Source: an uncultured Gammaproteobacteria bacterium
Lineage (GTDB): Bacteria; Patescibacteriota; Microgenomatia; UBA8517
Direction: 5' to 3'
Length of the DNA: 64,000 nucleotides
Assembly: GCA_964488535.1 (NCBI GenBank)
Contig: CAZAUT010000004.1
Span: forward strand, 3,409 to 67,408
Part shown: piece after piece, positions 1 through 64,000 of the stretch
Position numbering within the stretch: the stretch's first letter is position 1
How the letters are laid out: each line of letters opens with the position of its first letter
Program-made: the position numbers and the translations under genes
Notes under the pieces: generated by a model
Databases searched by the model: none
What the model saw: the letters and a program-made list of their open reading frames with translations, nothing else
Told to the model about the DNA's origin: nothing

Positions 1-1
1 T

Positions 2-112
2 CCTACACCCAATCAGAATGCATCCGAATTGCCGTCGGCAGGAATTTCTTTCCCAACAATAATAACGATTTCAATCGGAATTATCTTTCTTCTCCCGATG
101 CTTATTATTTAG
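2..112 (+). CDS. 3' end of an upstream gene (partial; hydrophobic C-terminus ...ISIGIIFLLPMLII*)
   Basis: Open frame from the window edge to TAG at 110-112. Only 36 codons are visible and no family can be assigned. Confidence 0.2.
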   Translation, partial: PTPNQNASELPSAGISFPTIITISIGIIFLLPMLII

Positions 113-202
113 GCCTACTTCTCTTTTGTTTATTTAATTTTTTACTTATTTCTTATCCCTTTTGACAAAGTCTAAAGTTCTGTTAATTGGTATACTGTTT
201 TA

Positions 203-1861
203 ATGGTCAATTGTAAAAAGTTTAAGCAAAATTTTGCTTTCCTTGCGATACTTTTTCTCGGTATTGTTTTACGTTTTTATAAACTCGATTGGGGAGACGG
301 ACATTTTTATAATCCGGACGAGTATCACATAGTTGCTGCCGTTTCACGGCTCGAAGACGGTGGAATATTTTCCAATCCCAAACTTTTTTCCTACGGATCG
401 TTTACCGTTTACCTTATATATTTTACACACGTAATAATTACTTTCCTTATAAAAACAGGGCCTTTTAATATTTTTGTTATTGGGAGAATTTTGGCAGCTC
501 TTTTTTCCGTTCTTACCATTTTCAATGTTTATTTTATTTCAAAAAAAATATTCGCCGGTAAGAGTCCTCCGGCTTTAATTAGTGCACTTATCACAGCCTT
601 AACGCCGGGACTTATTCAACAGGCGCATTTTTTGACACCCGAGTCTTTTATGACCTTTTGGATAACCTTGTCTTGCTACTTTTTAATAAAATATTCCGCT
701 AAGCAAAGATTTCTTGATTTGATATTTTGCGCAGCAAGCATCGGTATTGCTGGGGGGACAAAGATCTCGTCGTTTGCCGTTCTTCCTTTGATATTGTCTG
801 TTATCATTCTTACTAACATCAAAAGAGGGGGGGCTCTTAAAAATCTTCGAAGCATGATTTTGTTTTCCGTAATCACTTTTATATTTTTCTTTTCCTCCTT
901 CCCCTACGCGATACTTGATTACGAAAATTTTAAAGGTACAACGCGCTACGAAAGCTCTCTTTCGTTCGGAAAACAAAAAGTTTTTTATACAAGAAGTTTT
1001 GAGGACACTACCCCCTTCGTTTTCCAAATGACAAAAATATATCCATATTCTTTGGGCGGGGTTTTGACCGTTTCTTCGTTCGTGGGACTATTATTTATAA
1101 TTGTTTCCGTTTTCACTAACAAAAAGCGACGCGGGGTGTTCATAATTCTAACCGGCTATTTCCTATCGTATTTTGTATTCAATTCGCTTCTTTATACCAA
1201 GTGGACACGTTTTGTCCACCCCACAATTCCCTTTTTGGTAATCTTTACATTCACCGGAATTCACGTCTTTTCGCGATATTTTAAAAACGACATTTTGAGA
1301 AATAGAACCAAAATAATTCTCTGGGGTTTGGTTACTATTCCAACTTTGGTTTGGGGGTTAATGTATTTTAATATTTATACTAATACTGACGTTAGAACTA
1401 CGGCAACAGAGTGGATAAATAAAAACATTCACAGAAGTAGTTTAATTCTTACTGAAACAGGCAACACCTTGGAAGTTCCTTTGTCGGGGGGTTACAAAAT
1501 AATCCCTTTTGATTTTTACAATCTCGACATAAATCCACAACTTTATTACAAATTGTTGGATCATATCGGTAATAGCGATTATTTCATTATCCAAAGCAGG
1601 AGGATTTATAAAAACCACGATAGTCAAAAGTTTCCGCTGGTTTATAATTTCTATAATTCCCTATTTTCAGGAAAGTTGGGATTTGAAGAAATTGCAAGTT
1701 TTAACTCCTACCCATCGTTGGAAATCGATAGTTGGAAATTTTCAATTCCTGACGAAGTCGCCGAGGAAACTTGGACTGTTTTCGACCATCCTGTTATAAA
1801 AATATATCGGAAGGTTAAATCCTATCCTAACAGTTATTATGTTGAGCTTCTTAAACGATAG
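203..1861 (+). CDS. GT-C fold membrane glycosyltransferase, GT39/PMT_2 (ArnT/PMT-like) paralog 1
   Basis: 552 aa and polytopic. The N-terminal luminal-loop motif YKLDWGDGHFYNPDEYHIVAAV (DE-type acidic motif) is typical of polyprenyl-phosphate-sugar dependent GT39/GT83 enzymes. It is paralogous to the 2003-3844 ORF. Confidence 0.6.
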   Translation: MVNCKKFKQNFAFLAILFLGIVLRFYKLDWGDGHFYNPDEYHIVAAVSRLEDGGIFSNPKLFSYGSFTVYLIYFTHVIITFLIKTGPFNIFVIGRILAALFSVLTIFNVYFISKKIFAGKSPPALISALITALTPGLIQQAHFLTPESFMTFWITLSCYFLIKYSAKQRFLDLIFCAASIGIAGGTKISSFAVLPLILSVIILTNIKRGGALKNLRSMILFSVITFIFFFSSFPYAILDYENFKGTTRYESSLSFGKQKVFYTRSFEDTTPFVFQMTKIYPYSLGGVLTVSSFVGLLFIIVSVFTNKKRRGVFIILTGYFLSYFVFNSLLYTKWTRFVHPTIPFLVIFTFTGIHVFSRYFKNDILRNRTKIILWGLVTIPTLVWGLMYFNIYTNTDVRTTATEWINKNIHRSSLILTETGNTLEVPLSGGYKIIPFDFYNLDINPQLYYKLLDHIGNSDYFIIQSRRIYKNHDSQKFPLVYNFYNSLFSGKLGFEEIASFNSYPSLEIDSWKFSIPDEVAEETWTVFDHPVIKIYRKVKSYPNSYYVELLKR

Positions 1862-1894
1862 TGCAGTTAAAATAATCACATGTTTTGTGAATTA

Positions 1895-1995
1895 TTGTCA
1901 TTCTGACTCCCGTTTGGCGGGGAAGAATCTCCCTACAAACGAGATCCTTCGTTTCAGTAAATTCAGCTTGGTTTCACTCAGGATGACGAAGGGGG
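1895..1995. repeat. MITE-like element with imperfect terminal inverted repeats (TTGTCATTCTGACTC ... CACTCAGGATGACGAA)
   Basis: About 100-bp intergenic element between two GT39 paralogs. The TGTCATTCTG terminus recurs in reverse complement at 27075 and 34757, and a related TGTCATTCCC terminus at 2557, 2640 and 36208. Confidence 0.4.
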
Positions 1996-2002
1996 TCTAA
2001 AT

Positions 2003-3844
2003 ATGAAAGTTTTTAACAAGATCATTCTTCTTTTTATTCTTTTCTTTGCTCTTGCGCTTCGTGTTTATGGGATCAATTGGGACCAAAATCAACACCTTCA
2101 TCCTGACGAGAGGTTTTTGACAATGACAACGGGTGCCATGGTTTGGCCGGAAACATTAGCCGAGTATTTAAGTCCTTCCGTTTCAAAACTAAATCCGTAT
2201 AACACAGGCACGATGTTTTATGTTTATGGAACACTTCCGACAACGATAGTCAAATATTTTTCCCGGTTCGAGTGGTTCGATGTCTTTCAATACAACAACA
2301 TTGCTCTAACCGGAAGATTGATCTCTGCGATCTTTGATATTGGGGTAGTTTACCTGATTTACTTGATCGCTAAAAATATATTTAACCAAAAGACCGGACT
2401 TTTGGCAGCGTTTTTATACTCCATATCGGTTCTCCCTATTCAGCTTTCCCACTTTTTTGCGGTTGATACGTTTTTGAACTTTTTCCTTGTTCTGTCTTTT
2501 TATTTTCTGGTTAAACTGTTAGATATTGCTTCGATTAAAAAAACATTGTCATTCCCGACTCGATCGGGAATCCATATGGAAAATATTTTTATTGATTCCC
2601 ACTTTTCCACCAGAGGCGGACTGTCGCGTGGGAATGACAGTGCTTGGTTCTATTCAGTGTTATTGAGCTTATCTTTCGGCGCCGCCCTTGCATGTAAGAT
2701 CTCCGCCCTGTATTTTCTCCCCGTAATTCTCTTGGGGTACCTTTTCTATTTCCTGAAGTTTCGCCCCCACCTACATACTACATACTATATACTATATACT
2801 GCTTTCTACCTGCTGCTTATTGCCTGCTTCGCGAGTGCGGCTTTCCGCATCCTTGATCCCCACGTTTTTACAGGCGGTCTTTTCCCGCCAAAAATAAGTC
2901 CGCAGTTTGTTCAAAACATTGAGTCGCTAAAGTCAATGGGGGTTAAGGGTTCAACTTTTCCTCCCGCAATCCAGTGGAACAACATAACTCCCATCATCTT
3001 TCCTTTAAAAAACATCGTTCTTTGGGGTTTGGGATTACCGTTGGGAGTTTTATCGGTTGTTGCAGTTATATACAAAATGATTGAAATGTTTATCGGTTTC
3101 TTTAAAGAGAATAATTTAAAAAGTTTCTATAATAATTTATTAGTAAAAGAATTTAATAGTGTGTTAATCCTCTTTTGGGTTCTCTTTCTTTTTTTCTACC
3201 AAGCCGTTCAACCAACCCCTTCCATGCGCTACTTCCTACCAATTTACCCTTTCGTTACCATTCTCTCCGCGCGTTTTTCCGAAAAATATTTGTTCCCAAA
3301 ATTTATTACTTCCCGCATACTACGTACTACATTCTACATACTACTGCTCTTATATCCCCTCTCCTTCCTCTATATTTACTCCCGTACCCATTCCCGCGTT
3401 TCGGCTTCTGAGTGGATTTATCAAAACATTCCGACCGGTTCCACTCTGTCTTGTGATGCATGGGATGATTGTCTGCCTTTGTCATTGGGAAAGGGACAAG
3501 TTATAAACCAATACAAAATTCTAACTTTGGAACCGTTCGTTCCCGACAGTATTGAAAAGGTAGGCAAATTTGAAAGCCAGTTAAAAGAGATTGATTATCT
3601 GATCTTTACCTCAAACCGCGCGTGGGGATCAATCCCCAAATGGCCGGAAAAATTCCCGTATATGGTCAAATTTTATGAAGACCTTTTTGCCGGAAAGTTT
3701 AACTTTGAAAAAGTTGCCGAAATAACATCTTACCCGACCATTCCGATACTGAACATTCCAATCCCCGACCAATCGTCGGAGGAAGCATTCACCGTCTACG
3801 ACCACCCGAAAGTGTTGATTTATAAAAACACCCAAAATAACTAG
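2003..3844 (+). CDS. GT-C fold membrane glycosyltransferase, GT39/PMT_2-like paralog 2 (carries in-frame repeat insertions)
   Basis: 613 aa. The N-terminal RVYGINWDQNQHLHPDERFLTMT motif is parallel to paralog 1. Relative to paralog 1 it has about 30 extra residues (TLSFPTRSGIHMENIFIDSHFSTRGGLSRGNDS), encoded exactly by an inverted-repeat element at 2557-2650. Confidence 0.6.
   Translation: MKVFNKIILLFILFFALALRVYGINWDQNQHLHPDERFLTMTTGAMVWPETLAEYLSPSVSKLNPYNTGTMFYVYGTLPTTIVKYFSRFEWFDVFQYNNIALTGRLISAIFDIGVVYLIYLIAKNIFNQKTGLLAAFLYSISVLPIQLSHFFAVDTFLNFFLVLSFYFLVKLLDIASIKKTLSFPTRSGIHMENIFIDSHFSTRGGLSRGNDSAWFYSVLLSLSFGAALACKISALYFLPVILLGYLFYFLKFRPHLHTTYYILYTAFYLLLIACFASAAFRILDPHVFTGGLFPPKISPQFVQNIESLKSMGVKGSTFPPAIQWNNITPIIFPLKNIVLWGLGLPLGVLSVVAVIYKMIEMFIGFFKENNLKSFYNNLLVKEFNSVLILFWVLFLFFYQAVQPTPSMRYFLPIYPFVTILSARFSEKYLFPKFITSRILRTTFYILLLLYPLSFLYIYSRTHSRVSASEWIYQNIPTGSTLSCDAWDDCLPLSLGKGQVINQYKILTLEPFVPDSIEKVGKFESQLKEIDYLIFTSNRAWGSIPKWPEKFPYMVKFYEDLFAGKFNFEKVAEITSYPTIPILNIPIPDQSSEEAFTVYDHPKVLIYKNTQNN
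2557..2650. repeat. MITE-like inverted-repeat element (TGTCATTCCCGAC ... GTGGGAATGACAG) inserted in-frame in a GT39 gene
   Basis: Termini are reverse complements of each other. The internal ACTCGATCGGGAAT also occurs at 36190-36207. The element is absent from the paralogous position in ORF 203-1861. Confidence 0.5.
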
Positions 3845-3846
3845 TG

Positions 3847-5352
3847 TTATTTAATATACATTGCCGTAAACACGTTCCACCCGCCTTCTGAATAAGTTAC
3901 AATTTTCTCTCCCGGAAAACATTTTTGATATATGTCGATCGTAGTTTTGTCGTTCGGATTAAAAATATATACAACGTTTCTCTCTTGAGGATCACATACG
4001 TTGTTGGCAAACCGACCGTCAATAATGTTTTCTCTACCCTCTTTATTTTTCAAATCATAATATATTGCTTTCGGTTCGGGCTGTCCCCATTCACCCCAGC
4101 AACAAGAGGTAAGACCAAGTTTCGTGTCTTTAGGTAGAAAGTCGATATAGTCCGAAATTATTTTCCCAAATGCAACATTTCTGTTTGGCAAATTTCGCGG
4201 ATACAAGACAAAATATTTATATAAATTCAGGGATGCAATGGCGGCAATTGTACAAATAAGAAACACTTTCTTGGTCCCCTTGTTACTAATTTTTTTGTAA
4301 AAGAAATAAATTCCCGAGGCAATAAATAAGTAGACAAAAGGGATCACTCCGATGGTCCTGCCGTTGTTCGGTGTCTCACGCAAATAAATACTCGGGGAAC
4401 AGGACGGGATGATTATAATAAAAAAAGTAATTATCATAAGCAGAAGCATTTTCTTGTCTTTTTTTAGCCAATAATAAAGCCCCACCATTAGGAAAACACT
4501 GCTTATAATATCAATATGTGTGGTGTTGGAAACGTTGGTTCTGAATCCCTCTTCCCCCTTAAAATGAAACATCCCCAGAGTTCTGACAACTCTAATTCCC
4601 ATTTTTTTATACGTATCAACCTGAAGAAATTGTTGTACTTTGGGTACCTTTGATCCCACATAACCGGTTGAAAAATTGTCTTTTTGAATATTGTAAACAC
4701 GAAAAATAATCAGAGTTGCCGGTAGAAACGCCAATACACAAAAGACCGCCATTTTATATTTCTTTTTAAATACAAGCCAAAGTAGTAATAATAACGGTAA
4801 GACAAATGTTTGAGGATATGTAAACAACCCCATGGAGGAAAAAAACACACCCGCTAACAAATACCGTAAGTCATTATTTTTTGTAAATTTTTCTGCAAAA
4901 AAGATCGTTGCGGACACAAGAAGAGGGATTGCAATTTGTGAATTTCCGACACGCGCCCAAACAATTGTCCAAAAAGAAATTGAGGATATTAGTGCCGTTA
5001 ACAAAGCAATTTTTTGTCCTGCCAATTTCTTTGCTGAAAGATATGTAAAATAAACCCCCAACCCACCAACCAAAACCGAAGCAATTTTATAGTGTATGTA
5101 ATTCTGTCCAATTACCAAAATTAGCGGAGCTACTAAGTAATGATAAAAAGGCCCTGCACTCAATGAAAAGCCCCATGGCCAATGACCGTCAATAATTCGA
5201 CTGACGTATTCATGAAGTATCGAAATATCCCCAAACCATTCACCCGGAATTTCATTTAGTTTAAAAAGGGCTGATATTAAATACCCGAATAATATCAATT
5301 GGATTGGATATTTAACCACAGTTTTTTTAATTATTGTACAAGCACGTGGCAT
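3847..5352 (-). CDS. GT-C family membrane glycosyltransferase (ArnT/PMT_2-like) paralog 3
   Basis: 501 aa with about 11 predicted transmembrane segments. The N-terminal region (GDISILHEY...YHYLVAPLILVIG) resembles the 4-amino-4-deoxy-L-arabinose transferase / PMT_2 fold. Assignment is by similarity pattern only. Confidence 0.5.
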   Translation of the reverse strand: MPRACTIIKKTVVKYPIQLILFGYLISALFKLNEIPGEWFGDISILHEYVSRIIDGHWPWGFSLSAGPFYHYLVAPLILVIGQNYIHYKIASVLVGGLGVYFTYLSAKKLAGQKIALLTALISSISFWTIVWARVGNSQIAIPLLVSATIFFAEKFTKNNDLRYLLAGVFFSSMGLFTYPQTFVLPLLLLLWLVFKKKYKMAVFCVLAFLPATLIIFRVYNIQKDNFSTGYVGSKVPKVQQFLQVDTYKKMGIRVVRTLGMFHFKGEEGFRTNVSNTTHIDIISSVFLMVGLYYWLKKDKKMLLLMIITFFIIIIPSCSPSIYLRETPNNGRTIGVIPFVYLFIASGIYFFYKKISNKGTKKVFLICTIAAIASLNLYKYFVLYPRNLPNRNVAFGKIISDYIDFLPKDTKLGLTSCCWGEWGQPEPKAIYYDLKNKEGRENIIDGRFANNVCDPQERNVVYIFNPNDKTTIDIYQKCFPGEKIVTYSEGGWNVFTAMYIK

Positions 5353-5400
5353 CAGATTAAATTTTAACCGTTTCTTGAAGAAGAAATCATCTTCTGAATA

Positions 5401-6162
5401 TTATTTCTTTTCAAGAACAAAAAACACCGCAGAGGAACCAACAACCGAACTATTGTATTTTTGTAAATATTTATAAAGCAGATTTTCGACCATAGTGAAG
5501 CGCTGCGGGAAAATAATCCACTTCTTCATTAGTTTATAACTGATCAGGGAATCGATAGATAGATAATGAAACAGTTCTATCAATCGAGATGTCTTCTTGT
5601 CGATATACCCGATCTTGTTTATTGTCGAAAATCCCGCTTTGTTAAACTCCTCCTCCCACTGCTTTCCAGACAGCAAATTAGGGTGTCTTTGAATTTTTCT
5701 CATCCAATCCAAGTATTTTTTCCCGAATATTTTTCCACCAAGTAAGTGTTCGTTCCACCTATCGGTCATGACACTTAAATAAAACTTACCGCCACTTTTT
5801 GTAACTCTACCTAATTCTTTCAAAACTTTTCCCAAACCCTCAACGTGCTCCATTACACAATTTGAAATTACCGTAGAAAAAGTCCCGTTTTTAAACGGAA
5901 GCTTAATACCGTCATACAAGTACACCTTTTTATAAATCCCGGATCTTTTTGCATCCAATAACACTTTCCCGTCAATGTCCACTCCCGCCTCAATTTTTTT
6001 CTTTTCAAAAAGAGTTTTGGCAAAAAAACCGTCCCCGCATCCAAAATCCAGAACCGGTTTTTTGAAAGGCATCAAGTTATGAAAAAGTTGAAGCTCATGC
6101 GGTCTGATAAAGCTATAAAACAGCGGTCGATTATAAAGATACGCTTTTAAAAATATTTTCAT
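5401..6162 (-). CDS. class I SAM-dependent methyltransferase
   Basis: Motif I LDFGCGDGFF plus VISNCVMEHVEGL (Methyltransf_11/25-like). Confidence 0.7.
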   Translation of the reverse strand: MKIFLKAYLYNRPLFYSFIRPHELQLFHNLMPFKKPVLDFGCGDGFFAKTLFEKKKIEAGVDIDGKVLLDAKRSGIYKKVYLYDGIKLPFKNGTFSTVISNCVMEHVEGLGKVLKELGRVTKSGGKFYLSVMTDRWNEHLLGGKIFGKKYLDWMRKIQRHPNLLSGKQWEEEFNKAGFSTINKIGYIDKKTSRLIELFHYLSIDSLISYKLMKKWIIFPQRFTMVENLLYKYLQKYNSSVVGSSAVFFVLEKK

Positions 6163-6195
6163 ATTTCTAAGACAACTCTGTTAATTCAACAGCAC

Positions 6196-6951
6196 CTATT
6201 TTTTAACAAAATAACGATAAAACACCCACCCTTTACCTGAATCATTATCGCGTTTAGTATTCAATATAATCGCCCCCTTTTGCAGTAAAAAATCTTCAAC
6301 CACTTGTCTTTTAATTCCATACATACCAAACCTATCAACCTTTTTTCCCATTAGATATCTCAAAACTCCAGAAAATCCTTCTCCGCGCAAGATGTTTAGA
6401 AATCTTTCCGGTATAATTCTTATCAGAAAACCTTTTATATTCCACGTCGGAGTACTTGGCAAATTAAACACCAACACCCCATTTTTTTTGAGGACCCTAA
6501 AAAGTTCGCTAATATAATTAAGGGAGTATTTTTGGGGGATATGTTGAAGAGTTTTATTACTATAGATAAAATCGAATGTATTGCTTCTGAAGATATTAAG
6601 ATTGTTCTCGTTGTTTAATATATATTCAACATCTTTATTCTGTTTCAACTTTTCTGCAAGTTTCACCATTGAAGTTGCTGCATCGACTCCAGTGGTATGT
6701 TTAAAATGTTTTGATAATGCTTGAGTTAAACGCCCAACTCCACATCCAAAATCCAATGCTTTGTCTCGTGAAAAAAATATTTTACTTCTTTCTAATTCAT
6801 TCAGAAGTTTTTTTACTTCCAATTCACCTTCTCTAAAAAAGTCACTCCTTTTCCACTTTCCATCTTTTTTATCATGATCCGTCAAAACCGCCCAAAACGG
6901 GTCGTGTTTGCCTAAATTATTCCAGTATTTGGTATTTGTTTTAAGGTTCAT
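6196..6951 (-). CDS. class I SAM-dependent methyltransferase
   Basis: Motif I ALDFGCGVGRLT, acidic residue after beta2, and VLVFNLP post-I motif. Confidence 0.7.
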   Translation of the reverse strand: MNLKTNTKYWNNLGKHDPFWAVLTDHDKKDGKWKRSDFFREGELEVKKLLNELERSKIFFSRDKALDFGCGVGRLTQALSKHFKHTTGVDAATSMVKLAEKLKQNKDVEYILNNENNLNIFRSNTFDFIYSNKTLQHIPQKYSLNYISELFRVLKKNGVLVFNLPSTPTWNIKGFLIRIIPERFLNILRGEGFSGVLRYLMGKKVDRFGMYGIKRQVVEDFLLQKGAIILNTKRDNDSGKGWVFYRYFVKK

Positions 6952-6952
6952 G

Positions 6953-8059
6953 TTATTTTAACAATTCGAGATACTTACTTTGGTTGTTGAATAAATCAAT
7001 GATTAATTTATTATTCTTAACATATCGTCTCTTATTCGTTAATATTTTTACTATCGCTTTCGCCAAATCTTTTACATTATTGATGGTAACAACTATTCCC
7101 ATCTTTGTCTGTTTGACTGGGATTCTTACTCCTGGTAAGTCGGTAACCACAACCGGGCACCCCTTTGCCATTGCCTCTATTTGAACCATTCCGAACGACT
7201 CCTGTCTTTCAACAGATGGCAAAACCAAAACGTCAATCTCTTTGTAAAACCCAAAGAGTTCTTCATCGGTTAATTTACCAAGTTCGATAATATATTTTTT
7301 GTACTTTTTAAGCAGCCCTTCAATTTCACCCACTTGGCTTCCGCCAATAATATCGCTTTTTGGTCCGACAAGAAATATTTTAAAATCGGGTAACTTTTCT
7401 TTTAAATATTTGGCTGATTCCAGCAAATACCCCACTCCTTTTTCTTTCGAAATTCTTCCTACATATCCTATCTTATATTTTATATTTTTATATTTATTTA
7501 AAACCTTGCTTTTTGCTTTTTTGACAACAACCGGAGGATATATAAAAGCAAGTTTCTTTTTAAAAAGCCCCAAAAACCACGAGTTGTCGGCGTAATCCTG
7601 GGAATTGGTCACGATCTTATCCGCCAAGAGACAAGTAATGAAATTACTCAAATAAACAAGTGTTGTACTTATAATATTTAGAACCCCCTTCCAAAAGGAA
7701 AGATCGCAATGGTAAGTTACAATAATTTTTTTCCTTAACACCCGCGCAATAATTGCCGTAACAAATCCTTCAAATTGCGGCAGATGAATGTTAACAACGT
7801 CTGCGTGTTTTACGGCATTAATAGCTTCCATAAAATAGGTTGGCATCAAAACTCCCCTTCCAATCGCAATCGGCGACCATACTCGATGTACTGTTACCCT
7901 GCCGCACTCTTCTTCTTTTTGAAGATTATTTTGGTGTCTTGAAGTTAAAATTAATACACCATGGTTTTTTGACGCAAAATATTCTGATAGATTCTTAACG
8001 TAATTCGTCAGTCCGCTGACGTTTGGAAGATAGTAGCTTAGAGTTATTAGAATATTCAT
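6953..8059 (-). CDS. glycosyltransferase family 4 (GT-B, retaining)
   Basis: C-terminal EX7E-type region ...VLVLPSVERQESFGMVQIEAMAKGCPVVVTDLPG. The 3' end is 2 bp from the upstream methyltransferase. Confidence 0.8.
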   Translation of the reverse strand: MNILITLSYYLPNVSGLTNYVKNLSEYFASKNHGVLILTSRHQNNLQKEEECGRVTVHRVWSPIAIGRGVLMPTYFMEAINAVKHADVVNIHLPQFEGFVTAIIARVLRKKIIVTYHCDLSFWKGVLNIISTTLVYLSNFITCLLADKIVTNSQDYADNSWFLGLFKKKLAFIYPPVVVKKAKSKVLNKYKNIKYKIGYVGRISKEKGVGYLLESAKYLKEKLPDFKIFLVGPKSDIIGGSQVGEIEGLLKKYKKYIIELGKLTDEELFGFYKEIDVLVLPSVERQESFGMVQIEAMAKGCPVVVTDLPGVRIPVKQTKMGIVVTINNVKDLAKAIVKILTNKRRYVKNNKLIIDLFNNQSKYLELLK

Positions 8060-8667
8060 TTTCCATCAAAATAACTTTTATTGTCCGAAACATATACCAA
8101 ATCAACATTTTTCACTTTCTTTTTTAAATTATTCAAAAGGGGTTTGTCATCGTCAATAAATACTTTCAGTTTCAATTTTTTTATCATCCTCTCTTTATAA
8201 ATATGCGGTTGCTCGTTATTCATATTGATATAAATGTGTTTAAAAAACTTTCTCATTTTGTAAAACTTAAACCACTCTTTTGTCCTTTCGTCTAAAAATG
8301 AATATCGGGAAGAAACAACAAACAGTTCGTATTTATTGCTTTTATAAAGTTCCTTAATAAGCTTGATATTTTTTCTTATTGGATGTCTGAAAAGTGGGTT
8401 GTGACTAATAATCCTTACGGATATTTCAAAGGCGGTTTTCGGGTAACGGTAGGAAAGACGGTGGTCAACCTTCTCCCGTACCAATTTTTCCATCAAAGAT
8501 TGGGGAACAAAAAATGGTTTACCGATAACAACTCCGTCAAGATCAAAACCGATTCTAATTTTTTTTCCGGTTGACATTGTCCTCCTGTAAAAATACATTA
8601 ACAAATGTAATAATTCAAATACGTACCAAATAAGTACCAATTTCAAATATATACCAATAAATACCAA
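8056..8667 (-). CDS. HAD-superfamily hydrolase-like protein
   Basis: N-terminal IRIGFDLDGVV (DxDG(T/V) nucleophile motif). There is a 4-bp overlap with the GT4 gene. Confidence 0.45.
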   Translation of the reverse strand: MVFIGIYLKLVLIWYVFELLHLLMYFYRRTMSTGKKIRIGFDLDGVVIGKPFFVPQSLMEKLVREKVDHRLSYRYPKTAFEISVRIISHNPLFRHPIRKNIKLIKELYKSNKYELFVVSSRYSFLDERTKEWFKFYKMRKFFKHIYINMNNEQPHIYKERMIKKLKLKVFIDDDKPLLNNLKKKVKNVDLVYVSDNKSYFDGK

Positions 8668-8773
8668 TTCCCAATTGGAAATTGGTGATCATTGGTGAAC
8701 ATTTGTATTTATTTGTATTTATTGAAAATTTAGCAAATCACTGACAGTGTATTAATTTTGCTATACAGTCATT

Positions 8774-10813
8774 ATGTTCATAAACGATTTATCTTATATT
8801 CTAAAATGGTGGTTTGTAATACTCTCGATCGGGATTATTTTTTTTCCCATAACATGGCTGATTTTTAAAAAATTCTTCGGACTCGGATACGCACTCGGTA
8901 AAACCCTAGGGATAGTTCTTATTTCTTACCTGGTATTTCTTCTTTCCATTCTTAAGATTGCGCCATTCACTCCCTTTTCCCTATATTCCTGTATTCTTAT
9001 ATTCTTGTTTTTAAACGGCTTTATCTTTTACAAAAACCGTGGCTCTATCGTAAAAGACCTCAAAAGCAATATCTTCAAAATAATTGTCCAGGAGACACTT
9101 TTTGCCGGAGGATTACTGCTCTGGTCATACGTCAGAGCCCACCAACCCGAAATTCGCGGACTGGAAAAATTTATGGATTACGGATTTATAAATTCCATCC
9201 TGAGGGGTGAAACGCTTCCGCCTCAGGACATGTGGGCAGCCGGACACACCATTAATTACTATTGGTTCGGACATTTTGTAACGGCAGTATTAACAACACT
9301 TTCAAATATCCCCTCGGAAATTACATACAATCTCATGATTGCTTCAATCATGGGTCTGACAATTTCTTCGGCGTTTGTAATTTCTTCAACCCTCATTCAA
9401 AGAGTCTCTAAAGTTCCCGGACAAAAGCTCGTTTATGTTGCAGGTATTGTTTCGGCCCTTGTACTTACGTTCGGCGGTAATTTTCACACACCCTTTTACG
9501 TACTTAAAAACGGATCGGACAGGTATTGGTATCCCGATGCAACCAGATTTATAGGCTATAATCCGGAAACCAACGATAAAACCATTCACGAATTTCCTAT
9601 GTATTCTTTTGTCGTCTCAGACCTCCACGGGCATCTTCTGAACCTTCCTTTTGTCCTTCTTTTTTTAGCATCGGCCTTTGCCGTTGTCGATTACAAAAGA
9701 AACAATGCTTTTGAGTTCAATAGACTTTTGATCCCCGGCTTTCTTCTTGGAACAATGTTTATGACATCAACGTGGGATTTCGGCAACTATCTCTTGGCTT
9801 TTGGTTTTATTCTTTTGTACTCTTCTCTAAATGAGAATAAATTTAAAATCCCGGTGACACTTTGGCAAGTGGGTAAAACCATGGTTTATACCATTGCGAT
9901 TGGTGTTGTCGTCTCCCTTCCGTTTATTTTCAATTTTGAATCGATTGCCGAGGGTGTCAGATTTGTGCATAGCCGAACACCTGTGTGGCAGCTTTTGATT
10001 CTGTGGGGTTTTCCCTTACTTCTTTCGGTCATCTTTGTAACGGTTGTAAAAAAACTGGGAAAAAAACTCCCGCCGTCCGACTTGTTTATTCTATCGTTAC
10101 TTACGACTTCATTTTTTCTGATTTTTCTGCCTGAACTGATATATCTCAAGGACATCTATGCAGCAACTCATTACAGGGCAAACACGATGTTTAAACTTAC
10201 TTATCAGGCATTCGTTATGAGCTACCTTTCCGCTGGATATATCATTACCAGACAAGTATCGCTTGAGACGGACAAATATGTAAAACGGCTGTCAATTATT
10301 TTCTGGGCAGTCGTCTTATACTCAATATTGATGTATGCAGATATTTCGACAGGTGCATATTACGGCAAGCTTAAAAACTATCGGGGCCTTGACGGTATCG
10401 CCTGGGTCCAGAACCAATACCCGGAGTACTATGAAACAATTAACTGGTTAAAGATCAACGCCCCAAAAGGTTCCGTATTGCTCGAGGCACCGGGGGATTC
10501 ATATTCCGACCAGAATATAGTTTCGTCATATACCGGTATACCGACGGTTTCCGGGTGGTACGTTCATGAATGGCTCTGGCGTGGCAGCTCCGAATTTCCG
10601 CAAAAACGGGTTATGGACATCAGCAATATTTATCAGGCGCAAAACGCTCAAACGGCCCAGAATCTGCTAAATAAATACAATGTCACTTATGTTATTGTTG
10701 GAGCCTTTGAAAAGGATCGTTTTCCCTCGATTAACGAAGCTGTAATCAAAGAAATCGCCCTGCCCGTTTTCCAATCGGGAACGACAACGGTGTATAAATT
10801 GAATAATGAATAA
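8774..10813 (+). CDS. large polytopic membrane protein, DUF2298 / Chlor_Arch_YYY-type (putative oligosaccharyl/glycosyl transferase-like)
   Basis: 679 aa with about 14 transmembrane segments followed by a soluble C-terminal domain (…SGWYVHEWLWRGS…NVTYVIVG). The architecture resembles archaeal/Chloroflexi YYY-domain proteins. Confidence 0.45.
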   Translation: MFINDLSYILKWWFVILSIGIIFFPITWLIFKKFFGLGYALGKTLGIVLISYLVFLLSILKIAPFTPFSLYSCILIFLFLNGFIFYKNRGSIVKDLKSNIFKIIVQETLFAGGLLLWSYVRAHQPEIRGLEKFMDYGFINSILRGETLPPQDMWAAGHTINYYWFGHFVTAVLTTLSNIPSEITYNLMIASIMGLTISSAFVISSTLIQRVSKVPGQKLVYVAGIVSALVLTFGGNFHTPFYVLKNGSDRYWYPDATRFIGYNPETNDKTIHEFPMYSFVVSDLHGHLLNLPFVLLFLASAFAVVDYKRNNAFEFNRLLIPGFLLGTMFMTSTWDFGNYLLAFGFILLYSSLNENKFKIPVTLWQVGKTMVYTIAIGVVVSLPFIFNFESIAEGVRFVHSRTPVWQLLILWGFPLLLSVIFVTVVKKLGKKLPPSDLFILSLLTTSFFLIFLPELIYLKDIYAATHYRANTMFKLTYQAFVMSYLSAGYIITRQVSLETDKYVKRLSIIFWAVVLYSILMYADISTGAYYGKLKNYRGLDGIAWVQNQYPEYYETINWLKINAPKGSVLLEAPGDSYSDQNIVSSYTGIPTVSGWYVHEWLWRGSSEFPQKRVMDISNIYQAQNAQTAQNLLNKYNVTYVIVGAFEKDRFPSINEAVIKEIALPVFQSGTTTVYKLNNE

Positions 10814-10946
10814 TGAATTATGGGGAATGGAAATCCCATACCCCGTACCTCATACTTCATACCCCACCTTCAAATGTATAACGTATAATGTATAACGTAT
10901 TACATCCTGAATATCTCGTACTACGTATTGCGTATTTCGTAAAAAT

Positions 10947-12926
10947 ATGGACAACATACTGAATGGGTTAAACAAACAACAAACAGAGGCGGTGATCTAC
11001 TCCGGCGAATCGCTTCTTGTATTGGCTGGCGCCGGAAGCGGAAAGACCAAAGTACTGACGCATAGGGCAGCTTATATGATCACACAAAACATGGCCGGTC
11101 CGGAGAACCTTTTGCTTCTTACTTTCACAAATAAAGCTGCAAATGAAATGAAGGAGCGCATTAACGGGTTACTTACGGCCTATCACGCCCTGTCTGTTGC
11201 CGGTCAGCCGTTTGCCGGCACCTTTCACTCCTTTTGTGCCCGAATACTGCGAATCGACGGTGAATGGATCGGGGTTCCCCGGGATTTCTTGATTTACGAC
11301 GACAGCGATCAGAAAACCCTTATAAGCCAAATTATCAAAGAATTGGGTCTTCCGAAGGAGTATTACAATCCGGGTTCCATCGCATCACAAATATCCGAAG
11401 CAAAAACCATGATGCTTTCTCCCCTTGAATACGCCGAAGTATCTTACTCAAGAGAAAAGGAAAAAATATTCAAAATTTATAACGAATACGAAAAAGCGTT
11501 AAAAAAAGCGGGAGCGCTTGACTTTGACGATCTGCTTTTACGCTGTGTAACTCTTTTATCCGAAAGTAAACCGGTTTTGGGTAAATGGCAAAAACGTTTG
11601 ACACATATTTTTGTTGACGAATGGCAGGATACAAATATCGCTCAATATAAATTGACGAACCTCCTTGTCGGAAAGAGAAAAAACCTAACAGCCGTCGGTG
11701 ATTTTTCTCAATCGATTTACAGCTGGAGAGGGGCAGATTATAAAAACCTTAATAAATTAAAAAAAGATTACCCCAATATAAAAGTAATTAACCTTGAGCA
11801 AAATTACCGCTCAACGCAGGTGATTTTAGACGCTGCAAATTGTGTTATCAAAAGAAACACCTCCCACCCCGTCCTGTCTCTCTGGACAGACAAAAAGGGC
11901 GGGGAAAAAATTACTCTCTATCGGGCAAGAAATGAACTTGACGAGGCGGATTATGTAGTTGATCAAGTAAATAAGTTAATTGGGGAATTAGACAAAAATA
12001 AAAACTCAATCAACCGGTTAACTAATCAACTTTCCTACTCCGATGTTGCTGTCCTCTACCGAACCAATGCCCAATCGCGTGTTTTGGAAGAAGCGCTTCT
12101 TCACGCCGGAATTCCTTACGTTCTCGTGGGTGGTGTGAGGTTTTATGAAAGACGCGAAGTCAAAGACGTCTTGGCATTTTTGCGGGTATTGGCTAACCCT
12201 AAAGATTCCGTTTCAAGAAATCGAATTGAGAAATTGGGAGTCAGAAGATTGGAAAAGTTTAAGGAACTTGCTAATAGCTTGCGGTCTACGGACAACAGCA
12301 AGAAGACTAAGGAAACGTCGGATAAATTTACCACCCTTGAACTTCTCGATGCTATCCTTCAAAACACCGACTATCTTTCAAAATACAAAGCCGAAACGGA
12401 AGAAAATCAAGCCCGCCTTGAAAACATAAAAGAACTGCGCTCCGTCGCCATGGAATTTCCCGACTTATATGAATTTCTTGAAAATGTAGCGTTAAAAGAG
12501 GCCGGGCCATCCTTCCCGCAATTAAATCGGGTCTCTGCGGAAAAGCCCCCGGACAATAAAAATTGTGTAACACTCATGACTCTCCACGCTGCCAAAGGTT
12601 TGGAGTTTTCCATTGTCTTCATTGTTGGTATGGAAGAAGGACTGTTTCCTCACTCAAGAAGCTTGTTCGAGACGTCTCAACTCGAAGAGGAAAGACGTCT
12701 TTGTTATGTTGGAATTACCCGTGCAAAAGAAAAACTGTACCTAACATACGCGGGCAGACGTCTGTTTTTCGGCCAAAAATCCTCCAACCCCCCAAGCAGG
12801 TTCATCATCGACATTCCAGAAGAACTTCTCGATGGATCGGAAACCCCTCTACGAAGTTTTATTAGAGATAATCCGTTTTTAGACAATGGTGACCTTGGCG
12901 ATTTTGATGACGATATTAATTTTTAA
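10947..12926 (+). CDS. ATP-dependent DNA helicase, PcrA/UvrD family (SF1)
   Basis: Motif I AGAGSGKT, Ia TFTNKAANEM, II VDEWQDTN, III GDFSQSIYSWRGA, IV VAVLYRTNAQSR, V/VI TLHAAKGLEF...VGITRAKEKLYL. Confidence 0.85.
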   Translation: MDNILNGLNKQQTEAVIYSGESLLVLAGAGSGKTKVLTHRAAYMITQNMAGPENLLLLTFTNKAANEMKERINGLLTAYHALSVAGQPFAGTFHSFCARILRIDGEWIGVPRDFLIYDDSDQKTLISQIIKELGLPKEYYNPGSIASQISEAKTMMLSPLEYAEVSYSREKEKIFKIYNEYEKALKKAGALDFDDLLLRCVTLLSESKPVLGKWQKRLTHIFVDEWQDTNIAQYKLTNLLVGKRKNLTAVGDFSQSIYSWRGADYKNLNKLKKDYPNIKVINLEQNYRSTQVILDAANCVIKRNTSHPVLSLWTDKKGGEKITLYRARNELDEADYVVDQVNKLIGELDKNKNSINRLTNQLSYSDVAVLYRTNAQSRVLEEALLHAGIPYVLVGGVRFYERREVKDVLAFLRVLANPKDSVSRNRIEKLGVRRLEKFKELANSLRSTDNSKKTKETSDKFTTLELLDAILQNTDYLSKYKAETEENQARLENIKELRSVAMEFPDLYEFLENVALKEAGPSFPQLNRVSAEKPPDNKNCVTLMTLHAAKGLEFSIVFIVGMEEGLFPHSRSLFETSQLEEERRLCYVGITRAKEKLYLTYAGRRLFFGQKSSNPPSRFIIDIPEELLDGSETPLRSFIRDNPFLDNGDLGDFDDDINF

Positions 12927-13103
12927 GTTCTTTAATCCCTATATCGCTTAACTTTCTTAACCGATGCTTTCTCCCACTCCATACCCGCAGAATCCGTTAT
13001 TATTCCACATCACTGATTTCCGGTACTTTTTATTTGCCGATTCACCAATATTTAGCATGTTCTTGCACACCAAATTCTAATTTGATACAATTTGGTCAAA
13101 TTT

Positions 13104-13352
13104 ATGGTTGAACCGATAATAGATGCACAACAGAACAAAGAGAGTGCAATACGAGACCAGGGTAAATCAATGGGGTTAGAAGGAGAAGAATTAGAAAAAT
13201 TTCTTCAAGGTGAGCTTAGAAAGGAAGATCTTGGTATTCCTAGAATTGGTAAAACCCCTTGCCATGAACCCATAACACCTGAAAACCTAGTCCGGGATCC
13301 TCAAGAGGGTCTTTATATTAGACCAACGAAAAGAAAATCTGGTAAACCCTAA
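13104..13352 (+). CDS. hypothetical small charged protein
   Basis: ORF only. ATG at 13104 is in-frame with the TTG at 13092. TTGCAC-N17-TACAAT lies immediately upstream. No recognisable domain. Confidence 0.25.
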   Translation: MVEPIIDAQQNKESAIRDQGKSMGLEGEELEKFLQGELRKEDLGIPRIGKTPCHEPITPENLVRDPQEGLYIRPTKRKSGKP

Positions 13353-13492
13353 AAGGACTAGTTGAAGCTTAACAAGAAGCCGTATCTTAAACTGCTATCT
13401 TTTTGAACTGATTTGTCAATCTCCCAAACAAACAGAAATACCAATATCAAACCTGAATATTCTTTAATTGTTAAATCTCTATATAATGAATC

Positions 13493-14590
13493 ATGAGTTT
13501 TCGTCTTGTAGAAAATTCCGAAAAAGAATCGTTCAACAAAAAGGCAGTACACCCCCTCCAATCATGGGAATGGGGGAATTTTAGAAAAGAAAGCGGCAAC
13601 GGTGTTATCAGATTTGTAAACGCACATAAAAAAACAATTATTGAATCGTACACGCTTCTTACACACAAATTACCCGTATCTAAATATAAAATCGGCACAC
13701 TTATCAAGTGTCCCAAACCTACAAAAGAACTTTTTCCATACCTTAAAAAATTGGCGAAGGAAAATAATTTGATTTTTATCAAACTCGAGCCGAATGTAAC
13801 AATAAACTCAAAACTCAAAAGTCAAAACTCAAAGTTACAACTAAAAACTAAAAACGATTGGGGCGAATTTTTACAAAATAGTGGTTGCATAAAAGGAAAG
13901 ACGCTTTTTACCCCGACATCTTTCTGGATAGATCTTGCGAAATCGGAGGATGAACTTCTTAAATCCTTCTCCTCAAAAACCCGCTATAACATCCGATTGG
14001 CGCAAAAACACGGAGTTACCGTAACAAGTGATTCTTCCGACAAAGCATTTGAAAAATATCTGGAACTGACTTTTGAAACCGCAGAAAGACAGGGTTTTTT
14101 TGCCCACACCGAGAAATACCACAGGTTGATGTGGAAGCACCTGGGTGAAAACCAAAAACCAAAAATCCCCGAAGGAGAACAAGTTCCCTACGGGGCAGGC
14201 AAAAATCAAATAGCATATCTTCTGACGGCTACCTACAATAAAGAAGTAATTACTACCTGGATATTGTTTGTCTGGAAGGATTTTCTGTATTACCCTTACG
14301 GAGCCAGTAGTGATAAGTATAGAAACGTCATGGCTAATAATTTAATCATGTGGGAAGCGATAAAATTTGGGAAAAAAATGGGTTTAAAGACTTTTGATCT
14401 ATGGGGAAGAGAGGAAGGAAAGGGTTTTACAAAATTTAAGGAAGGTTACAATCCGCAAGTAGTGGAATTTTTAGGCAGTTGGGATTTTGTTGCCAATAAA
14501 CCGTTATATTATCTTTACCGCGGAATCGAATATTTAAGATGGCAAGTCTTAAAATTTCCATCAAAAATTAAACAAAGATTGAGAATATGA
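13493..14590 (+). CDS. FemAB-family aminoacyltransferase-like protein (peptidoglycan bridge formation family, GNAT fold)
   Basis: 365 aa. An N-terminal segment HPLQSWEWGNF and a C-terminal region IAYLLTATYNKEVI...LYYPYGASSD are typical of FemABX. An in-frame AAACTCAAAAG repeat block lies at 13803-13858. Confidence 0.5.
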   Translation: MSFRLVENSEKESFNKKAVHPLQSWEWGNFRKESGNGVIRFVNAHKKTIIESYTLLTHKLPVSKYKIGTLIKCPKPTKELFPYLKKLAKENNLIFIKLEPNVTINSKLKSQNSKLQLKTKNDWGEFLQNSGCIKGKTLFTPTSFWIDLAKSEDELLKSFSSKTRYNIRLAQKHGVTVTSDSSDKAFEKYLELTFETAERQGFFAHTEKYHRLMWKHLGENQKPKIPEGEQVPYGAGKNQIAYLLTATYNKEVITTWILFVWKDFLYYPYGASSDKYRNVMANNLIMWEAIKFGKKMGLKTFDLWGREEGKGFTKFKEGYNPQVVEFLGSWDFVANKPLYYLYRGIEYLRWQVLKFPSKIKQRLRI

Positions 14591-14850
14591 GAGTGATAGA
14601 AAAGAAAACTTGGCCGGAATTGTTTAAAAAGGTCAAGAGTAGAAAAAAGAATTTTGATGTGAGACTTTCCGATTTTAAATGTTTACCGGGAGATGTTTTG
14701 GTTTTGAAAGAATGGGACCCCGATACAAATAATTACACAGGAAGAGTGGTAAGGCGGAAAATTAAATTTATATTAAAATCCAAAGATATTGAAAAATTTT
14801 GGAGCAAGAAAGAAATCAAAAAACATGGGTTTGTTATAATGGGGTTTTGA
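14587..14850 (+). CDS. DUF3850/ASCH-like small protein
   Basis: 87 aa (FDVRLSDFK...GDVLVLKEWD). ATGA overlap with the upstream gene. Confidence 0.4.
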   Translation: MRVIEKKTWPELFKKVKSRKKNFDVRLSDFKCLPGDVLVLKEWDPDTNNYTGRVVRRKIKFILKSKDIEKFWSKKEIKKHGFVIMGF

Positions 14851-14851
14851 T

Positions 14852-15511
14852 ATGCACGGATTTAAAAGATTTCAGGGATTATTTATCATTATCGCAGTAG
14901 TAGTTTTCGTCAACATATTAAGTTACTATTTTCCAAAGGAAGAGGTGGAAGAGTTAATTGGGAATGCGGGAATTTTAGCCCCGATCGTTTACATTTTCTT
15001 TCATTTGTTAACATATATTTTTGCCCCTTTAAGCGGAACCTCAGTTACCGCAATTGGTTTTTTTCTTTTTGGTGAAACCGTTGTCATTTACTCTTATATT
15101 ACCGTACTTCTGTCGTCTGCGATCAATTTTTACATAGCACGAAGATGGGGAATTAAAGTTGTTAACGGTCTTGTTGGGAAAGAGGCTCTAAACAAATATA
15201 TTGGATTTGTAGATGATCATGGATACACAATGCTTACCCTTTCGAGAATATTTTTGCATGGTTTTTCTGATATTACTTCCTACTTTGCAGGACTTTCGAA
15301 AATGAAATTCCTGCCATATTTTTTAATAAGTGTTATCGCTACAATACCGGGAACAATTCTTCTGTACTTTATTTCCAGATTTTCAAAATCAACCCTCGAA
15401 TATGTTGTTTACAGCTTTTTATTTGCATCCATATTTTTTCCGATATTCATTCTTTTCAAATCAATGATTTTTAAAAAGAAACCGGTTGAGCACAATAGTT
15501 CAGTAGACTGA
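14852..15511 (+). CDS. TVP38/TMEM64 (DedA/SNARE-associated) family membrane protein
   Basis: 219 aa with the conserved ...FAPLSGTSVTAIGFFLFGE...FYIARRWG core. Confidence 0.6.
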   Translation: MHGFKRFQGLFIIIAVVVFVNILSYYFPKEEVEELIGNAGILAPIVYIFFHLLTYIFAPLSGTSVTAIGFFLFGETVVIYSYITVLLSSAINFYIARRWGIKVVNGLVGKEALNKYIGFVDDHGYTMLTLSRIFLHGFSDITSYFAGLSKMKFLPYFLISVIATIPGTILLYFISRFSKSTLEYVVYSFLFASIFFPIFILFKSMIFKKKPVEHNSSVD

Positions 15512-15558
15512 ACTACATGACTAAACATTTACACCATATATTGTTATAATTCACAAAC

Positions 15559-16131
15559 ATGATTGAAATTGTTTTTGAATCACATTCAACAACTGTCGAC
15601 AACGAAGCACATCTTTCCTCGGGACATTTTGATGTCGGGCTTTCGAAGCTTGGTGTTAAACAATCGCAAGAATTGGGAGAGCGATATAAAAACACAAATT
15701 TCGATGTGATCTTTTGTTCTGACCTCCAAAGAAGCTATAAAACCGCTGAAATTGGATTTGGAAATAAGTATCCGATCATTCGCGATAAACGGCTCCGTGA
15801 GTGTGATTATGGCGACCTTACACAAAAACCAAGCAGCATTGTAGACGGGGAAAAATTAAAAAGGATAAAAATCCCCTTTCCGAATGGGGAAAGTTATGAT
15901 GACTGCGCAAAAAGAATAAAGGAGTTTTTGGAAGATTTATTAAAGGACTACGAAGGTAAAACCGTCATGATTGTCGGACACCGCGCGACACAATACGGAC
16001 TTGAACACTGGATTAAAGGAATTCCTTTGAAGGAAATTATTGCAACTCCATGGAAATGGCAACCCGGTTGGACTTATCAATTTTCGGGGTTTGCCTCTTC
16101 ACGTCTTCCCAACTCCAAAGCGTTTATGTGA
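15559..16131 (+). CDS. histidine phosphatase (phosphoglycerate mutase-like) family protein
   Basis: N-terminal ESHSTT catalytic-His motif and VIFCSDLQRSYKTAEI. Confidence 0.55.
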   Translation: MIEIVFESHSTTVDNEAHLSSGHFDVGLSKLGVKQSQELGERYKNTNFDVIFCSDLQRSYKTAEIGFGNKYPIIRDKRLRECDYGDLTQKPSSIVDGEKLKRIKIPFPNGESYDDCAKRIKEFLEDLLKDYEGKTVMIVGHRATQYGLEHWIKGIPLKEIIATPWKWQPGWTYQFSGFASSRLPNSKAFM

Positions 16132-16461
16132 TTAAAAACTTACCTTATTGAGTTTATTATTATTTTCAATTTTTCCCGTTTTCGTGTCGTATTCGGCATT
16201 TTCCCAATCCGAACATCTTCTTACTAGTGCCAAACAATGCCTACTAAGAACAAAACGCCTTACGGGACCTGTCCAATAAAAATCGCCCTTGGCAATCCGC
16301 AAGGGATCAATTCCTGTTGTTTGTGCTATATGGTATAAAGTGCAGGGTTTCCCGCTATCCGCTACAGGACAATTATTTTCCTGACATCTTTTTAATTTGG
16401 TGCCCCAATTTATCAGCCAATCGGCAAATCTGTTTACGTGTATTTCAGCCATAATTGTCAA
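16132..16461 (-). CDS. hypothetical Cys-rich protein
   Basis: 109 aa. Its 5' end overlaps the NUDIX gene by 4 bp, consistent with an operon with the helicase-nuclease. Confidence 0.35.
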   Translation of the reverse strand: MTIMAEIHVNRFADWLINWGTKLKRCQENNCPVADSGKPCTLYHIAQTTGIDPLRIAKGDFYWTGPVRRFVLSRHCLALVRRCSDWENAEYDTKTGKIENNNKLNKVSF

Positions 16462-16937
16462 ACAGATTCGTTGAGTAATCGTTTTATCTTTTCCATGTTT
16501 TCCTCAATCAATTCTCTTTGTTCCGGCCAGAACATGGAGGGTAATTTGTTAATATCAAACCATTCCAATTGTAAATTACCTTCATCCGGCTGGAGATTTT
16601 GTTTTCCTGAAACATCACCTGTAACAAATAAAAAATAATGCGCAATTTTCCAATCTGTCTTTTTAAAGGAAAATCTTTCCTTAACTCCAAGTTTGCAAAT
16701 CATCTTTATATTTTGAAGTCCCGTTTCTTCGCAAATTTCTCTAATTGCAGTATTCTTAATCGTCTCCCCCCGTTCACGCGTACCTTTTGGAAGCACGTAG
16801 TCCTTATATTTGTCCGTTTTAAGAAGGGCAATTTTTAACTTTGCCCGATCTTTTCTAATTACTATTCCACCCGCAGTGGTAGAAACTGGAAAGTTAGAAT
16901 CGTTAGGTTTTATATACCAGCTTTTATCAATTTTCAT
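16458..16937 (-). CDS. NUDIX hydrolase
   Basis: Nudix box PKGTRERGETIKNTAIREICEETG. Start placed at MKIDKSW (ATG at 16935-16937), which overlaps the stop of the upstream helicase. The longer annotated ORF N-terminus lies inside the helicase gene. Confidence 0.7.
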   Translation of the reverse strand: MKIDKSWYIKPNDSNFPVSTTAGGIVIRKDRAKLKIALLKTDKYKDYVLPKGTRERGETIKNTAIREICEETGLQNIKMICKLGVKERFSFKKTDWKIAHYFLFVTGDVSGKQNLQPDEGNLQLEWFDINKLPSMFWPEQRELIEENMEKIKRLLNESV

Positions 16938-19900
16938 CCGTGTTACAGAATAACTTATACTCACAATTTTTACAAAGCATGTTGCCGGAGCATTTGAAAT
17001 CGCTTCCCTCAATTTGCTTTTTATAATCCAATATTTCTGCTTTTGCTTTTTCGATTTGTTCATAGGTCCTTGTTGTTGTAACAATTTTTGGCGTGTCAAA
17101 GTAATATAACGAAAGTTTAATATGATCCGGTTTTTGGTTAAAAGGATATTCGGGAATCGTCGACGCTGCCATTGCATAAATACACAGCTGCAAATCGGTG
17201 TCTGCTTCTTTTTGTGAAATCGGATTCGCGCCGGTTTTATAATCAATAATATGAATTCCGTTTCCGTCTTTATCTACCCTATCGATTTTCCCACCTACTT
17301 TTAATCCGGATAAATTTACAATAAACGGCTGTTCTGTTTGAATCGGCAATATTTTGGGGTTAAAAAGATTTTCAAGATAGTGTTTCAGAAACTTTTTAAT
17401 TTTCTCATAAGATCGTGTTTCATGAGCTTTACTTGTATATCCGTCTGATATCCATTTTTCTTCCAAAATTTTGTGCATCAACTCAAGTGTCGGCTTTTCC
17501 CCCGCTTTTACATCATCGTAAAACTTCTTCATAACTTGATGAAATGTGTTTCCAAAGCTTTGTGATGAGGTTGGGGGGGTCGGAAGTTTATAAATATAAT
17601 GCAACTTATAATGAAGCGGGCATATTCGGAAGGTCTCAATTTGAGAATAAGAAAGAAAATCTACATGAATAGGTAGGTGGTGGTTGGTTGTTGGTAGTTG
17701 GGACGGCTCGGTAGGCTCGTAATCCATGAAGCTAAGTTGTTCGCTCCGTTCTACATTCTTCATACTACCTTCTACACTTGTTCCAAGCGCTTCCCCCACA
17801 AACGGCGAAAGTTTCTTCTCCCTTTTTCCTTCTCCGTAATAATCAGCTGCGGTTAAATAAAGCCGCTCTTTTGCCCGAGTCATTCCGACATAAAAAAGCC
17901 GTCTTTCCTCCTGAATGTGATAGTCACCTTTCGGCAAGACTTCCTTGATAAGTTCGTCAGGGATAGGGATCTGCTCTCTTCTTTCGGTTGTGGGAAATCT
18001 TTGTCCTACAAGATTGATGAGAAATACGACTGGAAATTCTAAACCCTTGGAAGAATGAACCGTCAATATGTTTACTGCATTGACATCTCCCCAATCAGTG
18101 TCAGATGCCAGGGGTGACTCACCAAGTTCACTTGCAAGGTCTATCCAGTCAACAACGGCACGAACAGTTGCGTCTTCGTGTTCAACCTCGTAAGTTTTCA
18201 GTTTGTCAAAAAACTTGGAAATGTTTTTTGCCCGTCTTTCCGCCAGCGGTGTATCGGGGGAAAGAAGTTTTAAAATAAGCCCCGTGTCGTTTAGAAAATT
18301 ATAAAGAAGCTGTCCCGCCGGTTCTTTGTTTATTAATTTTTGTTGATCGCTGATTACTTTTAATAACTTGTTTAATTTTTCTCTTGTTTCGTCCGAAACG
18401 AAAATGTCGTTATTCTTTTCCAATGCCTCGAAAAGTGATAGATTTTTATACTTTGCGTAATTTGTTATCTTGATTAAATCTCGGGCGGGAATATCAAAAT
18501 ATTCTATTGAAAGTAAACGATACATCGACACCGAATCGTCAAAGTCATACAGAACTTTAAGGAATGAAATGAGATCCACTATTTCAGGCTGTTTGAAAAG
18601 CCGTCCGGGACCCAAGAATTGGTAAGGAATTCCGTGTCTGGACATGGCGCGCATGAAGGGCTCGGCGTGGTTATTGGCACGAACCAATATCGCGATGTCG
18701 CGATAATTTAGTTGATTAGTCAATTGAGTTAATTGGTTGATTGAGTTTTTTTCTTGTTTTCCTTGGTCAACTCTGTCAACTGGACTAACTAGTTCACTTA
18801 CTGTTTTTGCCACTGCTTCCGCTTCGTTTTCAACCCGGTCAAGATGTAAAAATTTAACCCGTTCATCAACTACGTCCGAATATTTAACTTGTGAAACCAA
18901 TTTCTTATTGATCTTTTCAACCACTTCCAACCGGTCAGGATTATTGTACTGGATCAACTTATATGACTTATCCAATATTTCCTGATCCGAACGGTAGTTT
19001 TTGGTTAATGTAATAACTTTTGCTTTCGGATAGTATTTTCGAAAGTACAAAGCATTAGAAACTGCAGCCCCACGGAAGCGATAAATGCTTTGGTCATCAT
19101 CTAAAACGACAGTAATATTTCCCTCCGGGGTCGGAGACCCCTCTTTCCGAGTCAGAGACTTCTCCAAGTCGGCGACCAGGTCGGAGACCTCTTTTCCCGC
19201 CAGCAATTTCACTAATTCGTTTTGCGAAATGTTGGTGTCCTGAAACTCATCAACCAAAATATATTTGAATTTATTTTGATATTCTTTCAGCACATTCGGG
19301 CGCTTACGAAATAGTTCCAAAGTTTTTACAATCAGATCCCCAAAATCCATCACCCCTTCTTTGGTTTTCAATTCATCATATGTTTTATACGCTCCCGCCA
19401 ACTCCTTCCATTTTTGCAGTTCAATCTCTTCATCCTTCGCCTCGCCGAAGTCCCGCTCGGTGGGACGAAGGCGGGGTTTTTCTTTTTTAATTTTTGACTT
19501 TTCATTTTGATTTTTGCTTGCCCCTCGAAGCCCTGCTGAGCGGGGCGAAGTGGGGAGTTTTAAGTTTACCCAATCAAGGTATTGATTGGGTAAAATATCC
19601 TCATCCTGCAACCTTGAAAAATGAGTCAGCATCCCGTCAATAAATTTCGTAGGGTTTCCTAAAGGACGGAAATATTCAAGTTCAAATTTGAAAAGATTTT
19701 TTCTGAAAAACTGGATCGATTCGGCTTGGGTGTTTAACTTGTATTTCGGATTAAGTCCGATATGAACTGCTTCGTTTTTTAAAATTCTATCGCAAAAGGA
19801 GTGAAAGGTGGAAATCCACATTTGCGTGTACCCCAAAGGAAGTGCAACATCAATTCGCTCCTGCATTTCGGCAGCTGCTTTTTCGGTGAAAGTCAGAGCC

Positions 19901-20064
19901 AAAATTTCCGGCGGCTTGGCAAGTTTTTTTTCAATCAGAAATTTTACCCGCTCGGTAATGACCGTCGTCTTCCCCGTCCCGGCACCTGCAATAATCATTA
20001 AGGGACCATTTTTATATTCAACTGCTTTCTTTTGTTCCTCGTTTAACTTTCTATCACCCGACAT
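16927..20064 (-). CDS. UvrD-family SF1 helicase fused to a C-terminal PD-(D/E)XK (Cas4/AddB-like, Cys-cluster) nuclease; AddA/RecB-like
   Basis: 1045 aa. Helicase motifs AGAGTGKT, TFTEKAAAEM, VDEFQDTN, GDDDQSIYRFRGA, IAILVRAN, TVHSSKGLEF and GMTRAKERLYL. The C-terminus has IIDYKTG plus CSGNMLCKNCEYKLFC (nuclease with 4-Cys cluster). It contains several in-frame GC-rich repeat insertions. Confidence 0.75.
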   Translation of the reverse strand: MSGDRKLNEEQKKAVEYKNGPLMIIAGAGTGKTTVITERVKFLIEKKLAKPPEILALTFTEKAAAEMQERIDVALPLGYTQMWISTFHSFCDRILKNEAVHIGLNPKYKLNTQAESIQFFRKNLFKFELEYFRPLGNPTKFIDGMLTHFSRLQDEDILPNQYLDWVNLKLPTSPRSAGLRGASKNQNEKSKIKKEKPRLRPTERDFGEAKDEEIELQKWKELAGAYKTYDELKTKEGVMDFGDLIVKTLELFRKRPNVLKEYQNKFKYILVDEFQDTNISQNELVKLLAGKEVSDLVADLEKSLTRKEGSPTPEGNITVVLDDDQSIYRFRGAAVSNALYFRKYYPKAKVITLTKNYRSDQEILDKSYKLIQYNNPDRLEVVEKINKKLVSQVKYSDVVDERVKFLHLDRVENEAEAVAKTVSELVSPVDRVDQGKQEKNSINQLTQLTNQLNYRDIAILVRANNHAEPFMRAMSRHGIPYQFLGPGRLFKQPEIVDLISFLKVLYDFDDSVSMYRLLSIEYFDIPARDLIKITNYAKYKNLSLFEALEKNNDIFVSDETREKLNKLLKVISDQQKLINKEPAGQLLYNFLNDTGLILKLLSPDTPLAERRAKNISKFFDKLKTYEVEHEDATVRAVVDWIDLASELGESPLASDTDWGDVNAVNILTVHSSKGLEFPVVFLINLVGQRFPTTERREQIPIPDELIKEVLPKGDYHIQEERRLFYVGMTRAKERLYLTAADYYGEGKREKKLSPFVGEALGTSVEGSMKNVERSEQLSFMDYEPTEPSQLPTTNHHLPIHVDFLSYSQIETFRICPLHYKLHYIYKLPTPPTSSQSFGNTFHQVMKKFYDDVKAGEKPTLELMHKILEEKWISDGYTSKAHETRSYEKIKKFLKHYLENLFNPKILPIQTEQPFIVNLSGLKVGGKIDRVDKDGNGIHIIDYKTGANPISQKEADTDLQLCIYAMAASTIPEYPFNQKPDHIKLSLYYFDTPKIVTTTRTYEQIEKAKAEILDYKKQIEGSDFKCSGNMLCKNCEYKLFCNTDEN

Positions 20065-20118
20065 ATTTTTCCAATTTTAACACGATACTCGCAAGAATGT
20101 GTCCCAAGAAGCGCTTAA

Positions 20119-20691
20119 TTATTTTTTGTAGCTTAATAACAATTTCGTTAGTATTTTATTCTTTTTCTTGTATCCATACTCTATTAATTTTTTCGCACTG
20201 TTAATTTTCAACTTTTTAAATCTCTTGTCCAAATACTCCAAATCCCATTTAATTGCATCAGGAACTTTCGTACCTTTCGCTCCGGCTATCATAAATGAAC
20301 GAATTAAACCAAGATCCGAAAATGCAGCCATTTCGTCGGCAGTATTAATAATTATTTCGTCTTCCGGTTTCGCCGGTCTGTTTATGCTTTCTATTAACCT
20401 CCCAACATCTTCAATCTTATCTTTCGGAAATTCTTTCATTTTTGAAAGAATACTTTTAGTAATTTTTGCCCCGTCTTTTCCCTCCCTTTCATTATCGGAA
20501 TAATTTGATGCGTCATGAAATAGGGCAGCAGCAAATAAAACATCCGTATCGTGCCTTTTTTCTTGCCCTGAAATTAGAAGTTTTACATTCTCCAAAACCT
20601 CCAATGCGTGGCCGTAGCAATGAAAGCGTGTGTTTCCCTGAAGTATTTCCTTCGCCTTTTTCTTTAATACTTCCTCCAATATCTTATCCAT
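20119..20691 (-). CDS. HD-domain phosphohydrolase
   Basis: HD motif region FHCYGHALEV...LFAAALFHDASN. Confidence 0.6.
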   Translation of the reverse strand: MDKILEEVLKKKAKEILQGNTRFHCYGHALEVLENVKLLISGQEKRHDTDVLFAAALFHDASNYSDNEREGKDGAKITKSILSKMKEFPKDKIEDVGRLIESINRPAKPEDEIIINTADEMAAFSDLGLIRSFMIAGAKGTKVPDAIKWDLEYLDKRFKKLKINSAKKLIEYGYKKKNKILTKLLLSYKK

Positions 20692-20731
20692 GTTTAAATT
20701 AATTTATTGTTAATTTATCAACCTTACTTTA

Positions 20732-20755
20732 GTGCCGTAGTATAGACTACGGCAC
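20732..20755. repeat. perfect 24-nt palindrome GTGCCGTAGTATAGACTACGGCAC (REP/terminator-like), copy 1
   Basis: 10-bp stem with 4-nt loop. Identical or near-identical copies occur at 21330-21353 and 33615-38, with a split copy at 21871-21973. Confidence 0.7.
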
Positions 20756-20771
20756 CGTGTTATATTTATAT

Positions 20772-21311
20772 TCAAATATTTCCCAATACCTTTTTATATA
20801 TCTTATATCCATTCATTTCATCTTTATATTTTATCCCGTCAAAATACTTATCTTTTAAACGCAATATTTCCAACTTGGCGGATTGTTTCTTTCGCAAAAG
20901 TGCAGATACTACATTGGTCATTCTAATTGACTCTATATTTATATCAGATGTATACCATACATCAAATTTCCACCGATATTTCTTACTGTAATAAACCAAC
21001 TCCCAATAAAATCCTCTCATCTTATTTGGAGGGTCGTGTTCAGTCCAATCGACAAATCCTACAGTTTGAAAATAACCTGAATCTAAAAATTGCTTTGTTG
21101 TTACAATCGCGTTTTCCTTTGTGCAGGTTTCACTTTGGACAAAAACGTCAATGTCGGGACGATAAAGCAAGTCAAGCGCATAACTTCCCACACAAGTAAC
21201 GTTGCCCAAGCTTTTTAATATAGAGTATATTTTCGTTTGGGTAATTACGTAATCAGCGTCCTTTCGCAAGTCCTCGGATCTTTTAAGTAATTCTTGTGTA
21301 GAAAGTGTCAT
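20772..21311 (-). CDS. nucleotidyltransferase (Pol-beta superfamily minimal NTase) domain protein
   Basis: VGSYALDLLYRPDIDVFV matches the GS-x9-13-DxD NTase signature. It is flanked on both sides by the 24-nt palindrome. Confidence 0.5.
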   Translation of the reverse strand: MTLSTQELLKRSEDLRKDADYVITQTKIYSILKSLGNVTCVGSYALDLLYRPDIDVFVQSETCTKENAIVTTKQFLDSGYFQTVGFVDWTEHDPPNKMRGFYWELVYYSKKYRWKFDVWYTSDINIESIRMTNVVSALLRKKQSAKLEILRLKDKYFDGIKYKDEMNGYKIYKKVLGNI

Positions 21312-21329
21312 TTTAATATATTGTGTTTA

Positions 21330-21353
21330 GTGCCGTAGTATAGACTACGGCAC
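21330..21353. repeat. 24-nt palindrome copy 2
   Basis: Exact GTGCCGTAGTATAGACTACGGCAC. Confidence 0.7.
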
Positions 21354-21375
21354 TAAGATTTATAAATATTATTTC

Positions 21376-21786
21376 CTATCTTATTACATCCTTGCGTTTA
21401 AAACCGGTGTATTCTTTTTTCTTAAAAATCATTTTTGCTCCGCCTGTTTTTCTATAAGCTCTTTTCTTGTATTCATAATCAATCTTCTCTTCTCTTTTGC
21501 CTATCAACTGAAAACAAAGCGGGTTGTCTTTCAGAGATTTTTCTACCGTCACAACAGTATGTTTTCCTACTTTCAAAATATCCATAATCTCATCGTAGGT
21601 AAGACCTTCATCCAAAGCCCCCGCAATCAAAATTCTTCTACCGATCTTCATTCTTTCGTCTGAAGTTAATATCCCATTTATTATTTCCTCAACTTCATTC
21701 CCGTCTTTTGCTGCCAAAAAAGCAGAACGGAGTTTGTTGAGTGCCTCAAAAATATCTTCTTTGGTTAAGAACTTGTACCTTCTCAT
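21376..21786 (-). CDS. small HTH protein, TrpR/YerC-like
   Basis: 136 aa. Central ...SDERMKIGRRILIAGALDEGLTYDEIMDILKVGKHTVVTV resembles the TrpR-type HTH fold. Weak call. Confidence 0.3.
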   Translation of the reverse strand: MRRYKFLTKEDIFEALNKLRSAFLAAKDGNEVEEIINGILTSDERMKIGRRILIAGALDEGLTYDEIMDILKVGKHTVVTVEKSLKDNPLCFQLIGKREEKIDYEYKKRAYRKTGGAKMIFKKKEYTGFKRKDVIR

Positions 21787-21870
21787 GCTTTTCCTTTTAA
21801 GGAAACTATTTTAAGTATAATTGTTTTTAAATTGTAGCAATATTATGCAATTTTATCTTACACAATTCCG

Positions 21871-21973
21871 GTGCCGTAGTCTCTAACCGATTTCAAAACA
21901 GCGAGTTAATTATTTAACGAACTAAGTTTTGAATTTGGTTATACAAATTGCATTAATTTCTATACTACGGCAC
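21871..21973. repeat. split copy of the palindromic element (GTGCCGTAGTCT | 77-nt insert | ATACTACGGCAC)
   Basis: The two half-sites match the 33615-type variant and are separated by a 77-nt AT-rich insert. Confidence 0.5.
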
Positions 21974-22069
21974 TAAAATAATACCTTTATTATTTTTGAA
22001 ACGAAATGGAAACATCTAAAGTTTCGTAATATAAATATATTTTTAAAATATATATTTAATAATTGAGGT

Positions 22070-23449
22070 TTATTTGTTCACAACTATCGTCTTAATTTGG
22101 CAAAATTCCTGCATCCCAATTTTACCGTATTCGCGCCCCATTCCCGAATTTTTATACCCCCCAAAGGGACACTCCGGTTTAAAAAAGTTGTCGGTGTTAA
22201 CCGCAACAACACCCGCCTGAATTTCTTTTGCAATTCTTTCACCCTTTTTTAAATCTCTTGTGTATATCTCTGCCGATAATCCATACTCTGTCTTATTCGC
22301 GTAATATATTGCTTCTTCCTCATTTTCAAAAGGCATGATCGAAATAACGGGACCGAAAACTTCCTCTTTCATCACCTTCATGTCAAAATTCACGTTTGTC
22401 AAAATTGTCGGTTCGAAATAATTTCCTTTTGATAGATCTTTATGGGCAGGACGTTTACCTCCGATTAAAACGTTCGCTCCCTTTGTAGTTGCATCTTTAA
22501 CCTGCGACTCCAAGGTGTCCAGTTGTTTTCTGTTAACTAACGGTCCTATTTGCGTTTGCTCGTCTATCGGATTTCCAAGTATGGCTTCTTTTACCTTTAC
22601 GGCAAACACTTTCAAAAATTTATCAAGCAATGGTTTTTCTACAAATAACCTTTTAATTGCCGTACAAACCTGTCCGCAATTTAAATATCTTGCCCAAAAT
22701 AAATTGTCTGCAGCGTTTTTAATGTCAGCATCGGCAAACACAATACCCGGACTACTTCCTCCCATTTCAAGAATACTTTTTATAAGTTTCTTTCCCGACT
22801 TTTCAAATATCTCCTGGCCTACCTTTGTGCTGCCGGTAAACCATACCAAATCAATCGATTGTTCAATCAACGCGGCTCCCACATCACCTGCGCCGACAAT
22901 TATATTAACCACCCCTTTCGGAATACCTGTTTGATTTAATAAATCCATGGCATATTTTTGAGAAAGGGTAGTATATTCTGAAGGTTTAACTACCGCTGTG
23001 TTTCCGGCAATTAACGCAGGAATAGCGCCTGAATTGACCATAGATAATGGGAAATTCCAAGGAGCAACAACGGCGCACACTCCATACGGTTCATAAGCAA
23101 TTTTGTAATGTTCATTCTTGTTTTTTAACAAATCTTCACCTGCCAAATGATTCGTAGCGTTTTTTATGTAATAATCCAAAAACGGTAATTCCCACGTTAC
23201 ATCGTCCAATGCCTGACCAATCGGCTTTCCCATTTCCAATGTAATCAAGCGAGCCAATTTATTTTTATTTTTATCCAAAAGCGCTCGGTATTTTTTTACA
23301 AAACTCACTCTCTCGTCCAGTGAGAGATGTTTCCATTTTGGATATGTTTTCCTGGCTGTCTCAACAGCTTTAACCACTTCTTTCTTTGTTGATATGTTTG
23401 TCATGCCAACAACCGATTGGTCATGAGGGTTAATGGATTTTAATTTCAT
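22070..23449 (-). CDS. NAD(P)-dependent aldehyde dehydrogenase family protein
   Basis: ALDH Cys active-site region CGQVCTAIKRLFV, Glu site EMGGSSP and FTGSTKVGQEI. Confidence 0.85.
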   Translation of the reverse strand: MKLKSINPHDQSVVGMTNISTKKEVVKAVETARKTYPKWKHLSLDERVSFVKKYRALLDKNKNKLARLITLEMGKPIGQALDDVTWELPFLDYYIKNATNHLAGEDLLKNKNEHYKIAYEPYGVCAVVAPWNFPLSMVNSGAIPALIAGNTAVVKPSEYTTLSQKYAMDLLNQTGIPKGVVNIIVGAGDVGAALIEQSIDLVWFTGSTKVGQEIFEKSGKKLIKSILEMGGSSPGIVFADADIKNAADNLFWARYLNCGQVCTAIKRLFVEKPLLDKFLKVFAVKVKEAILGNPIDEQTQIGPLVNRKQLDTLESQVKDATTKGANVLIGGKRPAHKDLSKGNYFEPTILTNVNFDMKVMKEEVFGPVISIMPFENEEEAIYYANKTEYGLSAEIYTRDLKKGERIAKEIQAGVVAVNTDNFFKPECPFGGYKNSGMGREYGKIGMQEFCQIKTIVVNK

Positions 23450-23474
23450 AATTACGTTTAATATAAATTATATT

Positions 23475-24101
23475 TTACTTTCCCCAAAGTTGTTCAGTAA
23501 TCAATTTGACCAGTAGAGGAAATTTCTTGTATTGTTGATTAAATTTAACAGAACCCATGTGACCTTCTTCGTTGATAATTAATGTTCCACCAAGTTTGTC
23601 AAACATTTTTCTACCTTGTCGGTCATTGCAACCCCAAGGGTCGTTAGCCGCATTGATAAAAACAAACTGTTTGCAATTGGCTTTTATCTTTTTCCAATCA
23701 TATTTGTCTTGTAAGAAGTTTTCTTGCCAATTGTTTATAGATTTGTCGTTGGTTGATGGTTCTATTAATCCCGCCACCATTATCGCCAGTTTAATTTTAA
23801 CTTTTATATTTTCAAGAGTACTTAATATAAAAGGCACTCCTGCCGAATGCCCAACCATTACGGTTTCTTTATTAAATTCTCCGTTTTTTAAAACATATGG
23901 TAATGTATTTTTAAGATTTGGGTTGTCATTGTCAGGCAACTGCGGCAACCAAACAGAGTACCCCCCCCGCTCGAGCTCTTTTTTCAAATAGGGTAACCAG
24001 AACGAACTTTGTGTCTCACCTGCGCCTTGTAAAATAATGGCGTTTTTCATTATTTGGAGTGTATCAAATGTTTGACTAATAATCCCATGTAAAAAATACA
24101 A
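23475..24101 (-). CDS. alpha/beta serine hydrolase (YdeN/RBBP9-like)
   Basis: GHSAG nucleophile elbow. The real start is probably the internal MKNAIILQGAG (about 24050). Confidence 0.5.
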   Translation of the reverse strand: MYFLHGIISQTFDTLQIMKNAIILQGAGETQSSFWLPYLKKELERGGYSVWLPQLPDNDNPNLKNTLPYVLKNGEFNKETVMVGHSAGVPFILSTLENIKVKIKLAIMVAGLIEPSTNDKSINNWQENFLQDKYDWKKIKANCKQFVFINAANDPWGCNDRQGRKMFDKLGGTLIINEEGHMGSVKFNQQYKKFPLLVKLITEQLWGK

Positions 24102-24115
24102 AATTCATATTTAAA

Positions 24116-24907
24116 TTATTTTGCTTTGACAAAACAATATCCCGAGGAAATTGTTTTATATCCAATTTTAGAATAAAACGTTTCGTTTTTAGAGTGCAAT
24201 TCTGTTGCCAAAAATGTTATTGTATTACCACTTTCAACAGATTCCTTTGTAAGAAACAAAGAAATTAATTTTCCAAAACCCACACCACGCATTTTGGGTA
24301 CACTAGTAATTCCAGCTAAATAACCAACTTTATTTTGCCTCAATAAAATTCCACACGCGACAAAATCTCCTTTATAGTTTACTAAATACGCTTCAATTCT
24401 GTCGTTCAAAGACGGATTGTTAAGCGCGTCTTCCCTAGCTTTCAAAAAACCCTCACTTGACCAACCGCCATATGGATTATCGTCTGATTTCTCACCTGAA
24501 TACCCTTCATTAAAAGTCTTGGAAAATTTACCCATCAAACTTTTATTCTTTCCCACTTTTACAATACGGGTGTTTTCTAGAAGAACTACTTCAGAAACGC
24601 TTCCTTCATGTAACATCCAACAATCCGAAAAGCTAATTTTGTACCCATGTTTATTGAGTATTTGTGCGATATCTATGTTCGGTTTTTTATCAGGAAAATA
24701 CAATGCTGGAACCCTTTTTCTACCCAACATAACCTTCTCAATTTCCTGTAAATTTATATCAAAGTTGTTACGCTTAATTATTAATGCATGATTATTATAT
24801 TCATCAATTATGTAATTGGATAAATAAACATATCCCCACCCAATATCAATTTTTTCTTGAAAAAAGATGTCCATATTTAATTGATAAAAATATTTAACTA
24901 AATTCAT
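24116..24907 (-). CDS. GNAT-family N-acetyltransferase
   Basis: C-terminal acetyl-CoA binding motif MRGVGFGKLI. Confidence 0.5.
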   Translation of the reverse strand: MNLVKYFYQLNMDIFFQEKIDIGWGYVYLSNYIIDEYNNHALIIKRNNFDINLQEIEKVMLGRKRVPALYFPDKKPNIDIAQILNKHGYKISFSDCWMLHEGSVSEVVLLENTRIVKVGKNKSLMGKFSKTFNEGYSGEKSDDNPYGGWSSEGFLKAREDALNNPSLNDRIEAYLVNYKGDFVACGILLRQNKVGYLAGITSVPKMRGVGFGKLISLFLTKESVESGNTITFLATELHSKNETFYSKIGYKTISSGYCFVKAK

Positions 24908-24991
24908 ATTTTAATATATTAAATGTTGTGGGACTTTCCAAAGTACCATGTAAAATTATAAAGTTCGCGATACGGAGATCCTGAAATAAAT

Positions 24992-25954
24992 TCAGGATGA
25001 CAATATTTTTGTTTCTTTTTCGCTTTTTCCTTCTAAATTTCTGGTTGAGGAGATTTTTTGGCCGAGTGCGGTAAAAACGGATAAAACGTCGCTCATCATA
25101 TTGTGGGCATTGGTTAGGTGTTTTTGCAAAACCGATAAGCCCCCGCCGACTTTTTCATAATCCTTCTGAATTGCCCGAAGGGAAGAGAGAATTTCTTTTG
25201 CCTGTTTTTCAATTTTCTGTCCTTCAAAACTCATAAGTATCGCTTTCATATATGCATAAAAAGTGGTGGGGGAGACGGGGAGTACTCTTTTTGCTCCGGC
25301 ATAGTCAAAAAGTGTTTGGTTATTCACTACTTCGTAGTAAACCGCCTCGCTTGGAATATACATCAGCGCATAATCAATTGTCCCTTCCTCGGTCAAAATA
25401 TATTTTCTACCTATATCGTCAATGTGTTTTTTGACATCCGACTCAAACAACTTGTTGTATGACTTTCTTTCCTCGTCGTTTTCGGCTTTGCTTATTTTCC
25501 TGAAATTCTCCATCGGAAATTTTGAATCAACAGGGATAATTCCGGCTGAAGTTTTGATGGCTGCATCAACTTTCTCCCCGCTTTTGAATATATACTGCAG
25601 ATTAAAGGATTCTTTGGGTAAGTACTGTTTTAAAAGTTCGTTCAAAACCTGTTCTCCAATATTTCCCCGCAATTTTGGGTTTTTCAAAAAGTCCTGAAGC
25701 TCGCGCATTCCCCGCCCGATCTCGCTCATCTCCCCAATATTTTTCTGGACACTTCCTATCACTCTTGCTGCGTTATCAAGACGTTCGTTAAAAGCCTTTC
25801 CCTGAGCGTCAAGGCGGGTATTGGTGGTTTTCAGATATTCCAAAATTTCCGAAGATGGTCTTTGTTTATCTGCAAGATCATTGAGGCGTTTGTTTATAAA
25901 AAACAAGACAGTAATGAAGCCAACGATAATTAGTAATATATAAAATAATTCCAT
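24992..25954 (-). CDS. rmuC: DNA recombination protein RmuC-family
   Basis: N-terminal transmembrane segment plus coiled-coil and conserved C-terminal RmuC core (...FDYAGAKRVLPVSPTTFYAYMKAI...). Confidence 0.65.
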   Translation of the reverse strand: MELFYILLIIVGFITVLFFINKRLNDLADKQRPSSEILEYLKTTNTRLDAQGKAFNERLDNAARVIGSVQKNIGEMSEIGRGMRELQDFLKNPKLRGNIGEQVLNELLKQYLPKESFNLQYIFKSGEKVDAAIKTSAGIIPVDSKFPMENFRKISKAENDEERKSYNKLFESDVKKHIDDIGRKYILTEEGTIDYALMYIPSEAVYYEVVNNQTLFDYAGAKRVLPVSPTTFYAYMKAILMSFEGQKIEKQAKEILSSLRAIQKDYEKVGGGLSVLQKHLTNAHNMMSDVLSVFTALGQKISSTRNLEGKSEKETKILSS

Positions 25955-26084
25955 AATATAATGCTAATCTACCAATAATTACTAATTCAACGAATACCTA
26001 CTAATCTTATATCATATTATTGGCAGGTATAAGTAGCATTGATTCAAATTCGTAGATTGGCATTTTATATATTAAAATAAACAG

Positions 26085-26435
26085 ATGAGGCGGCAAAAAA
26101 TCGCTAAGCGACAAAAAGAGGTAAAGTTGCGCAAAAATATCCTTCCGTCTGCAGTTATCACGATTCTTCTGTGGATAGCAGTTGCCACAATAGTATTTTT
26201 TGTTGACCCCAGCAAAACAGGTGCCGTTGTTGTTTTTATTACTACACTCTTTTTTACTCTATTTTTTACTCTATCAATATTATTTGTCAGTTCAAAAAGA
26301 GGGTTAATTGCAGCGTCGGGGTTAGGAATATTTATAATATTGCGATACTTTGGACTTGGAAATATTTTAAACTTTTTTCTTATTGCAGGGATTTGTATTG
26401 CCGTCGGGATATATACAGATAAGAAGAATGTATGA
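26085..26435 (+). CDS. hypothetical small membrane protein (3 transmembrane segments)
   Basis: ORF plus hydrophobicity only. Confidence 0.35.
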   Translation: MRRQKIAKRQKEVKLRKNILPSAVITILLWIAVATIVFFVDPSKTGAVVVFITTLFFTLFFTLSILFVSSKRGLIAASGLGIFIILRYFGLGNILNFFLIAGICIAVGIYTDKKNV

Positions 26436-26512
26436 AGTATGAAGTATGAAGTATGAAGTATGAAGTATAACGTATTAAGTATAACGTATTAAGTATAATG
26501 TATAAGATACGC
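26434..26512. repeat. tandem repeats (GTATGAA)x4 then (GTATAACGTATTAA)x2
   Basis: Direct reading of the sequence. It lies immediately upstream of the GT87-like gene. Confidence 0.8.
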
Positions 26513-26522
26513 AGGAAGAACA

Positions 26523-27806
26523 ATGAACAATAAAGGGGTCTTGTTTACAATTCTTTTTCTCATCAACATTGTCCTTTTTGCAAAACTTAAATTTTTTATC
26601 CCCCAACTTTTTGGGGGTGCTAACCTAATTGATTTTCAGGCTTACTACCGATTGGCAAAAGATCTTATAATCGGCACTAACCCCTATGCGGTTTCTTATA
26701 TGCAAACACTTGGACCTCCGAGCGTGTTATTTTATTTTCTACCTTTTTCAATATTTAATTACCCAACCGCAAAGTTTCTATTCACTATAATTAATGTTAT
26801 TTGTGGGTTCGCAATGTGCCTTGTGTTGGCAAAATATTTTTTTCGAAACACCCACCGTCCGAGGAGTGCTTCGCACACCTCGGAGGTGAAAACGCCAAAT
26901 TTATACAAAATAAATATATTTTTGATGCTCACGCTTCTTTTTTTCTCCTCTTTTCCTGTCAGATTTTCGATAGAAAACGGACAACCGAATTTGGTAATTT
27001 GTTACTTGGTTGGTTTGTTAATTTGTAGTAAAAAAGGCAGATTCTGGACAAGACGGGTACCGTATGGTAACCCGTCAAGTCAGAATGACGACTCTACGAA
27101 AGTTCCCTACATTCTTGCATCTATTATTATTCTGAAAACAAATTATATTATTTCACTGGTATCGCTTCTTAAGAAGAATAAGCAATTGGTAATTATCACT
27201 TTTCTTTCCATTCTCTGTATTCTTATATTCTTATTCCCCATAATTAATCCCTCCCTATACACTTACTACCTAGGCCACAAAATAGGTAATTTATTTCCGT
27301 CGGTAAGCAGTTCCACACAACTTAATTATTATAACCAATCAATTCCAGCAAGGTTAAATTTCTTGGGATTAGGAAACGTTTCAATAATGCTTTACGCAGT
27401 GGTAATTATATTTATTCTTTGGATAGTTTATAAATCTCAAAATTTACTTCTCGGAATTATATCCTCAATCATTCTTTCTCCTGTTTCGTGGCAGCACTAC
27501 TACGCCGTTTTGTTTCCAATATTTGTTTTGTGTTTTGTAACCATTTTTTGCAGCAAGAAGATCCTGAAACCTCGTCAAGCGCGGTTGGCGCAAGTTCAGG
27601 ATGACAGACGACGGAAAATAAATCTTGTTCTGGTTTTAACATCTTTCTTTTTTTGGTGGATTGAGTTTCCGTTTCTTCACAACGCCCCCGTAAACTTTTT
27701 TACCGCAATCTTTTCATCACACCATCTGATATCTGCTTTTATATTGTTCTTGGTAATATATAAAAATTTGTTTCGCCCACATTCAGCTTCAAATGATGTA
27801 AAATAG
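26523..27806 (+). CDS. polytopic membrane protein, GT87/DUF2029-like (polyprenyl-phosphate-mannose dependent glycosyltransferase fold)
   Basis: N-terminal LIDFQAYYRLAKDLIIGTNPY resembles the DUF2029 signature. It contains an in-frame dispersed-repeat insertion at 27059-27091 (encoding RRVPYGNPSSQNDDS). Confidence 0.45.
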   Translation: MNNKGVLFTILFLINIVLFAKLKFFIPQLFGGANLIDFQAYYRLAKDLIIGTNPYAVSYMQTLGPPSVLFYFLPFSIFNYPTAKFLFTIINVICGFAMCLVLAKYFFRNTHRPRSASHTSEVKTPNLYKINIFLMLTLLFFSSFPVRFSIENGQPNLVICYLVGLLICSKKGRFWTRRVPYGNPSSQNDDSTKVPYILASIIILKTNYIISLVSLLKKNKQLVIITFLSILCILIFLFPIINPSLYTYYLGHKIGNLFPSVSSSTQLNYYNQSIPARLNFLGLGNVSIMLYAVVIIFILWIVYKSQNLLLGIISSIILSPVSWQHYYAVLFPIFVLCFVTIFCSKKILKPRQARLAQVQDDRRRKINLVLVLTSFFFWWIEFPFLHNAPVNFFTAIFSSHHLISAFILFLVIYKNLFRPHSASNDVK

Positions 27807-27811
27807 GGTTA

Positions 27812-29251
27812 ATGACAAAGAATAATTATTACATAACAACCACACTGCCATACGTAAATTCTGACCCGCATATCGGGTTTGCGTTGGAAATCGTACAGGC
27901 GGACGTTTTGGCACAATATCACAAGTTGCTTGGAGATAATGTTGTCTTTAATTACGGTACAGACGAACACGGAGTCAAAGTCTATAACAAGGCGCTCGAA
28001 GAAAATATTGATCCGCAAAAATATTGCGACAAGCTTGCGAAGACGTTCAAGTCTCTAAAAACCCACCTAAATCTTTCGTCAACAAATTTTATAAGGACAA
28101 CCGACCCGCACCATATCAAAGCGGCACAGGAATTTTGGAGACTGTGTGATAAAAACGGAGATATTTACAAAAAAAATTACAAAACAAAATATTGTGTTGG
28201 GTGCGAACTTGAAAAGACAGATTCGGAACTTGTTGACGGGAAATGCCCGATTCACCCAAACCGCGATATTGAAATAAGAGAAGAAGAAAATTATTTTTTC
28301 CGCTTTTCCAAATACCAAAAAGTGCTGCTTGATCTTTATAAAAGCAATCCCGATTTTGTAATCCCCTCAAATCGTCAAAAAGAAATTGCAACTTTCGTTA
28401 AAGACGGATTGCAGGATTTTTCAATTTCGCGCCTGAAAGAAAAAATGCCGTGGGGGATTCCCGTCCCAAACGATCCGGAACACGTTATGTATGTCTGGTT
28501 TGATGCTTTGATCAACTACATTTCAACTCTCGGATGGCCGGAAAACGAAAAAGGGTTAAATGATTATTGGCCGGCTATTCAGGTTGCCGGAAAAGACAAC
28601 CTCAGACCGCAATCAGCAATGTGGCAAGCGATGCTGGCATCGGCAAACCTTCCTTTTTCAAAACAAATTTTTATCCATGGATTTATGACGCTTAACGGGC
28701 AAAAGATAAGTAAAAGTCTGGGAAACACAATAGACCCGATAGAACTTGTAAAAAAATACGGGACCGACGCCGTGCGATATTATTTACTTGCCAAAATTCA
28801 TCCGTTTGAAGATTCGGATTTTACTTATGAAAAATTTGAGGATGTTTATAATTCGGACCTTGCAAACGGGTTGGGAAATTTGGTAGCGAGAGTTTCCAAA
28901 ATGGCGGAAAACATGGGGTTGATTGTTGAACCTTCCGATAAATTGGATGTTGGAAAAGGTGTCGGAGATGCGATTGAAAATTTCAGGTTTGACAACGCCC
29001 TCTTCTTTATTTGGGAAAAAATCGCAAAATTAGACGGAAAAATAAATGAGGTAAAACCGTGGGAGTATAAACAAAAAGAAAGAAATTTAGAGGAAATTAA
29101 AGGGTTTTTACGAGATGAAGCGATATTGCAAATTCGTGAGATCGCAATTTTATTAAAACCATTTCTTCCGGAAACGTCCGATAAAATTGAGAAACAATTT
29201 GAGGGGACAAAAATAAAATCGGGAGAGGCATTATTCCCCCGCCTTCACTAA
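27812..29251 (+). CDS. metG: methionine--tRNA ligase (minimal form)
   Basis: Class I HIGH region PYVNSDPHIGFA, connective motif NYGTDEHGVKV, KISKSLGN (KMSKS). Confidence 0.85.
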   Translation: MTKNNYYITTTLPYVNSDPHIGFALEIVQADVLAQYHKLLGDNVVFNYGTDEHGVKVYNKALEENIDPQKYCDKLAKTFKSLKTHLNLSSTNFIRTTDPHHIKAAQEFWRLCDKNGDIYKKNYKTKYCVGCELEKTDSELVDGKCPIHPNRDIEIREEENYFFRFSKYQKVLLDLYKSNPDFVIPSNRQKEIATFVKDGLQDFSISRLKEKMPWGIPVPNDPEHVMYVWFDALINYISTLGWPENEKGLNDYWPAIQVAGKDNLRPQSAMWQAMLASANLPFSKQIFIHGFMTLNGQKISKSLGNTIDPIELVKKYGTDAVRYYLLAKIHPFEDSDFTYEKFEDVYNSDLANGLGNLVARVSKMAENMGLIVEPSDKLDVGKGVGDAIENFRFDNALFFIWEKIAKLDGKINEVKPWEYKQKERNLEEIKGFLRDEAILQIREIAILLKPFLPETSDKIEKQFEGTKIKSGEALFPRLH

Positions 29252-29402
29252 AGTTTCGGCGGGAAAGTAAGAATTTAGTAGTATGTAGAATGTAGTATGT
29301 AGAATGCGTATAACTTTCGTTCCATACTACTTGCTAGCTACTACTTTCTACAATGTTTAAATCCTACGTCTTGAAGCATGACCCAACTTCGCCAAGGCTA
29401 CG

Positions 29403-30917
29403 ATGGGCGAGACAGGTTTATTATGTATGCGTAATTTTATCTTAAAACACGAACGGTCTGTCCAGAGAATGCTGGAAATCCTTCCCGGCTTGGTATCGTG
29501 GAATATAATTTTATTTCCCTATTGGGGAATATTTGTTATACCCAACACCGTCGCCTATTTTGTCCTTGCATACAACGTCTACTGGTTTTACCAATCGGCA
29601 ACGATCGCAATTACTTCATACATTTCCCACATCAGAATTCAGGCCTCTATGATCTATAAATGGGAAGAGGATATAAAATCATTCCCGGATTACAAAAGGG
29701 TACACAATATAATAATTATCAGTACCTATAAAGAACCTCTTCATACACTGTCCCGAACCATCCAATCAGTAGCCGATCAAACTCTTTCAAAAAAACAAAT
29801 TAGTATAGTTCTTGCAATGGAGGAGAAAGAGACCGAAGAAGAGAGGACAAAGAAGATCCAGACGTTAAACTTACAATTTAAAAAAACATTTGCAAATTTT
29901 TTTGTAACCGTTCACAAACTTACAGCGGGGGAGGTTGTGGGTAAGGCGTCGAATGAAAGATGCGCTGCAATGTGGGTCAAAAAAGAACTGGTCGACAGAA
30001 GAAAAATGGACATGAACTATATAACGATTACAAGCTGCGACGCCGACCATGTCTACCACCCAAACCACTTTGCCTGTCTTACTTATAAATTTCTTGATAA
30101 TCCGAAACGTCATTTAATGTTCTGGCAGCCTGCAATCATGTTTTATAACAACATTTGGGAATTGCCCGCCATAACCCGGGTCCCGAACACTTTAGGCTCA
30201 ATTTGGAACCTTTCCCAATTACCCCGCAAGGACCGTCTTATTAACCAACAAAACTACTCCCTTTCTCTAACTCTTTTACACCAGGCAGGATACTGGGATG
30301 CCGACAAAATTCCTGAAGATTGGGGAATATTTTTCAAAGCATATTTCAAAAACAGGGGAGAAGTAGAGGTTGAACCACTATATCTCCCGGTAAAAGTCGA
30401 CGCTGCTCAGTCCACCACCCTTATCAAAACTTTGAAAAACCAATACGAACAGTATAAACGTTGGGCGTGGGGAGTATCTGACGATCCATGGATCATACGA
30501 CAATATCTGACCAATCCGGATATTCCGTTTTGGAGTCGAACTATGAGATTAATTACGGTTATGTGGGCACACTTTTTATGGCCGGTTAATTGGTTTATTA
30601 TCACAATCGGATTAACTCTTCCTTCAATTATTAACCCTGCTTTCGGACGCACTACTTTGGGTTATATGGTTCCCAAAATTTCATCTTTTATATTAACCGT
30701 AGCTTTACTTTTTTTGGTAGTAATGATTATTTTTGACAATATCTATAAGCCAAAAAGACCTTCTCATTTTCCTCTCTGGAGGGCGTTATTAACACCTTTG
30801 GAATACGTTTTGATGCCTGTTGCAGGATTCTTTTTTTCCGCCCTCCCCGGACTTGATGCACATACAAGGCTGATGCTGGGAAAATATCTTGAGTACAGGG
30901 TAACGGAGAAAGTGTAG
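29403..30917 (+). CDS. GT2-family membrane glycosyltransferase
   Basis: GT-A core with ISTYKEP...VLAMEE, DxD-type ITSCDADHVY, flanked by N- and C-terminal transmembrane segments. Confidence 0.55.
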   Translation: MGETGLLCMRNFILKHERSVQRMLEILPGLVSWNIILFPYWGIFVIPNTVAYFVLAYNVYWFYQSATIAITSYISHIRIQASMIYKWEEDIKSFPDYKRVHNIIIISTYKEPLHTLSRTIQSVADQTLSKKQISIVLAMEEKETEEERTKKIQTLNLQFKKTFANFFVTVHKLTAGEVVGKASNERCAAMWVKKELVDRRKMDMNYITITSCDADHVYHPNHFACLTYKFLDNPKRHLMFWQPAIMFYNNIWELPAITRVPNTLGSIWNLSQLPRKDRLINQQNYSLSLTLLHQAGYWDADKIPEDWGIFFKAYFKNRGEVEVEPLYLPVKVDAAQSTTLIKTLKNQYEQYKRWAWGVSDDPWIIRQYLTNPDIPFWSRTMRLITVMWAHFLWPVNWFIITIGLTLPSIINPAFGRTTLGYMVPKISSFILTVALLFLVVMIIFDNIYKPKRPSHFPLWRALLTPLEYVLMPVAGFFFSALPGLDAHTRLMLGKYLEYRVTEKV

Positions 30918-31355
30918 GTAAGTTTTGGGTTACTTGGTTACTTAGTAGATTTGAAAATGGTTGATTGAAATTCGAAAATGGTTATGGACATTAGATATTT
31001 GAAAATAGTGAACACAACTTTCCATTTTCCATTTTCTATTACTAATTTCTAATTTCCTTCAACTAATTTCTATTTAATGTTTCAGGTTTTGTTATTAGAA
31101 ATTAATGATTTTTCCCACTCCTCCCCTACCATTTTCTAAAAAAATATATCCTGTAGTATGTGCCTAGGAATTTGTAGATAATTTATCAGGCACAATATTG
31201 CCATGCCGAGTTTGACTCGGTGCGACAACCCCCAACAAAAACATTTTCTATTTCCTAATTTTCAATTTACCATTTATTTTCAATTTAAAAATTGGTCAAT
31301 AAACAAATCGTTCCAATATAGAAAATCAGAAAACTGACAATTGTTACGTATGTAC

Positions 31356-31934
31356 TTATTTTCCTACAGTGAATCCCTTCGAATTACCGTATCTTATAAA
31401 TCCCTCAATATCCAAGGTTGTGTTTTTAATTATGCAATCCTGAAATCCGGTTCCTGAAATATTGGCTCCGGAAAAATCAGTATCCGTAAGATTGCATCTT
31501 TCAAACACTCCCCTTTCCAAATTGCTTCCTCCAAATGAAACTCCCGAAAGGTCGCAGAAAACAAATAAACTATTTTCAAGTTTGGAATTTTCAAATTTAC
31601 AATTCTTCAGATCCATTTTTTTTCTTTCCCCTACCCGACCGTTTTTCATTTTCTGAAAAATCGCGTTAACCAAAATAGTTCCCGAAAAATCACAATTTTT
31701 AATATCCGCATCGCCAAAATCTAGGTTTGATAAGTTGCTTTCCGGAAAAACGCATCCCGAAAAACTCACTATTTCAAGTACACTTCCCCTAAAATCACAA
31801 TCCCTAAATTCACAATTTGTAAAATTGGAAAATCGGAAGACGAGATTGTTGAACTTGCAGTGAAGAAACTTCACATCCTCAAAATCGTTCCCCTGAATTT
31901 CATTTTCTGTGAATATTTTGTGTTTATAGTTCAT
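31356..31934 (-). CDS. pentapeptide-repeat protein
   Basis: Consecutive A(D/N)LxX pentapeptides (CKFNNLVFRFSNFTNCEFRDCDFRGSVLEIVSFSGCVFPESNLSNLDFGDADIKNCDF...). Confidence 0.8.
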   Translation of the reverse strand: MNYKHKIFTENEIQGNDFEDVKFLHCKFNNLVFRFSNFTNCEFRDCDFRGSVLEIVSFSGCVFPESNLSNLDFGDADIKNCDFSGTILVNAIFQKMKNGRVGERKKMDLKNCKFENSKLENSLFVFCDLSGVSFGGSNLERGVFERCNLTDTDFSGANISGTGFQDCIIKNTTLDIEGFIRYGNSKGFTVGK

Positions 31935-32431
31935 ATAACCCGAGAATCATACGCCCAATGAAGAAGGGCTTGGCGCTGACGTTTCCGGCAAGTCAAATCC
32001 CGCGAGCGGCAATTTTTTTTAATTTGAGCAACGTGGCGTTTCATTTGTTTCCAGCGTTTAACTTGTCTCTCATCATCAAGTGTTCGTCGCCCTATAAAAT
32101 ACCGGCAGTACCATTGAAACCAACCCCTTGGATCCTGCGAATTGATCCAACCTTTTTTCTGCCAAACTTTCAGGGGTTGGCTCGCATCAACCTCAAAATA
32201 GTTTATTTTTGGATTTTTACCTTCGGGAGACAGTTTTGCTTTTACAAACCAACTTTTTGGAAATTCGGATCTGCAATCCGTCATATATTTCCCGCCAAAG
32301 ACACCAAGTTCCAACATTTCCTTTGGAGTTAATTCCGGTTTAAAATCGGGCTCAAAATTTTTCCCCATCGGCTGGGTAAGATAATACCGATATCCTTTCT
32401 GCATTTTGTCATTTACCACAACCACCTTCAT
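31931..32431 (-). CDS. conserved hypothetical protein (Trp/Arg-rich; no family recognised)
   Basis: 166 aa. The 4-bp overlap with the pentapeptide-repeat gene suggests translational coupling. Confidence 0.35.
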   Translation of the reverse strand: MKVVVVNDKMQKGYRYYLTQPMGKNFEPDFKPELTPKEMLELGVFGGKYMTDCRSEFPKSWFVKAKLSPEGKNPKINYFEVDASQPLKVWQKKGWINSQDPRGWFQWYCRYFIGRRTLDDERQVKRWKQMKRHVAQIKKNCRSRDLTCRKRQRQALLHWAYDSRVI

Positions 32432-32494
32432 GTTTTGTTTAAAATTTTAGGAGCTAACCCCCAACCTCTATTCATTATCGCAACATGGTGCATT

Positions 32495-32884
32495 TTATTT
32501 TTTATATGTAGTTTTGTGAGGGTTTAACACCAAGGGGTAGACATCAAACGCCACCTCTTCATACGGATGAACTTTATTTACTGCTTTTATAATTTTCTTC
32601 AGATCCTTTTTGTAACACACTGTTTCTATTCTTTCCTCAACCACCTCTTCGTACTTGCCGATCTTTCCAATTGTCGGATGAGCGGACGGAAGAGGTATAT
32701 ACCTACCGACCCCCTTGACAGAAAAACTACAGTGGGAATAGTCACCAATTAACCCCGCACCTGTATCCCCCATCGCTTTTCTTACAACATCCGCGTGTGC
32801 TTCGGGGACAAAAACAACAATTTTTACAACATCTGTTTGCATGGCTTTCCAATATGATACTACAATTGTAGTATAGATTCCCAC
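32495..32884 (-). CDS. small PII/NIF3-insert-like domain protein (HPYEE(V/P)A motif)
   Basis: KIVVFVPEAHADVVRKAM...GAGLIGDYSHCSF...VHPYEEVAFDVYPL resembles the NIF3/YqfO-family C-terminal half. Weak call. Confidence 0.3.
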   Translation of the reverse strand: MGIYTTIVVSYWKAMQTDVVKIVVFVPEAHADVVRKAMGDTGAGLIGDYSHCSFSVKGVGRYIPLPSAHPTIGKIGKYEEVVEERIETVCYKKDLKKIIKAVNKVHPYEEVAFDVYPLVLNPHKTTYKK

Positions 32885-32935
32885 AGCTTAAACCGTGGTC
32901 TTCTTAAACTAATGATAAAGATATAATATATTTCC

Positions 32936-33598
32936 ATGACACAAAAAATTATTTTTTTTGTAATTGTTTCTGTCGCCACATTTCTACCTTATAAGTGTTC
33001 AAGAAGTTTTTTTTCCAAAATGAAAAACTGGACATTGTCTTTGTTGTTGTCTTTTTGGTTTTTATTTTGGTCAGCCATCTTATTTCTAAAAGGATTCAGT
33101 TACTTCCGATTAGCAGTTGATCTTTTTGTAATATTGTTTGCAGTTACAATTACTTTTATTTGGATCATTTTCCCAATTCTTGTAAGAAAGTTCGGCAGGG
33201 CTCCGGCAAAACTTTTAAACAATCCTGCAAATAAACAATGGAACATGTTGAGGTTTGATCCAAAGTTCACTTCAATTAAATATTTTGAGGTGCTTACCCA
33301 GGAGATGGTGTTTTTGTTTTTATATTTTGTTTTATTAAAAAATGTTTCGCAAGATCACAGGGTATTGTTCTTTGCTTCCACCGTTGCCTTTTTCCACTTA
33401 GGTAACTTCTTTACGATGCACACAAAATGGGTATTATTTTATTTCTTGCTAAGCATTCCAATGGGGTTAATTTGGGGAATTCTTCTTGAAAAAGGAATGG
33501 TGTTAATAACATTCGGACTGCATCTACTTTTCTATTTGATCTTTAACGCTTACTTTTGGCTAGTAAAATCAGACAAATATCGTGATTCTACATCATAA
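32936..33598 (+). CDS. hypothetical polytopic membrane protein
   Basis: ORF plus 6-7 hydrophobic segments. Confidence 0.35.
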   Translation: MTQKIIFFVIVSVATFLPYKCSRSFFSKMKNWTLSLLLSFWFLFWSAILFLKGFSYFRLAVDLFVILFAVTITFIWIIFPILVRKFGRAPAKLLNNPANKQWNMLRFDPKFTSIKYFEVLTQEMVFLFLYFVLLKNVSQDHRVLFFASTVAFFHLGNFFTMHTKWVLFYFLLSIPMGLIWGILLEKGMVLITFGLHLLFYLIFNAYFWLVKSDKYRDSTS

Positions 33599-33614
33599 GA
33601 CATAATTATTTTAG

Positions 33615-33638
33615 TGCCGTAGTCTATACTACGGCACC
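33615..33638. repeat. 24-nt palindrome copy 4 (GTGCCGTAGTCTATACTACGGCAC variant)
   Basis: Lies between convergent genes, so it is terminator-like. Confidence 0.7.
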
Positions 33639-33642
33639 GGAA

Positions 33643-34335
33643 TTAATATTCATTAACAACGACTTTTCTGTCGACGTATACTAAATTTTTACTATTTACT
33701 ACTTCCTCCATTTCATCAAAGGTTGCAAAAACGTTCTTTAATCCGCGATACTTTTTTTCGTCCATCCAAATATTTTTCCCTTCGGGAACAACTTCCTTAA
33801 ATTCTCCTTTTGTATTTTTAACAAGGTAAACCCAGAAATATTTATCTTCCAAAAACCTTCCGTCTTTGTGAATGTGATGGTAATGAACAATACCTTTTAA
33901 TTCAAAATCCCCCGTCAACCCCGTTTCCTCTAAAAACTCTCTCTTTGCGCAATCCATGGGGTTTTCTCCCCATCGGATCTTTCCGCTATGGGAACCATAC
34001 CAACCGTAAAAGGGTTCTTTCAACCTTTGGTGCATAAGATACTCTTTCTTTCCGCCTTTAACCCTTAGCGCATGAATTGCAACCGCAACTTTTGCCTGTC
34101 TTTCAAGCTTCAAGGCATCAGTGTCCATTCGATTGGCAAATTCTTTTCCCTCGTCCGTCAGGGAATAGTAACTCCCCTCTTTTTTCACCAAGCCCTCTTT
34201 GATCAAATGTTTCAAATGGAAAGTGAAGTGGTCATTTGTTATATCTAACTTATTTAAGTCGCGGAACCTTGCGCGAGGAATGAAAAGAAGTTCTTTTAGT
34301 ATTGAAATTTGAAATTCGTGAATTTTAAGTTCCAT
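33643..34335 (-). CDS. NUDIX hydrolase with N-terminal winged-helix domain
   Basis: N-terminal wHTH (ISILKELLFIPRARFRDLNK...HLIKEGLV) plus Nudix box GKIRWGENPMDCAKREFLEETG. Confidence 0.6.
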   Translation of the reverse strand: MELKIHEFQISILKELLFIPRARFRDLNKLDITNDHFTFHLKHLIKEGLVKKEGSYYSLTDEGKEFANRMDTDALKLERQAKVAVAIHALRVKGGKKEYLMHQRLKEPFYGWYGSHSGKIRWGENPMDCAKREFLEETGLTGDFELKGIVHYHHIHKDGRFLEDKYFWVYLVKNTKGEFKEVVPEGKNIWMDEKKYRGLKNVFATFDEMEEVVNSKNLVYVDRKVVVNEY

Positions 34336-34340
34336 AATTG

Positions 34341-34625
34341 TTAATCTTCTGGGTTTAATAGCAATCCAATCTCCCTTTTAACTCTTATTCTTTCTTCTTT
34401 CGGCAAATCCTTTATCACGTCCAATGCTGACCACTGCAGCGGCTGACCGATATCTTCATATCCATCGAATTCCATTTTTGTACCAAGTTTAAAATCGGAA
34501 ATAATTTTCAGGGCAGCCGGTGATAATTGCGTTTCCTGTATTCTTTCAGGCATTGTCCGATTATCCAACAGGATCCGGTTTGTGTCTAGTAAAGCCGACT
34601 TTACCAAATATACAGCCACAGGCAT
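34341..34625 (-). CDS. hypothetical protein
   Basis: ORF only. Confidence 0.25.
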   Translation of the reverse strand: MPVAVYLVKSALLDTNRILLDNRTMPERIQETQLSPAALKIISDFKLGTKMEFDGYEDIGQPLQWSALDVIKDLPKEERIRVKREIGLLLNPED

Positions 34626-34742
34626 GAGACTGTGGGTTGACTATACTTGTGTCAGTGATACAGTGCACGGTAGCAAAACAGCAATAAAGGTTTTACGGAT
34701 TTGATAACAAATTGACTACGGATTCTACGTAAACGGTTGGTA

Positions 34743-34770
34743 TATGGTAACCCGTCAAGCCAGAATGACA
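34743..34770. repeat. dispersed repeat TATGGTAACCCGTCAAGCCAGAATGAC
   Basis: 27 of 28 nt identical to 27061-27088, where it lies inside a CDS. Confidence 0.6.
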
Positions 34771-34830
34771 AATGGAATCGGGGTGTGTAAGTCCTGCAAT
34801 AGTTAAAGTGCCTAAATTAAACAGGGAAAA

Positions 34831-35200
34831 CTATTTTGAAATCACTTCATTTGTAGGAATAATGCGGGAGCGGGTTTTTGAGTCCTGCGGAAAACCGGTT
34901 ATCAACAAATACCCTTGCCAACACCCTTTGGGAGGTACCATACGATGCCTCCCTTCGCAAATCTGAAGTTCCAAATGAGTCGTGTCAACCAATTTCGGCT
35001 CGTTCTTTACTTCGTAAATCCGATATTCCCCCTTCGCCAACTTCTGGTCGGTCTTGTGAGAGCGATGGGTTGTAACAAGCATTTCGCCAATTCTTTTCGT
35101 GAATACCCAAACAAAACTTTTCCCATCAAGGGTCAGAATCTTGGTGTCGTTTCTTGTTTCGACAAGCGAGTATTGGCCGGACTTTATTAATTTAATCATT
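34831..35200 (-). CDS. hypothetical protein
   Basis: ORF, with start placed at MIKLIKSG. No family recognised. Confidence 0.25.
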
Positions 35201-35261
35201 GTTAAATGGTTATATTGCCGTATTACTAAACGAGCGACAACCCTATCACCCGATTGGCCCA

Positions 35262-35440
35262 ATTAACCTAAATGGTACTTAAATCCTAAATCCTAAACTC
35301 TAAATCCTAAACAATACTTAATTTCAAATGTTTAAAACATTGTAATTTTGGATTTTGAATTTAATTAGAATTTAGAAATTAGAAATTAGTAATTTTTCCT
35401 AATATCCCAGTATCGTAATATCCTAATATCTTTCTTTTCC
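35262..35440. repeat. AT-rich tandem repeat tract (AAATCCTAAATCCTAAACTCTAAATCCTAAAC ... GAAATTAGAAATTAGTAAT ... TAATATCC repeats)
   Basis: Direct reading. GAAATTAGAAATTAGTAA recurs as its reverse complement at 31036-31060. Confidence 0.7.
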
Positions 35441-35441
35441 C

Positions 35442-35897
35442 CTACATTCCCCCATCTCTTAATCCCGTACATCTCCAGTTAATTTCTGCCTCAAGGTTGT
35501 CAACAAAAACGACACAAGCCGGGTTACACCCTTCTTTCTCTTCAATCGGGATAAAATCGATCCACCAGGTTCCTGTAGAATTATTGCAAAAATGGTTTGC
35601 TTCCAGTTTTCCGTCCATACATTTTGATTCGGCAATTTTCACAGCATCTTCATATACCATTTTATTTCCGGTCGGTGAATAACAAATACTTGTGTCCGCA
35701 AGGTCCTTTTCCGTATCTTCAACCGGATTTGGGTTACATCCGGTAACCGGCATCGGAGAATATGGATTTCCGTGTTTTATCCATGAACCGTTTTCACATA
35801 TCCAACCATCCTCGTTCCCTCCAAAGAGAAGACGGACGGTAACCAAACCGGCAACAACAATAATGGAAATTATCAACAAAGCAAGTATCTTCTTCAT
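35442..35897 (-). CDS. secreted Cys-rich small protein (signal peptide MKKILALLIISIIVVAG)
   Basis: Start placed at the internal MKKIL. The longer ORF N-terminus overlaps a GC-rich hairpin repeat. 12 Cys residues. Confidence 0.35.
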   Translation of the reverse strand: MKKILALLIISIIVVAGLVTVRLLFGGNEDGWICENGSWIKHGNPYSPMPVTGCNPNPVEDTEKDLADTSICYSPTGNKMVYEDAVKIAESKCMDGKLEANHFCNNSTGTWWIDFIPIEEKEGCNPACVVFVDNLEAEINWRCTGLRDGGM

Positions 35898-36251
35898 AAT
35901 ACAAGTATAAATAATAAACAGAAAACAGTAAACCCTCCTTCGTCCCGCCGTGCAGGACTTCGGGCGGATAAGGCAATAAACAGTAAATAAGAAACCTGAA
36001 GACAATACCTTTCCACAGCCAAAGCCTAGTGCCATACCATTTCAAACGCTTCGCGTTCGGATTGTCTGGTTCGGTCCTGCCTGCAGACAGGTCATCCCCC
36101 GCCAAGCAGTGGTTTTCTTGATCTAACGATATGCAAGAAGCACAAAACAGAAACGGAATTTGCTGCACCGGTTTCGCACTTTGTCACCAAACTCGATCGG
36201 GAATGACAGGGTGGTATTTCTGCGCAAACACGAAGCTGGTAATATTTCTTT

Positions 36252-37196
36252 TCAAGAAAGAGATTGGTAATACTCAATTGTTTTTTGGAGGCCTTCGTCG
36301 AGGGATACTTTTGGTTCCCAATTAAGAACCTCTTTTGCCTTTGAGATGTCGGGGCGTCTTTTAGTCGGGTCGTCTTTTGGAAGGGGCTTATAAACTATTT
36401 TCGATTTACTGCCGGTCAATTTTCGAATTTTATTTGCGAGCTCCATTACGGTATATTCTCCCGGATTTCCTAAATTAAACACTTCCCCGTTTGTATTTTT
36501 CTCAAGCATTGCCTTATATATCCCTTCAATAAGGTCGGATACATAGCAAAAAGATCTTGTTTGCTCCCCTTTCCCATAAACCGTCAATGGTTCTCCTGAG
36601 AGAGCTTGATTGATAAAATTACTAACCACTCTCCCGTCATCTTTTTGCATACGGGGACCGTAGGTATTAAAAATTCTGATAACCCGCGCATCGAGGTTGT
36701 ATTTATGAATGAAAATATATACAAGAGTTTCGGCAAAACGTTTTGCTTCGTCGTAACAGGAACGTACACCGAAAGTGTTAACGTTTCCCCAATAACTTTC
36801 TTTTTGCGGATGCTCCAGCGGGTCGCCGTAAATTTCGGAAGTTGACGCCAATAAAAACTTGGCTTTATTTTTTACTGCCAGTTTCAATAAATTGTATGTT
36901 CCGACGGAATTTGTAAGGGCTGTTTCTTCGGGGTGGTTTTGATAGTCAACCGGGGAAGCGGGAGAAGCAAGGTGAAATAAAAAGGTAAAAGAGTGAAAGG
37001 GTAAAAGAGTAAAAGGACGGGAAACATCGGCTTTAATGTACTTGAAGTTTTTATTTTTTAACAGGTGTTCGATGTTTTTTTCAGAGCCGGTAAGAAAATT
37101 GTCGAGGCAGATTACGTGGTACCCCCTCTCGAGTAAATATTCGCAAAGATGGCTGCCTAAAAAACCCGCACCACCTGTAACTAACACCCTTTTCAT
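36252..37196 (-). CDS. UDP-glucuronate decarboxylase (UDP-xylose synthase)-like NAD-dependent epimerase/dehydratase
   Basis: GGAGFLGSH Rossmann motif, [19 protein letters not shown] (YxxxK). Strongest similarity pattern is to the UXS/ArnA-decarboxylase subfamily. There is an in-frame TCTTTTAC repeat insertion near HLASPASP. Confidence 0.75.
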
Positions 37197-37549
37197 ACCC
37201 TACCATTATATGACAAACATTTTTTACCGCCACAGGTAAAGGTGTTAATAAATTATCAAATTATCAAATAATTAAATAATTGAGGGGGTTGGGGGTTCCA
37301 CGCACCAGTAATTTTTTACTGCTTTCCATACTACATGATACATTCTACTTGCTGCCTGACGCTTGTTTACTGTTTACTACTTACTGTTTATACTTAAATT
37401 ATGATTAATACAGTATTTAATGAGTCCATATGGGGTCCCGCCACATTTTCGCACTCGGCTTTAACAATTCTGTTCGAATACGCCTCGTGCCAAAATTATT
37501 GGCGGGCGAACTGAACATCAGGTTTTTACTATACTAAATTCATACTGTT

Positions 37550-38923
37550 ATGGAGACTGTATTTACAGAGTCAATTTGGGGGGATGAAGGATTTTCGGCA
37601 ATTTTGTCAATGAAATCAATTCCGGAGATAATTAAAATTATCTCCCGCGACACCTCTCCCCCTTTATACAACATCACCGAACATTTGGCGTTCCAATATT
37701 TTGGAGTAAATGAAATAACCATACGCGGTTTGTCATTATTTTACTTTCTTCTGTGTCTTCTTTTTGTATATTTGATCACCTCCATGATCTGGAGTAGAAA
37801 AACAGGACTTTTTGCTGTGGTCGCAACAGCACTCAACCCCTTCTTTTTCATTTACGCTTTTGAGGGGCGGATGTATTCAATTTTAGCCCTCGGGGTAACG
37901 GCTTCAATGTATTTTTTCCTGCGGATCTTTTCATTTAAAGGCAAACAGATCGTAAATTATATCGGTTACGTTTTTTTTACGCTCTGGGCAATATATTCAC
38001 ACCATTTTGCTTTTTTTGCCCTTGCTGTTCAGGGGGTTTGGATCATAAAAGAATATTTTTCGGGAAAAAGAAAAACAGCTTTCGGGGTGGTTAAGTCGCT
38101 TGTTGTTGTTGCAGTTCTTTACGCTCCATGGCTCATACCACTGTATAACCAGATGACAATGGTCAAAGGCGGATTCTGGCTTGGTACGCCGACTTTAAAC
38201 GACCTCAAGGTCTTGATTTACGACTACCTCGGACAAGGAATAAAACTTATCAATTTCAATATTCCCGCGCTTAATATGAAAATTTATGAAATCGCCCCTT
38301 ATTTGGTATTTGCAACACTGCTTACCCGAAGGTGGTGGAAAAGTATTGAAAAAACGCTCTTTTTTCTGCTTTGGTTCTTTCTTCCGATCCTGATCACTTG
38401 GGGAATATCGCAAAAGTTTACATCGATATTTTTTAACCGTTATCTTTTATATTCCATACCGGCAGCAATGATAATTTTCGCATCATGCAGAAGCAAAATA
38501 TCTTTTGTTCCCCTTTTTGTGACATTGGCAGTATTTCTTATAATTGACGTCAATTATTTTCTCACTCCCAAAAAGCTTCCCTTCAGACAGATGTCAGAGT
38601 ATGTCAAGGAAACCCTCTCGCCCGGGGATTATCTTATAAATTGGAATTCTTCCGCCCACCATATTTGGGAGACAAAGTTTTACGGTATTCCCGCGCCTCT
38701 TTATATTCCCGGAGATGGGGAACTTCCCTATTATGTCGGAACGGCCTTAATGGAGGAGTCCGATATCATAAGAGAGATTCCGAAAGGAACAGTGAGGGTT
38801 GGAGTTGTCACAAGCGGATCCTTGGACGAAGTGCAACTTTCCGGATATTCTCTATCGGATAAAATGGAGATGGGGAATTTGAAAGTGGGATGGTTTACAA
38901 AGGCACTAGGCACTAGTTACTAG
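37550..38923 (+). CDS. GT-C membrane glycosyltransferase (GT39/PMT_2-like) paralog 4
   Basis: 457 aa and polytopic. N-terminal loop ...GDEGFSAILSMKS... with ArnT-like topology. Weak similarity. Confidence 0.45.
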   Translation: METVFTESIWGDEGFSAILSMKSIPEIIKIISRDTSPPLYNITEHLAFQYFGVNEITIRGLSLFYFLLCLLFVYLITSMIWSRKTGLFAVVATALNPFFFIYAFEGRMYSILALGVTASMYFFLRIFSFKGKQIVNYIGYVFFTLWAIYSHHFAFFALAVQGVWIIKEYFSGKRKTAFGVVKSLVVVAVLYAPWLIPLYNQMTMVKGGFWLGTPTLNDLKVLIYDYLGQGIKLINFNIPALNMKIYEIAPYLVFATLLTRRWWKSIEKTLFFLLWFFLPILITWGISQKFTSIFFNRYLLYSIPAAMIIFASCRSKISFVPLFVTLAVFLIIDVNYFLTPKKLPFRQMSEYVKETLSPGDYLINWNSSAHHIWETKFYGIPAPLYIPGDGELPYYVGTALMEESDIIREIPKGTVRVGVVTSGSLDEVQLSGYSLSDKMEMGNLKVGWFTKALGTSY

Positions 38924-38934
38924 GCACTAGAGAT

Positions 38935-39035
38935 AGAACATAACTCAAAACTTAAAACTCAAAAGTCAAAACTACAACTTAAAACTTAAAGGTTTTTATC
39001 TTTGAGCTTTCGTTTTGAACTTTGAACTTTGAGTT
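38935..39035. repeat. long imperfect hairpin built from AAACTCAAAAG-type units (terminator-like)
   Basis: Left arm AACTCAAAAGTCAAAACTACAACTTAAAACTT, right arm reverse-complementary. A 20-nt exact match (AAAACTCAAAAGTCAAAACT) occurs at 13812, inside a CDS. Confidence 0.6.
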
Positions 39036-40586
39036 TTGAACTGGAGAGTTTGCCGCCGAAAACAGATTCATTTTATTTATTATATGCACTATATCAAACA
39101 AATAAGCAATTTATTCCACATCCCCACCTGGTTATTTGTCGTTTTGGTAGGTGTAGTAATTTTCCGTATTCCTACCCTTTTTGAACCGTATTCGTATGGG
39201 GATGAAACAATTTATTTGACACTGGGACAAGGAATAAGGCGGGGGGTAATCTTGTACAAAGACCTGCACGACAACAAACCACCTCTTCTTTATCTTACTG
39301 CTGCCATTGCCGGAAATATTTTTTGGTTCAAAGTAGTACTTCTGACAACCTCACTTCTTACAGTCACATTGTTTTGGAAATTTACGGAAAAATTATATCC
39401 AAATATAAAACAATTTCCCATGATATCGACAGTTGTATTCGCGGTTTTAACTACCTTTTCCTTCATGGAAGGAGGCGTTGCAAATGCGGAAAATTTCATG
39501 ATTCTTCCGACTCTACTCGCCTTTTATATTTTACTTAACAGGGGCAATACTTACAAAAATATCTTTATTTCAGGGGTACTTTTGTCTATATCCACCCTTT
39601 ATAAAGTTCCTGCGATTTTTGATGTTCCTGCGATAATTTTTTATTGGCTTCTTTTTGTAAAATTCACAAAAAAAGATTTGTCTGCCTTGGCCAAAAAGAC
39701 GGGCGTATTGCTTTTGGGGATCGCCACCCCTATTGCCTTAACGTTTTTTTACTACACCCTAAAGGGGGCTTTCTATGAATATTTGGTCGCGGGATACTTA
39801 CAAAACTTCGGCTATCTGTCAAGTTGGAGACCGGACGACAAAACAGAGCCGTTTCTGGTTAAAAACGCCCCGCTTCTGATAAGGGCAGGAATAGTGTTTA
39901 TAATCAACGCCTGTCTTTTTACTCTTCGAAAAAAAGTTGATAAAAAATTTCTTTTTCTTGTTTCGTGGATCACATTTGCCGGATTTGCCATAACACTTTC
40001 CGAAAGGCCGTACCCTCACTACCTTTTGCAGGCAGCTTCACCAATATCTTCTGTTTTTGCACTTCTTTTTACGAGCGTTTCTATGGTCCAGGTTTATTCT
40101 GTTTTGGTCTTGACAATATTTTTCTTTATTCCGATGCATTACCGTTTTTGGCATTACAGAACAAGCTCATATTTGGGAAACTTCATCAGTTTTGCTGTTG
40201 GTAAAACAAATAAAAGTGAGTATTTTGATACTTTCGGCGGGAGAACAAGAGCCAATTACGAAATTGCGGGAATAATATCGCGAATGACAGATAAAAACGA
40301 TCGCATTTTTGTCTGGGAGGACTCGGCACAGGTGTATGCAATATCAGGCCGTCTCCCGGCAATTAAATACACATCGGGATACCATATCACCGATTTTTCA
40401 ACAATAGAAGCCGAAATTTCAAATTTGCAAAAGAACCCGCCGAAAGTTGTCGTAATTTTTCCCTCATCCAATCCCCCACCTGAATTAAACGCTTTTGTAA
40501 AAGGCAGTTACATTCTTTACAAAGAAACAGCGAACTACCAAATATTCAAATACGCTGGAGAATATTCAAGATTTATTATTGAATAA
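39036..40586 (+). CDS. GT-C membrane glycosyltransferase (ArnT/GT39/GT83-like) paralog 5
   Basis: 516 aa. Loop motif PTLFEPYSYGDETIYLTLGQ...DNKPPLLY (DE motif) after transmembrane segment 1. The real start is possibly the internal MHYIKQ. Confidence 0.5.
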   Translation: MNWRVCRRKQIHFIYYMHYIKQISNLFHIPTWLFVVLVGVVIFRIPTLFEPYSYGDETIYLTLGQGIRRGVILYKDLHDNKPPLLYLTAAIAGNIFWFKVVLLTTSLLTVTLFWKFTEKLYPNIKQFPMISTVVFAVLTTFSFMEGGVANAENFMILPTLLAFYILLNRGNTYKNIFISGVLLSISTLYKVPAIFDVPAIIFYWLLFVKFTKKDLSALAKKTGVLLLGIATPIALTFFYYTLKGAFYEYLVAGYLQNFGYLSSWRPDDKTEPFLVKNAPLLIRAGIVFIINACLFTLRKKVDKKFLFLVSWITFAGFAITLSERPYPHYLLQAASPISSVFALLFTSVSMVQVYSVLVLTIFFFIPMHYRFWHYRTSSYLGNFISFAVGKTNKSEYFDTFGGRTRANYEIAGIISRMTDKNDRIFVWEDSAQVYAISGRLPAIKYTSGYHITDFSTIEAEISNLQKNPPKVVVIFPSSNPPPELNAFVKGSYILYKETANYQIFKYAGEYSRFIIE

Positions 40587-40789
40587 TGACACGTTTCTTG
40601 CGTAAGGTTTTCTGCTTTCTTATTACTTTTGACAAAGGATGCTTGTTGCCGATAACGGATCCTCTGAATTTCTTTCACATATGACCAATCTGCAAACAAA
40701 AAGGTCTTTTTCTTTAAGCTTGGAGTTATAATGACAATCTTTCAAAAAGGAAAGAAAAGAAAGTGTGGGCGTGGTAAAATCAAGTTAAT

Positions 40790-41203
40790 ATGAAAAAGGG
40801 AAAAAAAATAAAATCGGTAAAAATGAAAGTTGCCGGGAAGCCTTTTTCGCTTGAACTGAAGAAAAAACTGCAGGCAAAGTCCATCCCTTTTCTTTACCCG
40901 GTAATGGCAGTTATTGCACTAAATATTATTCTGATAATTTTTATTGTTTTATCTTTGGACAAGTTGCCGCCCGAGGTTCCATTATATTACGGCCTTCCCA
41001 GAGGCGAACAGCAGCTTGCGTCTCCAGTCGAACTAATTCTCCCGCTTGCAATATCCAGCGTCTTTATTGGAATAAATGTTATGACTTCCCTTTTCATCAA
41101 ACCCGTTTATATAAAAAATATTCTTTCGGTAAGCGGTGTATTTTTCTCCGTAATGGCGATAATTACCGTTGTCAGAATAATAATGGTCGTATTGGGAGTT
41201 TAA
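40790..41203 (+). CDS. hypothetical small membrane protein
   Basis: ORF plus 3 transmembrane segments. Confidence 0.3.
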   Translation: MKKGKKIKSVKMKVAGKPFSLELKKKLQAKSIPFLYPVMAVIALNIILIIFIVLSLDKLPPEVPLYYGLPRGEQQLASPVELILPLAISSVFIGINVMTSLFIKPVYIKNILSVSGVFFSVMAIITVVRIIMVVLGV

Positions 41204-41252
41204 ACATTAATTTAATACATTACGATCCATTTAAATATCCTGCGTTCTGTAT

Positions 41253-42353
41253 TTGCAGACAGTGTCGGGAAATTTATTTGTTATGAATATTTTTGAACAT
41301 ATCATACTTCCTTTCTTGGTACCGTTTCTCCTGTCTTATTGGATAACTCCATCTGTAATCAGATTTGCAGAAAAAGCGGGTATTATTGATGACCCGTCAA
41401 AAAACAAACATCCGAAAGTAATTCACACCCGCCCTACCCCGAGAGGTGGTGGAATCGCTGTCTTTTGGTCAACTTTTATTGGTATTTTAATCTTTCTTCC
41501 TTTAGACAGGCATGTTGCTGCAATACTTATAGGGGCAGCCATATTAACTTTGATGGGGTTTTTGGATGACAAATATAATATTAACCCCTATCTCAGAATA
41601 GGTATTCAGTTTGCAGCTGCGGCCATACCAATCGCTTCAGGCATCGGAATTGGCTTTCTCTCCAACCCTCTGGGGGGTGGCATAATCGACCTTGCCAATC
41701 CGTATTTTTCGATTAATATTTTTGGTGTTTCGAAAAATATTTGGTTTGCAGGCGATGTTTTTGCTCTTTTTTGGATAGTTATACTGATGAATTTTCTTAA
41801 CATGGGAGCTAAAGGTGTTGACGGACAGCTACCCGGTGTTGCCGGCGTTGCTGCACTATCGATTTCCGCGCTTTCTTTAAGATTTTCTGCCGACATTACC
41901 GAATGGCCTGTTATCATTTTGTCTTTAATTGTTGCCGGGGCCTTTTTTGGCTTTTTGCCGTATAACGCATTTCCGCAAAGAATAATGCCTTCATTTTCCG
42001 GATCGAATCTGGCAGGATATTATCTTGGAATACTTTCAATTCTTTCTACTACCAAAGTCGGAACCCTGTTGATCGTTTTAGGAATTCCTTTGATTGATAC
42101 GGGCTACACCATTGTCCGCCGGATGGCTTCGGGAAAATCCCCTGTCTGGGGAGACAGAGGACATTTGCACCACAAACTACTGGATCTGGGGTTGTCTAAA
42201 AAACAAGTCTCTTATTTTTACTGGATATCTTCGGGGCTTCTTGGTATTTTTTCGATATTTCTTACCAGTACTTACAAATTGTATACTGTTATCGGACTGG
42301 TTGCCTTATTGGGAGGATTTTTTATAATTTATTCGAAAAAATCACGCACGTAG
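41253..42353 (+). CDS. polyprenyl-phosphate N-acetylhexosamine-1-phosphate transferase (WecA/MraY family, Glycos_transf_4)
   Basis: Conserved DDxxD-like GFLDDKYNINP, NFLNMGAKGVDGQLPGVAGVAA and PxxxxG motifs, about 10 transmembrane segments. Confidence 0.75.
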   Translation: MQTVSGNLFVMNIFEHIILPFLVPFLLSYWITPSVIRFAEKAGIIDDPSKNKHPKVIHTRPTPRGGGIAVFWSTFIGILIFLPLDRHVAAILIGAAILTLMGFLDDKYNINPYLRIGIQFAAAAIPIASGIGIGFLSNPLGGGIIDLANPYFSINIFGVSKNIWFAGDVFALFWIVILMNFLNMGAKGVDGQLPGVAGVAALSISALSLRFSADITEWPVIILSLIVAGAFFGFLPYNAFPQRIMPSFSGSNLAGYYLGILSILSTTKVGTLLIVLGIPLIDTGYTIVRRMASGKSPVWGDRGHLHHKLLDLGLSKKQVSYFYWISSGLLGIFSIFLTSTYKLYTVIGLVALLGGFFIIYSKKSRT

Positions 42354-42427
42354 ACATTGAGAACGTTTAACATCACGGCGGGGACCCTTTCAGGCAAACG
42401 GTAAAAATCAAGAAAAACAACGCCAAT

Positions 42428-43357
42428 ATGACCAATATTCTAATACAGATGATCCGCATCACAAGACCTGTTCACTGGATTAAGAACCTTTCATTATTCG
42501 CAGCAATCTTTTTTACATCCAAACTCTTTGAACCCAGACTCTTAAATACCGTCTCGATGGCCTTTTTATCCTTCAATTTTGTGACTTCCGCTTCCTATAT
42601 TCTCAACGACATAATTGATGCCGAAAAGGACAGAAACCATCCTGTGAAAAAAAACCGCCCTATCGCTTCCGGAAAACTGCCTGTTTATATTGCTGCAGTG
42701 GAAGGACTGTTTCTTTTGCTTCTTGCTTTCGTTTTTTCATATAAACTTAATTTCCTTTTTCACCTCTCGCTCACTGCGTATGTCGTTCTGCAAATATTGT
42801 ATAGCACTGTACTCAAAAATATTTCCATACTCGACATCCTTACAATTGCTTTTGGTTTTGTTATAAGAATATATGCCGGAGCTTTTGTCATTAATGCTCA
42901 CCTGTCGGTTTGGTTTCTGCTTTGTGTTATCTCGGCTGCACTCTTTCTGGCAGCAGGCAAAAGAAGATCAGAACTGAACATAACGGAATCCATCGGCGGT
43001 ACTACCAGAAAGGCTCTTTCAAAGTACAGCCGGGAACTTCTCAATTCGTATGTAACAATGTTCGGTAACGCCGCCTGGCTTTCGTGGGCTTTATTTTCTT
43101 TCTTTGAATCTCCCAGGGCTTCACTTGGGATATGGCTTTTTCTGGCAGAGATATCCAAAACAACAACAATCGATAAAATATTGATGTCGACTATCCCGAT
43201 TGCCATCTATGGGATTATGAGGTATGAAAGCATAATCTTCGAAGGAAAAAGCGAAGCTCCGGAAAAGATACTTATCGCGGATAGAGGACTGATGATTTCG
43301 ATCTTTCTCTGGCTGGGGATAGTTTATTGGGTATTTTATGTAGCGGTAGTCCCCTAA
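42428..43357 (+). CDS. UbiA-family prenyltransferase, decaprenyl-phosphate phosphoribosyltransferase (DPPR synthase)-like
   Basis: NDIIDAEKDRNHPVKKNRPIASG matches the NDxxDxxxDRxHPxKxxRPIAxG motif of the Rv3806c-type branch. 9 transmembrane segments. Confidence 0.65.
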   Translation: MTNILIQMIRITRPVHWIKNLSLFAAIFFTSKLFEPRLLNTVSMAFLSFNFVTSASYILNDIIDAEKDRNHPVKKNRPIASGKLPVYIAAVEGLFLLLLAFVFSYKLNFLFHLSLTAYVVLQILYSTVLKNISILDILTIAFGFVIRIYAGAFVINAHLSVWFLLCVISAALFLAAGKRRSELNITESIGGTTRKALSKYSRELLNSYVTMFGNAAWLSWALFSFFESPRASLGIWLFLAEISKTTTIDKILMSTIPIAIYGIMRYESIIFEGKSEAPEKILIADRGLMISIFLWLGIVYWVFYVAVVP

Positions 43358-43369
43358 GATGCCTCTAGG

Positions 43370-44239
43370 TTAATTTGTCAACTTTCCTGCCTGCGAAGCC
43401 GAAGATGTTGACGTTTTCTCGACTACTTTTGCATATTGGCTTGTGATCCATCCGATAACGTCTTTTTTAAGGCTGATCTTAAACCAGTCTCCATCCTTGT
43501 CCTCTTCAAGCAAAGAATATTCCTCTCCCGGTTTTACCTGACCAATCTCTTTCGCTGAAGATGAAGCGCTTTCTCTTACTCTTAAAAAACCAGTCGGGGT
43601 TGAAAGAATTTTTACAATTTTTTCTACCGGTTTTTGTTCTTCTTTGATAACCTGCGGTTTAGCCTCTTCTTTCGAAAGTTTTACAATGGCGATTAATTTT
43701 AAACCTTTCTTAACATCAACTTTTATTGAACGTTCTTTATAACCATTAAGGGAAAGTCTCAGGATGTTTTCCCCTAAAGATACGGAGCCTGAGGTGTAGG
43801 GTGTGGTTCCGACGCTGACGGAATTAATTTCCGTTTTAACATTATCCGGATCTGTTACGATCATAATGCCAACCGAATCGTCCGACGACAACTTCTCGAA
43901 AGACAGAATTTCTCCCTCTGTTTGGTCTTCGTTTAATCCGAAATATCTTCTCACCACAGTTTCGACACCGGAAACAAGATTAATTTTTTCCTCAAAAGCC
44001 GGAAGCGGTTCCCCGAAAGTATCGGGTATAAGCCTGAGCGTAAACTCTCCCGGTTTTCTTATCGATGAGTAGGGAGTTCTCCCCACCTCTTCACCGTTGA
44101 TATAAACGGTGGATGCAGGACTTGTTTCCACCAAAAGACCTCCCGCTTTCGGAGTAACAAAGTTAAATACCGCGAGGATAACGCCCGTAACGGCAAAGAC
44201 TACTAAAAGCATGCTGAAAACCAATCTCGTCCTGTTCAT
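43370..44239 (-). CDS. membrane-anchored PEGA-domain / SH3b-domain protein
   Basis: N-terminal transmembrane segment, two PEGA-like repeats (PASTVYINGEEVGRTPY; VSVGTTPYTSG) and C-terminal SH3b-like DGDWFKISLKKDVIGWI. Confidence 0.45.
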   Translation of the reverse strand: MNRTRLVFSMLLVVFAVTGVILAVFNFVTPKAGGLLVETSPASTVYINGEEVGRTPYSSIRKPGEFTLRLIPDTFGEPLPAFEEKINLVSGVETVVRRYFGLNEDQTEGEILSFEKLSSDDSVGIMIVTDPDNVKTEINSVSVGTTPYTSGSVSLGENILRLSLNGYKERSIKVDVKKGLKLIAIVKLSKEEAKPQVIKEEQKPVEKIVKILSTPTGFLRVRESASSSAKEIGQVKPGEEYSLLEEDKDGDWFKISLKKDVIGWITSQYAKVVEKTSTSSASQAGKLTN

Positions 44240-44394
44240 TCTATAGGGTATTCTTAAATATTAAATCAAGACTATAAGTTAGTACACTACTGCTAACCGA
44301 GGATTGTATCAAAGAAACTGAGGCTTGACAACACAAAACGATATCTATAATATATTTTAGCACTCGGATAACGTAAGTGCTAATGCACTTACTA

Positions 44395-44480
44395 GGGTAA
44401 AAGAGTAAAAAGGTAAAAGAGTAAAAGTTTAAAAATAATATTTTTACCTTTTCACCCTCTCGCTCTTTTACTCTGAGAGT
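44395..44480. repeat. hairpin of GTAAAAGAG units (GGTAAAAGAGTAAAAAGGTAAAAGAGTAAAAG ... CTCTTTTACTC)
   Basis: Inverted arms. The unit recurs at 36966-37010, inside the UXS-like CDS. Confidence 0.6.
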
Positions 44481-44610
44481 TTTGGGGTTTGCCCTTCCAA
44501 AGCTCGATATTAAAAAAAATAATATTTTAAGGTTAATTAATATAATTGGACCCTCCTACGCATAAGCAAAGCTTAAGATTGGATCAAAAAGCTACGGAGG
44601 GCGAAGGGGG

Positions 44611-45024
44611 GTGATACATATGGCCGATTTAGTAAAACGTGATCCTTTCAGAAGCTTGTTTTCTTTTCCACGCTGGATGGACGATTTTGATGATCTGTCT
44701 TTTTCCGCTCAGCGCGGTCTTAAGGTCCATGAAACAGACAAAGACATTGTTGTCGAAGCCGTTGTTGCCGGAGTTCCGGCGGGCGACGTTGATATAAACG
44801 TTGACGACGGCGTCTTGACAATAAAGGCCGAAAGGTCGGAGGAAACTAAAAAGAAGGGTCTGTATAAATCATCGTCTTATCAGTATTACTACACATGCGC
44901 CCTTTCGGGTGGTGCTTGGGACAAGGCTGATGCGGATTTTGAAGACGGAGTTGTGACAATCACCATTCCAAAAACAGAAGCTGCAAAACCGAGAAAAATT
45001 ACAGTAAAGGCGAAGGGAAAATAA
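44611..45024 (+). CDS. small heat-shock protein (Hsp20/alpha-crystallin)
   Basis: ACD core: GLKVHETDKDIVVEAVVAGV...GVLTIKAE...GVVTITIPK. Confidence 0.8.
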   Translation: MIHMADLVKRDPFRSLFSFPRWMDDFDDLSFSAQRGLKVHETDKDIVVEAVVAGVPAGDVDINVDDGVLTIKAERSEETKKKGLYKSSSYQYYYTCALSGGAWDKADADFEDGVVTITIPKTEAAKPRKITVKAKGK

Positions 45025-45309
45025 CAAGATATTAAGATACTAAGATATTGAGATATTAAGATATCGGGCGAAAGCGAAAAGGTAAGAGTTGTATGTAGAA
45101 AAGGTAGAAATGGTAAAAAAGTATCCAGAACTGGAAAGTGGTTAATGGGCAAAAGAAAGTAGTTAAAGAAATTAGAAAATTGAAAACAAATTTCTAATTT
45201 CCTTTTTCAATTACTGTTTTCAAATTTCCAACAACATTTTTCGTTGAAAAACTCCACCCATGCGGTGGGGTTTTTCATTTGGTTAAAGATAATGTAAAAT
45301 ATACTCCGT

Positions 45310-45383
45310 GGCCGGATGGTGAAGTGGCCTAACACGACGGTCTGCAAAACCGTTACTCGCGGGTTCAACTCCCGCTCCGGCCT
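45310..45383 (+). tRNA. tRNA-Cys (GCA)
   Basis: Hand-folded. Acceptor GGCCGGA/TCCGGCC, anticodon stem ACGGT/ACCGT with loop CTGCAAA (anticodon GCA), T-arm GCGGG-TTCAACT-CCCGC, discriminator T. CCA is not encoded. Confidence 0.75.
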
Positions 45384-45495
45384 CAAGAAATTTATCTTAC
45401 TTCTTTATTTTTTACTCTTTGAAGAGAATCAAGAGTGTTGTTTTCAAATTTTTCTTCTCCTACCATACCAATAGTAATTATAATAGTCTATCCCT

Positions 45496-45711
45496 TTATT
45501 CCAATTCGTCCCTCAACTTCTCTCCTTCAAACGGAAGTTTGAACATTGGGGCAAGAAGGCAGACATCAAAAAGAGCTGTAAAAAACGGCAAAAGGCCGAT
45601 TACAACAAGAACAGGTGAAACAAAAAGTCCCATCGCCGTTATCAACGAACCGCCCAAAAAACGAACTGTTCTTCCGTCGCCTGACGCCATGTACTTAAGA
45701 ATTTTTTTCAT
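45496..45711 (-). CDS. hypothetical small membrane protein
   Basis: 71 aa with one hydrophobic segment. Preferred over the overlapping low-complexity plus-strand ORF. Confidence 0.3.
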   Translation of the reverse strand: MKKILKYMASGDGRTVRFLGGSLITAMGLFVSPVLVVIGLLPFFTALFDVCLLAPMFKLPFEGEKLRDELE

Positions 45712-46042
45712 ATTCCTCTTCTCTATTAATAACGAATGTTCGGTGTGTTTACAGATCGCACTTAATTTACGATGGAACCAATGGACCTAAAGTTTAATAT
45801 ATAGTTTATTCAAAATACAGAGCTGAAAACGGTAAGACACGGTTATATTAAGTTGTCCCTTTTATTGACCTCGTCGAAATGTTTGCGTATATTCCAAAAC
45901 CATGTAGGCTGTGTACAACCAGACAACCCGCGTATTCTAATCTCATTGTCCATAATGCGAAACTGTTTCACTCAGGAAGTCAAAAAAAATCAAAAAACCT
46001 ATGTTTCACCCTTTGAATCCCGCCGTGGTGTCTAATTTCAAC

Positions 46043-46100
46043 CAGAGCATCTAAGTCGTCTTAAAAAGACAACTCCGCCTCTGGTCTTTTTGTAAAGCGT
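46043..46100 (+). terminator. rho-independent terminator-like hairpin (ACCAGAG...CTCTGGT followed by CTTTTTG)
   Basis: 7-bp outer stem with an internal sub-stem, then a T-run. Confidence 0.4.
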
Positions 46101-46294
46101 GAAATTTGCTTTTTGGCATTTCACAGAGTATAATGGCGGTATCTCGCAGCATATGCGGGATTTTTTGTTGAGTAGACCGGTATGTCATTTGAGAATACCG
46201 TCTTAACAATTCCGTCGGGTTTTTACCCGACATTCTGTTTATTCAAGCATCTTAAGGAAGAGTTATAAACGGAAATCTCCCCAAAGAAGGAATT

Positions 46295-47020
46295 TTGGGG
46301 ACTATGATAAAAGTTACTCTAAATCTCCCTGCCAAGCGAAGGTTGGAACTTGTAGTGATAAGAAGCCGTTTGGCTAACCAAGAAACACCCCTGTTTCCGA
46401 ATTTCGGGGAAGTTTTGCGTTTTCGAAAAGGAAGTAAGCTCTCAAGAATCTTCAGGCATATTTTTGAAAACAAGAAGATTCAAAAAGTACTCGGAATAAA
46501 TTTAGCTATCACTTTCCTGACCACATCTTTAATGCAATTTCCAAAAGAAAACACTTTCGATAACACATATGAGGTCACAACCCAGGCACCGTTCGTTATA
46601 GAGACGGTGTCCAGTGTCCGTTATCCTCTTGATAAGATAAGCATTACACAAGGGTATAAAATGTTTCACCCGGGTATCGATTTCGACGGTATAACTGGCG
46701 ATCCGGTATACCCAATTATGAACGGAAAAGTCCTGGCAATAAACTACTCGAAATATGCATACGGCAATGCTGTTTTGATTAATCACGGAAGTGAAATTAC
46801 TTCTTTATACGCCCATTTATCCAAAATCAATGTCGTTGCAAACCAGGAGGTCGATACGCATACGATTATTGGAGAAATGGGGGCAACAGGGCGTTCATTC
46901 GGAGACCATCTGCATTTGGAAATTAGGGACAGCGGAAATCCCATTAATCCAATGAGCATACTTCCAAAAAACAACCAGCGGTATGAAAGACAAGAAATAT
47001 TGGCAACGGCTGTTCGGTGA
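46295..47020 (+). CDS. M23-family metallopeptidase (LytM-like)
   Basis: HxxxD HPGIDFDG, and HLHLEIR (HxH). Confidence 0.85.
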   Translation: MGTMIKVTLNLPAKRRLELVVIRSRLANQETPLFPNFGEVLRFRKGSKLSRIFRHIFENKKIQKVLGINLAITFLTTSLMQFPKENTFDNTYEVTTQAPFVIETVSSVRYPLDKISITQGYKMFHPGIDFDGITGDPVYPIMNGKVLAINYSKYAYGNAVLINHGSEITSLYAHLSKINVVANQEVDTHTIIGEMGATGRSFGDHLHLEIRDSGNPINPMSILPKNNQRYERQEILATAVR

Positions 47021-47183
47021 CAAAAATACCACACATTTTGATGTTTGACAAATATCGAATGCACCAAGTCTTTGTATACAACCTCTTAAATTGTAAATTT
47101 ATCTTTCACTAAACATACTTATTCTCAAATGCTTTGTTATTATTCAACAAGTGTGTTGACTTGTTTTTACCTTGGTGTACACA

Positions 47184-47621
47184 TCAACCGTCTAAACTCT
47201 TCCAGATATACCAAGAGGCAACTGTTCTGTAAGGCTTCCAGCAAAGGGAGAATTTAACCAATTTGTCACCCTCCAATTTCTTTACTGTTATCTTTTGCAC
47301 ACCCTTTTTTATACCCAAATCCCCGGCCGGAAACACATCTGCTCTTCCCAAAGTAAACATCATAAACATATGTGCCGTCCATTCCCCTATCCCCTTAACT
47401 TTAGTGAGTTCCTTCACAACTTCTTCATCCGACATGTTGTTGAGTTTTATTGTTTTAAAATTCCCGTTTTTAACTTTTTCAGCCAAGTCCTTAATACACG
47501 ACACTTTCCCCCAAGACATTCCACAGCTTCTCAACTCTTCATTTGACAATGACAAAACTTTATCCGGTGTTATTGTTCCCTTAAATTTACTTTTAAATCT
47601 CATAAAAATTACCCCCGCCAC
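47184..47621 (-). CDS. HhH-GPD base-excision glycosylase domain protein (AlkA-like, short)
   Basis: HhH-GPD motif VKGIGEWTAHMFMMFTLGRADVFPAGDLG. Confidence 0.55.
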   Translation of the reverse strand: MAGVIFMRFKSKFKGTITPDKVLSLSNEELRSCGMSWGKVSCIKDLAEKVKNGNFKTIKLNNMSDEEVVKELTKVKGIGEWTAHMFMMFTLGRADVFPAGDLGIKKGVQKITVKKLEGDKLVKFSLCWKPYRTVASWYIWKSLDG

Positions 47622-47893
47622 CCTTCCCGAAAGCTGTTACCCGACAATTTCTCTGATAATACTCAAAAAGTAATCTTAATGTTTTCTGGGGCGAATGTCA
47701 CAGTGTCCGTACTTTTGGATTAGCGGTGCAATATATTTGTCTTTTGACAGAAACTTCTCGACATCCTCCCACATAAGGAAATGATAAATAAGCGAAAAGA
47801 TATAAGCAATAAGCGACAGATTATGAGGATCTATAGGAGTTTAAGGGAGTTAAAGATACAATGTGTTTAGAAATTAGGAATTAGAAATTGAGG

Positions 47894-49525
47894 TTAGTAG
47901 TCCATTCCGCCCATACCGCCTGGAGGCATACCTGTTGGAGGAGATTTTTCTTCGGGTAGATCGGCAACCAAACCTTCTGTCGTCAAAACCATCATGGCAA
48001 CAGAGGCAGCGTTTTGCAAAGCCGAACGCGTAACTTTCAAAGGATCTAGAATTCCAAATCCCGTCATTGACCCGAATTCGCCGGTTAGTGCATTGTATCC
48101 GTAATCCGTATCTTTGGCGTCGAGAATTTTTCTGAGAACGTACCCGTCGTCTTCGCCCGCATTTCGTGCAAGCATTCTCACTGGCATTTCCAACGCACTT
48201 TTTACTATTTCGATACCTACTTTTTCGTCATCGTTAGTGCTTTTGAGTGAATCAAGCACTTTAATTGCCTTAATTAACGCTATTCCTCCGCCGGGAAGGA
48301 TCCCTTCCTCAACGGCTGCTTTTGTAGCTCCAACGGCGTCTTTAACTCTTTCCTTCTTGTCGTTTAATTCAACCTCGGTTGCAGCACCTACGTTGATTTG
48401 AGCAACACCTCCCGACAGTTTTGCCAGCCGCTCTTCCAGTTTTTCTCTGTCAAAGTCCGAATCTGTTTCGGAAATTTGCCTTTTGATCAGTGCAATTCTG
48501 GCTTTAATTTGCGCCTGTTCTCCTTTTCCTCCGATTATTCTCGCATTGTCTTTGTCCGCCCATACTTTGTCTGCACGACCAAGGTCGGTTACCTCCAAAT
48601 TCTCAAAAGTTCTTCCTGTGTCTTCGCTCAAAACCGTTCCGCCCGTCAGAACCGCAATGTCTTCAAGCATTTCTTTTCTCCTATCACCAAACCCCGGAGC
48701 TTTGATCGCAAGTACATTAAACGTTCCCTTTAATTTATTGACAACCAAAGTGGCCAAAGCTTCGCCTTCAACCTCGTCTGCAATGATAACCAAGGTTTTT
48801 GATACTTTTACAAACTTTTCAAGAAAAGGCAAAAGATCCTGAACAGAGGAAATTTTCTTGTCTGTTAAGAGAATATAGGGGTTATCAATTTCTGCTTCCA
48901 TTTTTTCCGGGTTGGTGACGAAGTATGCAGATACGTATCCGCGGTCAAATTCCATCCCCTCTTTGTATTCAATATCTATAGTCATACCCTTACCCTCCTC
49001 GACCGTAACAACTCCGTCACGACCTACTTTGTCGAGCGCCTCGGCTATGGTTGCGCCTATCGTTGTGTCACCGGCAGAAATAGTTGCCACCTGGGTTATT
49101 TCCTCTTTATTCTTAATGGGTTTGGCAATTTTCTTGAGCTCGGAAACGACAGATTCAACCGCCTTTTCAATGCCTTTTTTAACGATCATCGGATTTGCAC
49201 CTGCCGTAATATTTTTCATTCCGGCTGAAGTTATTGCTTGGGCAAGAAGAGTCGCTGTTGTTGTCCCGTCACCCGCTACGTCGTTGGTTTTGCTGGCTGC
49301 CTCTTTCACAAGCTGCGCTCCCATGTTTTCAAACGGATCCTTAAGTTCAATATCTTTGGCAACGGTGACTCCATCATGTACAATGTTTGGCGCACCCCAC
49401 TTTTTGTCCAGAGCAATATTTCTTCCTTTCGGGCCAAGAGTTGTAACGACTGCTTTTGCCACAATATCAATTCCTTTTAACAAGGACTGTCTTGCGTCGT
49501 CTGAAAATTTTAGTTGCTTGCTCAT
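47894..49525 (-). CDS. groEL: chaperonin GroEL
   Basis: [12 protein letters not shown]...GPKGRNIAL...ATISAGD...C-terminal GGMGGMDY. Start placed at MSKQLKF. Confidence 0.95.
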
Positions 49526-49529
49526 AAAA

Positions 49530-49847
49530 TTACGCTGTAACAACGGCGAGGATGTCTTCGTACTTTGAAAACAGATATTCCACTCCGTCAATCTTTACTT
49601 CGTTTCCACCCCACTTTTTGTAAATTACAACATCGCCTGTTTTTGCGGGGGCCTTTCTTTTTGTTCCATTATCCAATATTTCGTCTTCTCCGACAGCCAA
49701 TACTTTTCCTTTTTGCGGTTTTTCGTTTGCCGAGTCGGGAAGGTAAATTCCTGAAGAAGTTTGTGTTTGGGCTTCCATGGGCAAGATTACCAAATATCCG
49801 GGAGCCGGTTGAAGATTTATTTTGTTTGATGCTTTTGCTGTTTTCAT
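49530..49847 (-). CDS. groES: co-chaperonin GroES
   Basis: Lies immediately upstream of groEL. Mobile-loop and roof motifs IYLPDSA...GKVLAVGE...[11 protein letters not shown]. Confidence 0.9.
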
Positions 49848-50085
49848 ATAATTAGCATTCTGTCTTTGCGAGTGCTATTTTATAGAAGGGGCTAAAAGGT
49901 TGTCAAGAGGGAAAATTGTAAGGAAATCTGTCGGACGTAAATTAAGTGTAGGTAATTTTTTAAAAATTTGGAGGGCAGATATGTGTCTTATGTGTTATAC
50001 GCGGTGTTTAGGACAAGGCGACATGTGTTTTCGTCTCCCCATATATCCCGTTGTTCGCATCTCGTATTCTTTGTTGCGGATTGCC

Positions 50086-51555
50086 TTATTTACTGACACC
50101 ATAAGGTGAAAGCCCTGTTCTTATTTCTGAAGAGAGATTTTTCAAGGTTTTTACATAATCCGTCCCTCCGCCTTTGGACAATCCATCTATAACTTTTTTG
50201 TACGCAGCGTTCACAACGCTGTTAATCCCTTTTTCTCCGTCATACGTTTTGTCGGCCAAGTACCACGACGACGCTACGGGTGCTAAAGCAATTATTGAAC
50301 CATAATATCTGTCGTTAATTAACTTATCCTTATAAAATATCTTTGCAGAAGCCGGAGGAACGAGCCCGATGTCCTTATAATATTGCGACATTTTGTCAAA
50401 GGTGTCGTTTTGTGATAAATATATAAGAAAGCTCCACGCGAGTTCCCTGTCTTTCGATTTGTTTGATACAGCTCTTGCCCAGTATGTTGCATATGATACG
50501 TCGGGTTCGCTTGGATCGTCCTTTCTGACCTGAGGTAGCAAAACAGAGCGAAACTTCAGCGACGGATTAATCTCCTTTATTTTGTTAACTTCCCTTCCGG
50601 GAGCAAAATACATTGCAACCTTTCCTTCCGCGAACGCCGTTGTGGAATCCGGAAGTGTATTGTCCCAGGTCTTATGGTTTCTGAAAAATTCGGTGAACGT
50701 CTTCATCGCTTCGTTCGAATTAGATCCGGAGGGAGAAAAGAGATCCGACTTGTTTTGGAGCATAAGAAGAGCCACAATCTCCTGCCAATAATCAACGTTG
50801 TCGGTTAAGCCCATTGACGATCCGGACTGCAATATTGTACTTTTGCTGTCCCGTGTTGTTAAATTAATCGCTGTTTCAACAAATTGATCCCAGGTTCTTG
50901 GGTGAATGCTTGCAGATCTTAAAAATATATCGTCGTTTATGAAAAGTGTTATTGCGTCGAACTCGGAAGGCAGAGCAACAATCCCCTCCGGAGTTGCAAG
51001 ATCCTTTGTAATAACAGGATAATATTCTTTTATAAAAGAATCTTTGCTGTAAGCATTTTCCGTCAAAACATCCATATATTTATACATTGCAGGTTTCCAG
51101 CTGTTATGAATGGAAAAGATATCCGGCCCCCTTCCCTCTTTCAGTGAATTTGTAAGCCTTTCACCAAAATCGGTCTCTGATTGGGTTATTAGAGTAATTT
51201 TTGCTCCGGGATTTCCGGCAACATATTCATCGATGAGTTTTTGCATCACAGCCTCATTCCCTCCAAGCTCCCACCATACAATTTCACCCTTTTTCTGGCT
51301 GGTTGGATTTTTGGAAAAAGGGTTATTTTTCAGAAAAATATACGCCAGGGGAATGAGTAAAACTATCAATGAAAAAAAAGGTATAAATTTCTTGTATATT
51401 TTACCGAAGGAAAATTTCGGACGGGGACGGTAAATAAACTCTTCATGTTTCTGAAGGGGTGGCACAGAGCCTTCCGGCGGAGTGTGCGACACTGCGGAAG
51501 CTGTTCCCAAAGGCTCGCTTTTGTTCTGATTTAATGTAGAATTTGAATTATCCAT
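50086..51555 (-). CDS. membrane-anchored extracellular solute-binding protein (SBP_bac_1-like)
   Basis: N-terminal low-complexity region plus transmembrane segment, then a periplasmic-binding-protein type II-like region (GEIVWWELGG...ITLITQSETDFGERL...). No adjacent permease or ATPase genes. Confidence 0.5.
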   Translation of the reverse strand: MDNSNSTLNQNKSEPLGTASAVSHTPPEGSVPPLQKHEEFIYRPRPKFSFGKIYKKFIPFFSLIVLLIPLAYIFLKNNPFSKNPTSQKKGEIVWWELGGNEAVMQKLIDEYVAGNPGAKITLITQSETDFGERLTNSLKEGRGPDIFSIHNSWKPAMYKYMDVLTENAYSKDSFIKEYYPVITKDLATPEGIVALPSEFDAITLFINDDIFLRSASIHPRTWDQFVETAINLTTRDSKSTILQSGSSMGLTDNVDYWQEIVALLMLQNKSDLFSPSGSNSNEAMKTFTEFFRNHKTWDNTLPDSTTAFAEGKVAMYFAPGREVNKIKEINPSLKFRSVLLPQVRKDDPSEPDVSYATYWARAVSNKSKDRELAWSFLIYLSQNDTFDKMSQYYKDIGLVPPASAKIFYKDKLINDRYYGSIIALAPVASSWYLADKTYDGEKGINSVVNAAYKKVIDGLSKGGGTDYVKTLKNLSSEIRTGLSPYGVSK

Positions 51556-51706
51556 ACTTGTTCACATCAATGTTAACATAAGATGAATAAAAGAGGGAAG
51601 ATGGCAAGACGTATGGAAAGAAACAAAGATGCCGTAGCGTTGCCGGGAAAGCAATGTTTTTGTTAATTGTCCTTTATCGGGCATTGTGTACTAAGTTAAA
51701 GAAAAT

Positions 51707-53491
51707 ATGAATTCGAAATTAAACGAAAAACCAATTATTCATCAGGCGACTATTATGAAAACAAGAACAGCGTCGTCTTTTATTTTTACTGTTTCGACAT
51801 TGTTTATCTTGTTGGTCGTTGTTTCGATTACTTCCATCGAGCTGTTTTATAGGACGAAATACAAAAACGTCATTTCACCCAATGTGTCATTCTGGGGACA
51901 AGATGTATCAGGGTATTCTTACGTTGAGTTTTTGCCGTTTATTGAATACCCCGAACGGATGACAATTAATGTAGCTATAAATTCGGACAGCTATCCTCTC
52001 TCCTTAAACGATATATATTACTCCGTTAAGACTGATGAAAATTGGGCGAATATATATGTTCAAAAAAAAGATTATCTGAAAAATCCCTTAAGTATATCCG
52101 TATCTGCAATCGGTCGCTTTCTTTACATTAATCCCATTTTGTCATACGATAAAACTGCTTTATATAACGAAATTGATAAAATATCTTCAATTGCATTCGG
52201 CGACACGGTGTTTGAAGAAATTGTTCTGAAAGAAGGAAGCGTGTCCTTTACCCAAGGAAAAGACGGCCATGTCCTCGACAAGAAACTTTTTGAGGAACGT
52301 TTTCTTGAAAGTATATATGACAAAAGTTACGCTTTTAGCATGGTTCCAACGCCGGTCAATTCAAAAATGTCGGATGAAAAAAAACACGCGGCAGCTCTTG
52401 TTGCCAAATCTCTTACCGGAAAATCGATAAAGATTATCTTTGAAAATAAGGAATATGAAATCTTAGACACAGCGCTTGTCGCAACGCTTAACGATAACCA
52501 GGTCAATGGAGAAAAATATATAAATGAAATTTTAAATAAAATTTCGGACAATTTTAACCGTCCGGCAAAAGATTCTGTCTTTGTCTTCGAAAACGGCCGG
52601 GTAACTGAGTTTACCCCGTCGGAAACCGGAATAAAAGTTATAATACCCCAACTAAAAAATACAGTTTTGACAACAAGAGATGTTCTTTCTGCATCCGATA
52701 AAAAAAGTGTCGTTATCGATCTTCCTTATGTCAAAGACGAACCAAAAGTTTCAACCGAAAATATAAATAATTACGGTATTAAGGAAAAAATCGGGTCCGG
52801 AATTTCATATTTCAGAGGCTCAATACCGTCAAGAATTCATAATATACGCCTTGCCTCTTCAAAATTTAACGGCGTAATGATCGCGCCAAACGAAACGGTT
52901 TCTTTTAATCAAACACTGGGGGACGTTTCCAAAGTTACGGGCTATCAGCAGGCGTATATAATAAAGGACGGGCAAACAATCCTTGGGGACGGTGGCGGTG
53001 TTTGCCAGGTATCAACAACTTTTTTCCGCGCAGCGCTAAACGCCGGCTTAGCAATTACAGAAAGGCGCGGTCATTCTTACAGAGTTTCTTATTACGAACA
53101 ATCGTCCCCGCCCGGGATTGACGCAACGGTTTTTGATCCATCTACAGATCTCAAAATTCTTAATAATACAGACAACCATATTTTGATTCAAACGTTCTTG
53201 GATGAAAAAGGCAACTCTTTGATATTTGATCTATATGGAACAAAAGACGGAAGAACGGTTTCTATGTCGAAACCCGTAGTCAAAGACCAGGTTTCTCCGC
53301 CCGAAGATCTTTATATTGACGATCCGACTCTTTCTGTCGGAACGGTCAAACAAATTGACTATAAAGCCTGGGGTGCAAAAGTATATTTTAATTACAAAGT
53401 TGAAAAAGAAGGCACCGTAATTTTTGAGAAAATTTTCTACACAACCTATCAGCCGTGGCAAGCGAAATATTTAAAAGGGACTGGAGTTTAA
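51707..53491 (+). CDS. VanW-family protein
   Basis: C-terminal VanW core ...GYQQAYIIKDGQTILGDGGGVCQVSTTFFRAALNAGL...ERRGHSYRVSYYE. N-terminal transmembrane anchor. Confidence 0.65.
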   Translation: MNSKLNEKPIIHQATIMKTRTASSFIFTVSTLFILLVVVSITSIELFYRTKYKNVISPNVSFWGQDVSGYSYVEFLPFIEYPERMTINVAINSDSYPLSLNDIYYSVKTDENWANIYVQKKDYLKNPLSISVSAIGRFLYINPILSYDKTALYNEIDKISSIAFGDTVFEEIVLKEGSVSFTQGKDGHVLDKKLFEERFLESIYDKSYAFSMVPTPVNSKMSDEKKHAAALVAKSLTGKSIKIIFENKEYEILDTALVATLNDNQVNGEKYINEILNKISDNFNRPAKDSVFVFENGRVTEFTPSETGIKVIIPQLKNTVLTTRDVLSASDKKSVVIDLPYVKDEPKVSTENINNYGIKEKIGSGISYFRGSIPSRIHNIRLASSKFNGVMIAPNETVSFNQTLGDVSKVTGYQQAYIIKDGQTILGDGGGVCQVSTTFFRAALNAGLAITERRGHSYRVSYYEQSSPPGIDATVFDPSTDLKILNNTDNHILIQTFLDEKGNSLIFDLYGTKDGRTVSMSKPVVKDQVSPPEDLYIDDPTLSVGTVKQIDYKAWGAKVYFNYKVEKEGTVIFEKIFYTTYQPWQAKYLKGTGV

Positions 53492-53622
53492 ATATTTCAC
53501 TCAGGCACGCTCTACGTGTCAAGCGAGGTTTTAAAAAGGAATTGGGACGCAACTATCAAGATGAATAAGTTAAATAAGTTAACTAAGTGACTAAGTAACC
53601 AACCAAGCAACTATTAACCCCC

Positions 53623-54705
53623 TTGCGTTATAATATCCTCATGCGTACAGTAAAAATAAAAGATGTTGTCGTCGACGACGTTGTTGATGTACTAAAAAAA
53701 GGCGGGTTGATAATTTATCCGACGGAAACATTGTACGGCGCCGGTGTTGACGCAACAAATCCTGATTCTGTTAGAAAACTCAATTCATTCAAAAAAAGAC
53801 CCGCCGGCAAACCCTATTCCGTTGCCGTATCGGACATTAAAATGGCAGGGGAATATGTGGAAATCAACCGCACGGCAAGAAACATATATAAGTCGTTTCT
53901 TCCAGGACCTGTAACGGTAATATCAAAAGGAAAGGGTGCCGTGGCCAAGGGCGTTGAATCCGAAACAGGAACGTTAGGCATCAGAATACCTGACCATAAA
54001 TTAATCACTTCTATTATCAAAAAATTCGGCAGGCCGATTACGGCAACATCGGCAAACGCAAGTTATAAAAAACGTCCGTATAAAATATCAGACATTTTGG
54101 AAAATATCACAATACGGCAAATAAATTTGATAGATCTTGTAATCGATGCGGGAGAGCTTGCTCTTAATGATCCATCAACGGTAATCGATACAACCGGCGA
54201 CGATCTTACAACCCTTCGGCAGGGGAAAATATTTTTTTCAAAAGGCAATCAAATAATGTCCCGGTCTGATAATGACACAAAAAATTTTGCAAAAGAACTT
54301 TGGCAAAAATACCAGAAGTTCCAAAACACAAGGGCAATCATTTTTGCACTGACGGGAGAAATGGGTGCCGGAAAAACAATCTTTACAAAAGGTTTGGCAA
54401 AAGCCATGGACATTAATGAAATTATTACATCACCGACTTTTAATCTGCAAAACGCTTACCGGTCAAGTGTAACGGGCAACAGGTTGTTGCACATCGACAC
54501 TTGGCGAATTTCGGAACCGTCAGAAATTAATGATTTGGATTTTGTCAAAAGTATTTCCGACAGGTCGGTTGTTGCAATCGAATGGGCCGACAAAATTGTT
54601 GACGAAATTAAAAGACATAAAGAAGACGCTGTAATTATTTGGGTGAAAATTGAGTTTTGTAAAAAAGAGAATGAAAGAAAGATTGGATGGAAGGTAGCCA
54701 ATTAG
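53623..54705 (+). CDS. TsaC/Sua5/YrdC - TsaE fusion protein (t6A tRNA modification)
   Basis: N-terminal YrdC fold (IIYPTETLYGAGVDATN...KPYSVAVSD). C-terminal TsaE/YjeE P-loop ALTGEMGAGKTIFTKG plus SPTFNL and HIDTWR. Confidence 0.7.
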   Translation: MRYNILMRTVKIKDVVVDDVVDVLKKGGLIIYPTETLYGAGVDATNPDSVRKLNSFKKRPAGKPYSVAVSDIKMAGEYVEINRTARNIYKSFLPGPVTVISKGKGAVAKGVESETGTLGIRIPDHKLITSIIKKFGRPITATSANASYKKRPYKISDILENITIRQINLIDLVIDAGELALNDPSTVIDTTGDDLTTLRQGKIFFSKGNQIMSRSDNDTKNFAKELWQKYQKFQNTRAIIFALTGEMGAGKTIFTKGLAKAMDINEIITSPTFNLQNAYRSSVTGNRLLHIDTWRISEPSEINDLDFVKSISDRSVVAIEWADKIVDEIKRHKEDAVIIWVKIEFCKKENERKIGWKVAN

Positions 54706-54738
54706 ACCAATTGGTTCAATTTGACCAATTAGACAAAT

Positions 54739-55944
54739 ATGACAAACACAAACCCCGTTATTTTATCAATCGACACATCTTGTGATGAAACTTCTGCAGC
54801 CGTTACGGACGGATTGACCGTTTTATCAAATGTTGTCTGGTCGCAATCAAAAATTCACGCAAAATTTGGCGGGGTCGTCCCTTCGGAAACAAGACGTCAA
54901 CATGAAAGAAAAATTTTTTGGGTCGTCGATAAAGCCGTAAATACGGCGAATATTACGTATCATAAAATTGATGCCTTTTCCGTCACCGTCGGGCCGGGAC
55001 TCGCAATTGCGTTAGGTGTCGGAATAAATTATGCAAAAAAGTTGGCTGAAAAATATTCCAAACCATTAATCGCAGTAAATCACCTTGAGGGACATCTTTT
55101 TTCAGCATTAGCTGAAAAAAGAAAACATGAAACAGAAAACAATAAACCCTCCTTCATCCCGCTAAGCGGGACATCGGGTGGGCAAAGCAATAAGCGAGGG
55201 GTGGAAAATATTCAAGACATAATTAGCAATTTTTCCGACATACTACATACTACACACTATACACTACCCGGGTTTCCTTCCTTCGGTATAGTTGTTTCAG
55301 GCGGAAACACACTTCTTGTTTTGATCAAAAAAATCGGAAAATACGAAGTGCTTGCGCAAACGTTGGATGACGCTTTGGGAGAATCGCTTGACAAATCGGC
55401 CCGGCTTTTAGGGCTGGGTTACCCCGGAGGTGCTGTTTTGGAAAAATTTGCACTGCTTGGAGACCCCCACGTGTTCAAACTTCCAATACCTATGTTGGGG
55501 CGTGAACACGAAGGTTATTACAGTTACTCGGGAATCAAAACCGCATTTTCCCGACTTTACAATTCTCTTTTGCTAAGTAACAAAGTAACCAAAAATACAA
55601 TCTACAATCTGGCCGCCTCCTACCAAAATGTTGCCTTTACACATTTTTTCAGAGTTTCTGAAAAAACAATTTCTGCCGCTATCCCGATATACAATATACA
55701 AAATACAAAATACTTATTTGTGGGTGGTGGCGTTGCGGCAAACGTTGAATTTCGAAAAAGGGTTCGGGTCATGTGCAAAAAACTTGGTCTTACTCCCCTA
55801 TTTCCTTACTCCAAAAAACTGTACGGGGACAACGCGGCGATGATTGGCGTGGTTGCGTATTTTAAATATTTAAAGAAGGAGTTTATAAAACCAGATAAAA
55901 TTGACCGCTTGCCTAATTTTAAGATTGGGGAAGGATTGTGTTAA
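54739..55944 (+). CDS. tsaD: tRNA N6-adenosine threonylcarbamoyltransferase TsaD (Kae1/Gcp)
   Basis: ILSIDTSCDETSAAV, HLEGHL, VVSGGNT and GVAANV motifs. It has an insertion of about 45 aa between HLEGHL and the VSGG motif, which coincides with a GC-rich hairpin repeat and a TACTACA microsatellite. Confidence 0.8.
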   Translation: MTNTNPVILSIDTSCDETSAAVTDGLTVLSNVVWSQSKIHAKFGGVVPSETRRQHERKIFWVVDKAVNTANITYHKIDAFSVTVGPGLAIALGVGINYAKKLAEKYSKPLIAVNHLEGHLFSALAEKRKHETENNKPSFIPLSGTSGGQSNKRGVENIQDIISNFSDILHTTHYTLPGFPSFGIVVSGGNTLLVLIKKIGKYEVLAQTLDDALGESLDKSARLLGLGYPGGAVLEKFALLGDPHVFKLPIPMLGREHEGYYSYSGIKTAFSRLYNSLLLSNKVTKNTIYNLAASYQNVAFTHFFRVSEKTISAAIPIYNIQNTKYLFVGGGVAANVEFRKRVRVMCKKLGLTPLFPYSKKLYGDNAAMIGVVAYFKYLKKEFIKPDKIDRLPNFKIGEGLC

Positions 55945-56306
55945 TAAATTAATTTCAGTGAACTTCTCAACATCCTCTGACATCTTGTAGGGTTTACTTT
56001 TCTTTCTTCCACCATCCTCCAAAATTCACTAAGGTCTGTAATTCCTTCGTACGTAAGAGTTGTGTCAATGTTAATTTCACCTGGGACAGTAAAGGCTTCT
56101 CTGTATCCCGATTTGGCCCTTTTAAGTTTAATGTGTATATTTTTTTCTTTTAAGCTTCTGTCGCGAGAAACCAATATTGCTGCCGCAAGCGTACTGGAAT
56201 GAAATTCTCCTTCAATCTTATTTTCTTTCATAATTTTCCCTATAATACTCTCTCTCTGCAAAATGCAAATTGAGGTGGTAAAATACGAAAATTGACAGTG
56301 TATCAA
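55941..56306 (-). CDS. hypothetical protein
   Basis: ORF only. Its 3' end overlaps the tsaD stop. Confidence 0.25.
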   Translation of the reverse strand: MIHCQFSYFTTSICILQRESIIGKIMKENKIEGEFHSSTLAAAILVSRDRSLKEKNIHIKLKRAKSGYREAFTVPGEINIDTTLTYEGITDLSEFWRMVEERKVNPTRCQRMLRSSLKLIY

Positions 56307-56341
56307 GTATCATGTATCAAGTATCATGAAATTATTACGTT

Positions 56342-58660
56342 ATGGATAAAACATACAACCCCAAAGAACATGAAAAAAAGATTTATGAGATGTGGGAAAC
56401 GTCAAACGTCTTTAGTCCAAAAATTCCTTTGGAGAAAAAGGCCCTCCGGGTCGGAGACCCTCCGGGTCGGAGACCGTTCACAATAATTCTCCCCCTTCCC
56501 AACGCAAACGACCCAATGCATATGGGGCATGCTCTTTTTACAATCCAGGACATAATGATCCGCTACCACAGGATGCTTGGCGACCCAACGCTTTGGCTAC
56601 CCGGTGGAGACCACGCGGGAATTGAAACACAGTTTGTTTTTGAAAAACATTTGAAAGAAGAAGGAAAATCGCGATTTGATTTTGACCGCGAAACGCTTTA
56701 TAAAAAAATAAAAGAATATTCCGACAAGAACAAAGACCTTAATAAAAACCAGATGAAACTCCTTGGTTTTTCCATGGATTGGAGCCGGTATCATTATTCC
56801 CTTGAGCCGGAAATTGTCGAAAAAGTTCTTGCTACGTTTCGAAAACTTCATGACGACGGACTTGTATACAGGGGTGAACGGATTGTTAATTACTGCACTT
56901 TCTGCGGAACCGCTTTTTCGGAGCTTGAAGTTGAATATAAAGAAAAAGACGACTTTTTATACTTCCTTGATTATAAAAGTATAAAAATAGCAACAACCCG
57001 AACCGAAACAATATTTGCCGATGTCGCCGTTGCCTTCAACCCCAAAGACAAAAGATATCAAGGGTTGATAGGTAAAACCGCCACGATTCCCTTGATAGAT
57101 ATTAAGATCCCAATAATCTCCGATGATAATATCGATATCAAATTCGGAACCGGAGCTCTTAAGGTAACTCCCGCCCACGATCCGTTGGATTTTGAGATCG
57201 GAGTCAAAAACAGCCTTAAAACAATAAGTATCATCCAAACCAACGGACAATTGTCCGATAACCCACGGGTCCCCCAGGAATTGCGCGGTCTTTATGTTAA
57301 CCAAGCAAGAGAGAAAACACTGGAACTTCTAACCAAAGCGGGAGCTCTAATCAAAAAGGAACCCCTAAAACACTCCGTCGGGACTTGTTATAAATGCGGT
57401 CGGACAATAGAACCTCTGGTAATACCGCAATGGTTTGTTAAAACAAAACCGCTTGCAAAACCCGCAATAGATGCCATCAAAAAAGGCAAAACGAAAATAT
57501 TTCCGAAGAAACGATTTGAAAAACTGTATTTCGACTGGATGGAAAATATCCGCGACTGGAATATCAGCCGGCAAATTGTGTGGGGTCCCAGAATTCCCGT
57601 TTGGTATTGTTTGGAGTGTAATCCCGATATTCAAATTAATTTTATTGATAAAAACAAATCTGTAGTTTTCGGATCTTATAAAGATCTGGTAAATAATTAC
57701 AGTTTTGAAATTATAGCCAACGGATTACAGACAATAAGCGCGCCAAAAGATGCCAACTATCATTTGAGTGATAATAATTGTCCCAGGTGTGGCTCCGCCC
57801 ACGTCTTACAGGAAACGGACACGTTTGACACCTGGTTTCTTAGCGGACAGTGGCCCCTCACCACGCTCGGGATAAACGTCAACAGCCCTGAGAATAGCTC
57901 GCCTGATTTTAAGTATTTTTACCCAACTTCTGTTCTTGATACCTTGTGGGATATCTTGTTTTTCTGGGTTGGCAGAATGATGATGCTTGGAATTTATCTG
58001 ACAGGGAAAGCGCCGTTTGATGTTGTACACATTCATTCAAGGGTTGTTGATAAATTCGGAAAGAAGATGAGCAAAAGCAAAGGAAATGTTGTTGACCCGA
58101 TAACCGTTGTTAACCAGCATGGCGCCGACGCTCTTCGCTGGGCTTTGGTTGTTGGGATAGCACCTGCATCCGACATTGCGATAAGCGATGAAAAAATAAT
58201 CGGGGCAAGAAATTTCGCAAACAAGCTTTGGAACATGTCGCGATTTATCAATATGAAACTACAAGATTCGGGGATTAAATCCTACGACAATCTCCCCTCT
58301 TACGAAGACAATAATAAGGATTTAAATAGCGACGATAAAAAAATTATCAAAAAATTAAAAGCAATTATAAAAACGGTTACGGAAAATATTGAAGGGTATA
58401 AATTCGGTTTGGCCGCTGAAAAACTTTACGGGTTTGTGTGGCACGACTTTGCTGATTCTTACATTGAATCGACAAAAGAGCGTCTTGCAAGTTGTGACAA
58501 AACTCCTTTAATTGTTTTACGGCACGTCTTATACAACAGCCTTAAACTTCTTCATCCCTTCATGCCCTTTGTAACGGAGGCAATTTGGCAGGAGATGAAC
58601 GATCAGAGGAAACATTCTGACAAGATGTTGATAGAATCGAAATGGCCGGAAATAAAATAG
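56342..58660 (+). CDS. valS: valine--tRNA ligase (compact form)
   Basis: HMGHA (HIGH), TLWLPGGDHAGIETQ, TTRTETIFADVAVAFNPKDKRY, KMSKSKGN. There is a GC-rich 16-nt tandem duplication at 56443-56476. Confidence 0.8.
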   Translation: MDKTYNPKEHEKKIYEMWETSNVFSPKIPLEKKALRVGDPPGRRPFTIILPLPNANDPMHMGHALFTIQDIMIRYHRMLGDPTLWLPGGDHAGIETQFVFEKHLKEEGKSRFDFDRETLYKKIKEYSDKNKDLNKNQMKLLGFSMDWSRYHYSLEPEIVEKVLATFRKLHDDGLVYRGERIVNYCTFCGTAFSELEVEYKEKDDFLYFLDYKSIKIATTRTETIFADVAVAFNPKDKRYQGLIGKTATIPLIDIKIPIISDDNIDIKFGTGALKVTPAHDPLDFEIGVKNSLKTISIIQTNGQLSDNPRVPQELRGLYVNQAREKTLELLTKAGALIKKEPLKHSVGTCYKCGRTIEPLVIPQWFVKTKPLAKPAIDAIKKGKTKIFPKKRFEKLYFDWMENIRDWNISRQIVWGPRIPVWYCLECNPDIQINFIDKNKSVVFGSYKDLVNNYSFEIIANGLQTISAPKDANYHLSDNNCPRCGSAHVLQETDTFDTWFLSGQWPLTTLGINVNSPENSSPDFKYFYPTSVLDTLWDILFFWVGRMMMLGIYLTGKAPFDVVHIHSRVVDKFGKKMSKSKGNVVDPITVVNQHGADALRWALVVGIAPASDIAISDEKIIGARNFANKLWNMSRFINMKLQDSGIKSYDNLPSYEDNNKDLNSDDKKIIKKLKAIIKTVTENIEGYKFGLAAEKLYGFVWHDFADSYIESTKERLASCDKTPLIVLRHVLYNSLKLLHPFMPFVTEAIWQEMNDQRKHSDKMLIESKWPEIK

Positions 58661-58715
58661 ATATTAGGATATTAAGATACAAGGATATTAGGATATAAAG
58701 ACATTGGGAGAAAAA

Positions 58716-59402
58716 CTATTCTTTCTTTTCGTCTTCTGAAGATTCTTCTTTCGCCGCCTCTCCCTCTGCCGGTTTTTCACCTTCACCTTCCGCGGGAGCA
58801 GTTTCACCTTCGGCGGATTCGGTAGGGGCAACCTCAACGGGTTCTTCTTTCTGAAGTTCTATTTTTACAACGATTTCGTCCGGGTCGTTGGCAATTGTAA
58901 GTTTGTTCTTGTCATATTTCAAATCTTTTATCGCCAAACTCTGATCCGCCTCCGTAAGTCCTTCAACGTCGACATTAATTTTATCAATTAGATCTCCGGG
59001 CAGCGCCTCGACTTCTACTTCATCAATATATGAAACAAGCGTCCCAAGTCCTTGTTTTTCTGCCGGCGCTGTCCCTGTAATTTCTAAAGGAATGTTCGCA
59101 GTAACCTTTTTTTTCAAATCAATCTTGAAAAAATCAACATGAATCGGTGTCAATTCAATGGGGTCGTTCTGGATATTATGAATCAGAACAGGATAGACAT
59201 CTTTTCCAACCAAGAGCTCTACAACCGATGTTTCACCTGCTTTTTCGTATGCTTTTCTAAACTCCTTTGCATCAAGCGTAAGGGAGACGCTTTTAATATC
59301 CGGTCCGTAAACGTTGGCCGGCAGTTTCCCCGCTTTTCGCAAACGCTTAACTTTTCTTCCAACATCTTCTCTTTTTTCTGCGGAAATTGAAATTTTATTC
59401 AT
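58716..59402 (-). CDS. rplY: 50S ribosomal protein L25 (Ctc/general stress form) with acidic C-terminal tail
   Basis: ...GKLPANVYG...ETSVVELLVGKDVYPVLIHNIQ...IHVDFFK... followed by a Glu/Ala/Pro-rich tail. Start placed at MNKISISAEKR. Confidence 0.75.
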   Translation of the reverse strand: MNKISISAEKREDVGRKVKRLRKAGKLPANVYGPDIKSVSLTLDAKEFRKAYEKAGETSVVELLVGKDVYPVLIHNIQNDPIELTPIHVDFFKIDLKKKVTANIPLEITGTAPAEKQGLGTLVSYIDEVEVEALPGDLIDKINVDVEGLTEADQSLAIKDLKYDKNKLTIANDPDEIVVKIELQKEEPVEVAPTESAEGETAPAEGEGEKPAEGEAAKEESSEDEKKE

Positions 59403-59736
59403 ATTTTTCCAACAAGTAGGAATTATATCTTTTATGTAACACGTCTGCAATACTTAATACGAGACGTGTGATACGAAAAACGAAACATGGATAACGAAAA
59501 TTGCTGTAAAGAAATTTGAAAACAGCAACAGAGATTAGGTATTGAAAAACACCGTTTACGAAATTCAATTTCCAGTTTTTCCATTACCAATTTCAAATTT
59601 CCCTCAACCAATTTCTGTTTACCGTCTGCTGTTTGTTGTTTTCCATTCCTCCCGACATCCCGGTATCGTAATGTCACAACATCTATCCTTTTTTTCAGGT
59701 GAAGTTGGAACTTTATAAACTGTCGGTACATGAAAT

Positions 59737-60156
59737 TCAGATCTTTTCATCAAGTGTTTTGTTAACTAAAGCATCCGCTTCTCTGTTTTTTTCCCGAGGT
59801 ATATAAGTAAATGAAGTTTTGATTCCCAACCCTTTCAATATTGAAAATATTTTTGAAGAAATATTTTTTAGTTTCTCGTTTTTAATTTTATATTCTCCGT
59901 TAAGCTGTTTAACCACAAGTTCGGAATCGATAAAAAATTCGGCCTGAATATAAAGGTTTTTGTTTTTTGACAGCCAATCAAGAGCCATCAAAACGGCAAA
60001 GTATTCCGCGACGTTGTTGGTCGTTCTTTCAAAGAAATAGCCATGTTCAAAAACAGCTTTACCGTCAACGAGGACTACAAAGGCTGAGGCTCCCGGACCG
60101 GGGTTACCTCTTGAACCGCCGTCTGTAAATATTTCTGCGTTTTTTTGGAGAATCAT
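59737..60156 (-). CDS. rnhA: ribonuclease HI
   Basis: IFTDGGSRGNPGPGA...NNVAEYFAVLMAL...DSELVVKQ. Start placed at the internal MILQKN to avoid overlap with jag. Confidence 0.7.
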   Translation of the reverse strand: MILQKNAEIFTDGGSRGNPGPGASAFVVLVDGKAVFEHGYFFERTTNNVAEYFAVLMALDWLSKNKNLYIQAEFFIDSELVVKQLNGEYKIKNEKLKNISSKIFSILKGLGIKTSFTYIPREKNREADALVNKTLDEKI

Positions 60157-60160
60157 GTGG

Positions 60161-60637
60161 TCACTTTTTTGAAACGACAAGGTATCTGTCCGCGCCATCA
60201 CCTACCGATTCGGTACGAAGATCTTCTTCTTTGGATAAAGTCAAATGCACTGCTCTTCTTTGAGAAGGCGTAAGGTTGTATAAATTTTGTGCCTGTCCCG
60301 TTTCTCTAACCCTTTCGGCTGTCTGTAAGGCAATCTGAGACATTCTGTCGGTTTCTTTTTGGCGAAAATCGTTAACATTAACAACCACCCTCAGCCACTC
60401 GCCGAGGTTCTGCCGGACAATTTGATTGATAATAATCTGAAAAGCGTTTATAGTGTCCCCTCTTTTGCCAATTAAAAGACCTGCTGCATCACCCGCGTTA
60501 ACATCAAGCAGATAAACTTCGTTTTCTTTATCAAAAGATACTTTTTGAGAAACCTCAACACCCACGGCAGTAAAAAGTTTTTTGGCAACGTCCAGCACCG
60601 TCTCTTCTTTTGAAATCTTGGCTTTCCGGTTTGTCAT
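60161..60637 (-). CDS. Jag/KhpB (KH plus R3H RNA-binding protein)
   Basis: KH LIGKRGDTINAFQ, and R3H LTPSQRRAVHLTL...VGDGADRYLVV. Confidence 0.7.
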   Translation of the reverse strand: MTNRKAKISKEETVLDVAKKLFTAVGVEVSQKVSFDKENEVYLLDVNAGDAAGLLIGKRGDTINAFQIIINQIVRQNLGEWLRVVVNVNDFRQKETDRMSQIALQTAERVRETGQAQNLYNLTPSQRRAVHLTLSKEEDLRTESVGDGADRYLVVSKK

Positions 60638-61551
60638 TCTGAGGGTGATTTTAACAGATTATACTTTGTTAGGAAAGGGGTTAATCCTCCCCATCCGGAA
60701 GAACGAACCTGCGAATATGCTTGGGTTAAAGAAAAGATGAGCCAGTATAACGCCAGCCCCGAAGGAAATTGGTATCCTATCACCAAAGTCATTAACGGAA
60801 ATGTGTATATCATGCTTTTTTGCATGGTAACCTGCATGTCATCGATTTCACTTTTCGTCTTTCTGGCGATTTTTTCTTCTGCCTTTACCACGGGTGCTGT
60901 AATTTTTGCCGAAATGAATTGCGTCAGTGCTGCAAGCAAGAGTAGGGGTCCCGGAACAGCAAAAGGCAAAAGGGATAATTTGACGGTGTCGGGTGTTTTA
61001 ACATCAAATATCCAAAATTTCGTATTTATTTCCTCTCCCGGAGCAAAACGAAGGGGTTCGTATACAAGCGCGTTAAATTTCTCTACCGAATTAACGTCCG
61101 GGTAAAGAGTTTTGGAAAAAACGTTAAAAAAAGCAATGAGAATTATTATTTGTAAAAGATATGGAAGACAGCCGGAACTTGGGTTTATGTTATTTTGTTT
61201 GTAAAGATCGGCTTGTGCCTGCGCAAGTTTGATTTTATCTCCTTTGTGTTTTTCCTTAATTTTTGAGAGCGCGGGTGCGAGGTCCTTCATTTTTTTCATT
61301 GACTCGGTATACGGCTTTGTTAAGGGGTTAAGAATAAAACGCAAAAAGAGGGTAAAAAATATTATTGCCAAGCCCATATTGTTTCCCATTGCCCTGTAAA
61401 AAAGAATCAGACCGCTGGCAAGGGGCTGCAGCAACAACACTTCAAAAATATTCATGACTTTTGTAATTGTATGGCTAAGATCGGCATTACTCAAGGGGGA
61501 AGTTAAATTTCCAATAAGTACACTGAGTTCGCACGTTGTCATTACCAACAC
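60634..61551 (-). CDS. yidC: membrane protein insertase YidC (short form)
   Basis: ...GCLPYLLQIIILIAFFNVF... Likely true start is the internal MNIFEV (about 61455). Confidence 0.8.
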   Translation of the reverse strand: MLVMTTCELSVLIGNLTSPLSNADLSHTITKVMNIFEVLLLQPLASGLILFYRAMGNNMGLAIIFFTLFLRFILNPLTKPYTESMKKMKDLAPALSKIKEKHKGDKIKLAQAQADLYKQNNINPSSGCLPYLLQIIILIAFFNVFSKTLYPDVNSVEKFNALVYEPLRFAPGEEINTKFWIFDVKTPDTVKLSLLPFAVPGPLLLLAALTQFISAKITAPVVKAEEKIARKTKSEIDDMQVTMQKSMIYTFPLMTLVIGYQFPSGLALYWLIFSLTQAYSQVRSSGWGGLTPFLTKYNLLKSPSE

Positions 61552-61669
61552 GATTTGGAATCTTTGATAAAATCTTAAGCTCTGCTTATGTGCGGAAATT
61601 CATTTATATAGATTCCCGCATTAGGGGGATGACAAGATAGAATTTCTGTATAAACGCACTGCTCGTGGT

Positions 61670-61912
61670 TCACACAGGATATTTCCGAGAGTGTTTTGAG
61701 AGCGGGTTGCAGCGTAGTATTCTTACCAGCGACAATGCACATCCTTTTACAATTCCATGTTTCTCAAATGCTTGTTTGCTATATTCGGAGCAGGTTGGTT
61801 CAAATCTACACCCTCCTCCAAACAGAGTTACAAAAACGGGGGAAACAAACGTTTTATAAACGTTTAAGGTAAAACTACTTTTCTTCGCGGGGGATTTTTT
61901 TGTCATAAACAT
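61670..61912 (-). CDS. yidD: membrane protein insertion efficiency factor YidD
   Basis: [19 protein letters not shown]...RILRCNP signature. Confidence 0.75.
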
Positions 61913-62237
61913 GACTATCGATAAAACGTTCGACCTCTTTCATGATTTCGGAAACAGGAACTCTTTCCACCGCCGGCTTGATCAAAAAAACAAGATCGAT
62001 TCCGTCATTAACTTTCTTCCAGTTTCTCCTTAAAACATCGCGAAAAGCTCTTCTTGCTCTGTTTCGGTGTACGGAAAGCTTTGATACTTTGTTTGAAATA
62101 ATTATTCCAAAACGGGGATTGCCGATGTTTTCCCTGTGCCTGACCAAAACACCAAAACTATCGCTTTGATACAGCTTTCCGACATCTTTAAGTTTACCAA
62201 ATGCTTTTCTGGAAAGTGTAAACCTTGTTGCAAACAT
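61875..62237 (-). CDS. rnpA: ribonuclease P protein component
   Basis: [15 protein letters not shown] motif. Start placed at [11 protein letters not shown] (ATG 62235-62237), because the longer annotated N-terminus overlaps rpmH in another frame. Confidence 0.7.
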
Positions 62238-62253
62238 ACGCTCATTGAAGACG

Positions 62254-62397
62254 CTACGATATTGTAACTCTTTTTCTGTGAACAAGTTTCCGCCTTTTGA
62301 TAATTTTTCTGCCCTTTTGGGTTGAATTTCTTCTCCTGAAGCCAAGCTTTTTAACTCTCTTCTTTTTTGACGGCTGATATGTTCGTTTTGTGGACAT
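62254..62397 (-). CDS. rpmH: 50S ribosomal protein L34
   Basis: Not in the ORF track. Hand-translated as MSTKRTYQPSKKKRVKKLGFRRRNSTQKGRKIIKRRKLVHRKRVTIS*, which matches the L34 consensus (MKRTYQPS...HGFR.RM.T..GR.VL.RRR.KGR..L). It sits in the canonical position upstream of rnpA. Confidence 0.85.
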   Translation of the reverse strand: MSTKRTYQPSKKKRVKKLGFRRRNSTQKGRKIIKRRKLVHRKRVTIS

Positions 62398-62642
62398 ACT
62401 CGTATTATATTAGAAAAATCTTCACAAATAAATACCAATTTTTCTCCGAGCCGGAGGCAAATGTCACCAATGCCTAATTGGGGATTTGTATTTATTTGGT
62501 AATTGGTGTTCATTTGTATTTATTTACTGGTGTTTCGCCCTTTTTTGGGGTTGACTAATTGTGGATAACTTTATATTAGTATCTTTGTAGGGATAAGATA
62601 TTTTCTTGGTATTTACACTGCTCCAGTTCTTACTGCAATCAT
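62398..62642. promoter_or_regulatory. putative oriC / dnaA promoter region with DnaA box TGTGGATAA (62560-62568)
   Basis: Divergent rpmH/dnaA intergenic region. It has one perfect DnaA box and AT-rich repeats (ATTTGTATTTATTT x3). TTGACT-N16-ATATTA overlaps the box. Confidence 0.45.
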
Positions 62643-64000
62643 ATGGAAAGTATTGATAAAGACAAACTATGGAAAGACGTGTGCGAAAATCTTAAGTTAA
62701 GTGTCTCTTCAGCCGTGTTTCAAACCTGGTTTTTACATACTCACATTGCCGAAATATCCAATTCAAACGGGCGTCACGCCGTCGATGTTGGGTGTCCGAC
62801 TATGTTCGTAAGAACTACTATCGAAACCAGGTATTTCGGAATGATCCAGGATGCTCTCAGCGGTTTTCTCAAGTCGCCTGTCGATCTTATTTTTTCCGTT
62901 AAGCAAAAAAACGACATCCCTTCTTCTTCGGTTGCCGTACCTCTGTTTGAAAAACAAGCCCCCGACAGCGAAAAATTAAATATGGCGCTCTCGCGCTCGC
63001 GTCTACGCCCAACCTTTACGTTCAAAAATTTCGCCGTGTCCTCTTCTAATCAGATGGCTTGGGCTGCAGCCGAAGCTGTCTCTAAAAATCCGGGTGGGGC
63101 CTACAACCCGCTATTTATTTACGGAGGTGTTGGAATTGGAAAAACACATCTCATGAGTGCGGTGGGGCATGTGGTACTTGAGAAAAATACCGATGCAAAA
63201 ATTTACTTCTGTACAGGTGAGGAATTCACCAATGACATCGTCGAGGGTATAAGAAACAAAACAACTCAAAGCTTCAGAAACAAGTACCGTAAACTCGATC
63301 TTTTAATGATTGACGATATTCAATTTATCGCAGGAAAGGATTCTGTTCAGGAAGAGTTTTTTCATACATTTAACGCATTGGTCGGTGAATCTTCCCAGGT
63401 TGTACTGACATCCGACAGACCTCCTTCTGAAATTCAAAGACTGGAAGAACGTCTCAGGAGCCGTTTTGAAGCCGGTCTTATTGTTGACATTGCACCACCC
63501 GACTTTGAGCTTCGGTGTGCCATTCTCGAAATTAAAGCCAGGCAAAGAGGTGTTAATATACCTACCAACTTGGTTCATATGATCGCCGGAAATATTGATA
63601 CACCAAGGAAAATAGAAGGTTTTTTAATTAAACTAATGTCGCGTATGTCGCTTAATAATGTCCAACTCACTGAAGATCTTGTTGAAAGTATTATCGAAAA
63701 GGGTGAGAATGTTCTTCAAACAAAACAAAAGGTCTCCCCGGAAGACGCCGTAGGTGCGATATTAAAATATTATTCACTTGGGAAAAAGCAGCTTCTTGGA
63801 AGTTGCCGGGCAAAACAATACTCTCAGCCGAGACAGATACTGATGTATCTTCTCCGAACTCAACTTTCACTTCCGTATGAAGAAGTAGGAAGGTTTGTAG
63901 GAAGAGATCATTCGACGGTTATGCACGCTGTGGAAAAGATTGCACAAATGGCTTCGGAGAATGTGCAAATCCGTGAGGATATCCAGAGGATAAAAAGCTC
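62643..64000 (+). CDS. dnaA: chromosomal replication initiator DnaA (partial; continues past the window end)
   Basis: Not in the ORF track (no stop in the window). Hand-translated: Walker A GGVGIGKTHLM, Walker B LLMIDDIQF, sensor SDRPP, domain IV GRDHSTVMHAVEKI. Confidence 0.9.
   Translation, partial: MESIDKDKLWKDVCENLKLSVSSAVFQTWFLHTHIAEISNSNGRHAVDVGCPTMFVRTTIETRYFGMIQDALSGFLKSPVDLIFSVKQKNDIPSSSVAVPLFEKQAPDSEKLNMALSRSRLRPTFTFKNFAVSSSNQMAWAAAEAVSKNPGGAYNPLFIYGGVGIGKTHLMSAVGHVVLEKNTDAKIYFCTGEEFTNDIVEGIRNKTTQSFRNKYRKLDLLMIDDIQFIAGKDSVQEEFFHTFNALVGESSQVVLTSDRPPSEIQRLEERLRSRFEAGLIVDIAPPDFELRCAILEIKARQRGVNIPTNLVHMIAGNIDTPRKIEGFLIKLMSRMSLNNVQLTEDLVESIIEKGENVLQTKQKVSPEDAVGAILKYYSLGKKQLLGSCRAKQYSQPRQILMYLLRTQLSLPYEEVGRFVGRDHSTVMHAVEKIAQMASENVQIREDIQRIKS

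Follow-up and report, generated by a model that had tools for sequence, protein, structure and literature searches.

In mycobacteria, decaprenyl-P-arabinose is supplied and used by a pathway that comprises Rv3806c, Rv3807c, DprE1/DprE2, Rv3789 and the Emb/Aft GT-Cs, and the arabinogalactan is primed by WecA. A route that dispenses with DprE1/E2, running from PRPP through polyprenyl-P-ribofuranose to a GT-C enzyme, has been demonstrated biochemically in Citrobacter and is predicted to be widespread (Kelly et al., 2024, PNAS, PMC11127046). Its genes in Citrobacter youngae O1/O2 are ORF15 (PPPRS-PRP), ORF14 (a MATE flippase) and ORF12 (GT-C/GT136) (PMC11127046). Arabinosylation of the pilin of Pseudomonas aeruginosa PA7 involves a PPPRS, DprE1/E2 homologues and the GT-C TfpW, and shows that the acceptor can be a protein (PMC11127046).

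Here, we focus on a 64-kb stretch of DNA (the window) from an organism with a tiny genome, whose CPR-like character had been noted in a preliminary description and which belongs to the Woesebacteria/Microgenomates (CPR). Its core feature is an operon at 39036-43357, found Woesebacteria-wide and extended by optional genes that start upstream at 29403. In about 80 species genomes of Woesebacteria, the genes for a GT-C, a 3-TM protein of small size, a WecA-like transferase and a UbiA-type enzyme are closely packed and point in one direction, with median gaps of about 18, about 1 and at most 0 bp (57-78 species genomes); the gene neighbourhood thus bears out the earlier remark that, in a CPR organism, UbiA has GT-C enzymes and a WecA-like transferase for neighbours. 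Locus counts given below were taken over 80 UbiA loci of related genomes, with flanks of 10 kb. From its predicted gene products, we propose with a probability of roughly 0.6 that the operon serves glycosylation outside the cytoplasm, with a lipid-linked pentofuranose as the donor. Such a pathway had been called undescribed, which is too strong, as the route from PRPP to a GT-C is that shown in Citrobacter, and NCBI already names Woesebacteria orthologues of the UbiA 'decaprenyl-phosphate phosphoribosyltransferase'. This type of lipid-linked ribose pathway, proven in Citrobacter in 2024, is not yet described for Woesebacteria.

The last gene of the operon (42428-43357, forward strand, 309 aa) encodes a UbiA protein with the motif NDIIDAEKDRNHPVKKNRPIASG. 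Judged by its sequence, it is a polyprenyl-phosphate 5-phosphoribosyltransferase (PPPRS, or DPPR-synthase type UbiA) of the Rv3806c type, because it matches an NCBIfam equivalog, has Rv3806c as its sole PDB match and conserves the binding residues. The equivalog model NF008978 is passed at 209.8 bits (cut-off 207); NF008977 gives 215.5 bits, under its cut-off of 234. In the PDB only the Rv3806c entries 8j8j/8j8k are returned (E 7e-36, full length). The residues listed in the Rv3806c structure paper as binding PRPP, ribose, the 5'-phosphate and Mg (PMC10994848) can be traced one by one, with R22, K28, Y70, N73 and D77 corresponding to R13, K19, Y57, N60 and D64, and K87, R90, Q135, Y138, K143 and Y157 to K74, R77, Q122, Y125, K130 and F144. 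The counterparts of these 11 PRPP/Mg-contacting residues are invariant in 80 orthologues. Model scores, PDB matches and binding residues therefore agree with the earlier placement of the protein in the DPPR-synthase branch rather than with MenA, UbiA, CyoE or ChlG. It carries no fused phosphatase domain over its 309 aa, and it is the only recognisable synthase of a lipid-linked monosaccharide donor in the window, which has seven GT-C-type genes.

The GT-C of the operon is encoded at 39036-40586 (forward strand; the annotated 500-aa form begins at 39084). It has no HMM match in Pfam or NCBIfam, and its identity as a GT-C fold enzyme is supported by the predicted structure. The AlphaFold model (pLDDT 89.1, pTM 0.89) matches GT-C enzymes only, with ArnT as the top Foldseek match and nearest solved relative, and the fold is closest to the Dol-P-Man/Glc enzymes. 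With ArnT/PMT_2 proteins (GT83/GT39-like), it shares the GT-C fold, the DE motif after TM1 (an invariant YGDE) and a KPPL-type motif (HDNKPPL). Structure prediction, suggested earlier as a check, thus yielded the GT-C fold and no hint of a pentose donor. The gene that follows (40790-41203, forward strand) encodes a small 3-TM membrane protein of unassigned family, without a match in Pfam, NCBIfam or the PDB; it has a conserved extracytoplasmic loop, LPPExPL.YG..GE.QL, and its family counts 634 representatives. A low-confidence single-sequence model has three long helices. At 59 loci its gene lies between those for the GT-C and the WecA-like protein, with a gap of about 1 bp to the latter, and the protein is a candidate accessory subunit or flippase. 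The WecA-like polyprenyl-phosphate sugar-1-phosphate transferase (41253-42353, forward strand; PNPT/Glycos_transf_4, PF00953 E 6e-19) has invariant DD, MN..N.GAKG.DGQL and HLHH motifs, and its gene is directly upstream of UbiA in 78/80 loci. Its attribution to the WecA/MraY family holds as far as Glycos_transf_4 and the best model, TIGR02380 WecA, are concerned, but the WecA score of 92.6 bits is far under the cut-off of 326 (MraY, 48.9 bits). At a median identity of 60%, both it and UbiA are more conserved than MetRS (48%).

Around this core, the genes vary. A membrane-embedded processive-type GT2 (29403-30917, forward strand; PF13632, PF00535), with invariant D.D, IPEDW and QxxRW motifs and TM helices flanking both ends, immediately precedes the cassette in 55 loci (median identity 67%); the window has some 5 kb of variable genes between the two. 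A UDP-glucuronate decarboxylase (UDP-xylose synthase, UXS; 36252-37196, reverse strand) occupies the equivalent position in 24/80 loci. From its match to human UXS1 (E 2e-105, next match 4e-50) and its catalytic motifs, STSE.YG, YDE.KR and a third one, this protein is a genuine UXS. Xylose had been offered as an alternative to ribose for the lipid-linked pentose, and this does not follow, as UXS yields the nucleotide sugar UDP-xylose, by a different route from that to a lipid-linked pentofuranose. A second, PMT_2-like GT-C (37550-38923, forward strand; invariant WGDE), found in 35/80 loci, falls short of the PMT_2 gathering cut-off of 26.1 (23.6 bits, E 7e-5), and hhalign relates it to the 39036 family with a probability of 53-76% over about 346 columns. 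Convergent with UbiA is a membrane-anchored PEGA + SH3_3 surface protein (43370-44239, reverse strand; PF08308, PF08239; one N-terminal TM helix), present in 76/80 loci and a possible wall-associated protein or acceptor.

How, then, does the locus compare with the described systems? As in Citrobacter, a gene for a UbiA-type PRPP-dependent phosphoribosyltransferase adjoins a GT-C gene, and ArnT is the nearest structure to the GT-C, for ORF12 (PMC11127046) as for the Woesebacteria enzyme (Foldseek, this work). Neither system has DprE1/E2, making ribofuranose the default sugar. Unlike its Citrobacter counterpart, the UbiA has no fused HAD phosphoribose-phosphatase domain, there is no MATE or SMR/GtrA flippase, and the 3-TM protein and the WecA-like initiating transferase are part of the operon. 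There is no O-antigen context in the monoderm-like CPR host, and the operon is not a serotype-variable add-on but is conserved class-wide. Mycobacteria follow the same logic, in which a WecA-type primer is combined with GT-Cs that use a lipid-linked pentofuranose, and UbiA aligns over its full length with Rv3806c, the substrate-binding positions being matched (Y157 = F144). PA7 likewise pairs a PPPRS homologue with a GT-C for extracytoplasmic pentofuranosylation, as we propose here, yet in Woesebacteria neither epimerase genes nor a pilin gene are adjacent, and the conserved neighbour is the PEGA/SH3 protein. From ArnT systems the window differs in that the remaining Arn pathway is missing.

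The proposed pathway would begin at the cytoplasmic face, where, as we strongly infer from the conserved active site, UbiA moves ribose-5-phosphate from PRPP to polyprenyl phosphate. By analogy, a phosphatase would then strip the 5'-phosphate to give polyprenyl-P-ribofuranose. The window cassette and the 10-kb flanks at the 80 related loci yielded no gene for a phosphatase, a MATE/SMR/GtrA flippase or an epimerase; a HAD-motif ORF (8056-8667) lies 34 kb from UbiA and is linked to a GT4 instead. Beyond the 64-kb window, the genome may encode DprE1/E2 or a Ppm1/GtrB-type synthase. The lipid-linked sugar would be flipped across the membrane, for which the small 3-TM protein is, speculatively, the sole candidate in the operon. 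Gene linkage and fold suggest that the adjacent GT-C, joined by the second GT-C where present, puts the sugar on an acceptor outside the membrane. This acceptor would most likely be primed by the WecA-like enzyme as a polyprenyl-PP-HexNAc-linked glycan, and the upstream GT2 and UXS may provide a xylose-containing backbone.

That the UbiA might be a standard prenyltransferase of aromatic compounds or heme (MenA, UbiA, CyoE or ChlG type) misread as a DPPR synthase is suggested by the label '4-hydroxybenzoate polyprenyltransferase' that JGI gives to many orthologues. However, the best non-DPPRS NCBIfam models reach at most 57 bits where the DPPRS models score 210-215 bits, no UbiA-superfamily structure besides Rv3806c reaches E 0.01 in the PDB, and the protein has the phosphoribose-binding residues, which are not common to the rest of the superfamily (PMC10994848). 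This identity is effectively ruled out. An Arn-like pathway, in which the UXS/ArnA-like decarboxylase gives a UDP-pentose, GT2 loads it onto polyprenyl phosphate, ArnT-like GT-Cs transfer it and UbiA is peripheral, would account for UXS, GT2 and GT-C being neighbours in 24 loci and for ArnT heading the Foldseek matches. The GT2, with its QxxRW and ED processive-synthase motifs, about 500 aa and flanking TM helices, is however not ArnC/GtrB-like, no ArnB, ArnD or ArnE/F equivalents were found in the window, and UXS is missing from most loci while UbiA is in all, which leaves this pathway very improbable.

The identity of the sugar leaves more room. With the same PPPRS step, the lipid-linked ribose could be epimerised by enzymes encoded elsewhere, in which case a sugar other than ribose would be transferred. 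Arabinofuranose via DprE1/DprE2-like enzymes and xylofuranose via an ORF13-like SDR are known additions to PPPRS, and our view of the genome is 64 kb. As noted before, no DprE1- or DprE2-like ORF occurs in the 64-kb window; nor does it hold an ORF13-type epimerase, none of these genes recurs in the 10-kb UbiA flanks of the 80 related loci, and the sole nearby SDR is the UXS orthologue, not a GalE-like lipid-sugar epimerase. As such enzymes are not encoded close by, the simplest choice for the transferred sugar is ribofuranose, and later epimerisation seems rather unlikely. Slightly less credence goes to a reading in which the clustering is mostly inherited synteny. The GT-Cs, acting in protein O-glycosylation or in the assembly of a wall polymer, would then use a polyprenyl-P-hexose or a lipid-linked oligosaccharide made elsewhere, the UbiA product would go to an unlinked acceptor, and the WecA-like enzyme would start a teichoic-acid-like polymer. 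In its favour, the order of RmuC, MetRS, UvrD, FemAB and GroEL is preserved along with that of the glyco genes, which makes gene order by itself a weak argument; the GT-C fold is nearest to the Dol-P-Man/Glc enzymes; and the left cluster forms a module of its own. Against it, the four operon genes share one strand and lie about 0-18 bp apart at nearly all loci, with the backbone looser; a polyprenyl-P-hexose synthase (short PF00535 GT2) is absent from the window; and a distant high-GC contig (L112) independently links a DPPRS-like UbiA to DUF2298, a PMT_2 GT-C and other GTs.

The ORFs of the preliminary description are real, lie at the coordinates given there and belong to the families given (Pfam and NCBIfam, with the structure model for 39036-40586), but they are not united in one 44-kb island. 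Along what is a conserved chromosomal backbone, UvrD, FemAB, AddA, RmuC, MetRS and GroEL keep their order with the glyco genes, and only the operon is tightly packed. One insertion, a GT87/DUF2029-like GT-C (26523-27806, forward strand; PF09594 E 2e-11), is at its window position in just 1/80 loci. A further set of glycosylation genes, the left module (203-10813), lies on this syntenic backbone but is separate from the operon. It opens with three PMT_2-type GT-Cs, at 203-1861 and 2003-3844 (forward strand; PMT_2/PMT over the gathering score) and at 3847-5352 (reverse strand; PMT_2 over the gathering score), which are partly kept upstream of DUF2298 in relatives; PMT_2 matches four window proteins. 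Five paralogous GT-Cs had been counted, and BLAST upholds 203-1861 and 2003-3844 as true paralogues (25% identity, E 1e-38), with 3847-5352, 37550-38923 and 39036-40586 related to other GT-Cs at the superfamily level only. On the reverse strand follow two class-I SAM methyltransferases (5401-6162 and 6196-6951), a GT4 (6953-8059) and the HAD-motif protein, for which the motifs DLDGV, VVSSR and FIDDD favour the proposed hydrolase family and the HMM matches are all sub-threshold. The DUF2298/chlor_Arch_YYY polytopic membrane protein (8774-10813, forward strand; PF10060 E 3e-97, TIGR03662 E 8e-140), on which we found no functional literature, is presumed to be GT-C-like, and in relatives it is accompanied by the GT4-HAD pair in two differing arrangements.

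Several independent tests place the 309-aa protein encoded at 42428-43357 (forward strand) in the PRPP-dependent UbiA branch, which includes the mycobacterial DPPR synthase Rv3806c, and we read it as a polyprenyl-phosphate 5-phosphoribosyltransferase (PPPRS). Its placement in this branch rests on gaps between HMM and PDB scores. In the NCBIfam scan, it marginally passes one equivalog model for decaprenyl-phosphate phosphoribosyltransferase (NF008978, 209.8 bits against a cut-off of 207) and fails another (NF008977, 215.5 bits against 234), while the model for HAD-UbiA fusions gives 153 bits. The best prenyltransferase model outside the DPPR synthases reaches 57 bits, and the models for heme O synthase, UbiA, EboC and ChlG give at most 36 bits. 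Among all PDB sequences, its sole matches at E <= 0.01 are two entries of Rv3806c, aligned over the full length with an E-value of 7e-36.

The residues that bind the substrate lead to the same assignment. In the structure of Rv3806c, Mg2+ is bound by N73 and D77, the ribose by N73 and Q135, the 5'-phosphate by K28, Y70 and Y157, and the pyrophosphate by R22, K87, R90, K143 and Y138; the phosphoribose contacts are absent from the remainder of the UbiA superfamily (PMC10994848). In all 79 aligned orthologues, the corresponding Mg2+ ligands, N60 and D64 of the NDxxDxxxD motif, are unchanged. Across 80 orthologues the same is true of the equivalents of the phosphoribose contacts K28, Y70, Q135 and Y157 (K19, Y57, Q122 and F144) and of those of the pyrophosphate cluster (R13, K74, R77, K130 and Y125). 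F144 is a Tyr-to-Phe change relative to Y157 of Rv3806c, and the same change is known in some mycobacteria. These HMM, PDB and residue data speak against the alternative named there as a refutation, a protein that groups with MenA, CyoE or ChlG, and the assignment to the DPPR-synthase branch made in the preliminary description stands.

Homologues mark the source organism as a bacterium of the Woesebacteria (Microgenomates, CPR), and a scan of species-representative genomes with the UbiA protein yielded 80 loci with 46-76% identity. The enzyme and its orthologues have 305-327 aa with no extra domain, and several from Woesebacteria are already named "decaprenyl-phosphate phosphoribosyltransferase" by NCBI. 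In essentially all 80 loci, a GT-C gene of the 39036-40586 type is followed by a small transmembrane protein (40790-41203), a WecA-like protein (41253-42353) and UbiA, with a convergent PEGA/SH3 gene (43370-44239, reverse strand). In 74 of the 80, UbiA has the GT-C gene upstream in the same orientation, at a distance of 1.8 kb in the window. Median gaps between the four genes are about 18, about 1 and <=0 bp, which is consistent with their co-transcription; a promoter and terminator scan gave counts near the shuffle expectation and was uninformative. Directly upstream of this cassette there is a GT2 in 55 of 80 loci, a second GT-C in 35 and a UDP-xylose synthase (UXS) in 24. Median identity is 60% for UbiA and the WecA-like protein and 67% for the GT2, with MetRS lower at 48%.

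The GT-C at 39036-40586 has no HMM match in the Pfam and NCBIfam scans, and it belongs to the GT-C superfamily, at fold level only, through its polytopic GT-C fold and an acidic motif in the first extracytoplasmic loop. The other GT-C of the right-hand pair, at 37550-38923, falls slightly under the PMT_2 cut-off of Pfam, and the two compare with an hhalign probability of 53-76%. The GT-Cs at 203-1861, 2003-3844 and 3847-5352 exceed the PMT_2 gathering score, and the first two pass PMT as well. Although all five had been described as paralogs, paralogy at the BLAST level holds for 203-1861 and 2003-3844, and the others are alike at the superfamily level only. The WecA-like protein, of the Glycos_transf_4 family, passes PF00953 with invariant DD Mg2+ and HLHH motifs; its best model is TIGR02380 (WecA), but the 92.6 bits fall far short of the cut-off of 326, and the protein has an atypical central motif (MN..N.GAKG.DGQL).

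The 137-aa protein at 40790-41203 has three transmembrane helices and a conserved outside loop, and Pfam, NCBIfam and PDB searches gave no match. A word-index homologue search retrieved only the protein itself, and an exhaustive HMMER search found 634 relatives (E <= 1e-3), all of which are small, stand-alone and without a match in Pfam or the PDB. Together they form an unannotated family whose members have about 105-150 aa and the invariant outside loop LPPExPLFYGLPxGEEQL. A single-sequence AlphaFold model had a pLDDT of 63, too low for a fold search. As a flippase, the protein is only a positional candidate.

Two further enzymes upstream may supply or polymerize sugars. The extended SDR at 36252-37196 (reverse strand), previously noted as UXS-like, matches human UXS1 with an E-value of 2e-105 (next match, 4e-50) and keeps the catalytic decarboxylase motifs; it is predicted to be a genuine UDP-xylose synthase. 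Its reading as an ORF13-like lipid-ribose 3-epimerase was rejected, as the UXS1 E-value is about 55 orders of magnitude better than that of any epimerase and the decarboxylase motifs are present. The GT2 at 29403-30917 is predicted to be of the processive synthase type rather than the ArnC/GtrB type from its transmembrane helices on both flanks and its invariant D.D, IPEDW and QxxRW motifs.

All genes named in the preliminary description were recovered at their positions by ORF listing and Pfam and NCBIfam scans, including two class-I methyltransferases (5401-6951), a GT4 (6953-8059), a DUF2298/chlor_Arch_YYY protein (8774-10813, E 8e-140), for which no functional literature was found, and a GT87 (26523-27806). 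What does not hold is their description as one 44-kb island. The region is interspersed with UvrD, FemAB, DedA, a histidine phosphatase, two NUDIX proteins, an AddA-like helicase-nuclease, RmuC, MetRS and others, and the remaining 20 kb of the window hold housekeeping genes (tRNA-Cys, GroEL, TsaC-TsaE, TsaD, a class-I tRNA synthetase, L25, YidC and RnpA). Synteny is as strong as for the cassette with RmuC, a small transmembrane ORF and MetRS on its upstream side and with an M23 peptidase, GroEL and a solute-binding protein on its downstream side. A metagenome scan with DUF2298 recovered a backbone of GT-Cs, methyltransferase, GT4 and HAD genes followed by DUF2298, UvrD, FemAB, AddA, RmuC, MetRS and then the right-hand cassette. 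Rather than a single pathway island, the region is thus a stretch of conserved chromosomal backbone that carries two glycosylation modules, together with insertions specific to the window (about 14.8-24.9 kb, the GT87 and 31-36 kb).

Two blocks absent from the syntenic backbone of the relatives look like lineage-specific insertions. The block at 14852-24907 carries DedA, a CobC-like histidine phosphatase, NUDIX, HD and TrpR-like proteins, an aldehyde dehydrogenase, a serine hydrolase and an FR47 GNAT, and that at 30950-36200 carries a pentapeptide-repeat protein, four ORFs of unknown function and a NUDIX-wHTH protein. On a distant high-GC metagenome contig (L112, 358-8655), DUF2298, a short GT2 (PF00535), an unknown ORF, a PMT_2 GT-C, a GT9 and a DPPRS-like UbiA (26% identity, motif EADRRHPEKxxRP) occur together, a second and independent case in which this UbiA branch is grouped with GT-C genes.

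The linkage of such an enzyme to a GT-C has a precedent. Experiments on Citrobacter O antigens established the PPPRS/GT-C logic, for which a wide distribution was predicted. The system there combines a PPPRS that carries a fused HAD phosphatase with a MATE flippase and a GT-C (GT136), and ORF13 or DprE1/E2 epimerases are optional; neither the paper nor its supplement lists CPR organisms (Kelly et al., 2024; PMC11127046). Literature searches for DPPR synthase or GT-C in CPR, Woesebacteria or Patescibacteria gave nothing relevant. With this published logic and the names already given to the orthologues by NCBI, "undescribed", as the pathway had been called, was an overstatement, as was the single island, while the enzyme and the general idea hold. 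The Woesebacteria cassette shares with the three-component system the clustering of PPPRS and GT-C. Unlike the Citrobacter system, it has no recognizable phosphatase or flippase, adds a WecA-like primer and a new small membrane protein, and is conserved class-wide instead of varying with serotype. The mycobacterial DPA pathway has a DprE1/DprE2 pair, whereas neither DprE1 (FAD oxidase/ALO) nor DprE2 (SDR reductase) was found by Pfam and NCBIfam scans of the 64-kb window, as had been noted before, or among the recurrent neighbors in the 80 loci. The Arn (L-Ara4N) pathway fits poorly as well: of its set of ArnB, ArnC-type GT2, ArnD, ArnE/F and ArnT, the window has only a UXS and ArnT-like GT-Cs, and its GT2 is of the processive type.

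Neither UbiA nor its orthologues carry a fused HAD PRP domain, and no 5'-phosphoribose phosphatase recurs in the flanks of the 80 loci. The window has no MATE or SMR/GtrA-like Pfam family, and neither epimerases nor known flippases recur near UbiA among related loci. The genes that recur downstream of UbiA (HhH-GPD, nucleotidyltransferase, DprA, Mg-chelatase-like and NUDIX, with a sugar nucleotidyltransferase in 11 loci) include no phosphatase or epimerase. For the HAD-motif ORF at 8056-8667, permissive NCBIfam and Pfam thresholds gave no match to NF006088, the model for HAD-UbiA fusions, and only sub-threshold matches to LNS2 and 5'-nucleotidase; therefore, we do not claim it as a DPPR phosphatase. 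CobC, the alpha-ribazole-5'-phosphate phosphatase, strips the 5'-phosphate off a ribofuranoside. Because of this activity, the histidine-phosphatase ORF at 15559-16131, for which CobC is the best model (E 1e-23, below cut-off), is a speculative candidate for the missing enzyme; it is unlinked to UbiA in relatives with the exception of one locus (L005).

The HAD-motif ORF itself always adjoins a GT4 and lies near DUF2298, in two gene arrangements and with relatives of 27-66% identity (window 6953-8667; related loci L083, L089, L099, L106, L116, L121, L122, L127, L128 and L131). This suggests a GT4/phosphatase pair as in sugar-phosphate synthase/phosphatase systems, independent of UbiA.

To our knowledge, next to nothing has been established about the envelope chemistry of CPR/Patescibacteria, since nearly all of them are uncultured. 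From the residues it conserves, we strongly infer that UbiA would turn PRPP and polyprenyl phosphate into polyprenyl-P-ribose-5-P. This product would then lose its 5'-phosphate to an enzyme for which no candidate was located near UbiA, and the lipid-linked sugar would be flipped, possibly by the three-helix protein, a candidate by position only. Linkage and fold suggest that the adjacent GT-C or GT-Cs would move the sugar onto an acceptor beyond the membrane. The WecA-like enzyme probably primes this acceptor, and the processive GT2 and UXS could give a xylose-containing backbone. Ribofuranose is the simplest transferred sugar because no epimerase is linked. In its broadest form, to which we assign a probability of roughly one in five, the proposal is that the wall of Woesebacteria, and perhaps that of other Microgenomates, has a core glycopolymer, possibly an essential one, that is built in the manner of mycobacterial arabinogalactan. 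The WecA-like enzyme would prime a lipid-linked glycan, which GT-Cs would extend or decorate outside with ribofuranose from polyprenyl-P-ribose. The operon would be minimal, the new three-helix family would replace known flippases, and the 5'-phosphate would either be removed by an unrecognized enzyme or be kept to give a phosphoribosylated polymer. No new kind of chemistry is revealed. Instead, a class-wide operon of lipid-ribose synthase, GT-C and WecA-like primer, with enzymes above MetRS in conservation, offers a concrete and testable lead to the coat of CPR cells. The recently defined pentofuranose glycosylation systems are extended to a deep-branching, monoderm-like lineage, and a small membrane protein family is flagged as a candidate missing component.

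The genome records of L002, L007, L028, L050, L078 and about 30 other loci bear the title 'uncultured Gammaproteobacteria bacterium' (SRP.../binchicken isolates). They share gene order and 55-76% identical proteins with named Woesebacteria MAGs, so these titles look taxonomically mislabelled. The FemAB-family peptidyltransferase at 13493-14590 adjoins UvrD and is conserved in relatives, duplicated in some, which would imply branched or bridged peptidoglycan in the source lineage. When begun at its listed TTG, the NUDIX ORF at 16458-17246 shares about 320 bp with the 3' end of the AddA-like gene (16927-20064), and its start is probably over-extended. Finally, a Sua5/TsaC-TsaE fusion forms one 360-aa ORF directly followed by a 401-aa TsaD (53623-55944), and the fusion recurs downstream in related loci (e.g., L052, 19602-20654).

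What the first reader, a model, noticed from the sequence alone, without database searches (positions are those of the whole stretch)
11995..12032. Two different UvrD-family helicase genes share an in-frame DNA repeat at the equivalent position upstream of motif IV
The PcrA/UvrD gene (plus strand, 11995-12032: AAAAATAAAAACTCAATCAACCGGTTAACTAATCAACT) and the helicase-nuclease gene (minus strand, 18705-18757, reverse complement AAAAAAACTCAATCAACCAATTAACTCAATTGACTAATCAACT) share about 30 nt of near-identical sequence. In each gene it encodes NSINRLTNQL or NSINQLTQLTNQL immediately before the motif IV segment (VAVLYRTN / IAILVRAN). The rest of the two genes is highly diverged at DNA level. This suggests either gene conversion or insertion of the same short element at homologous positions.
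Basis: seen in the sequence. Interest (0 to 1): 0.55.

Follow-up and report, generated by a model that had tools for sequence, protein, structure and literature searches.

The report
Translated palindromic insert in two helicases
Two distantly related DNA-helicase genes of a Woesebacteria (CPR) genome carry copies of one short AT-rich, hairpin-like DNA element, translated as an extra surface loop; it recalls the in-frame palindromic elements of Rickettsia and is probably a passenger.

Summary
The PcrA-like gene (10947-12926, +) and the UvrD-helicase/PD-(D/E)XK-nuclease gene (16927-20064, -) share AAAAACTCAATCAACC-NN-TTAACT-[9 nt]-AATCAACT, in frame, just before motif IV. The proteins are only 28% identical.

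It is not a conserved SF1 motif. About 65% of 120 Woesebacteria homologues of each family have a minimal loop there, and solved PcrA has a 12-residue gap.

The segment belongs to a family of AT-rich, quasi-palindromic inserts with a 9-nt or 17-nt periodicity (48 nt in PcrA, 75 nt in the nuclease-helicase). These inserts are scattered on both gene trees. They are conserved at synonymous sites across genomes. They also occur in frame in an unrelated arginyl-tRNA synthetase gene. Only one of six frames is open, and every copy uses it.

Intergenic hairpins in Mucilaginibacter share the core and the termini.

In other genomes the same helicase loop holds unrelated GC-rich hairpins. Such hairpins also lie inside other genes of this window.

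Best reading: an in-frame palindromic repeat like the Rickettsia palindromic elements or MITEs, tolerated in a permissive loop. Recent gene conversion between the two paralogues is not favoured, because each window copy scores higher against copies in other genomes. The insertion mechanism and the reason for recurrent use of this loop remain inferred.

The parts
10947..12926 (+). PcrA/UvrD-type SF1 helicase gene (659 aa), host of copy 1
   Evidence: ORF, translation. Homologues carry PF00580/PF13361 and are named PcrA in Candidatus Woesebacteria. Solved PcrA 1pjr matches at E 1e-148.
11985..12032 (+). Inserted segment of copy 1 (48 nt, codons 347-362, ELDKNKNSINRLTNQL): A-rich centre plus 3' arm
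   Evidence: Absent from the empty-site allele L259 (P0003, a close homologue); replaced by a 42-nt GC hairpin at the same junction in the sister lineage L087. 12-residue gap against PcrA 1pjr. Low-occupancy alignment columns 347-359. AlphaFold pLDDT below 50 for residues 348-359.
11955..11984 (+). Helix-coding DNA (VVDQVNKLIG) that is partly complementary to the insert's 3' arm; it acts as a 5' pseudo-arm and looks largely native
   Evidence: AGTTGAT/ATCAACT and AGTTAA/TTAACT pair in the fold of 11949-12040 (dG -14.7, z -1.67). GTAGTT and the Q..LI codons are shared with the empty-site allele. Direct repeat D2 to the plus strand of copy 2.
12000..12031 (+). Blocks shared with copy 2: 16-mer 12000-12015, TTAACT 12018-12023, AATCAACT 12024-12031
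16927..20064 (-). UvrD-family helicase fused to a C-terminal PD-(D/E)XK nuclease (1045 aa; AddA/AdnB-like), host of copy 2
   Evidence: ORF, translation. Homologues carry PF00580, PF13361 and PF12705. 28% identical to the PcrA-like protein.
18709..18783 (-). Inserted segment of copy 2 (75 nt, codons 428-452, PVDRVDQGKQEKNSINQLTQLTNQL): 5' arm, A-rich centre and 3' arm
   Evidence: Absent from the empty-site allele L260 (P0126, a close homologue); replaced by a GC hairpin in L087. Low-occupancy columns 431-449. The fold of 18700-18810 pairs the two arms (dG -16.8, z -1.96).
18705..18747 (-). 3' arm of copy 2, an internal tandem repeat (17-nt unit x 2.5). It holds the 9 nt (CAATTGACT, 18718-18726) that copy 1 lacks
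   Evidence: Tandem Repeats Finder, 80% matches, score 51; alignment A3
18688..18705 (-). Perfect 8+8 palindrome TATCGCGA-CA-TCGCGATA, starting one codon (AAT, Asn453) after the insert; it encodes YRDIAI at the start of the motif IV strand
   Evidence: Read directly. L085 has TACCGCGACATCGCGGTA, with changes on both sides that keep the palindrome. Only two sequences, so not tested statistically.

Best explanation
The shared sequence is two copies of one family of short, AT-rich, quasi-palindromic DNA elements that sit in frame inside genes and are translated.

A full copy is about 75-90 nt. It has three parts:
- a 5' arm made of GTTRAYCAA-type units, read as VNQ or VDQ;
- an A-rich centre ending in AAAAACTCAATYAAC, read as (K)KNSIN;
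- a 3' arm made of CAATTRACT/AATCAACT units, read as QLT or NQL, roughly the reverse complement of the 5' arm.

The outer ends are AGTTRAY...RTYAACT. Copies change length in 9-nt steps by slippage.

In the helicase-nuclease gene the whole element is inserted (18709-18783). In the PcrA-like gene only the centre and the 3' arm are extra (11985-12032). There the native helix-coding DNA, which happens to resemble the 5' arm, takes that arm's place.

Both copies lie in the surface loop between the last helix before motif IV and the motif IV strand. This loop tolerates length changes.

What is shown:
- the anatomy of the element;
- its sporadic phylogenetic distribution;
- its nucleotide-level conservation;
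- its presence in a third, unrelated gene (ArgRS);
- occupation of the same loop by unrelated GC-rich hairpins in other genomes.

What is inferred:
- the element reaches new genes by a non-homologous, transposition-like or microhomology-assisted event;
- it then spreads between orthologous alleles of different lineages by homologous recombination;
- selection keeps only copies that land in the single open frame in a permissive loop;
- the peptide itself is a neutral or nearly neutral passenger.
For: 1. Not a family motif. 78 of 120 PcrA homologues and 76 of 120 helicase-nuclease homologues have a minimal loop. Only a handful in each family carry the KNSIN..LT.QL insert. Solved PcrA has a 12-residue gap there.

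2. Sporadic distribution. On NJ trees built without the loop columns, by the automatic regex classing, 9 carriers in PcrA need at least 8 state changes and 5 carriers in the helicase-nuclease family need at least 5. That classing over-calls PcrA (at least 2 of the 9 are regex false positives; 5 have the long insert) and under-calls the other family. P0001, the window protein, sits in a clade whose other members have LITKGYEF.

3. DNA-level conservation. Window PcrA and L083 PcrA are 63% identical overall but 0.76-0.85 across the insert, above the 0.83 maximum of the sampled windows elsewhere. Window helicase-nuclease against L084 gives 0.79-0.83 against a 0.64 window mean (0.633 overall). The core AAAAACTCAATYAAC uses the same codons in 5 copies (both window genes, L083, L085, L116) and with one mismatch (AAG for AAA) in L084. 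The chance of identical codons for the two window copies is about 6e-5 (my calculation).

4. All pairs of CPR copies give local-alignment z-scores of 4.5-23 against shuffles.

5. Third gene family. Contig L116 carries DLVNQVNQDNQGKKNSINSVNRLTQLTKQ in the C-terminal domain of an ArgRS. The alignment to solved ArgRS structures stops at the insert's 5' edge.

6. Specificity. The pattern AGTTRAYY...RRTYAACT found only these elements in 0.92 Mb of Microgenomates DNA.

7. Only 1 of 6 frames is open in every copy, and that is the frame used.

8. Empty-site and sister alleles define the junctions. They show a different hairpin, 42 nt and GC-rich with a 13-bp perfect stem (z -6.4), at the same PcrA junction in the closest relative.

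9. GC-rich hairpins of the same families occur elsewhere in the same genomes. Some are in frame, read in other frames, and some are intergenic.

10. Intergenic hairpins in Mucilaginibacter contigs (dG -39 to -54) share the core and the termini TAGTTGATT/AATCAACTA.

11. The AlphaFold model places the insert in a low-confidence loop between helix 330-350 and strand 367-371.
Against: - No transposase, no clear target-site duplication and no filled/empty pair among near-identical strains was found, so mobility is inferred, not shown.
- In CPR DNA every copy seen lies in a gene. Apart from one ArgRS, all are in the same loop of the two helicase families. The helicase loci were fetched because they encode these helicases, which biases the sample. 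Even so, no intergenic or other-gene copy appeared in 0.92 Mb.
- Hairpin stability of the AT-rich element is modest and uneven (z -0.5 to -4.6).
- In PcrA the 5' arm is native DNA. This fits a local inverted-duplication origin as well as it fits insertion.
- The Mucilaginibacter hairpins were found with a pattern taken from the window. They are built of repeated units, so their similarity beyond the pattern is not independent evidence of homology.
- Peptide-based searches for further host proteins returned nothing. The number of host gene families is therefore unknown.
Confidence: 0.6

Rival explanations
1. Gene conversion between paralogues. The insert arose once in one helicase gene and was copied into the other gene of the same genome by short-patch recombination. 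The genes are 6.7 kb apart and in opposite orientation.
For: Both genes of this genome carry the AT-rich type, whereas other genomes have discordant loop types: L081 has the AT-rich type in PcrA and a GC hairpin in the other gene. The 3' junctions are at exactly homologous residues, two codons before Y-x-D. The exact 16-mer is shared. Synteny of the two genes is conserved in 22 Microgenomates loci.
Against: Each window copy scores higher against copies in other genomes or genes than against its partner (79, 52 and 49 against 43). The 5' halves differ, and the 5' junctions differ by about 7 residues of the helix. Flanking DNA offers no long homology: the proteins are 28% identical. The ArgRS copy cannot be explained this way.
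Confidence: 0.12
2. Local origin. The insert is made on the spot by replication slippage and template switching (inverted duplication) of the AT-rich helix-coding DNA. The two genes look alike because similar starting sequence gives similar products.
For: The 3' arm of the PcrA insert is roughly the reverse complement of the native helix DNA just upstream. Tandem periodicity of 9 and 17 nt and 9-nt indels between copies. A palindrome sits close after the insert: an 8+8 one in the window helicase-nuclease gene and L085, separated from the insert by one codon in the window copy, and an 8-bp stem with a 6-nt loop in the L081 and L083 PcrA genes. Short loops such as LINHQPLIT in other PcrA homologues are built from similar AATCAYC/TTAAT units read in another frame.
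Against: Independent origins would not give identical 16-22-nt cores in PcrA, the helicase-nuclease and ArgRS, whose flanks are unrelated. The helicase-nuclease helix DNA does not resemble either arm. This may still be how the family first arose.
Confidence: 0.1
3. A functional peptide module. The insert encodes a motif, for example an amphipathic segment or a partner-binding site, that is selected at the protein level and exchanged between lineages.
For: All copies keep the same frame, and hydrophobic residues (I/L) recur every 3-4 positions.
Against: Only one frame is open, so a constant frame needs no functional selection. Synonymous sites are conserved, which points to DNA-level relatedness. 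Most homologues lack the insert, and sister lineages carry unrelated peptides at the same place, such as HHPRGGSSSHLGG. The structure model gives low confidence there.
Confidence: 0.07
4. A chance match of low-complexity A/C/T-rich sequence.
For: The bare 16-mer is common in large databases: 120 or more chance hits in viral contigs, none with arms. A common substring of 16 nt or more arises in 1% of codon shuffles.
Against: The two further blocks, the homologous position, the identical frame and the recurrence in seven or more other loci.
Confidence: 0.01

Closest known systems
Rickettsia palindromic elements (RPEs)
   Same: Short palindromic repeats found in frame inside unrelated housekeeping genes. 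They are translated as extra peptide segments that appear compatible with the host fold, and are sporadic between related genomes (review PMC10969869, read). Here there are in-frame copies in three enzyme families, located in a surface loop.
   Different: No sequence relation to RPEs was tested or is expected. These inserts are shorter (48-90 nt against about 150 bp). They are AT-rich with 9-nt periodic units. The copy number seen is low, and nearly all copies are in one loop of two paralogous helicases. The host is a CPR bacterium, not Rickettsia.
Bacterial MITEs (Correia/nemis, ERIC, cyanobacterial MITEs)
   Same: Small, non-coding-capable elements with terminal inverted repeats that can form hairpins, sometimes making in-frame fusions (PMC10969869). 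The termini AGTTRAY...RTYAACT and the intergenic Mucilaginibacter relatives fit this picture.
   Different: No target-site duplication, no parent IS or transposase, and no dispersed multi-copy distribution within one genome was shown. My recollection that the Correia terminal repeat begins TATAGTGGATTAA, resembling TAGTTGATTAA here, comes from memory and was not checked.
[quoted passage not shown]
   Same: Coding repeats whose DNA has dyad symmetry, with a punctate phylogenetic distribution suggesting horizontal transfer (PMC2996958).
   Different: PARCELs are 25-residue units in long tandem arrays within ORFs of unknown function, often membrane proteins. Here a single short unit sits inside conserved enzymes. 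No sequence relation was tested.
GC clusters and 'byp' elements of yeast mitochondrial genes
   Same: GC-rich hairpins inside coding DNA of AT-rich genomes. This resembles the GC-rich hairpins that occupy the same helicase loop in L087 and L081 and lie in other genes of this window. The comparison is from my own knowledge.
   Different: Byp elements are skipped by the ribosome. Here all copies keep an open frame, which argues for translation.
Inteins of UvrD-family helicases
   Same: A mobile element occupying the homologous site (motif III, DQ|SIY) in both helicase families of this same clade.
   Different: Inteins are 362-367 aa, self-splicing, and target a conserved motif. The two families' inteins are only 28% identical, so the colonisation is old. 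The loop insert is about 90-100 residues downstream and has no splicing features.

Membership tests
   Minimal loop in 78/120 and 76/120 homologues; 12-residue gap against PcrA 1pjr
In-frame palindromic repeat (RPE-like kind) | The same repeat found in frame in unrelated genes | tested here: met
   PcrA, helicase-nuclease and ArgRS copies. Only three host families were found.
In-frame palindromic repeat (RPE-like kind) | Dyad symmetry or hairpin potential of the DNA | tested here: inconclusive
   The arms pair in the folds, but z-scores range from -0.5 to -4.6. The terminal inverted pattern is specific to the elements.
In-frame palindromic repeat (RPE-like kind) | Insert lies on the protein surface and leaves the fold intact | tested here: met
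   It lies between a helix and the motif IV strand, with pLDDT below 50. All conserved motifs are intact. This rests on a model only; no experiment.
In-frame palindromic repeat (RPE-like kind) | Sporadic presence among close relatives | tested here: met
   Tree mapping; empty and differently filled sites in close homologues
MITE | Terminal inverted repeats | tested here: met
   AGTTRAY...RTYAACT in all full copies. In PcrA the 5' repeat is native DNA.
MITE | Target-site duplication | tested here: inconclusive
   Ends read TA-GTT...AAC-TA in several copies, but the exact junctions cannot be fixed from the available empty sites.
MITE | Many dispersed copies in one genome | tested here: not met
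   Two copies in 64 kb, both in helicase loops. None elsewhere in 0.92 Mb of related loci. Whole genomes were not available.
MITE | A related autonomous element or transposase | not tested
   ORFs of the window and of the loci were not screened for transposases.
Paralogue gene conversion tract | The two copies in one genome are each other's closest relatives, with identity extending into the flanks | tested here: not met
   Scores of 43 between the window copies against 79, 52 and 49 to copies elsewhere; flanks are diverged.

The most novel reading that the evidence does not exclude
The pre-motif-IV loop of UvrD-family helicases is a preferred landing site for hairpin-forming DNA. At least three unrelated hairpin families (one AT-rich, two GC-rich) have entered it repeatedly in two paralogous genes. 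The AT-rich family would belong to a cross-phylum group of TA-flanked palindromic elements (TAGTTGATT...AATCAACTA). In Bacteroidota (Mucilaginibacter) these live between genes. In CPR bacteria they survive only as translated inserts in essential enzymes. This would imply a still unknown site-selective insertion route, for example microhomology to the AT-rich helix-coding DNA or a palindrome-induced break at the YxDIAIL codons.
Probability: 0.2. Interest if true: 0.65.

Novelty: new member of a known kind. Interest (0 to 1): 0.5.

Why it matters
If correct, CPR/Patescibacteria genomes, which are small and thought to be poor in repeats, carry in-frame palindromic repeats of the kind so far best known from Rickettsia. 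These repeats remodel surface loops of core replication and repair enzymes and of translation enzymes.

Practical consequences:
- It explains part of the "extra" loop sequence that complicates alignments and structure prediction of CPR proteins.
- It gives markers of recombination between lineages that cannot be cultured.
- The helicase loop offers a natural series of empty, AT-filled and GC-filled alleles in which the origin and turnover of such inserts can be studied.

It does not point to a new biochemical function.

Tried and rejected
- Peptide search of the 5.8-billion-protein collection with concatenated insert peptides: 1079 word-sharing candidates, none at E <= 10.
- Exhaustive phmmer with the 30-residue insert: 0 hits. 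The query is too short and compositionally biased.
- The genome-contig scan with a PcrA profile returned mainly more distant Microgenomates and Saccharibacteria, all with short loops. It showed conserved synteny but yielded no further copies.
- Viral contigs: hits to the 16-mer are chance, with no arms.
- Rfam: no family matches the hairpins.
- Intein-driven co-conversion. Inteins sit at the homologous motif III site in both families. They are only 28% identical between families, and the roughly 300 nt between intein site and loop is not elevated in identity. Dropped as an explanation.
- IHF site idea. AATCAACCGGTTA and AATCAACCAATTA fit WATCAANNNNTTR as I recall it, but several other copies do not. 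Not pursued.
- Intragenomic homogenisation judged from shared C variants in the two window copies. The same variants occur in other genomes. Rejected.
- PARCELs were considered and set aside: they are tandem 25-residue arrays in other kinds of proteins.
Full report
**1. What is in the window**

ORF 10947-12926 (+) encodes a 659-aa PcrA/UvrD-type helicase. ORF 16927-20064 (-) encodes a 1045-aa UvrD-family helicase with a C-terminal PD-(D/E)XK nuclease domain. Homologues of both carry the expected Pfam domains, and those that are named come from Candidatus Woesebacteria. The window is 34-43% G+C. The two proteins are 28% identical. They lie convergently, about 4 kb apart (the two loop inserts are 6.7 kb apart), and this arrangement is kept in 22 Microgenomates loci.

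**2. The observation**

The shared blocks are AAAAACTCAATCAACC, then two differing bases, TTAACT, nine extra bases in the nuclease-helicase gene, then AATCAACT. Both are read as KNSIN-x-LT-(QLT)-NQL and end two codons before the Y-x-D-(V/I)-A-(V/I)-L strand of motif IV.

- The 24-nt pattern occurs only at these two places in the window, with none expected.
- The exact 16-mer alone is not overwhelming: a common substring of 16 nt or more arose in 5 of 500 codon shuffles.
- The genes share an even longer exact match, 18 nt, at the conserved TFHSFC motif. The statement that everything else is diverged is therefore too strong.
- The loop match is special because no protein conservation explains it.
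- With this genome's codon usage, identical codons for the shared residues have a probability of about 6e-5 (my calculation from the frequencies).

**3. Not a helicase motif**

I aligned 120 homologues of each family. Between the helix E-A-D-F-V-V-x-Q-I-x-x-L and motif IV, 78 PcrA and 76 helicase-nuclease proteins have a minimal loop such as LITKGYEF. The rest have inserts. Solved Geobacillus PcrA aligns with a 12-residue gap exactly here. An AlphaFold model (mean pLDDT 69) puts residues 348-359 in a low-confidence loop between helix 330-350 and strand 367-371.

**4. Recurrent insert types in both families**

The window's type (KNSIN..LT.QL, AT-rich) recurs in both families:
- PcrA homologues: P0020, P0026/P0054, P0036, and in short form P0040 and P0053.
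- Helicase-nuclease homologues: P0169, P0182, P0186 and others.

A second class is GC-rich:
- NPPS(R/H)KASEGLA occurs in at least 16 helicase-nuclease homologues.
- HPRGG...HLGG occurs in three PcrA homologues and, partially (HPRGGG only), in one helicase-nuclease homologue.

On NJ trees built without the loop columns these types are scattered. By the automatic regex classing, the AT-rich type needs at least 8 state changes for 9 PcrA carriers and at least 5 for 5 carriers in the other family; that classing includes at least two false positives in PcrA (P0082, P0057) and misses helicase-nuclease carriers such as P0127 and P0208. The window's PcrA lies in a clade that otherwise has LITKGYEF.

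**5. DNA of the inserts**

I fetched eleven homologous loci: seven carrying an AT-rich loop insert, two carrying GC-rich inserts only, and two empty-site alleles.

- The AT-rich inserts share the core AAAAACTCAATYAAC with the same codons in the two window genes, L083 (PcrA), L085 (helicase-nuclease) and L116 (ArgRS); L084 (helicase-nuclease) has AAGAACTCAATTAACC, one mismatch.
- Window PcrA against L083 PcrA is 63% identical overall but 0.76-0.85 across the insert. That is as high as the most conserved catalytic motifs.
- Copies differ by 9-nt indels and 17-18-nt duplications.
- The 5' part (GTTRAYCAA units, read VNQ/VDQ) is roughly the reverse complement of the 3' part. Folds pair the two arms, with z-scores from -0.5 to -4.6.
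- A pattern built on the ends (AGTTRAYY...RRTYAACT) finds only these elements in 0.92 Mb of Microgenomates DNA.
- Only one of the six frames is open in each copy. This explains why all are read the same way and argues that they are translated.

**6. Junctions**

I compared filled alleles with empty-site alleles (L259 for PcrA, L260 for the other gene) and with the closest relative, L087.

- In PcrA the extra DNA is 11985-12032 (48 nt). The upstream "arm" at 11955-11984 is largely native helix-coding DNA.
- In the helicase-nuclease gene the extra DNA is 18709-18783 (75 nt) and contains both arms.
- In L087, both proteins of which are about 76% identical to the window's, the same two junctions hold GC-rich hairpins instead. 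One is CACCCCCGAGGTG-11 nt-CACCTCGGGGGTG in PcrA (dG -30, z -6.4). The other is AACCCTCCTTCG...GGAAGGGTT in the other gene.

The site therefore turns over between close relatives.

**7. Beyond helicases**

One metagenome scan with AAAAACTCAATYAACN{3,4}TTAAC gave 47 loci. Most are chance hits, with two exceptions.

- L116 (37% G+C) carries DLVNQVNQDNQGKKNSINSVNRLTQLTKQ in frame in the C-terminal domain of an arginyl-tRNA synthetase. Alignments to solved ArgRS structures stop at its 5' edge, and the conserved C-terminal helix resumes after it. Its DNA scores 52-71 against the helicase copies, with z 11-20.
- Ten contigs of 41-47% G+C, at least two of them Mucilaginibacter by flanking proteins, hold the core sequence in intergenic DNA; in eight of them it is the 3' arm of a long hairpin (dG -39 to -54), while L100 and L131 show no matching arm. 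They share the core, the repeat units and the ends TAGTTGATT/AATCAACTA. These were found with a pattern taken from the window and are internally repetitive, so I treat homology as plausible but not shown.

Viral contigs gave only chance matches. Rfam has no matching family.

**8. The GC-rich hairpins are a wider habit of these genomes**

- The AACCCTCCTTCG start recurs at another variable site of PcrA (about residue 516) in L087 and L088, read in a different frame. It also occurs at window 35931, probably upstream of a gene.
- Similar hairpins lie in frame in the window's helicase-nuclease gene (19423-19487, 19507-19567), in a membrane protein (about 26860-26895) and in other ORFs.

The helicase loop is thus one of several permissive sites that collect hairpin-forming repeats.

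**9. Interpretation**

The best-supported reading is an in-frame palindromic repeat of the RPE/MITE kind (PMC10969869) that is tolerated in a surface loop.

The two window copies are not each other's nearest relatives. Their mutual score is 43, against 79 for PcrA-PcrA across genomes and 52/49 for the helicase-nuclease copy against ArgRS or another helicase-nuclease copy. Recent conversion between the two genes is therefore not the favoured cause, though an old transfer between paralogues cannot be excluded.

A local origin by slippage and inverted duplication fits the PcrA anatomy and may be how the family began. It cannot explain near-identical cores in genes with unrelated flanks.

A selected peptide function is unlikely. 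The distribution is sporadic, sister lineages carry unrelated peptides at the same place, and synonymous sites are conserved.

**10. What remains open**

- No transposase, target duplication or strain-level presence/absence pair was found.
- Apart from ArgRS, every CPR copy seen is in this one loop of two paralogues. The sampling bias towards helicase loci is strong.
- Why three unrelated hairpin families use the same junction is unexplained. Two features could matter: a palindrome close after the insert (TATCGCGACATCGCGATA in the window, one codon downstream; TACCGCGACATCGCGGTA in L085), and the resemblance of native PcrA helix DNA to the element's 5' arm. Neither was tested.

**Verdict**

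This is a new family of a known kind of element in a new host group. It is of moderate interest.

Noticed in passing
window 19423-19487, 19507-19567, 19112-19159 and 19179-19199 (inside the helicase-nuclease gene): GC-rich hairpin-forming segments read in frame (KIKKEKPRLRPTERDFG, PTSPRSAGLRGASK, SLTRKEGSPTP). They are absent from most homologues. Folding energies are -28 and -24 kcal/mol in a genome of about 38% G+C. A GGTCGGAGACC motif is repeated directly about 50 nt apart.
   Followed up: partly
window about 26860-26895 (ORF 26523-27806 +), 51443-51511 (ORF 50089-51561 -), 56428-56489 (ORF 56330-58657 +), 41415-41466, 35925-35982: Further GC-rich hairpins or short tandem motifs inside coding ORFs, or just upstream of a gene in the case of 35925-35982. 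Window 26876 (CACCTCGGAGGTG palindrome, peptide THRPRSASHTSEV) resembles the PcrA loop hairpin of L087. Window 35931 starts with AACCCTCCTTCG, like the L087/L081 helicase-nuclease loop insert. Window 56428-56489 repeats CCCTCCGGGTCGGAGA twice and shares GGTCGGAGACC with the helicase-nuclease gene.
   Followed up: partly
window 20732-20755, 21327-21356, 33614-33637: Three intergenic copies of a hairpin GTGCCGTAGT-ATAG/CTAT-ACTACGGCAC (10-13-bp stem, 4-nt loop), like a terminator or REP element.
   Followed up: no
window 19565-19594 (inside the helicase-nuclease gene): Perfect 13-bp stem with a 4-nt loop, TTTACCCAATCAAGGTATTGATTGGGTAAA, in coding DNA (LPNQYLDWVN).
   Followed up: no
Homologues P0022, P0054 (PcrA) and P0149, P0173, P0232 (helicase-nuclease): Inteins of 362-367 aa are inserted at the homologous motif III site (DQ|SIY) in both helicase families. 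The two families' inteins are homologous over their full length but only 28% identical, about the same as their hosts.
   Followed up: partly
L087 17703-17715 / L088 4752-4764 (PcrA about residue 442), L088 4975-5020 (PcrA about residue 516), L081 11311-11323: Other variable loops of the PcrA gene in related genomes also hold GC-rich palindromes (CACCCGCGGGGTG..., AACCCTCCTTCGTTCCGACCAAGTCGGAACCACGGAAGGG, CACCCCCGGGGTG). Several loops of this gene therefore collect such elements.
   Followed up: partly
L089, L091, L106, L113, L120, L125, L126, L130 (metagenome contigs; at least two are Mucilaginibacter): Long AT-rich intergenic hairpins built of tandem GAGTTGGATTAAGTTGATT-type units and their complement (dG -39 to -54 kcal/mol). 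They lie upstream of, or between, genes such as cystathionine beta-synthase and topoisomerase I. I know of no described family that matches, and Rfam gave none.
   Followed up: partly
L256 about 3280-3320 and L257 about 1735-1775 (PcrA loops LITNHQPLIT and LTINHQPLII): Short loop inserts recurring in about seven PcrA homologues are made of CTAATCAC/ATCAACCATTAAT units. These resemble the AT-rich element read in another frame and may be remnants of it.
   Followed up: partly
window 11219-11245 / 19784-19810: The longest exact DNA match between the two helicase genes is 18 nt (CACCTTTCACTCCTTTTG) at the conserved TFHSFC motif, with identical codons at six consecutive residues. By rough estimate this is probably chance given the protein conservation.
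   Followed up: partly

What the first reader, a model, noticed from the sequence alone, without database searches (positions are those of the whole stretch)
19121..19555. GC-rich hairpin/direct-repeat elements embedded in-frame in the helicase-nuclease gene
Inside the AT-rich UvrD-nuclease gene (minus strand) sit three GC-rich segments: 19446-19476 (CGAAGTCCCGCTCGGTGGGACGAAGGCGGGG), 19521-19555 (CCCCTCGAAGCCCTGCTGAGCGGGGCGAAGTGGGG) and 19121-19143 (CCCTCCGGGGTCGGAGACCCCTC). Each can form a hairpin. The minus-strand translation reads straight through them (…SPRSAGLRGAS…, …PRLRPTERDFGEAKDEE…, …EGSPTPEGN…). They lie in the variable region between motif Ic and motif II, and between motifs IV and IVa. 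Related copies occur at 35937-35967 (intergenic or leader of a secreted-protein gene), at 55150-55182 inside tsaD, and at 56443-56476 in valS (see separate findings). The pattern points to a family of small GC-rich palindromic elements that colonise coding sequences in-frame.
Basis: seen in the sequence. Interest (0 to 1): 0.7.

Follow-up and report, generated by a model that had tools for sequence, protein, structure and literature searches.

The report
GC-rich hairpin repeats inside genes
Short GC-rich hairpin repeats, resembling the known REP and Rickettsia palindromic elements, sit in-frame in variable loops of a helicase-nuclease, TsaD and ValRS in an AT-rich Woesebacteria (CPR) genome; the main hairpin type also occurs, mostly between genes, in many other bacterial phyla.

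Summary
All three GC-rich segments are at the stated coordinates, are read through by the 1045-aa UvrD-helicase/PD-(D/E)XK gene (16927..20064, minus strand), and are absent from most homologs.

There are two repeat families, not one.

- Family 1 (19431-19479, 19512-19559; also 35917-35982, 55131-55196, 29234-29273, and a decayed copy at 12504-12545) is a nested hairpin: a covarying outer helix YCCNCC/GGNGGR, a conserved symmetric 3x3 loop (UUC/UUC, or GAA/GAA on the other strand), an inner helix GUCCCGC/GCGGGAC, and often a CAAG tail.
- Family 2 (66-nt insertion 19126-19191; valS 56442-56475) is a tandem 16-17-nt mini-hairpin unit, CCCTCCGGGTCGGAGA.

The Family 1 core recurs in CPR, Verrucomicrobia/PVC and Bacteroidota genomes. 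It lies mostly at gene boundaries, has no Rfam family and no linked transposase. The three clear intragenic copies use all three reading frames, so conservation is at the DNA level, not the peptide level.

Best reading: REP/RPE-like palindromic repeat DNA. Gene-internal copies survive only where they are in-frame, stop-free and in hypervariable loops. Intragenic REPs in UvrD-type helicases and tRNA synthetases have been described before (PMC3733652). This is therefore a new member of a known kind, found in a new lineage. How the elements spread is unknown.

The parts
19431..19479 (-). Family 1 nested hairpin, copy A1, inside the helicase-nuclease gene. Sense strand: AAACCCCGCC-TTC-GTCCCAC-CGA-GCGGGAC-TTC-GGCGAGG-CGAAGG. 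Encodes KPRLRPTERDFGEAKD.
   Evidence: Covariance model R1 gives 52 bits, E=1.5e-10. Pattern match. The plus (GAA) strand folds at -28.0 kcal/mol, z=-3.6; the mRNA-sense strand folds at -20.0, z=-1.35.
19512..19559 (-). Family 1, divergent copy B, in the same helicase loop. Sense strand: CTCCCCA-CTTCG-CCCCGC-TCA-GCAGGG-CTTCG-AGGGG-CAAGC. Encodes LPTSPRSAGLRGAS.
   Evidence: R1 gives 22.5 bits, E=0.0024. The plus strand folds at -22.8 kcal/mol, z=-3.0; the sense strand at -15.4, z=-1.1. A short form lies at the same site in P0075/L170: CCCCA-CTTCG-CCAAGG-CTTCG-C-GGGG.
19426..19557 (-). Whole hypervariable loop of the helicase (residues about 170-213) holding B, an A-rich spacer (KNQNEKSKIKKEK) and A1. 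It lies between motifs Ib/Ic and II.
   Evidence: 22-sequence alignment: loop length ranges from about 10 aa to 44 aa. The closest relative has an unrelated 24-aa loop. AlphaFold pLDDT is below 50 for residues 171-209, but the model is weak overall.
19126..19191 (-). Family 2: exact 66-nt (22-codon) insertion between helicase motifs II and III. It is made of about four degenerate tandem units, TCTCCGACCYGGAGRG on the sense strand, and encodes EVSDLVADLEKSLTRKEGSPTP. GAGG microhomology occurs at both junctions.
   Evidence: Codon alignment to L120: GGA AAA | 66 nt | GAG GGA AAT. GGTCGGAGACC occurs at 19129 and 19179. The insertion is absent in 19 of 21 homologs.
56442..56475 (+). Family 2: two perfect tandem 16-nt units, CCCTCCGGGTCGGAGA, in valS (56342..58660). 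They encode ALRVGDPPGRR, an 11-aa insertion just before the PF.I.P.PN..HMGH segment.
   Evidence: two exact matches; absent from about 55 homologs; position relative to T. thermophilus ValRS.
55131..55196 (+). Family 1, copy A3, a 66-nt element inside tsaD (54739..55944). It encodes KPSFIPLSGTSGGQSNK and is part of a roughly 50-aa insertion (residues 129-178, about 55123-55272).
   Evidence: R1 gives 44.8 bits. It is 80% identical to A2 over 66 nt. Insertion relative to PDB TsaD chains and relative to homologs.
35917..35982 (+). Family 1, copy A2, intergenic. It lies about 32 nt upstream of the ATG (35897, minus strand) of a small secreted-protein gene and downstream of the epimerase gene 36252..37196. 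The transcribed (minus) strand carries the GAA version.
   Evidence: R1 gives 47.8 bits. Sequence and signal-peptide start read. Pfam assignment of 36252..37196.
29234..29273 (+). Family 1, short form: CCCCGCC-TTC-ACTAAAG-TTTC-GGCGGG. It straddles the stop codon of the MetRS gene 27812..29251.
   Evidence: R1 gives 22.7 bits, E=0.0022. Sequence. Fold -12.1 kcal/mol, z=-2.5. Pfam.
12504..12545 (+). Decayed Family 1 copy inside the second UvrD-type helicase (10947..12926). It is orthologous to an intact copy in the relative, L120:17444-17494.
   Evidence: Codon alignment: GPSF-PQLNRVSAEK against EPSFVPTKSELRKGK. The L120 copy scores 30.4 bits with R1.

Best explanation
The segments are copies of two families of small GC-rich palindromic repeat DNA. 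They are the same kind of thing as REPs (repetitive extragenic palindromes) and the Rickettsia palindromic elements.

Shown by the data:
- The copies are dispersed and alike at the nucleotide level.
- The hairpin is maintained by compensatory changes.
- Copies are present in some orthologous genes and absent from others, and old copies decay.
- The gene-internal copies sit in-frame in hypervariable loops.

Inferred:
- New copies arise anywhere in this gene-dense genome.
- Inside essential genes, only copies that add a multiple of three bases, contain no stop codon (easy for GC-rich sequence) and fall in tolerant surface loops survive.
- Those copies are then simply translated as extra, probably disordered, loop residues and slowly decay.
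- The bias towards carrying the UUC strand in the mRNA is most simply explained by the A-rich flanks, which then encode hydrophilic K/N/E/Q residues, and by that strand folding less strongly in the mRNA.

The copying mechanism is unknown. The invariant internal loop with its closing pairs, and the frequent unpaired CAAG tail at the hairpin foot, resemble the structure-plus-tag signals that single-strand HUH transposases (RAYTs) read on REPs. I therefore favour a trans-acting single-strand DNA enzyme for Family 1. For Family 2 I favour replication slippage or template switching to expand the tandem units.
For: Dispersed repeats beyond chance.

A2 and A3 are 80% identical over 66 nt in unrelated contexts.

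Covariation in 74 copies:
- 90.5% of cells are paired, against 82.9% in shuffles and at most 51% with slid partners.
- 72 double-sided changes, against 26.
- 0 of 500 shuffles reach the observed values.

Wobble-type mismatches are equal on both strands (26 GT/TG against 34 AC/CA), so no RNA strand is favoured.

The three clear intragenic copies use all three frames relative to CTTCG.

Insertions are lineage-specific.

An orthologous copy is intact in the relative and decayed in the window.

Relatives carry other copies at other sites of the same helicase: NPPSRKASEG occurs at three sites in 12 homologs.

Family 2 dimers occur in at least 10 low-GC metagenome contigs.

The CAAG/CAAAG tail is present in 25 of 74 copies against 6.4 expected.

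Precedent: intragenic REPs in UvrD/REP helicases, uvrA/B and tRNA synthetase genes (PMC3733652), and in-frame RPEs (PMC10969869).
Against: - No transposase or other recurrent gene lies within 2.5 kb of 71 copies, and none was found in the 30 window ORFs scanned.
- No target-site duplication could be defined.
- The genome-wide copy number for this organism is unknown; only 64 kb was seen.
- Near-identity of the core across phyla is unusual for REPs, which are usually lineage-specific. It could instead point to a conserved host function.
- Translation of the inserted segments is inferred from the intact frame, not shown.
- Fold z-scores of single copies are modest.
Confidence: 0.72

Rival explanations
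1. The hairpins are functional RNA structures. At gene ends they would act as terminator-like or stabilising signals. Inside genes they would act as translation-pausing or mRNA-stability signals maintained by selection.
For: - The helices covary.
- Many copies in other genomes, and the copy at 29234, sit at gene ends or after tRNAs.
- The core is conserved across phyla.
- REPs are thought to act this way in some species (PMC3733652).
Against: - No strand asymmetry in wobble pairs.
- Both orientations occur downstream of genes and tRNAs.
- No U-tract follows the hairpin.
- Intragenic copies carry the weaker-folding strand in the mRNA.
- Intragenic copies are absent from close orthologs and decay with time.
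- No Rfam family matches.
Confidence: 0.12
2. The GC-rich palindromes arise locally and repeatedly by replication slippage, hairpin-templated synthesis or quasipalindrome correction in hypervariable loops, without any transposition. Similar sequences at different sites would then be convergent.
For: - Family 2 is a tandem array of degenerate 16-17-nt units with junction microhomology and perfect dimers.
- Nested hairpin-in-hairpin arrangements occur (L102, L077/L056).
- No transposase was found.
Against: - A2 and A3 share 66 nt, including non-palindromic A-rich flanks, in unrelated loci.
- The same 27-nt core, tail and covarying outer helix appear in dozens of genomes from several phyla.
- The same 16-nt unit appears in unrelated genes and in many metagenome contigs.
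Confidence: 0.1
3. The inserted segments are selected at the protein level, as peptide modules or flexible linkers that adapt the helicase, TsaD and ValRS. The nucleotide similarity would be a by-product.
For: - The insertions are in-frame, hydrophilic and located in loops.
- The short form PPSRKASEG recurs in one frame at three helicase sites.
Against: - A1, B and A3 are read in three different frames and give unrelated peptides (RLRPTERDFG, PTSPRSAGLRGAS, PSFIPLSGTSGG).
- An intergenic copy (A2) is as well conserved as the coding copies.
- The helices covary at the nucleotide level.
- The segments are absent in most orthologs.
Confidence: 0.04

Closest known systems
REPs (repetitive extragenic palindromes), GTAG- and CGTC-tagged superfamilies, including intragenic REPs (Di Nocera et al. 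2013, PMC3733652)
   Same: - Short GC-rich stem-loop repeats that are dispersed and mostly close to gene ends.
- A conserved short unpaired motif at one foot of the hairpin.
- Occasional in-frame copies inside genes, notably UvrD/REP helicases, uvrA/B and tRNA synthetases, encoding 20-80 extra residues.
- CGTC REPs likewise lack a dedicated transposase.
- CGTC-1 (Neisseria dRS3, as I recall ATTCCCGC..GCGGGAAT) shares the TCCCGC/GCGGGA core.
   Different: - No unpaired GTAG or CGTC tag. CGTC is present but is paired within the inner stem; the tail is CAAG.
- Two nested helices separated by a conserved symmetric 3x3 loop, instead of one 8-9-bp stem beginning with AT.
- The core is almost identical across CPR, PVC and Bacteroidota.
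- No RAYT link was seen.
Rickettsia palindromic elements (RPE)
   Same: Palindromic repeats inserted in-frame into unrelated housekeeping genes of a small, AT-rich, reduced genome. They are tolerated as extra surface segments and decay over time.
   Different: - RPEs are about 100-150 bp, carry their own conserved peptide in one frame and are confined to Rickettsia (PMC10969869).
- These elements are 16-66 nt, are read in all three frames, and most relatives are intergenic.
GC clusters of yeast mitochondrial DNA and other organellar hairpin repeats (PMC4478555; sponge RHE, PMC2800124)
   Same: Small GC-rich palindromic mobile sequences that stand out in a very AT-rich genome and can sit within coding regions.
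   Different: They occur in eukaryotic organelles and have unrelated sequences. I saw only titles and abstracts, so this is an analogy, not a tested comparison.
[quoted passage not shown]
   Same: Small, non-autonomous, with inverted repeats, sometimes forming in-frame fusions with host ORFs.
   Different: No parent IS with matching ends and no variable target-site duplication were found. The CTTCG direct repeats flank the inner palindrome in every copy, short forms included, so they are part of the element.

Membership tests
REP / REPIN (RAYT-mobilised) | Short (20-40 bp) GC-rich stem-loop present in multiple dispersed copies | tested here: met
   Five R1 hits with E<0.01 in 64 kb. Helices covary across 74 copies.
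REP / REPIN (RAYT-mobilised) | Unpaired GTAG or CGTC tetranucleotide at one end of the stem-loop (PMC3733652) | tested here: not met
   There is no GTAG. CGTC occurs (CTT-CGTC-CCGC), but G, T and C are paired in the inner helix. A CAAG/CAAAG tail follows the outer helix in 25 of 74 copies against 6.4 expected.
REP / REPIN (RAYT-mobilised) | A RAYT (IS200/IS605-type Y1 transposase) gene in the genome, flanked by the REPs | tested here: inconclusive
   No recurrent gene lies within 2.5 kb of 71 copies. No transposase was found in 30 window ORFs. The rest of the genome was not available.
REP / REPIN (RAYT-mobilised) | Mostly extragenic, close to the 3' ends of genes; high copy number | tested here: inconclusive
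   In other genomes most copies lie in short stop-free spans or at ORF ends. In this window 3 of 5 clear copies are intragenic. Extra copies are rare in the 8-kb loci (3 in 249 kb). No whole-genome count was possible.
CGTC-1..4 REP families | 8-9-bp stem starting with A-T pairs, 4-5-nt loop, CCA tail | tested here: not met
   The inner stem is GTCCCGC (7 bp), the loop is 3-7 nt, and the sequence continues CTTCGG plus the outer helix.
Rickettsia palindromic elements | About 100-150 bp element carrying one conserved peptide, inserted in-frame | tested here: not met
   The elements are 16-66 nt. A1, B and A3 are read in three different frames.
MITE | Terminal inverted repeats plus a target-site duplication that differs between copies; a related autonomous IS | tested here: inconclusive
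   Inverted repeats are present. No variable duplication appears at the A2/A3 boundaries. No IS was found.
Curated structured RNA family (Rfam 15) | Match to a covariance model at the gathering score | tested here: not met
   Only tRNA matched in the window and in 10 loci carrying the motif. Nothing credible appeared at E<=10 over 19050-19650.

The most novel reading that the evidence does not exclude
The nested hairpin would be an undescribed, cross-phylum superfamily of REP-like elements. Its features are a covarying outer helix, an invariant C-UUC-G / C-UUC-G (or GAA/GAA) symmetric loop, an inner helix of variable length, and a CAAG tail.

The conserved internal loop would be the recognition signal of an unknown trans-acting single-strand DNA enzyme or conserved host factor. 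The elements would insert into hairpin loops, including each other's. In gene-dense CPR genomes they would be a regular source of new loop sequence in essential proteins.
Probability: 0.3. Interest if true: 0.65.

Novelty: new member of a known kind. Interest (0 to 1): 0.5.

Why it matters
Small palindromic repeats inside essential genes are known from Rickettsia and a few REP-rich bacteria. I found no report of them in CPR/Patescibacteria in the paper library.

- These organisms have tiny, tightly packed genomes and many proteins with unexplained lineage-specific insertions. Repeat invasion of variable loops would explain part of that length variation. It would also matter for annotation, phylogenetic alignment and structure prediction of CPR proteins.
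- The same nested hairpin core appears in CPR, Verrucomicrobia/PVC and Bacteroidota and has no Rfam entry. That gives a concrete, testable candidate for a new REP-like superfamily and for the enzyme that copies it.

Tried and rejected
- **Rfam.** Searches of the window, of 19050-19650 at a lax E-value, and of 10 motif-bearing loci returned only tRNAs.
- **Literature search for the core as a text string.** It returned only unrelated primer coincidences.
- **Linked gene.** All-against-all comparison of ORFs within 2.5 kb of 71 copies found no linked gene. The only small cluster is a GIY-YIG-type ORF beside four copies, at least three of them tRNA-adjacent.
- **Viral contigs.** 0 hits for Family 1 and 1 hit for Family 2, so there is no sign of a viral carrier.
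- **Strand test by wobble pairs.** There is no asymmetry across phyla. In this window all four copies fold better on the GAA strand, but that is too few copies to interpret.
- **High-GC hits of both collection scans.** They show no extension beyond the search pattern. Several fall in one conserved protein-coding stretch, so I treated them as chance.
- **AlphaFold model of the helicase from 22 sequences.** The model is weak (mean pLDDT 58.5). The inserts score below 50, but so do long conserved stretches, so this is only weak support for disordered loops.
- **Empty site for B+A1 in the closest relative.** None is available; that genome has a different 24-aa loop sequence there.
- **Exact look-up of the helicase protein's contig.** It failed.
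Full report
**Setting.** The window has 38.5% GC. The gene 16927..20064 (minus strand, 1045 aa) has UvrD-helicase, UvrD_C and PD-(D/E)XK nuclease domains. Its closest database relatives are Candidatus Woesebacteria (CPR/Microgenomates) proteins of 960-1050 aa. The nearest non-identical ones are 76% identical and 992 aa long. The neighbouring genes match the gene order of that relative's contig, L120/L121.

**Observation.** The three quoted sequences are at the stated coordinates. They are among the few 30-nt stretches of at least 70% GC in the window. The ORF reads through them and gives the quoted peptides.

Related copies elsewhere in the window are far beyond chance:
- The Family 1 pattern gives 3 matches against 0.02 expected.
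- The Family 2 17-mer gives 5 matches at up to 3 mismatches against 0.00 expected.
- blastn joins A1 to the tsaD copy (62 nt, E=6e-8) and to the 35.9-kb copy (51 nt, E=2e-7).

**Two families.** Family 1 contains 19431-19479 (A1), 19512-19559 (B), 35917-35982 (A2) and 55131-55196 (A3). It also contains a short form at 29234-29273 across the MetRS stop codon. These assignments come from a covariance model built on 74 copies. A2 and A3 are 80% identical over 66 nt, including the A-rich flanks AAACAGAAAACARTAAA and GCAATAARC.

Family 2 is a 16-17-nt unit, CCCTCCGGGTCGGAGA, which is itself a mini-hairpin (CTCCG-GGT-CGGAG).
- valS carries two perfect tandem units.
- The helicase segment at 19121 is the end of an exact 66-nt insertion, 19126-19191.
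- On the sense strand that insertion is about four degenerate units, TCTCCGACCYGGAGRG, with GAGG microhomology at both junctions.

**Insertion status.** In the 22-sequence helicase alignment, B+A1 lie in a loop that is about 10 aa long in several homologs and 44 aa in the query. This loop lies between motifs Ib/Ic and II. The 66-nt insertion lies between motif II (DEFQD) and motif III (DDDQSIYRFRGA), not IV-IVa. It is absent in 19 of 21 homologs; two homologs have a different insert at the same place.
- **tsaD:** about 50 residues (129-178) have no counterpart in solved TsaD structures. They lie in a loop that ranges from 5 to 55 aa among homologs, and the element-encoded peptide is unique to the query.
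- **valS:** the repeat is an 11-aa insertion absent from about 55 homologs, just upstream of the HMGH region aligned to T. thermophilus ValRS.
- **Wider screen:** among 120 helicase and 120 tsaD homologs, the nested-form peptides occur only in the query.

**Family 1 anatomy.** The anatomy, read from the 74-copy alignment, is:
- an outer helix YCCNCC/GGNGGR;
- a symmetric 3x3 internal loop, UUC/UUC (GAA/GAA on the other strand), closed by invariant C-G and G-C pairs;
- an inner helix GUCCCGC/GCGGGAC;
- a 3-7-nt terminal loop.

The positions left free by my search pattern covary. For example, pair 5/41 is CG 33, UA 21, UG 13, and pair 20/26 is CG 37, AU 18. Overall, 90.5% of cells are paired against 82.9% in shuffles and at most 51% when partners are slid, and 0 of 500 shuffles reach the observed covariation.

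A CAAG/CAAAG tail follows the outer helix in 25 of 74 copies against 6.4 expected.

Short forms keep the outer helix and the two CTTCG motifs but have only 6-7 nt between them. Examples are 29234, the NPPSRKASEG element of the relative, and P0075.

**DNA level, not peptide or RNA level.** A1, B and A3 are read in the three different frames relative to CTTCG: CTT CGT, CT TCG and C TTC. They give unrelated peptides.

Wobble-type mismatches are equally common for either strand (26 GT/TG against 34 AC/CA). There is therefore no sign that one RNA strand is under selection.

In this window the GAA strand folds better in all four copies:

| Copy | GAA strand (kcal/mol) | UUC strand (kcal/mol) |
|---|---|---|
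| A1 | -28.0 | -20.0 |
| B | -22.8 | -15.4 |
| A2 | -17.8 | -12.3 |
| A3 | -19.2 | -18.5 |

The helicase and tsaD mRNAs carry the weaker UUC strand. With DNA parameters, and for the third segment, the z-scores are unremarkable.

**Distribution.** Of these, 72 carry the stricter core, and they also show the extended stems, the complementary outer helix and the tail, none of which the pattern required. By taxon they are 26 CPR/Patescibacteria, 20 Verrucomicrobia/PVC, 14 Bacteroidota and 12 others. The high-GC hits are chance matches or protein-coding matches.

Most of the true copies lie in short stop-free spans or at ORF ends, and some lie directly after tRNAs. A few are inside long ORFs. Extra copies within the fetched 8-kb loci are rare (3 in 249 kb), whereas this window has 5 in 64 kb.

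- No Rfam family matches.
- No gene is consistently nearby.
- The pattern is absent from viral contigs.

Family 2 was found in 47 metagenome loci. Fourteen are low-GC, CPR-like contigs, and at least 10 of these show dimers or arrays beyond the pattern. They are mostly intergenic.

**History.** The relative's second UvrD-type helicase has an intact copy at L120:17444-17494. The window's ortholog has a decayed copy at the same site, 12504-12545. Some insertions are therefore old and eroding.

Relatives carry other copies at other sites. The short form NPPSRKASEG occurs at three different helicase sites in 12 homologs, and another copy lies in a GT87 gene in L121.

A 60%-identical homolog (P0075) has a short form at exactly the site of B, while closer relatives lack it. 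That loop is either an old, repeatedly lost insertion or a hot spot.

**Orientation.** All intragenic Family 1 copies seen in Woesebacteria, about six independent sites, carry the UUC strand in the mRNA. In other taxa, counting copies in ORF-like spans of at least 900 nt, the split is 5 loci to 2. This is suggestive rather than proven. Family 2 occurs in both orientations: antisense in the helicase and sense in valS.

**Explanation.** The data fit REP/RPE-like palindromic repeat DNA. Intragenic copies are survivors of a filter: a multiple of 3, no stops, and a tolerant loop. The AlphaFold model gives pLDDT below 50 for residues 171-209 and 292-314. The model is weak overall, so this is minor support.

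The copying mechanism is not shown. The conserved internal loop and the tail suggest structure-specific recognition of single-stranded DNA, as RAYTs do with REPs (PMC3479197 and PMC3116915, seen only in the listing; the rest is my own knowledge). Nested arrangements suggest that hairpin loops are preferred targets. Examples are L102, where a full copy sits inside GTCCCGCC...GGCGGGAC, and L077/L056, which have an extra 12-bp helix.

**Comparison with what is known.** Di Nocera et al. 2013 (PMC3733652) describe GTAG- and CGTC-tagged REPs in more than 80 species. They report intragenic REPs, many in repair genes (UvrD/REP helicase, uvrA/B, DNA polymerases) and in tRNA synthetases, encoding 20-82 residues. 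They also report that CGTC REPs lack a dedicated transposase.

The present elements fail the defining tag and stem features of those families, and they fail the size and single-frame features of RPEs. They work like these families but are not members of them. I found no report of such elements in CPR.

**Verdict.** This is a new member of a known kind, of moderate interest.

Noticed in passing
L044:5210-5336; L106:3480-3550; L012, L052, L076 and L011 near their motif positions: Several Family 1 copies start directly at, or within a few bases of, a tRNA 3' end, in either orientation. In L044 the outer helix uses the acceptor-stem 3' strand (TGCCCACC...GGTGGGCA). A small GIY-YIG-type ORF lies beside four copies (L011, L044, L076, L116), at least three of which are among these tRNA-adjacent ones.
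   Followed up: partly
L102:787-836; L077:540-615; L056:1230-1300: Self-nesting. In L102 a complete Family 1 copy sits inside another GTCCCGCC...GGCGGGAC helix. In two Bacteroidales loci the core is enclosed by an extra perfect 12-bp helix (CCTTCCCCCTGC/GCAGGGGGAAGG).
   Followed up: no
window 29270-29350, 55239-55256, 3316-3345: An AT-rich repeat, CATACTAC / TACTACATACTAC (and its complement GTAGTATG), occurs next to two Family 1 copies. One is after the MetRS hairpin, where it forms a long inverted repeat. The other is inside the tsaD insertion. It also occurs in the gene 2003..3844.
   Followed up: partly
window 18690-18770 (helicase residues about 437-460): A third hypervariable helicase loop (VDRVDQGKQEKNSINQLTQLTNQLN) is AT-rich and repeat-like. 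At this site the closest relative instead has the GC-rich short element NPPSRKASEG, and P0007 and P0049 have similar N/Q-rich strings.
   Followed up: partly
L120:10500-10580; tsaD homologs P0122, P0125, P0132, P0157: Other low-complexity repeat peptides fill the same loops in relatives. Examples are SEIRNPK (from AAATCCGAAATCCGAAA tandem DNA) in the relative's helicase, and KNFQFPISNFQFKN in several TsaD proteins. Several repeat families appear to compete for the same tolerant loops in CPR proteins.
   Followed up: no
window 62441-62457 (minus strand), inside ORF 61875..62513: Possible single Family 2 unit, CCTCCGGCTCGGAGAAA (3 mismatches; the hairpin CTCCG-GCT-CGGAG is intact), within another ORF.
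   Followed up: no
L120 against L121, about 4.5-7.7 kb: Two contigs encode the identical helicase but differ in gene content upstream. L120 has a Trp-repressor-like gene. L121 has a GT87 glycosyltransferase that carries a short Family 1 copy (6929-6970).
   Followed up: no
window 1-64000: Cumulative GC skew falls steadily to about 50 kb and then flattens. Gene orientation changes from mostly minus to mostly plus in the same region. This may mark a change in replication direction, which would matter for any strand-specific insertion model.
   Followed up: no
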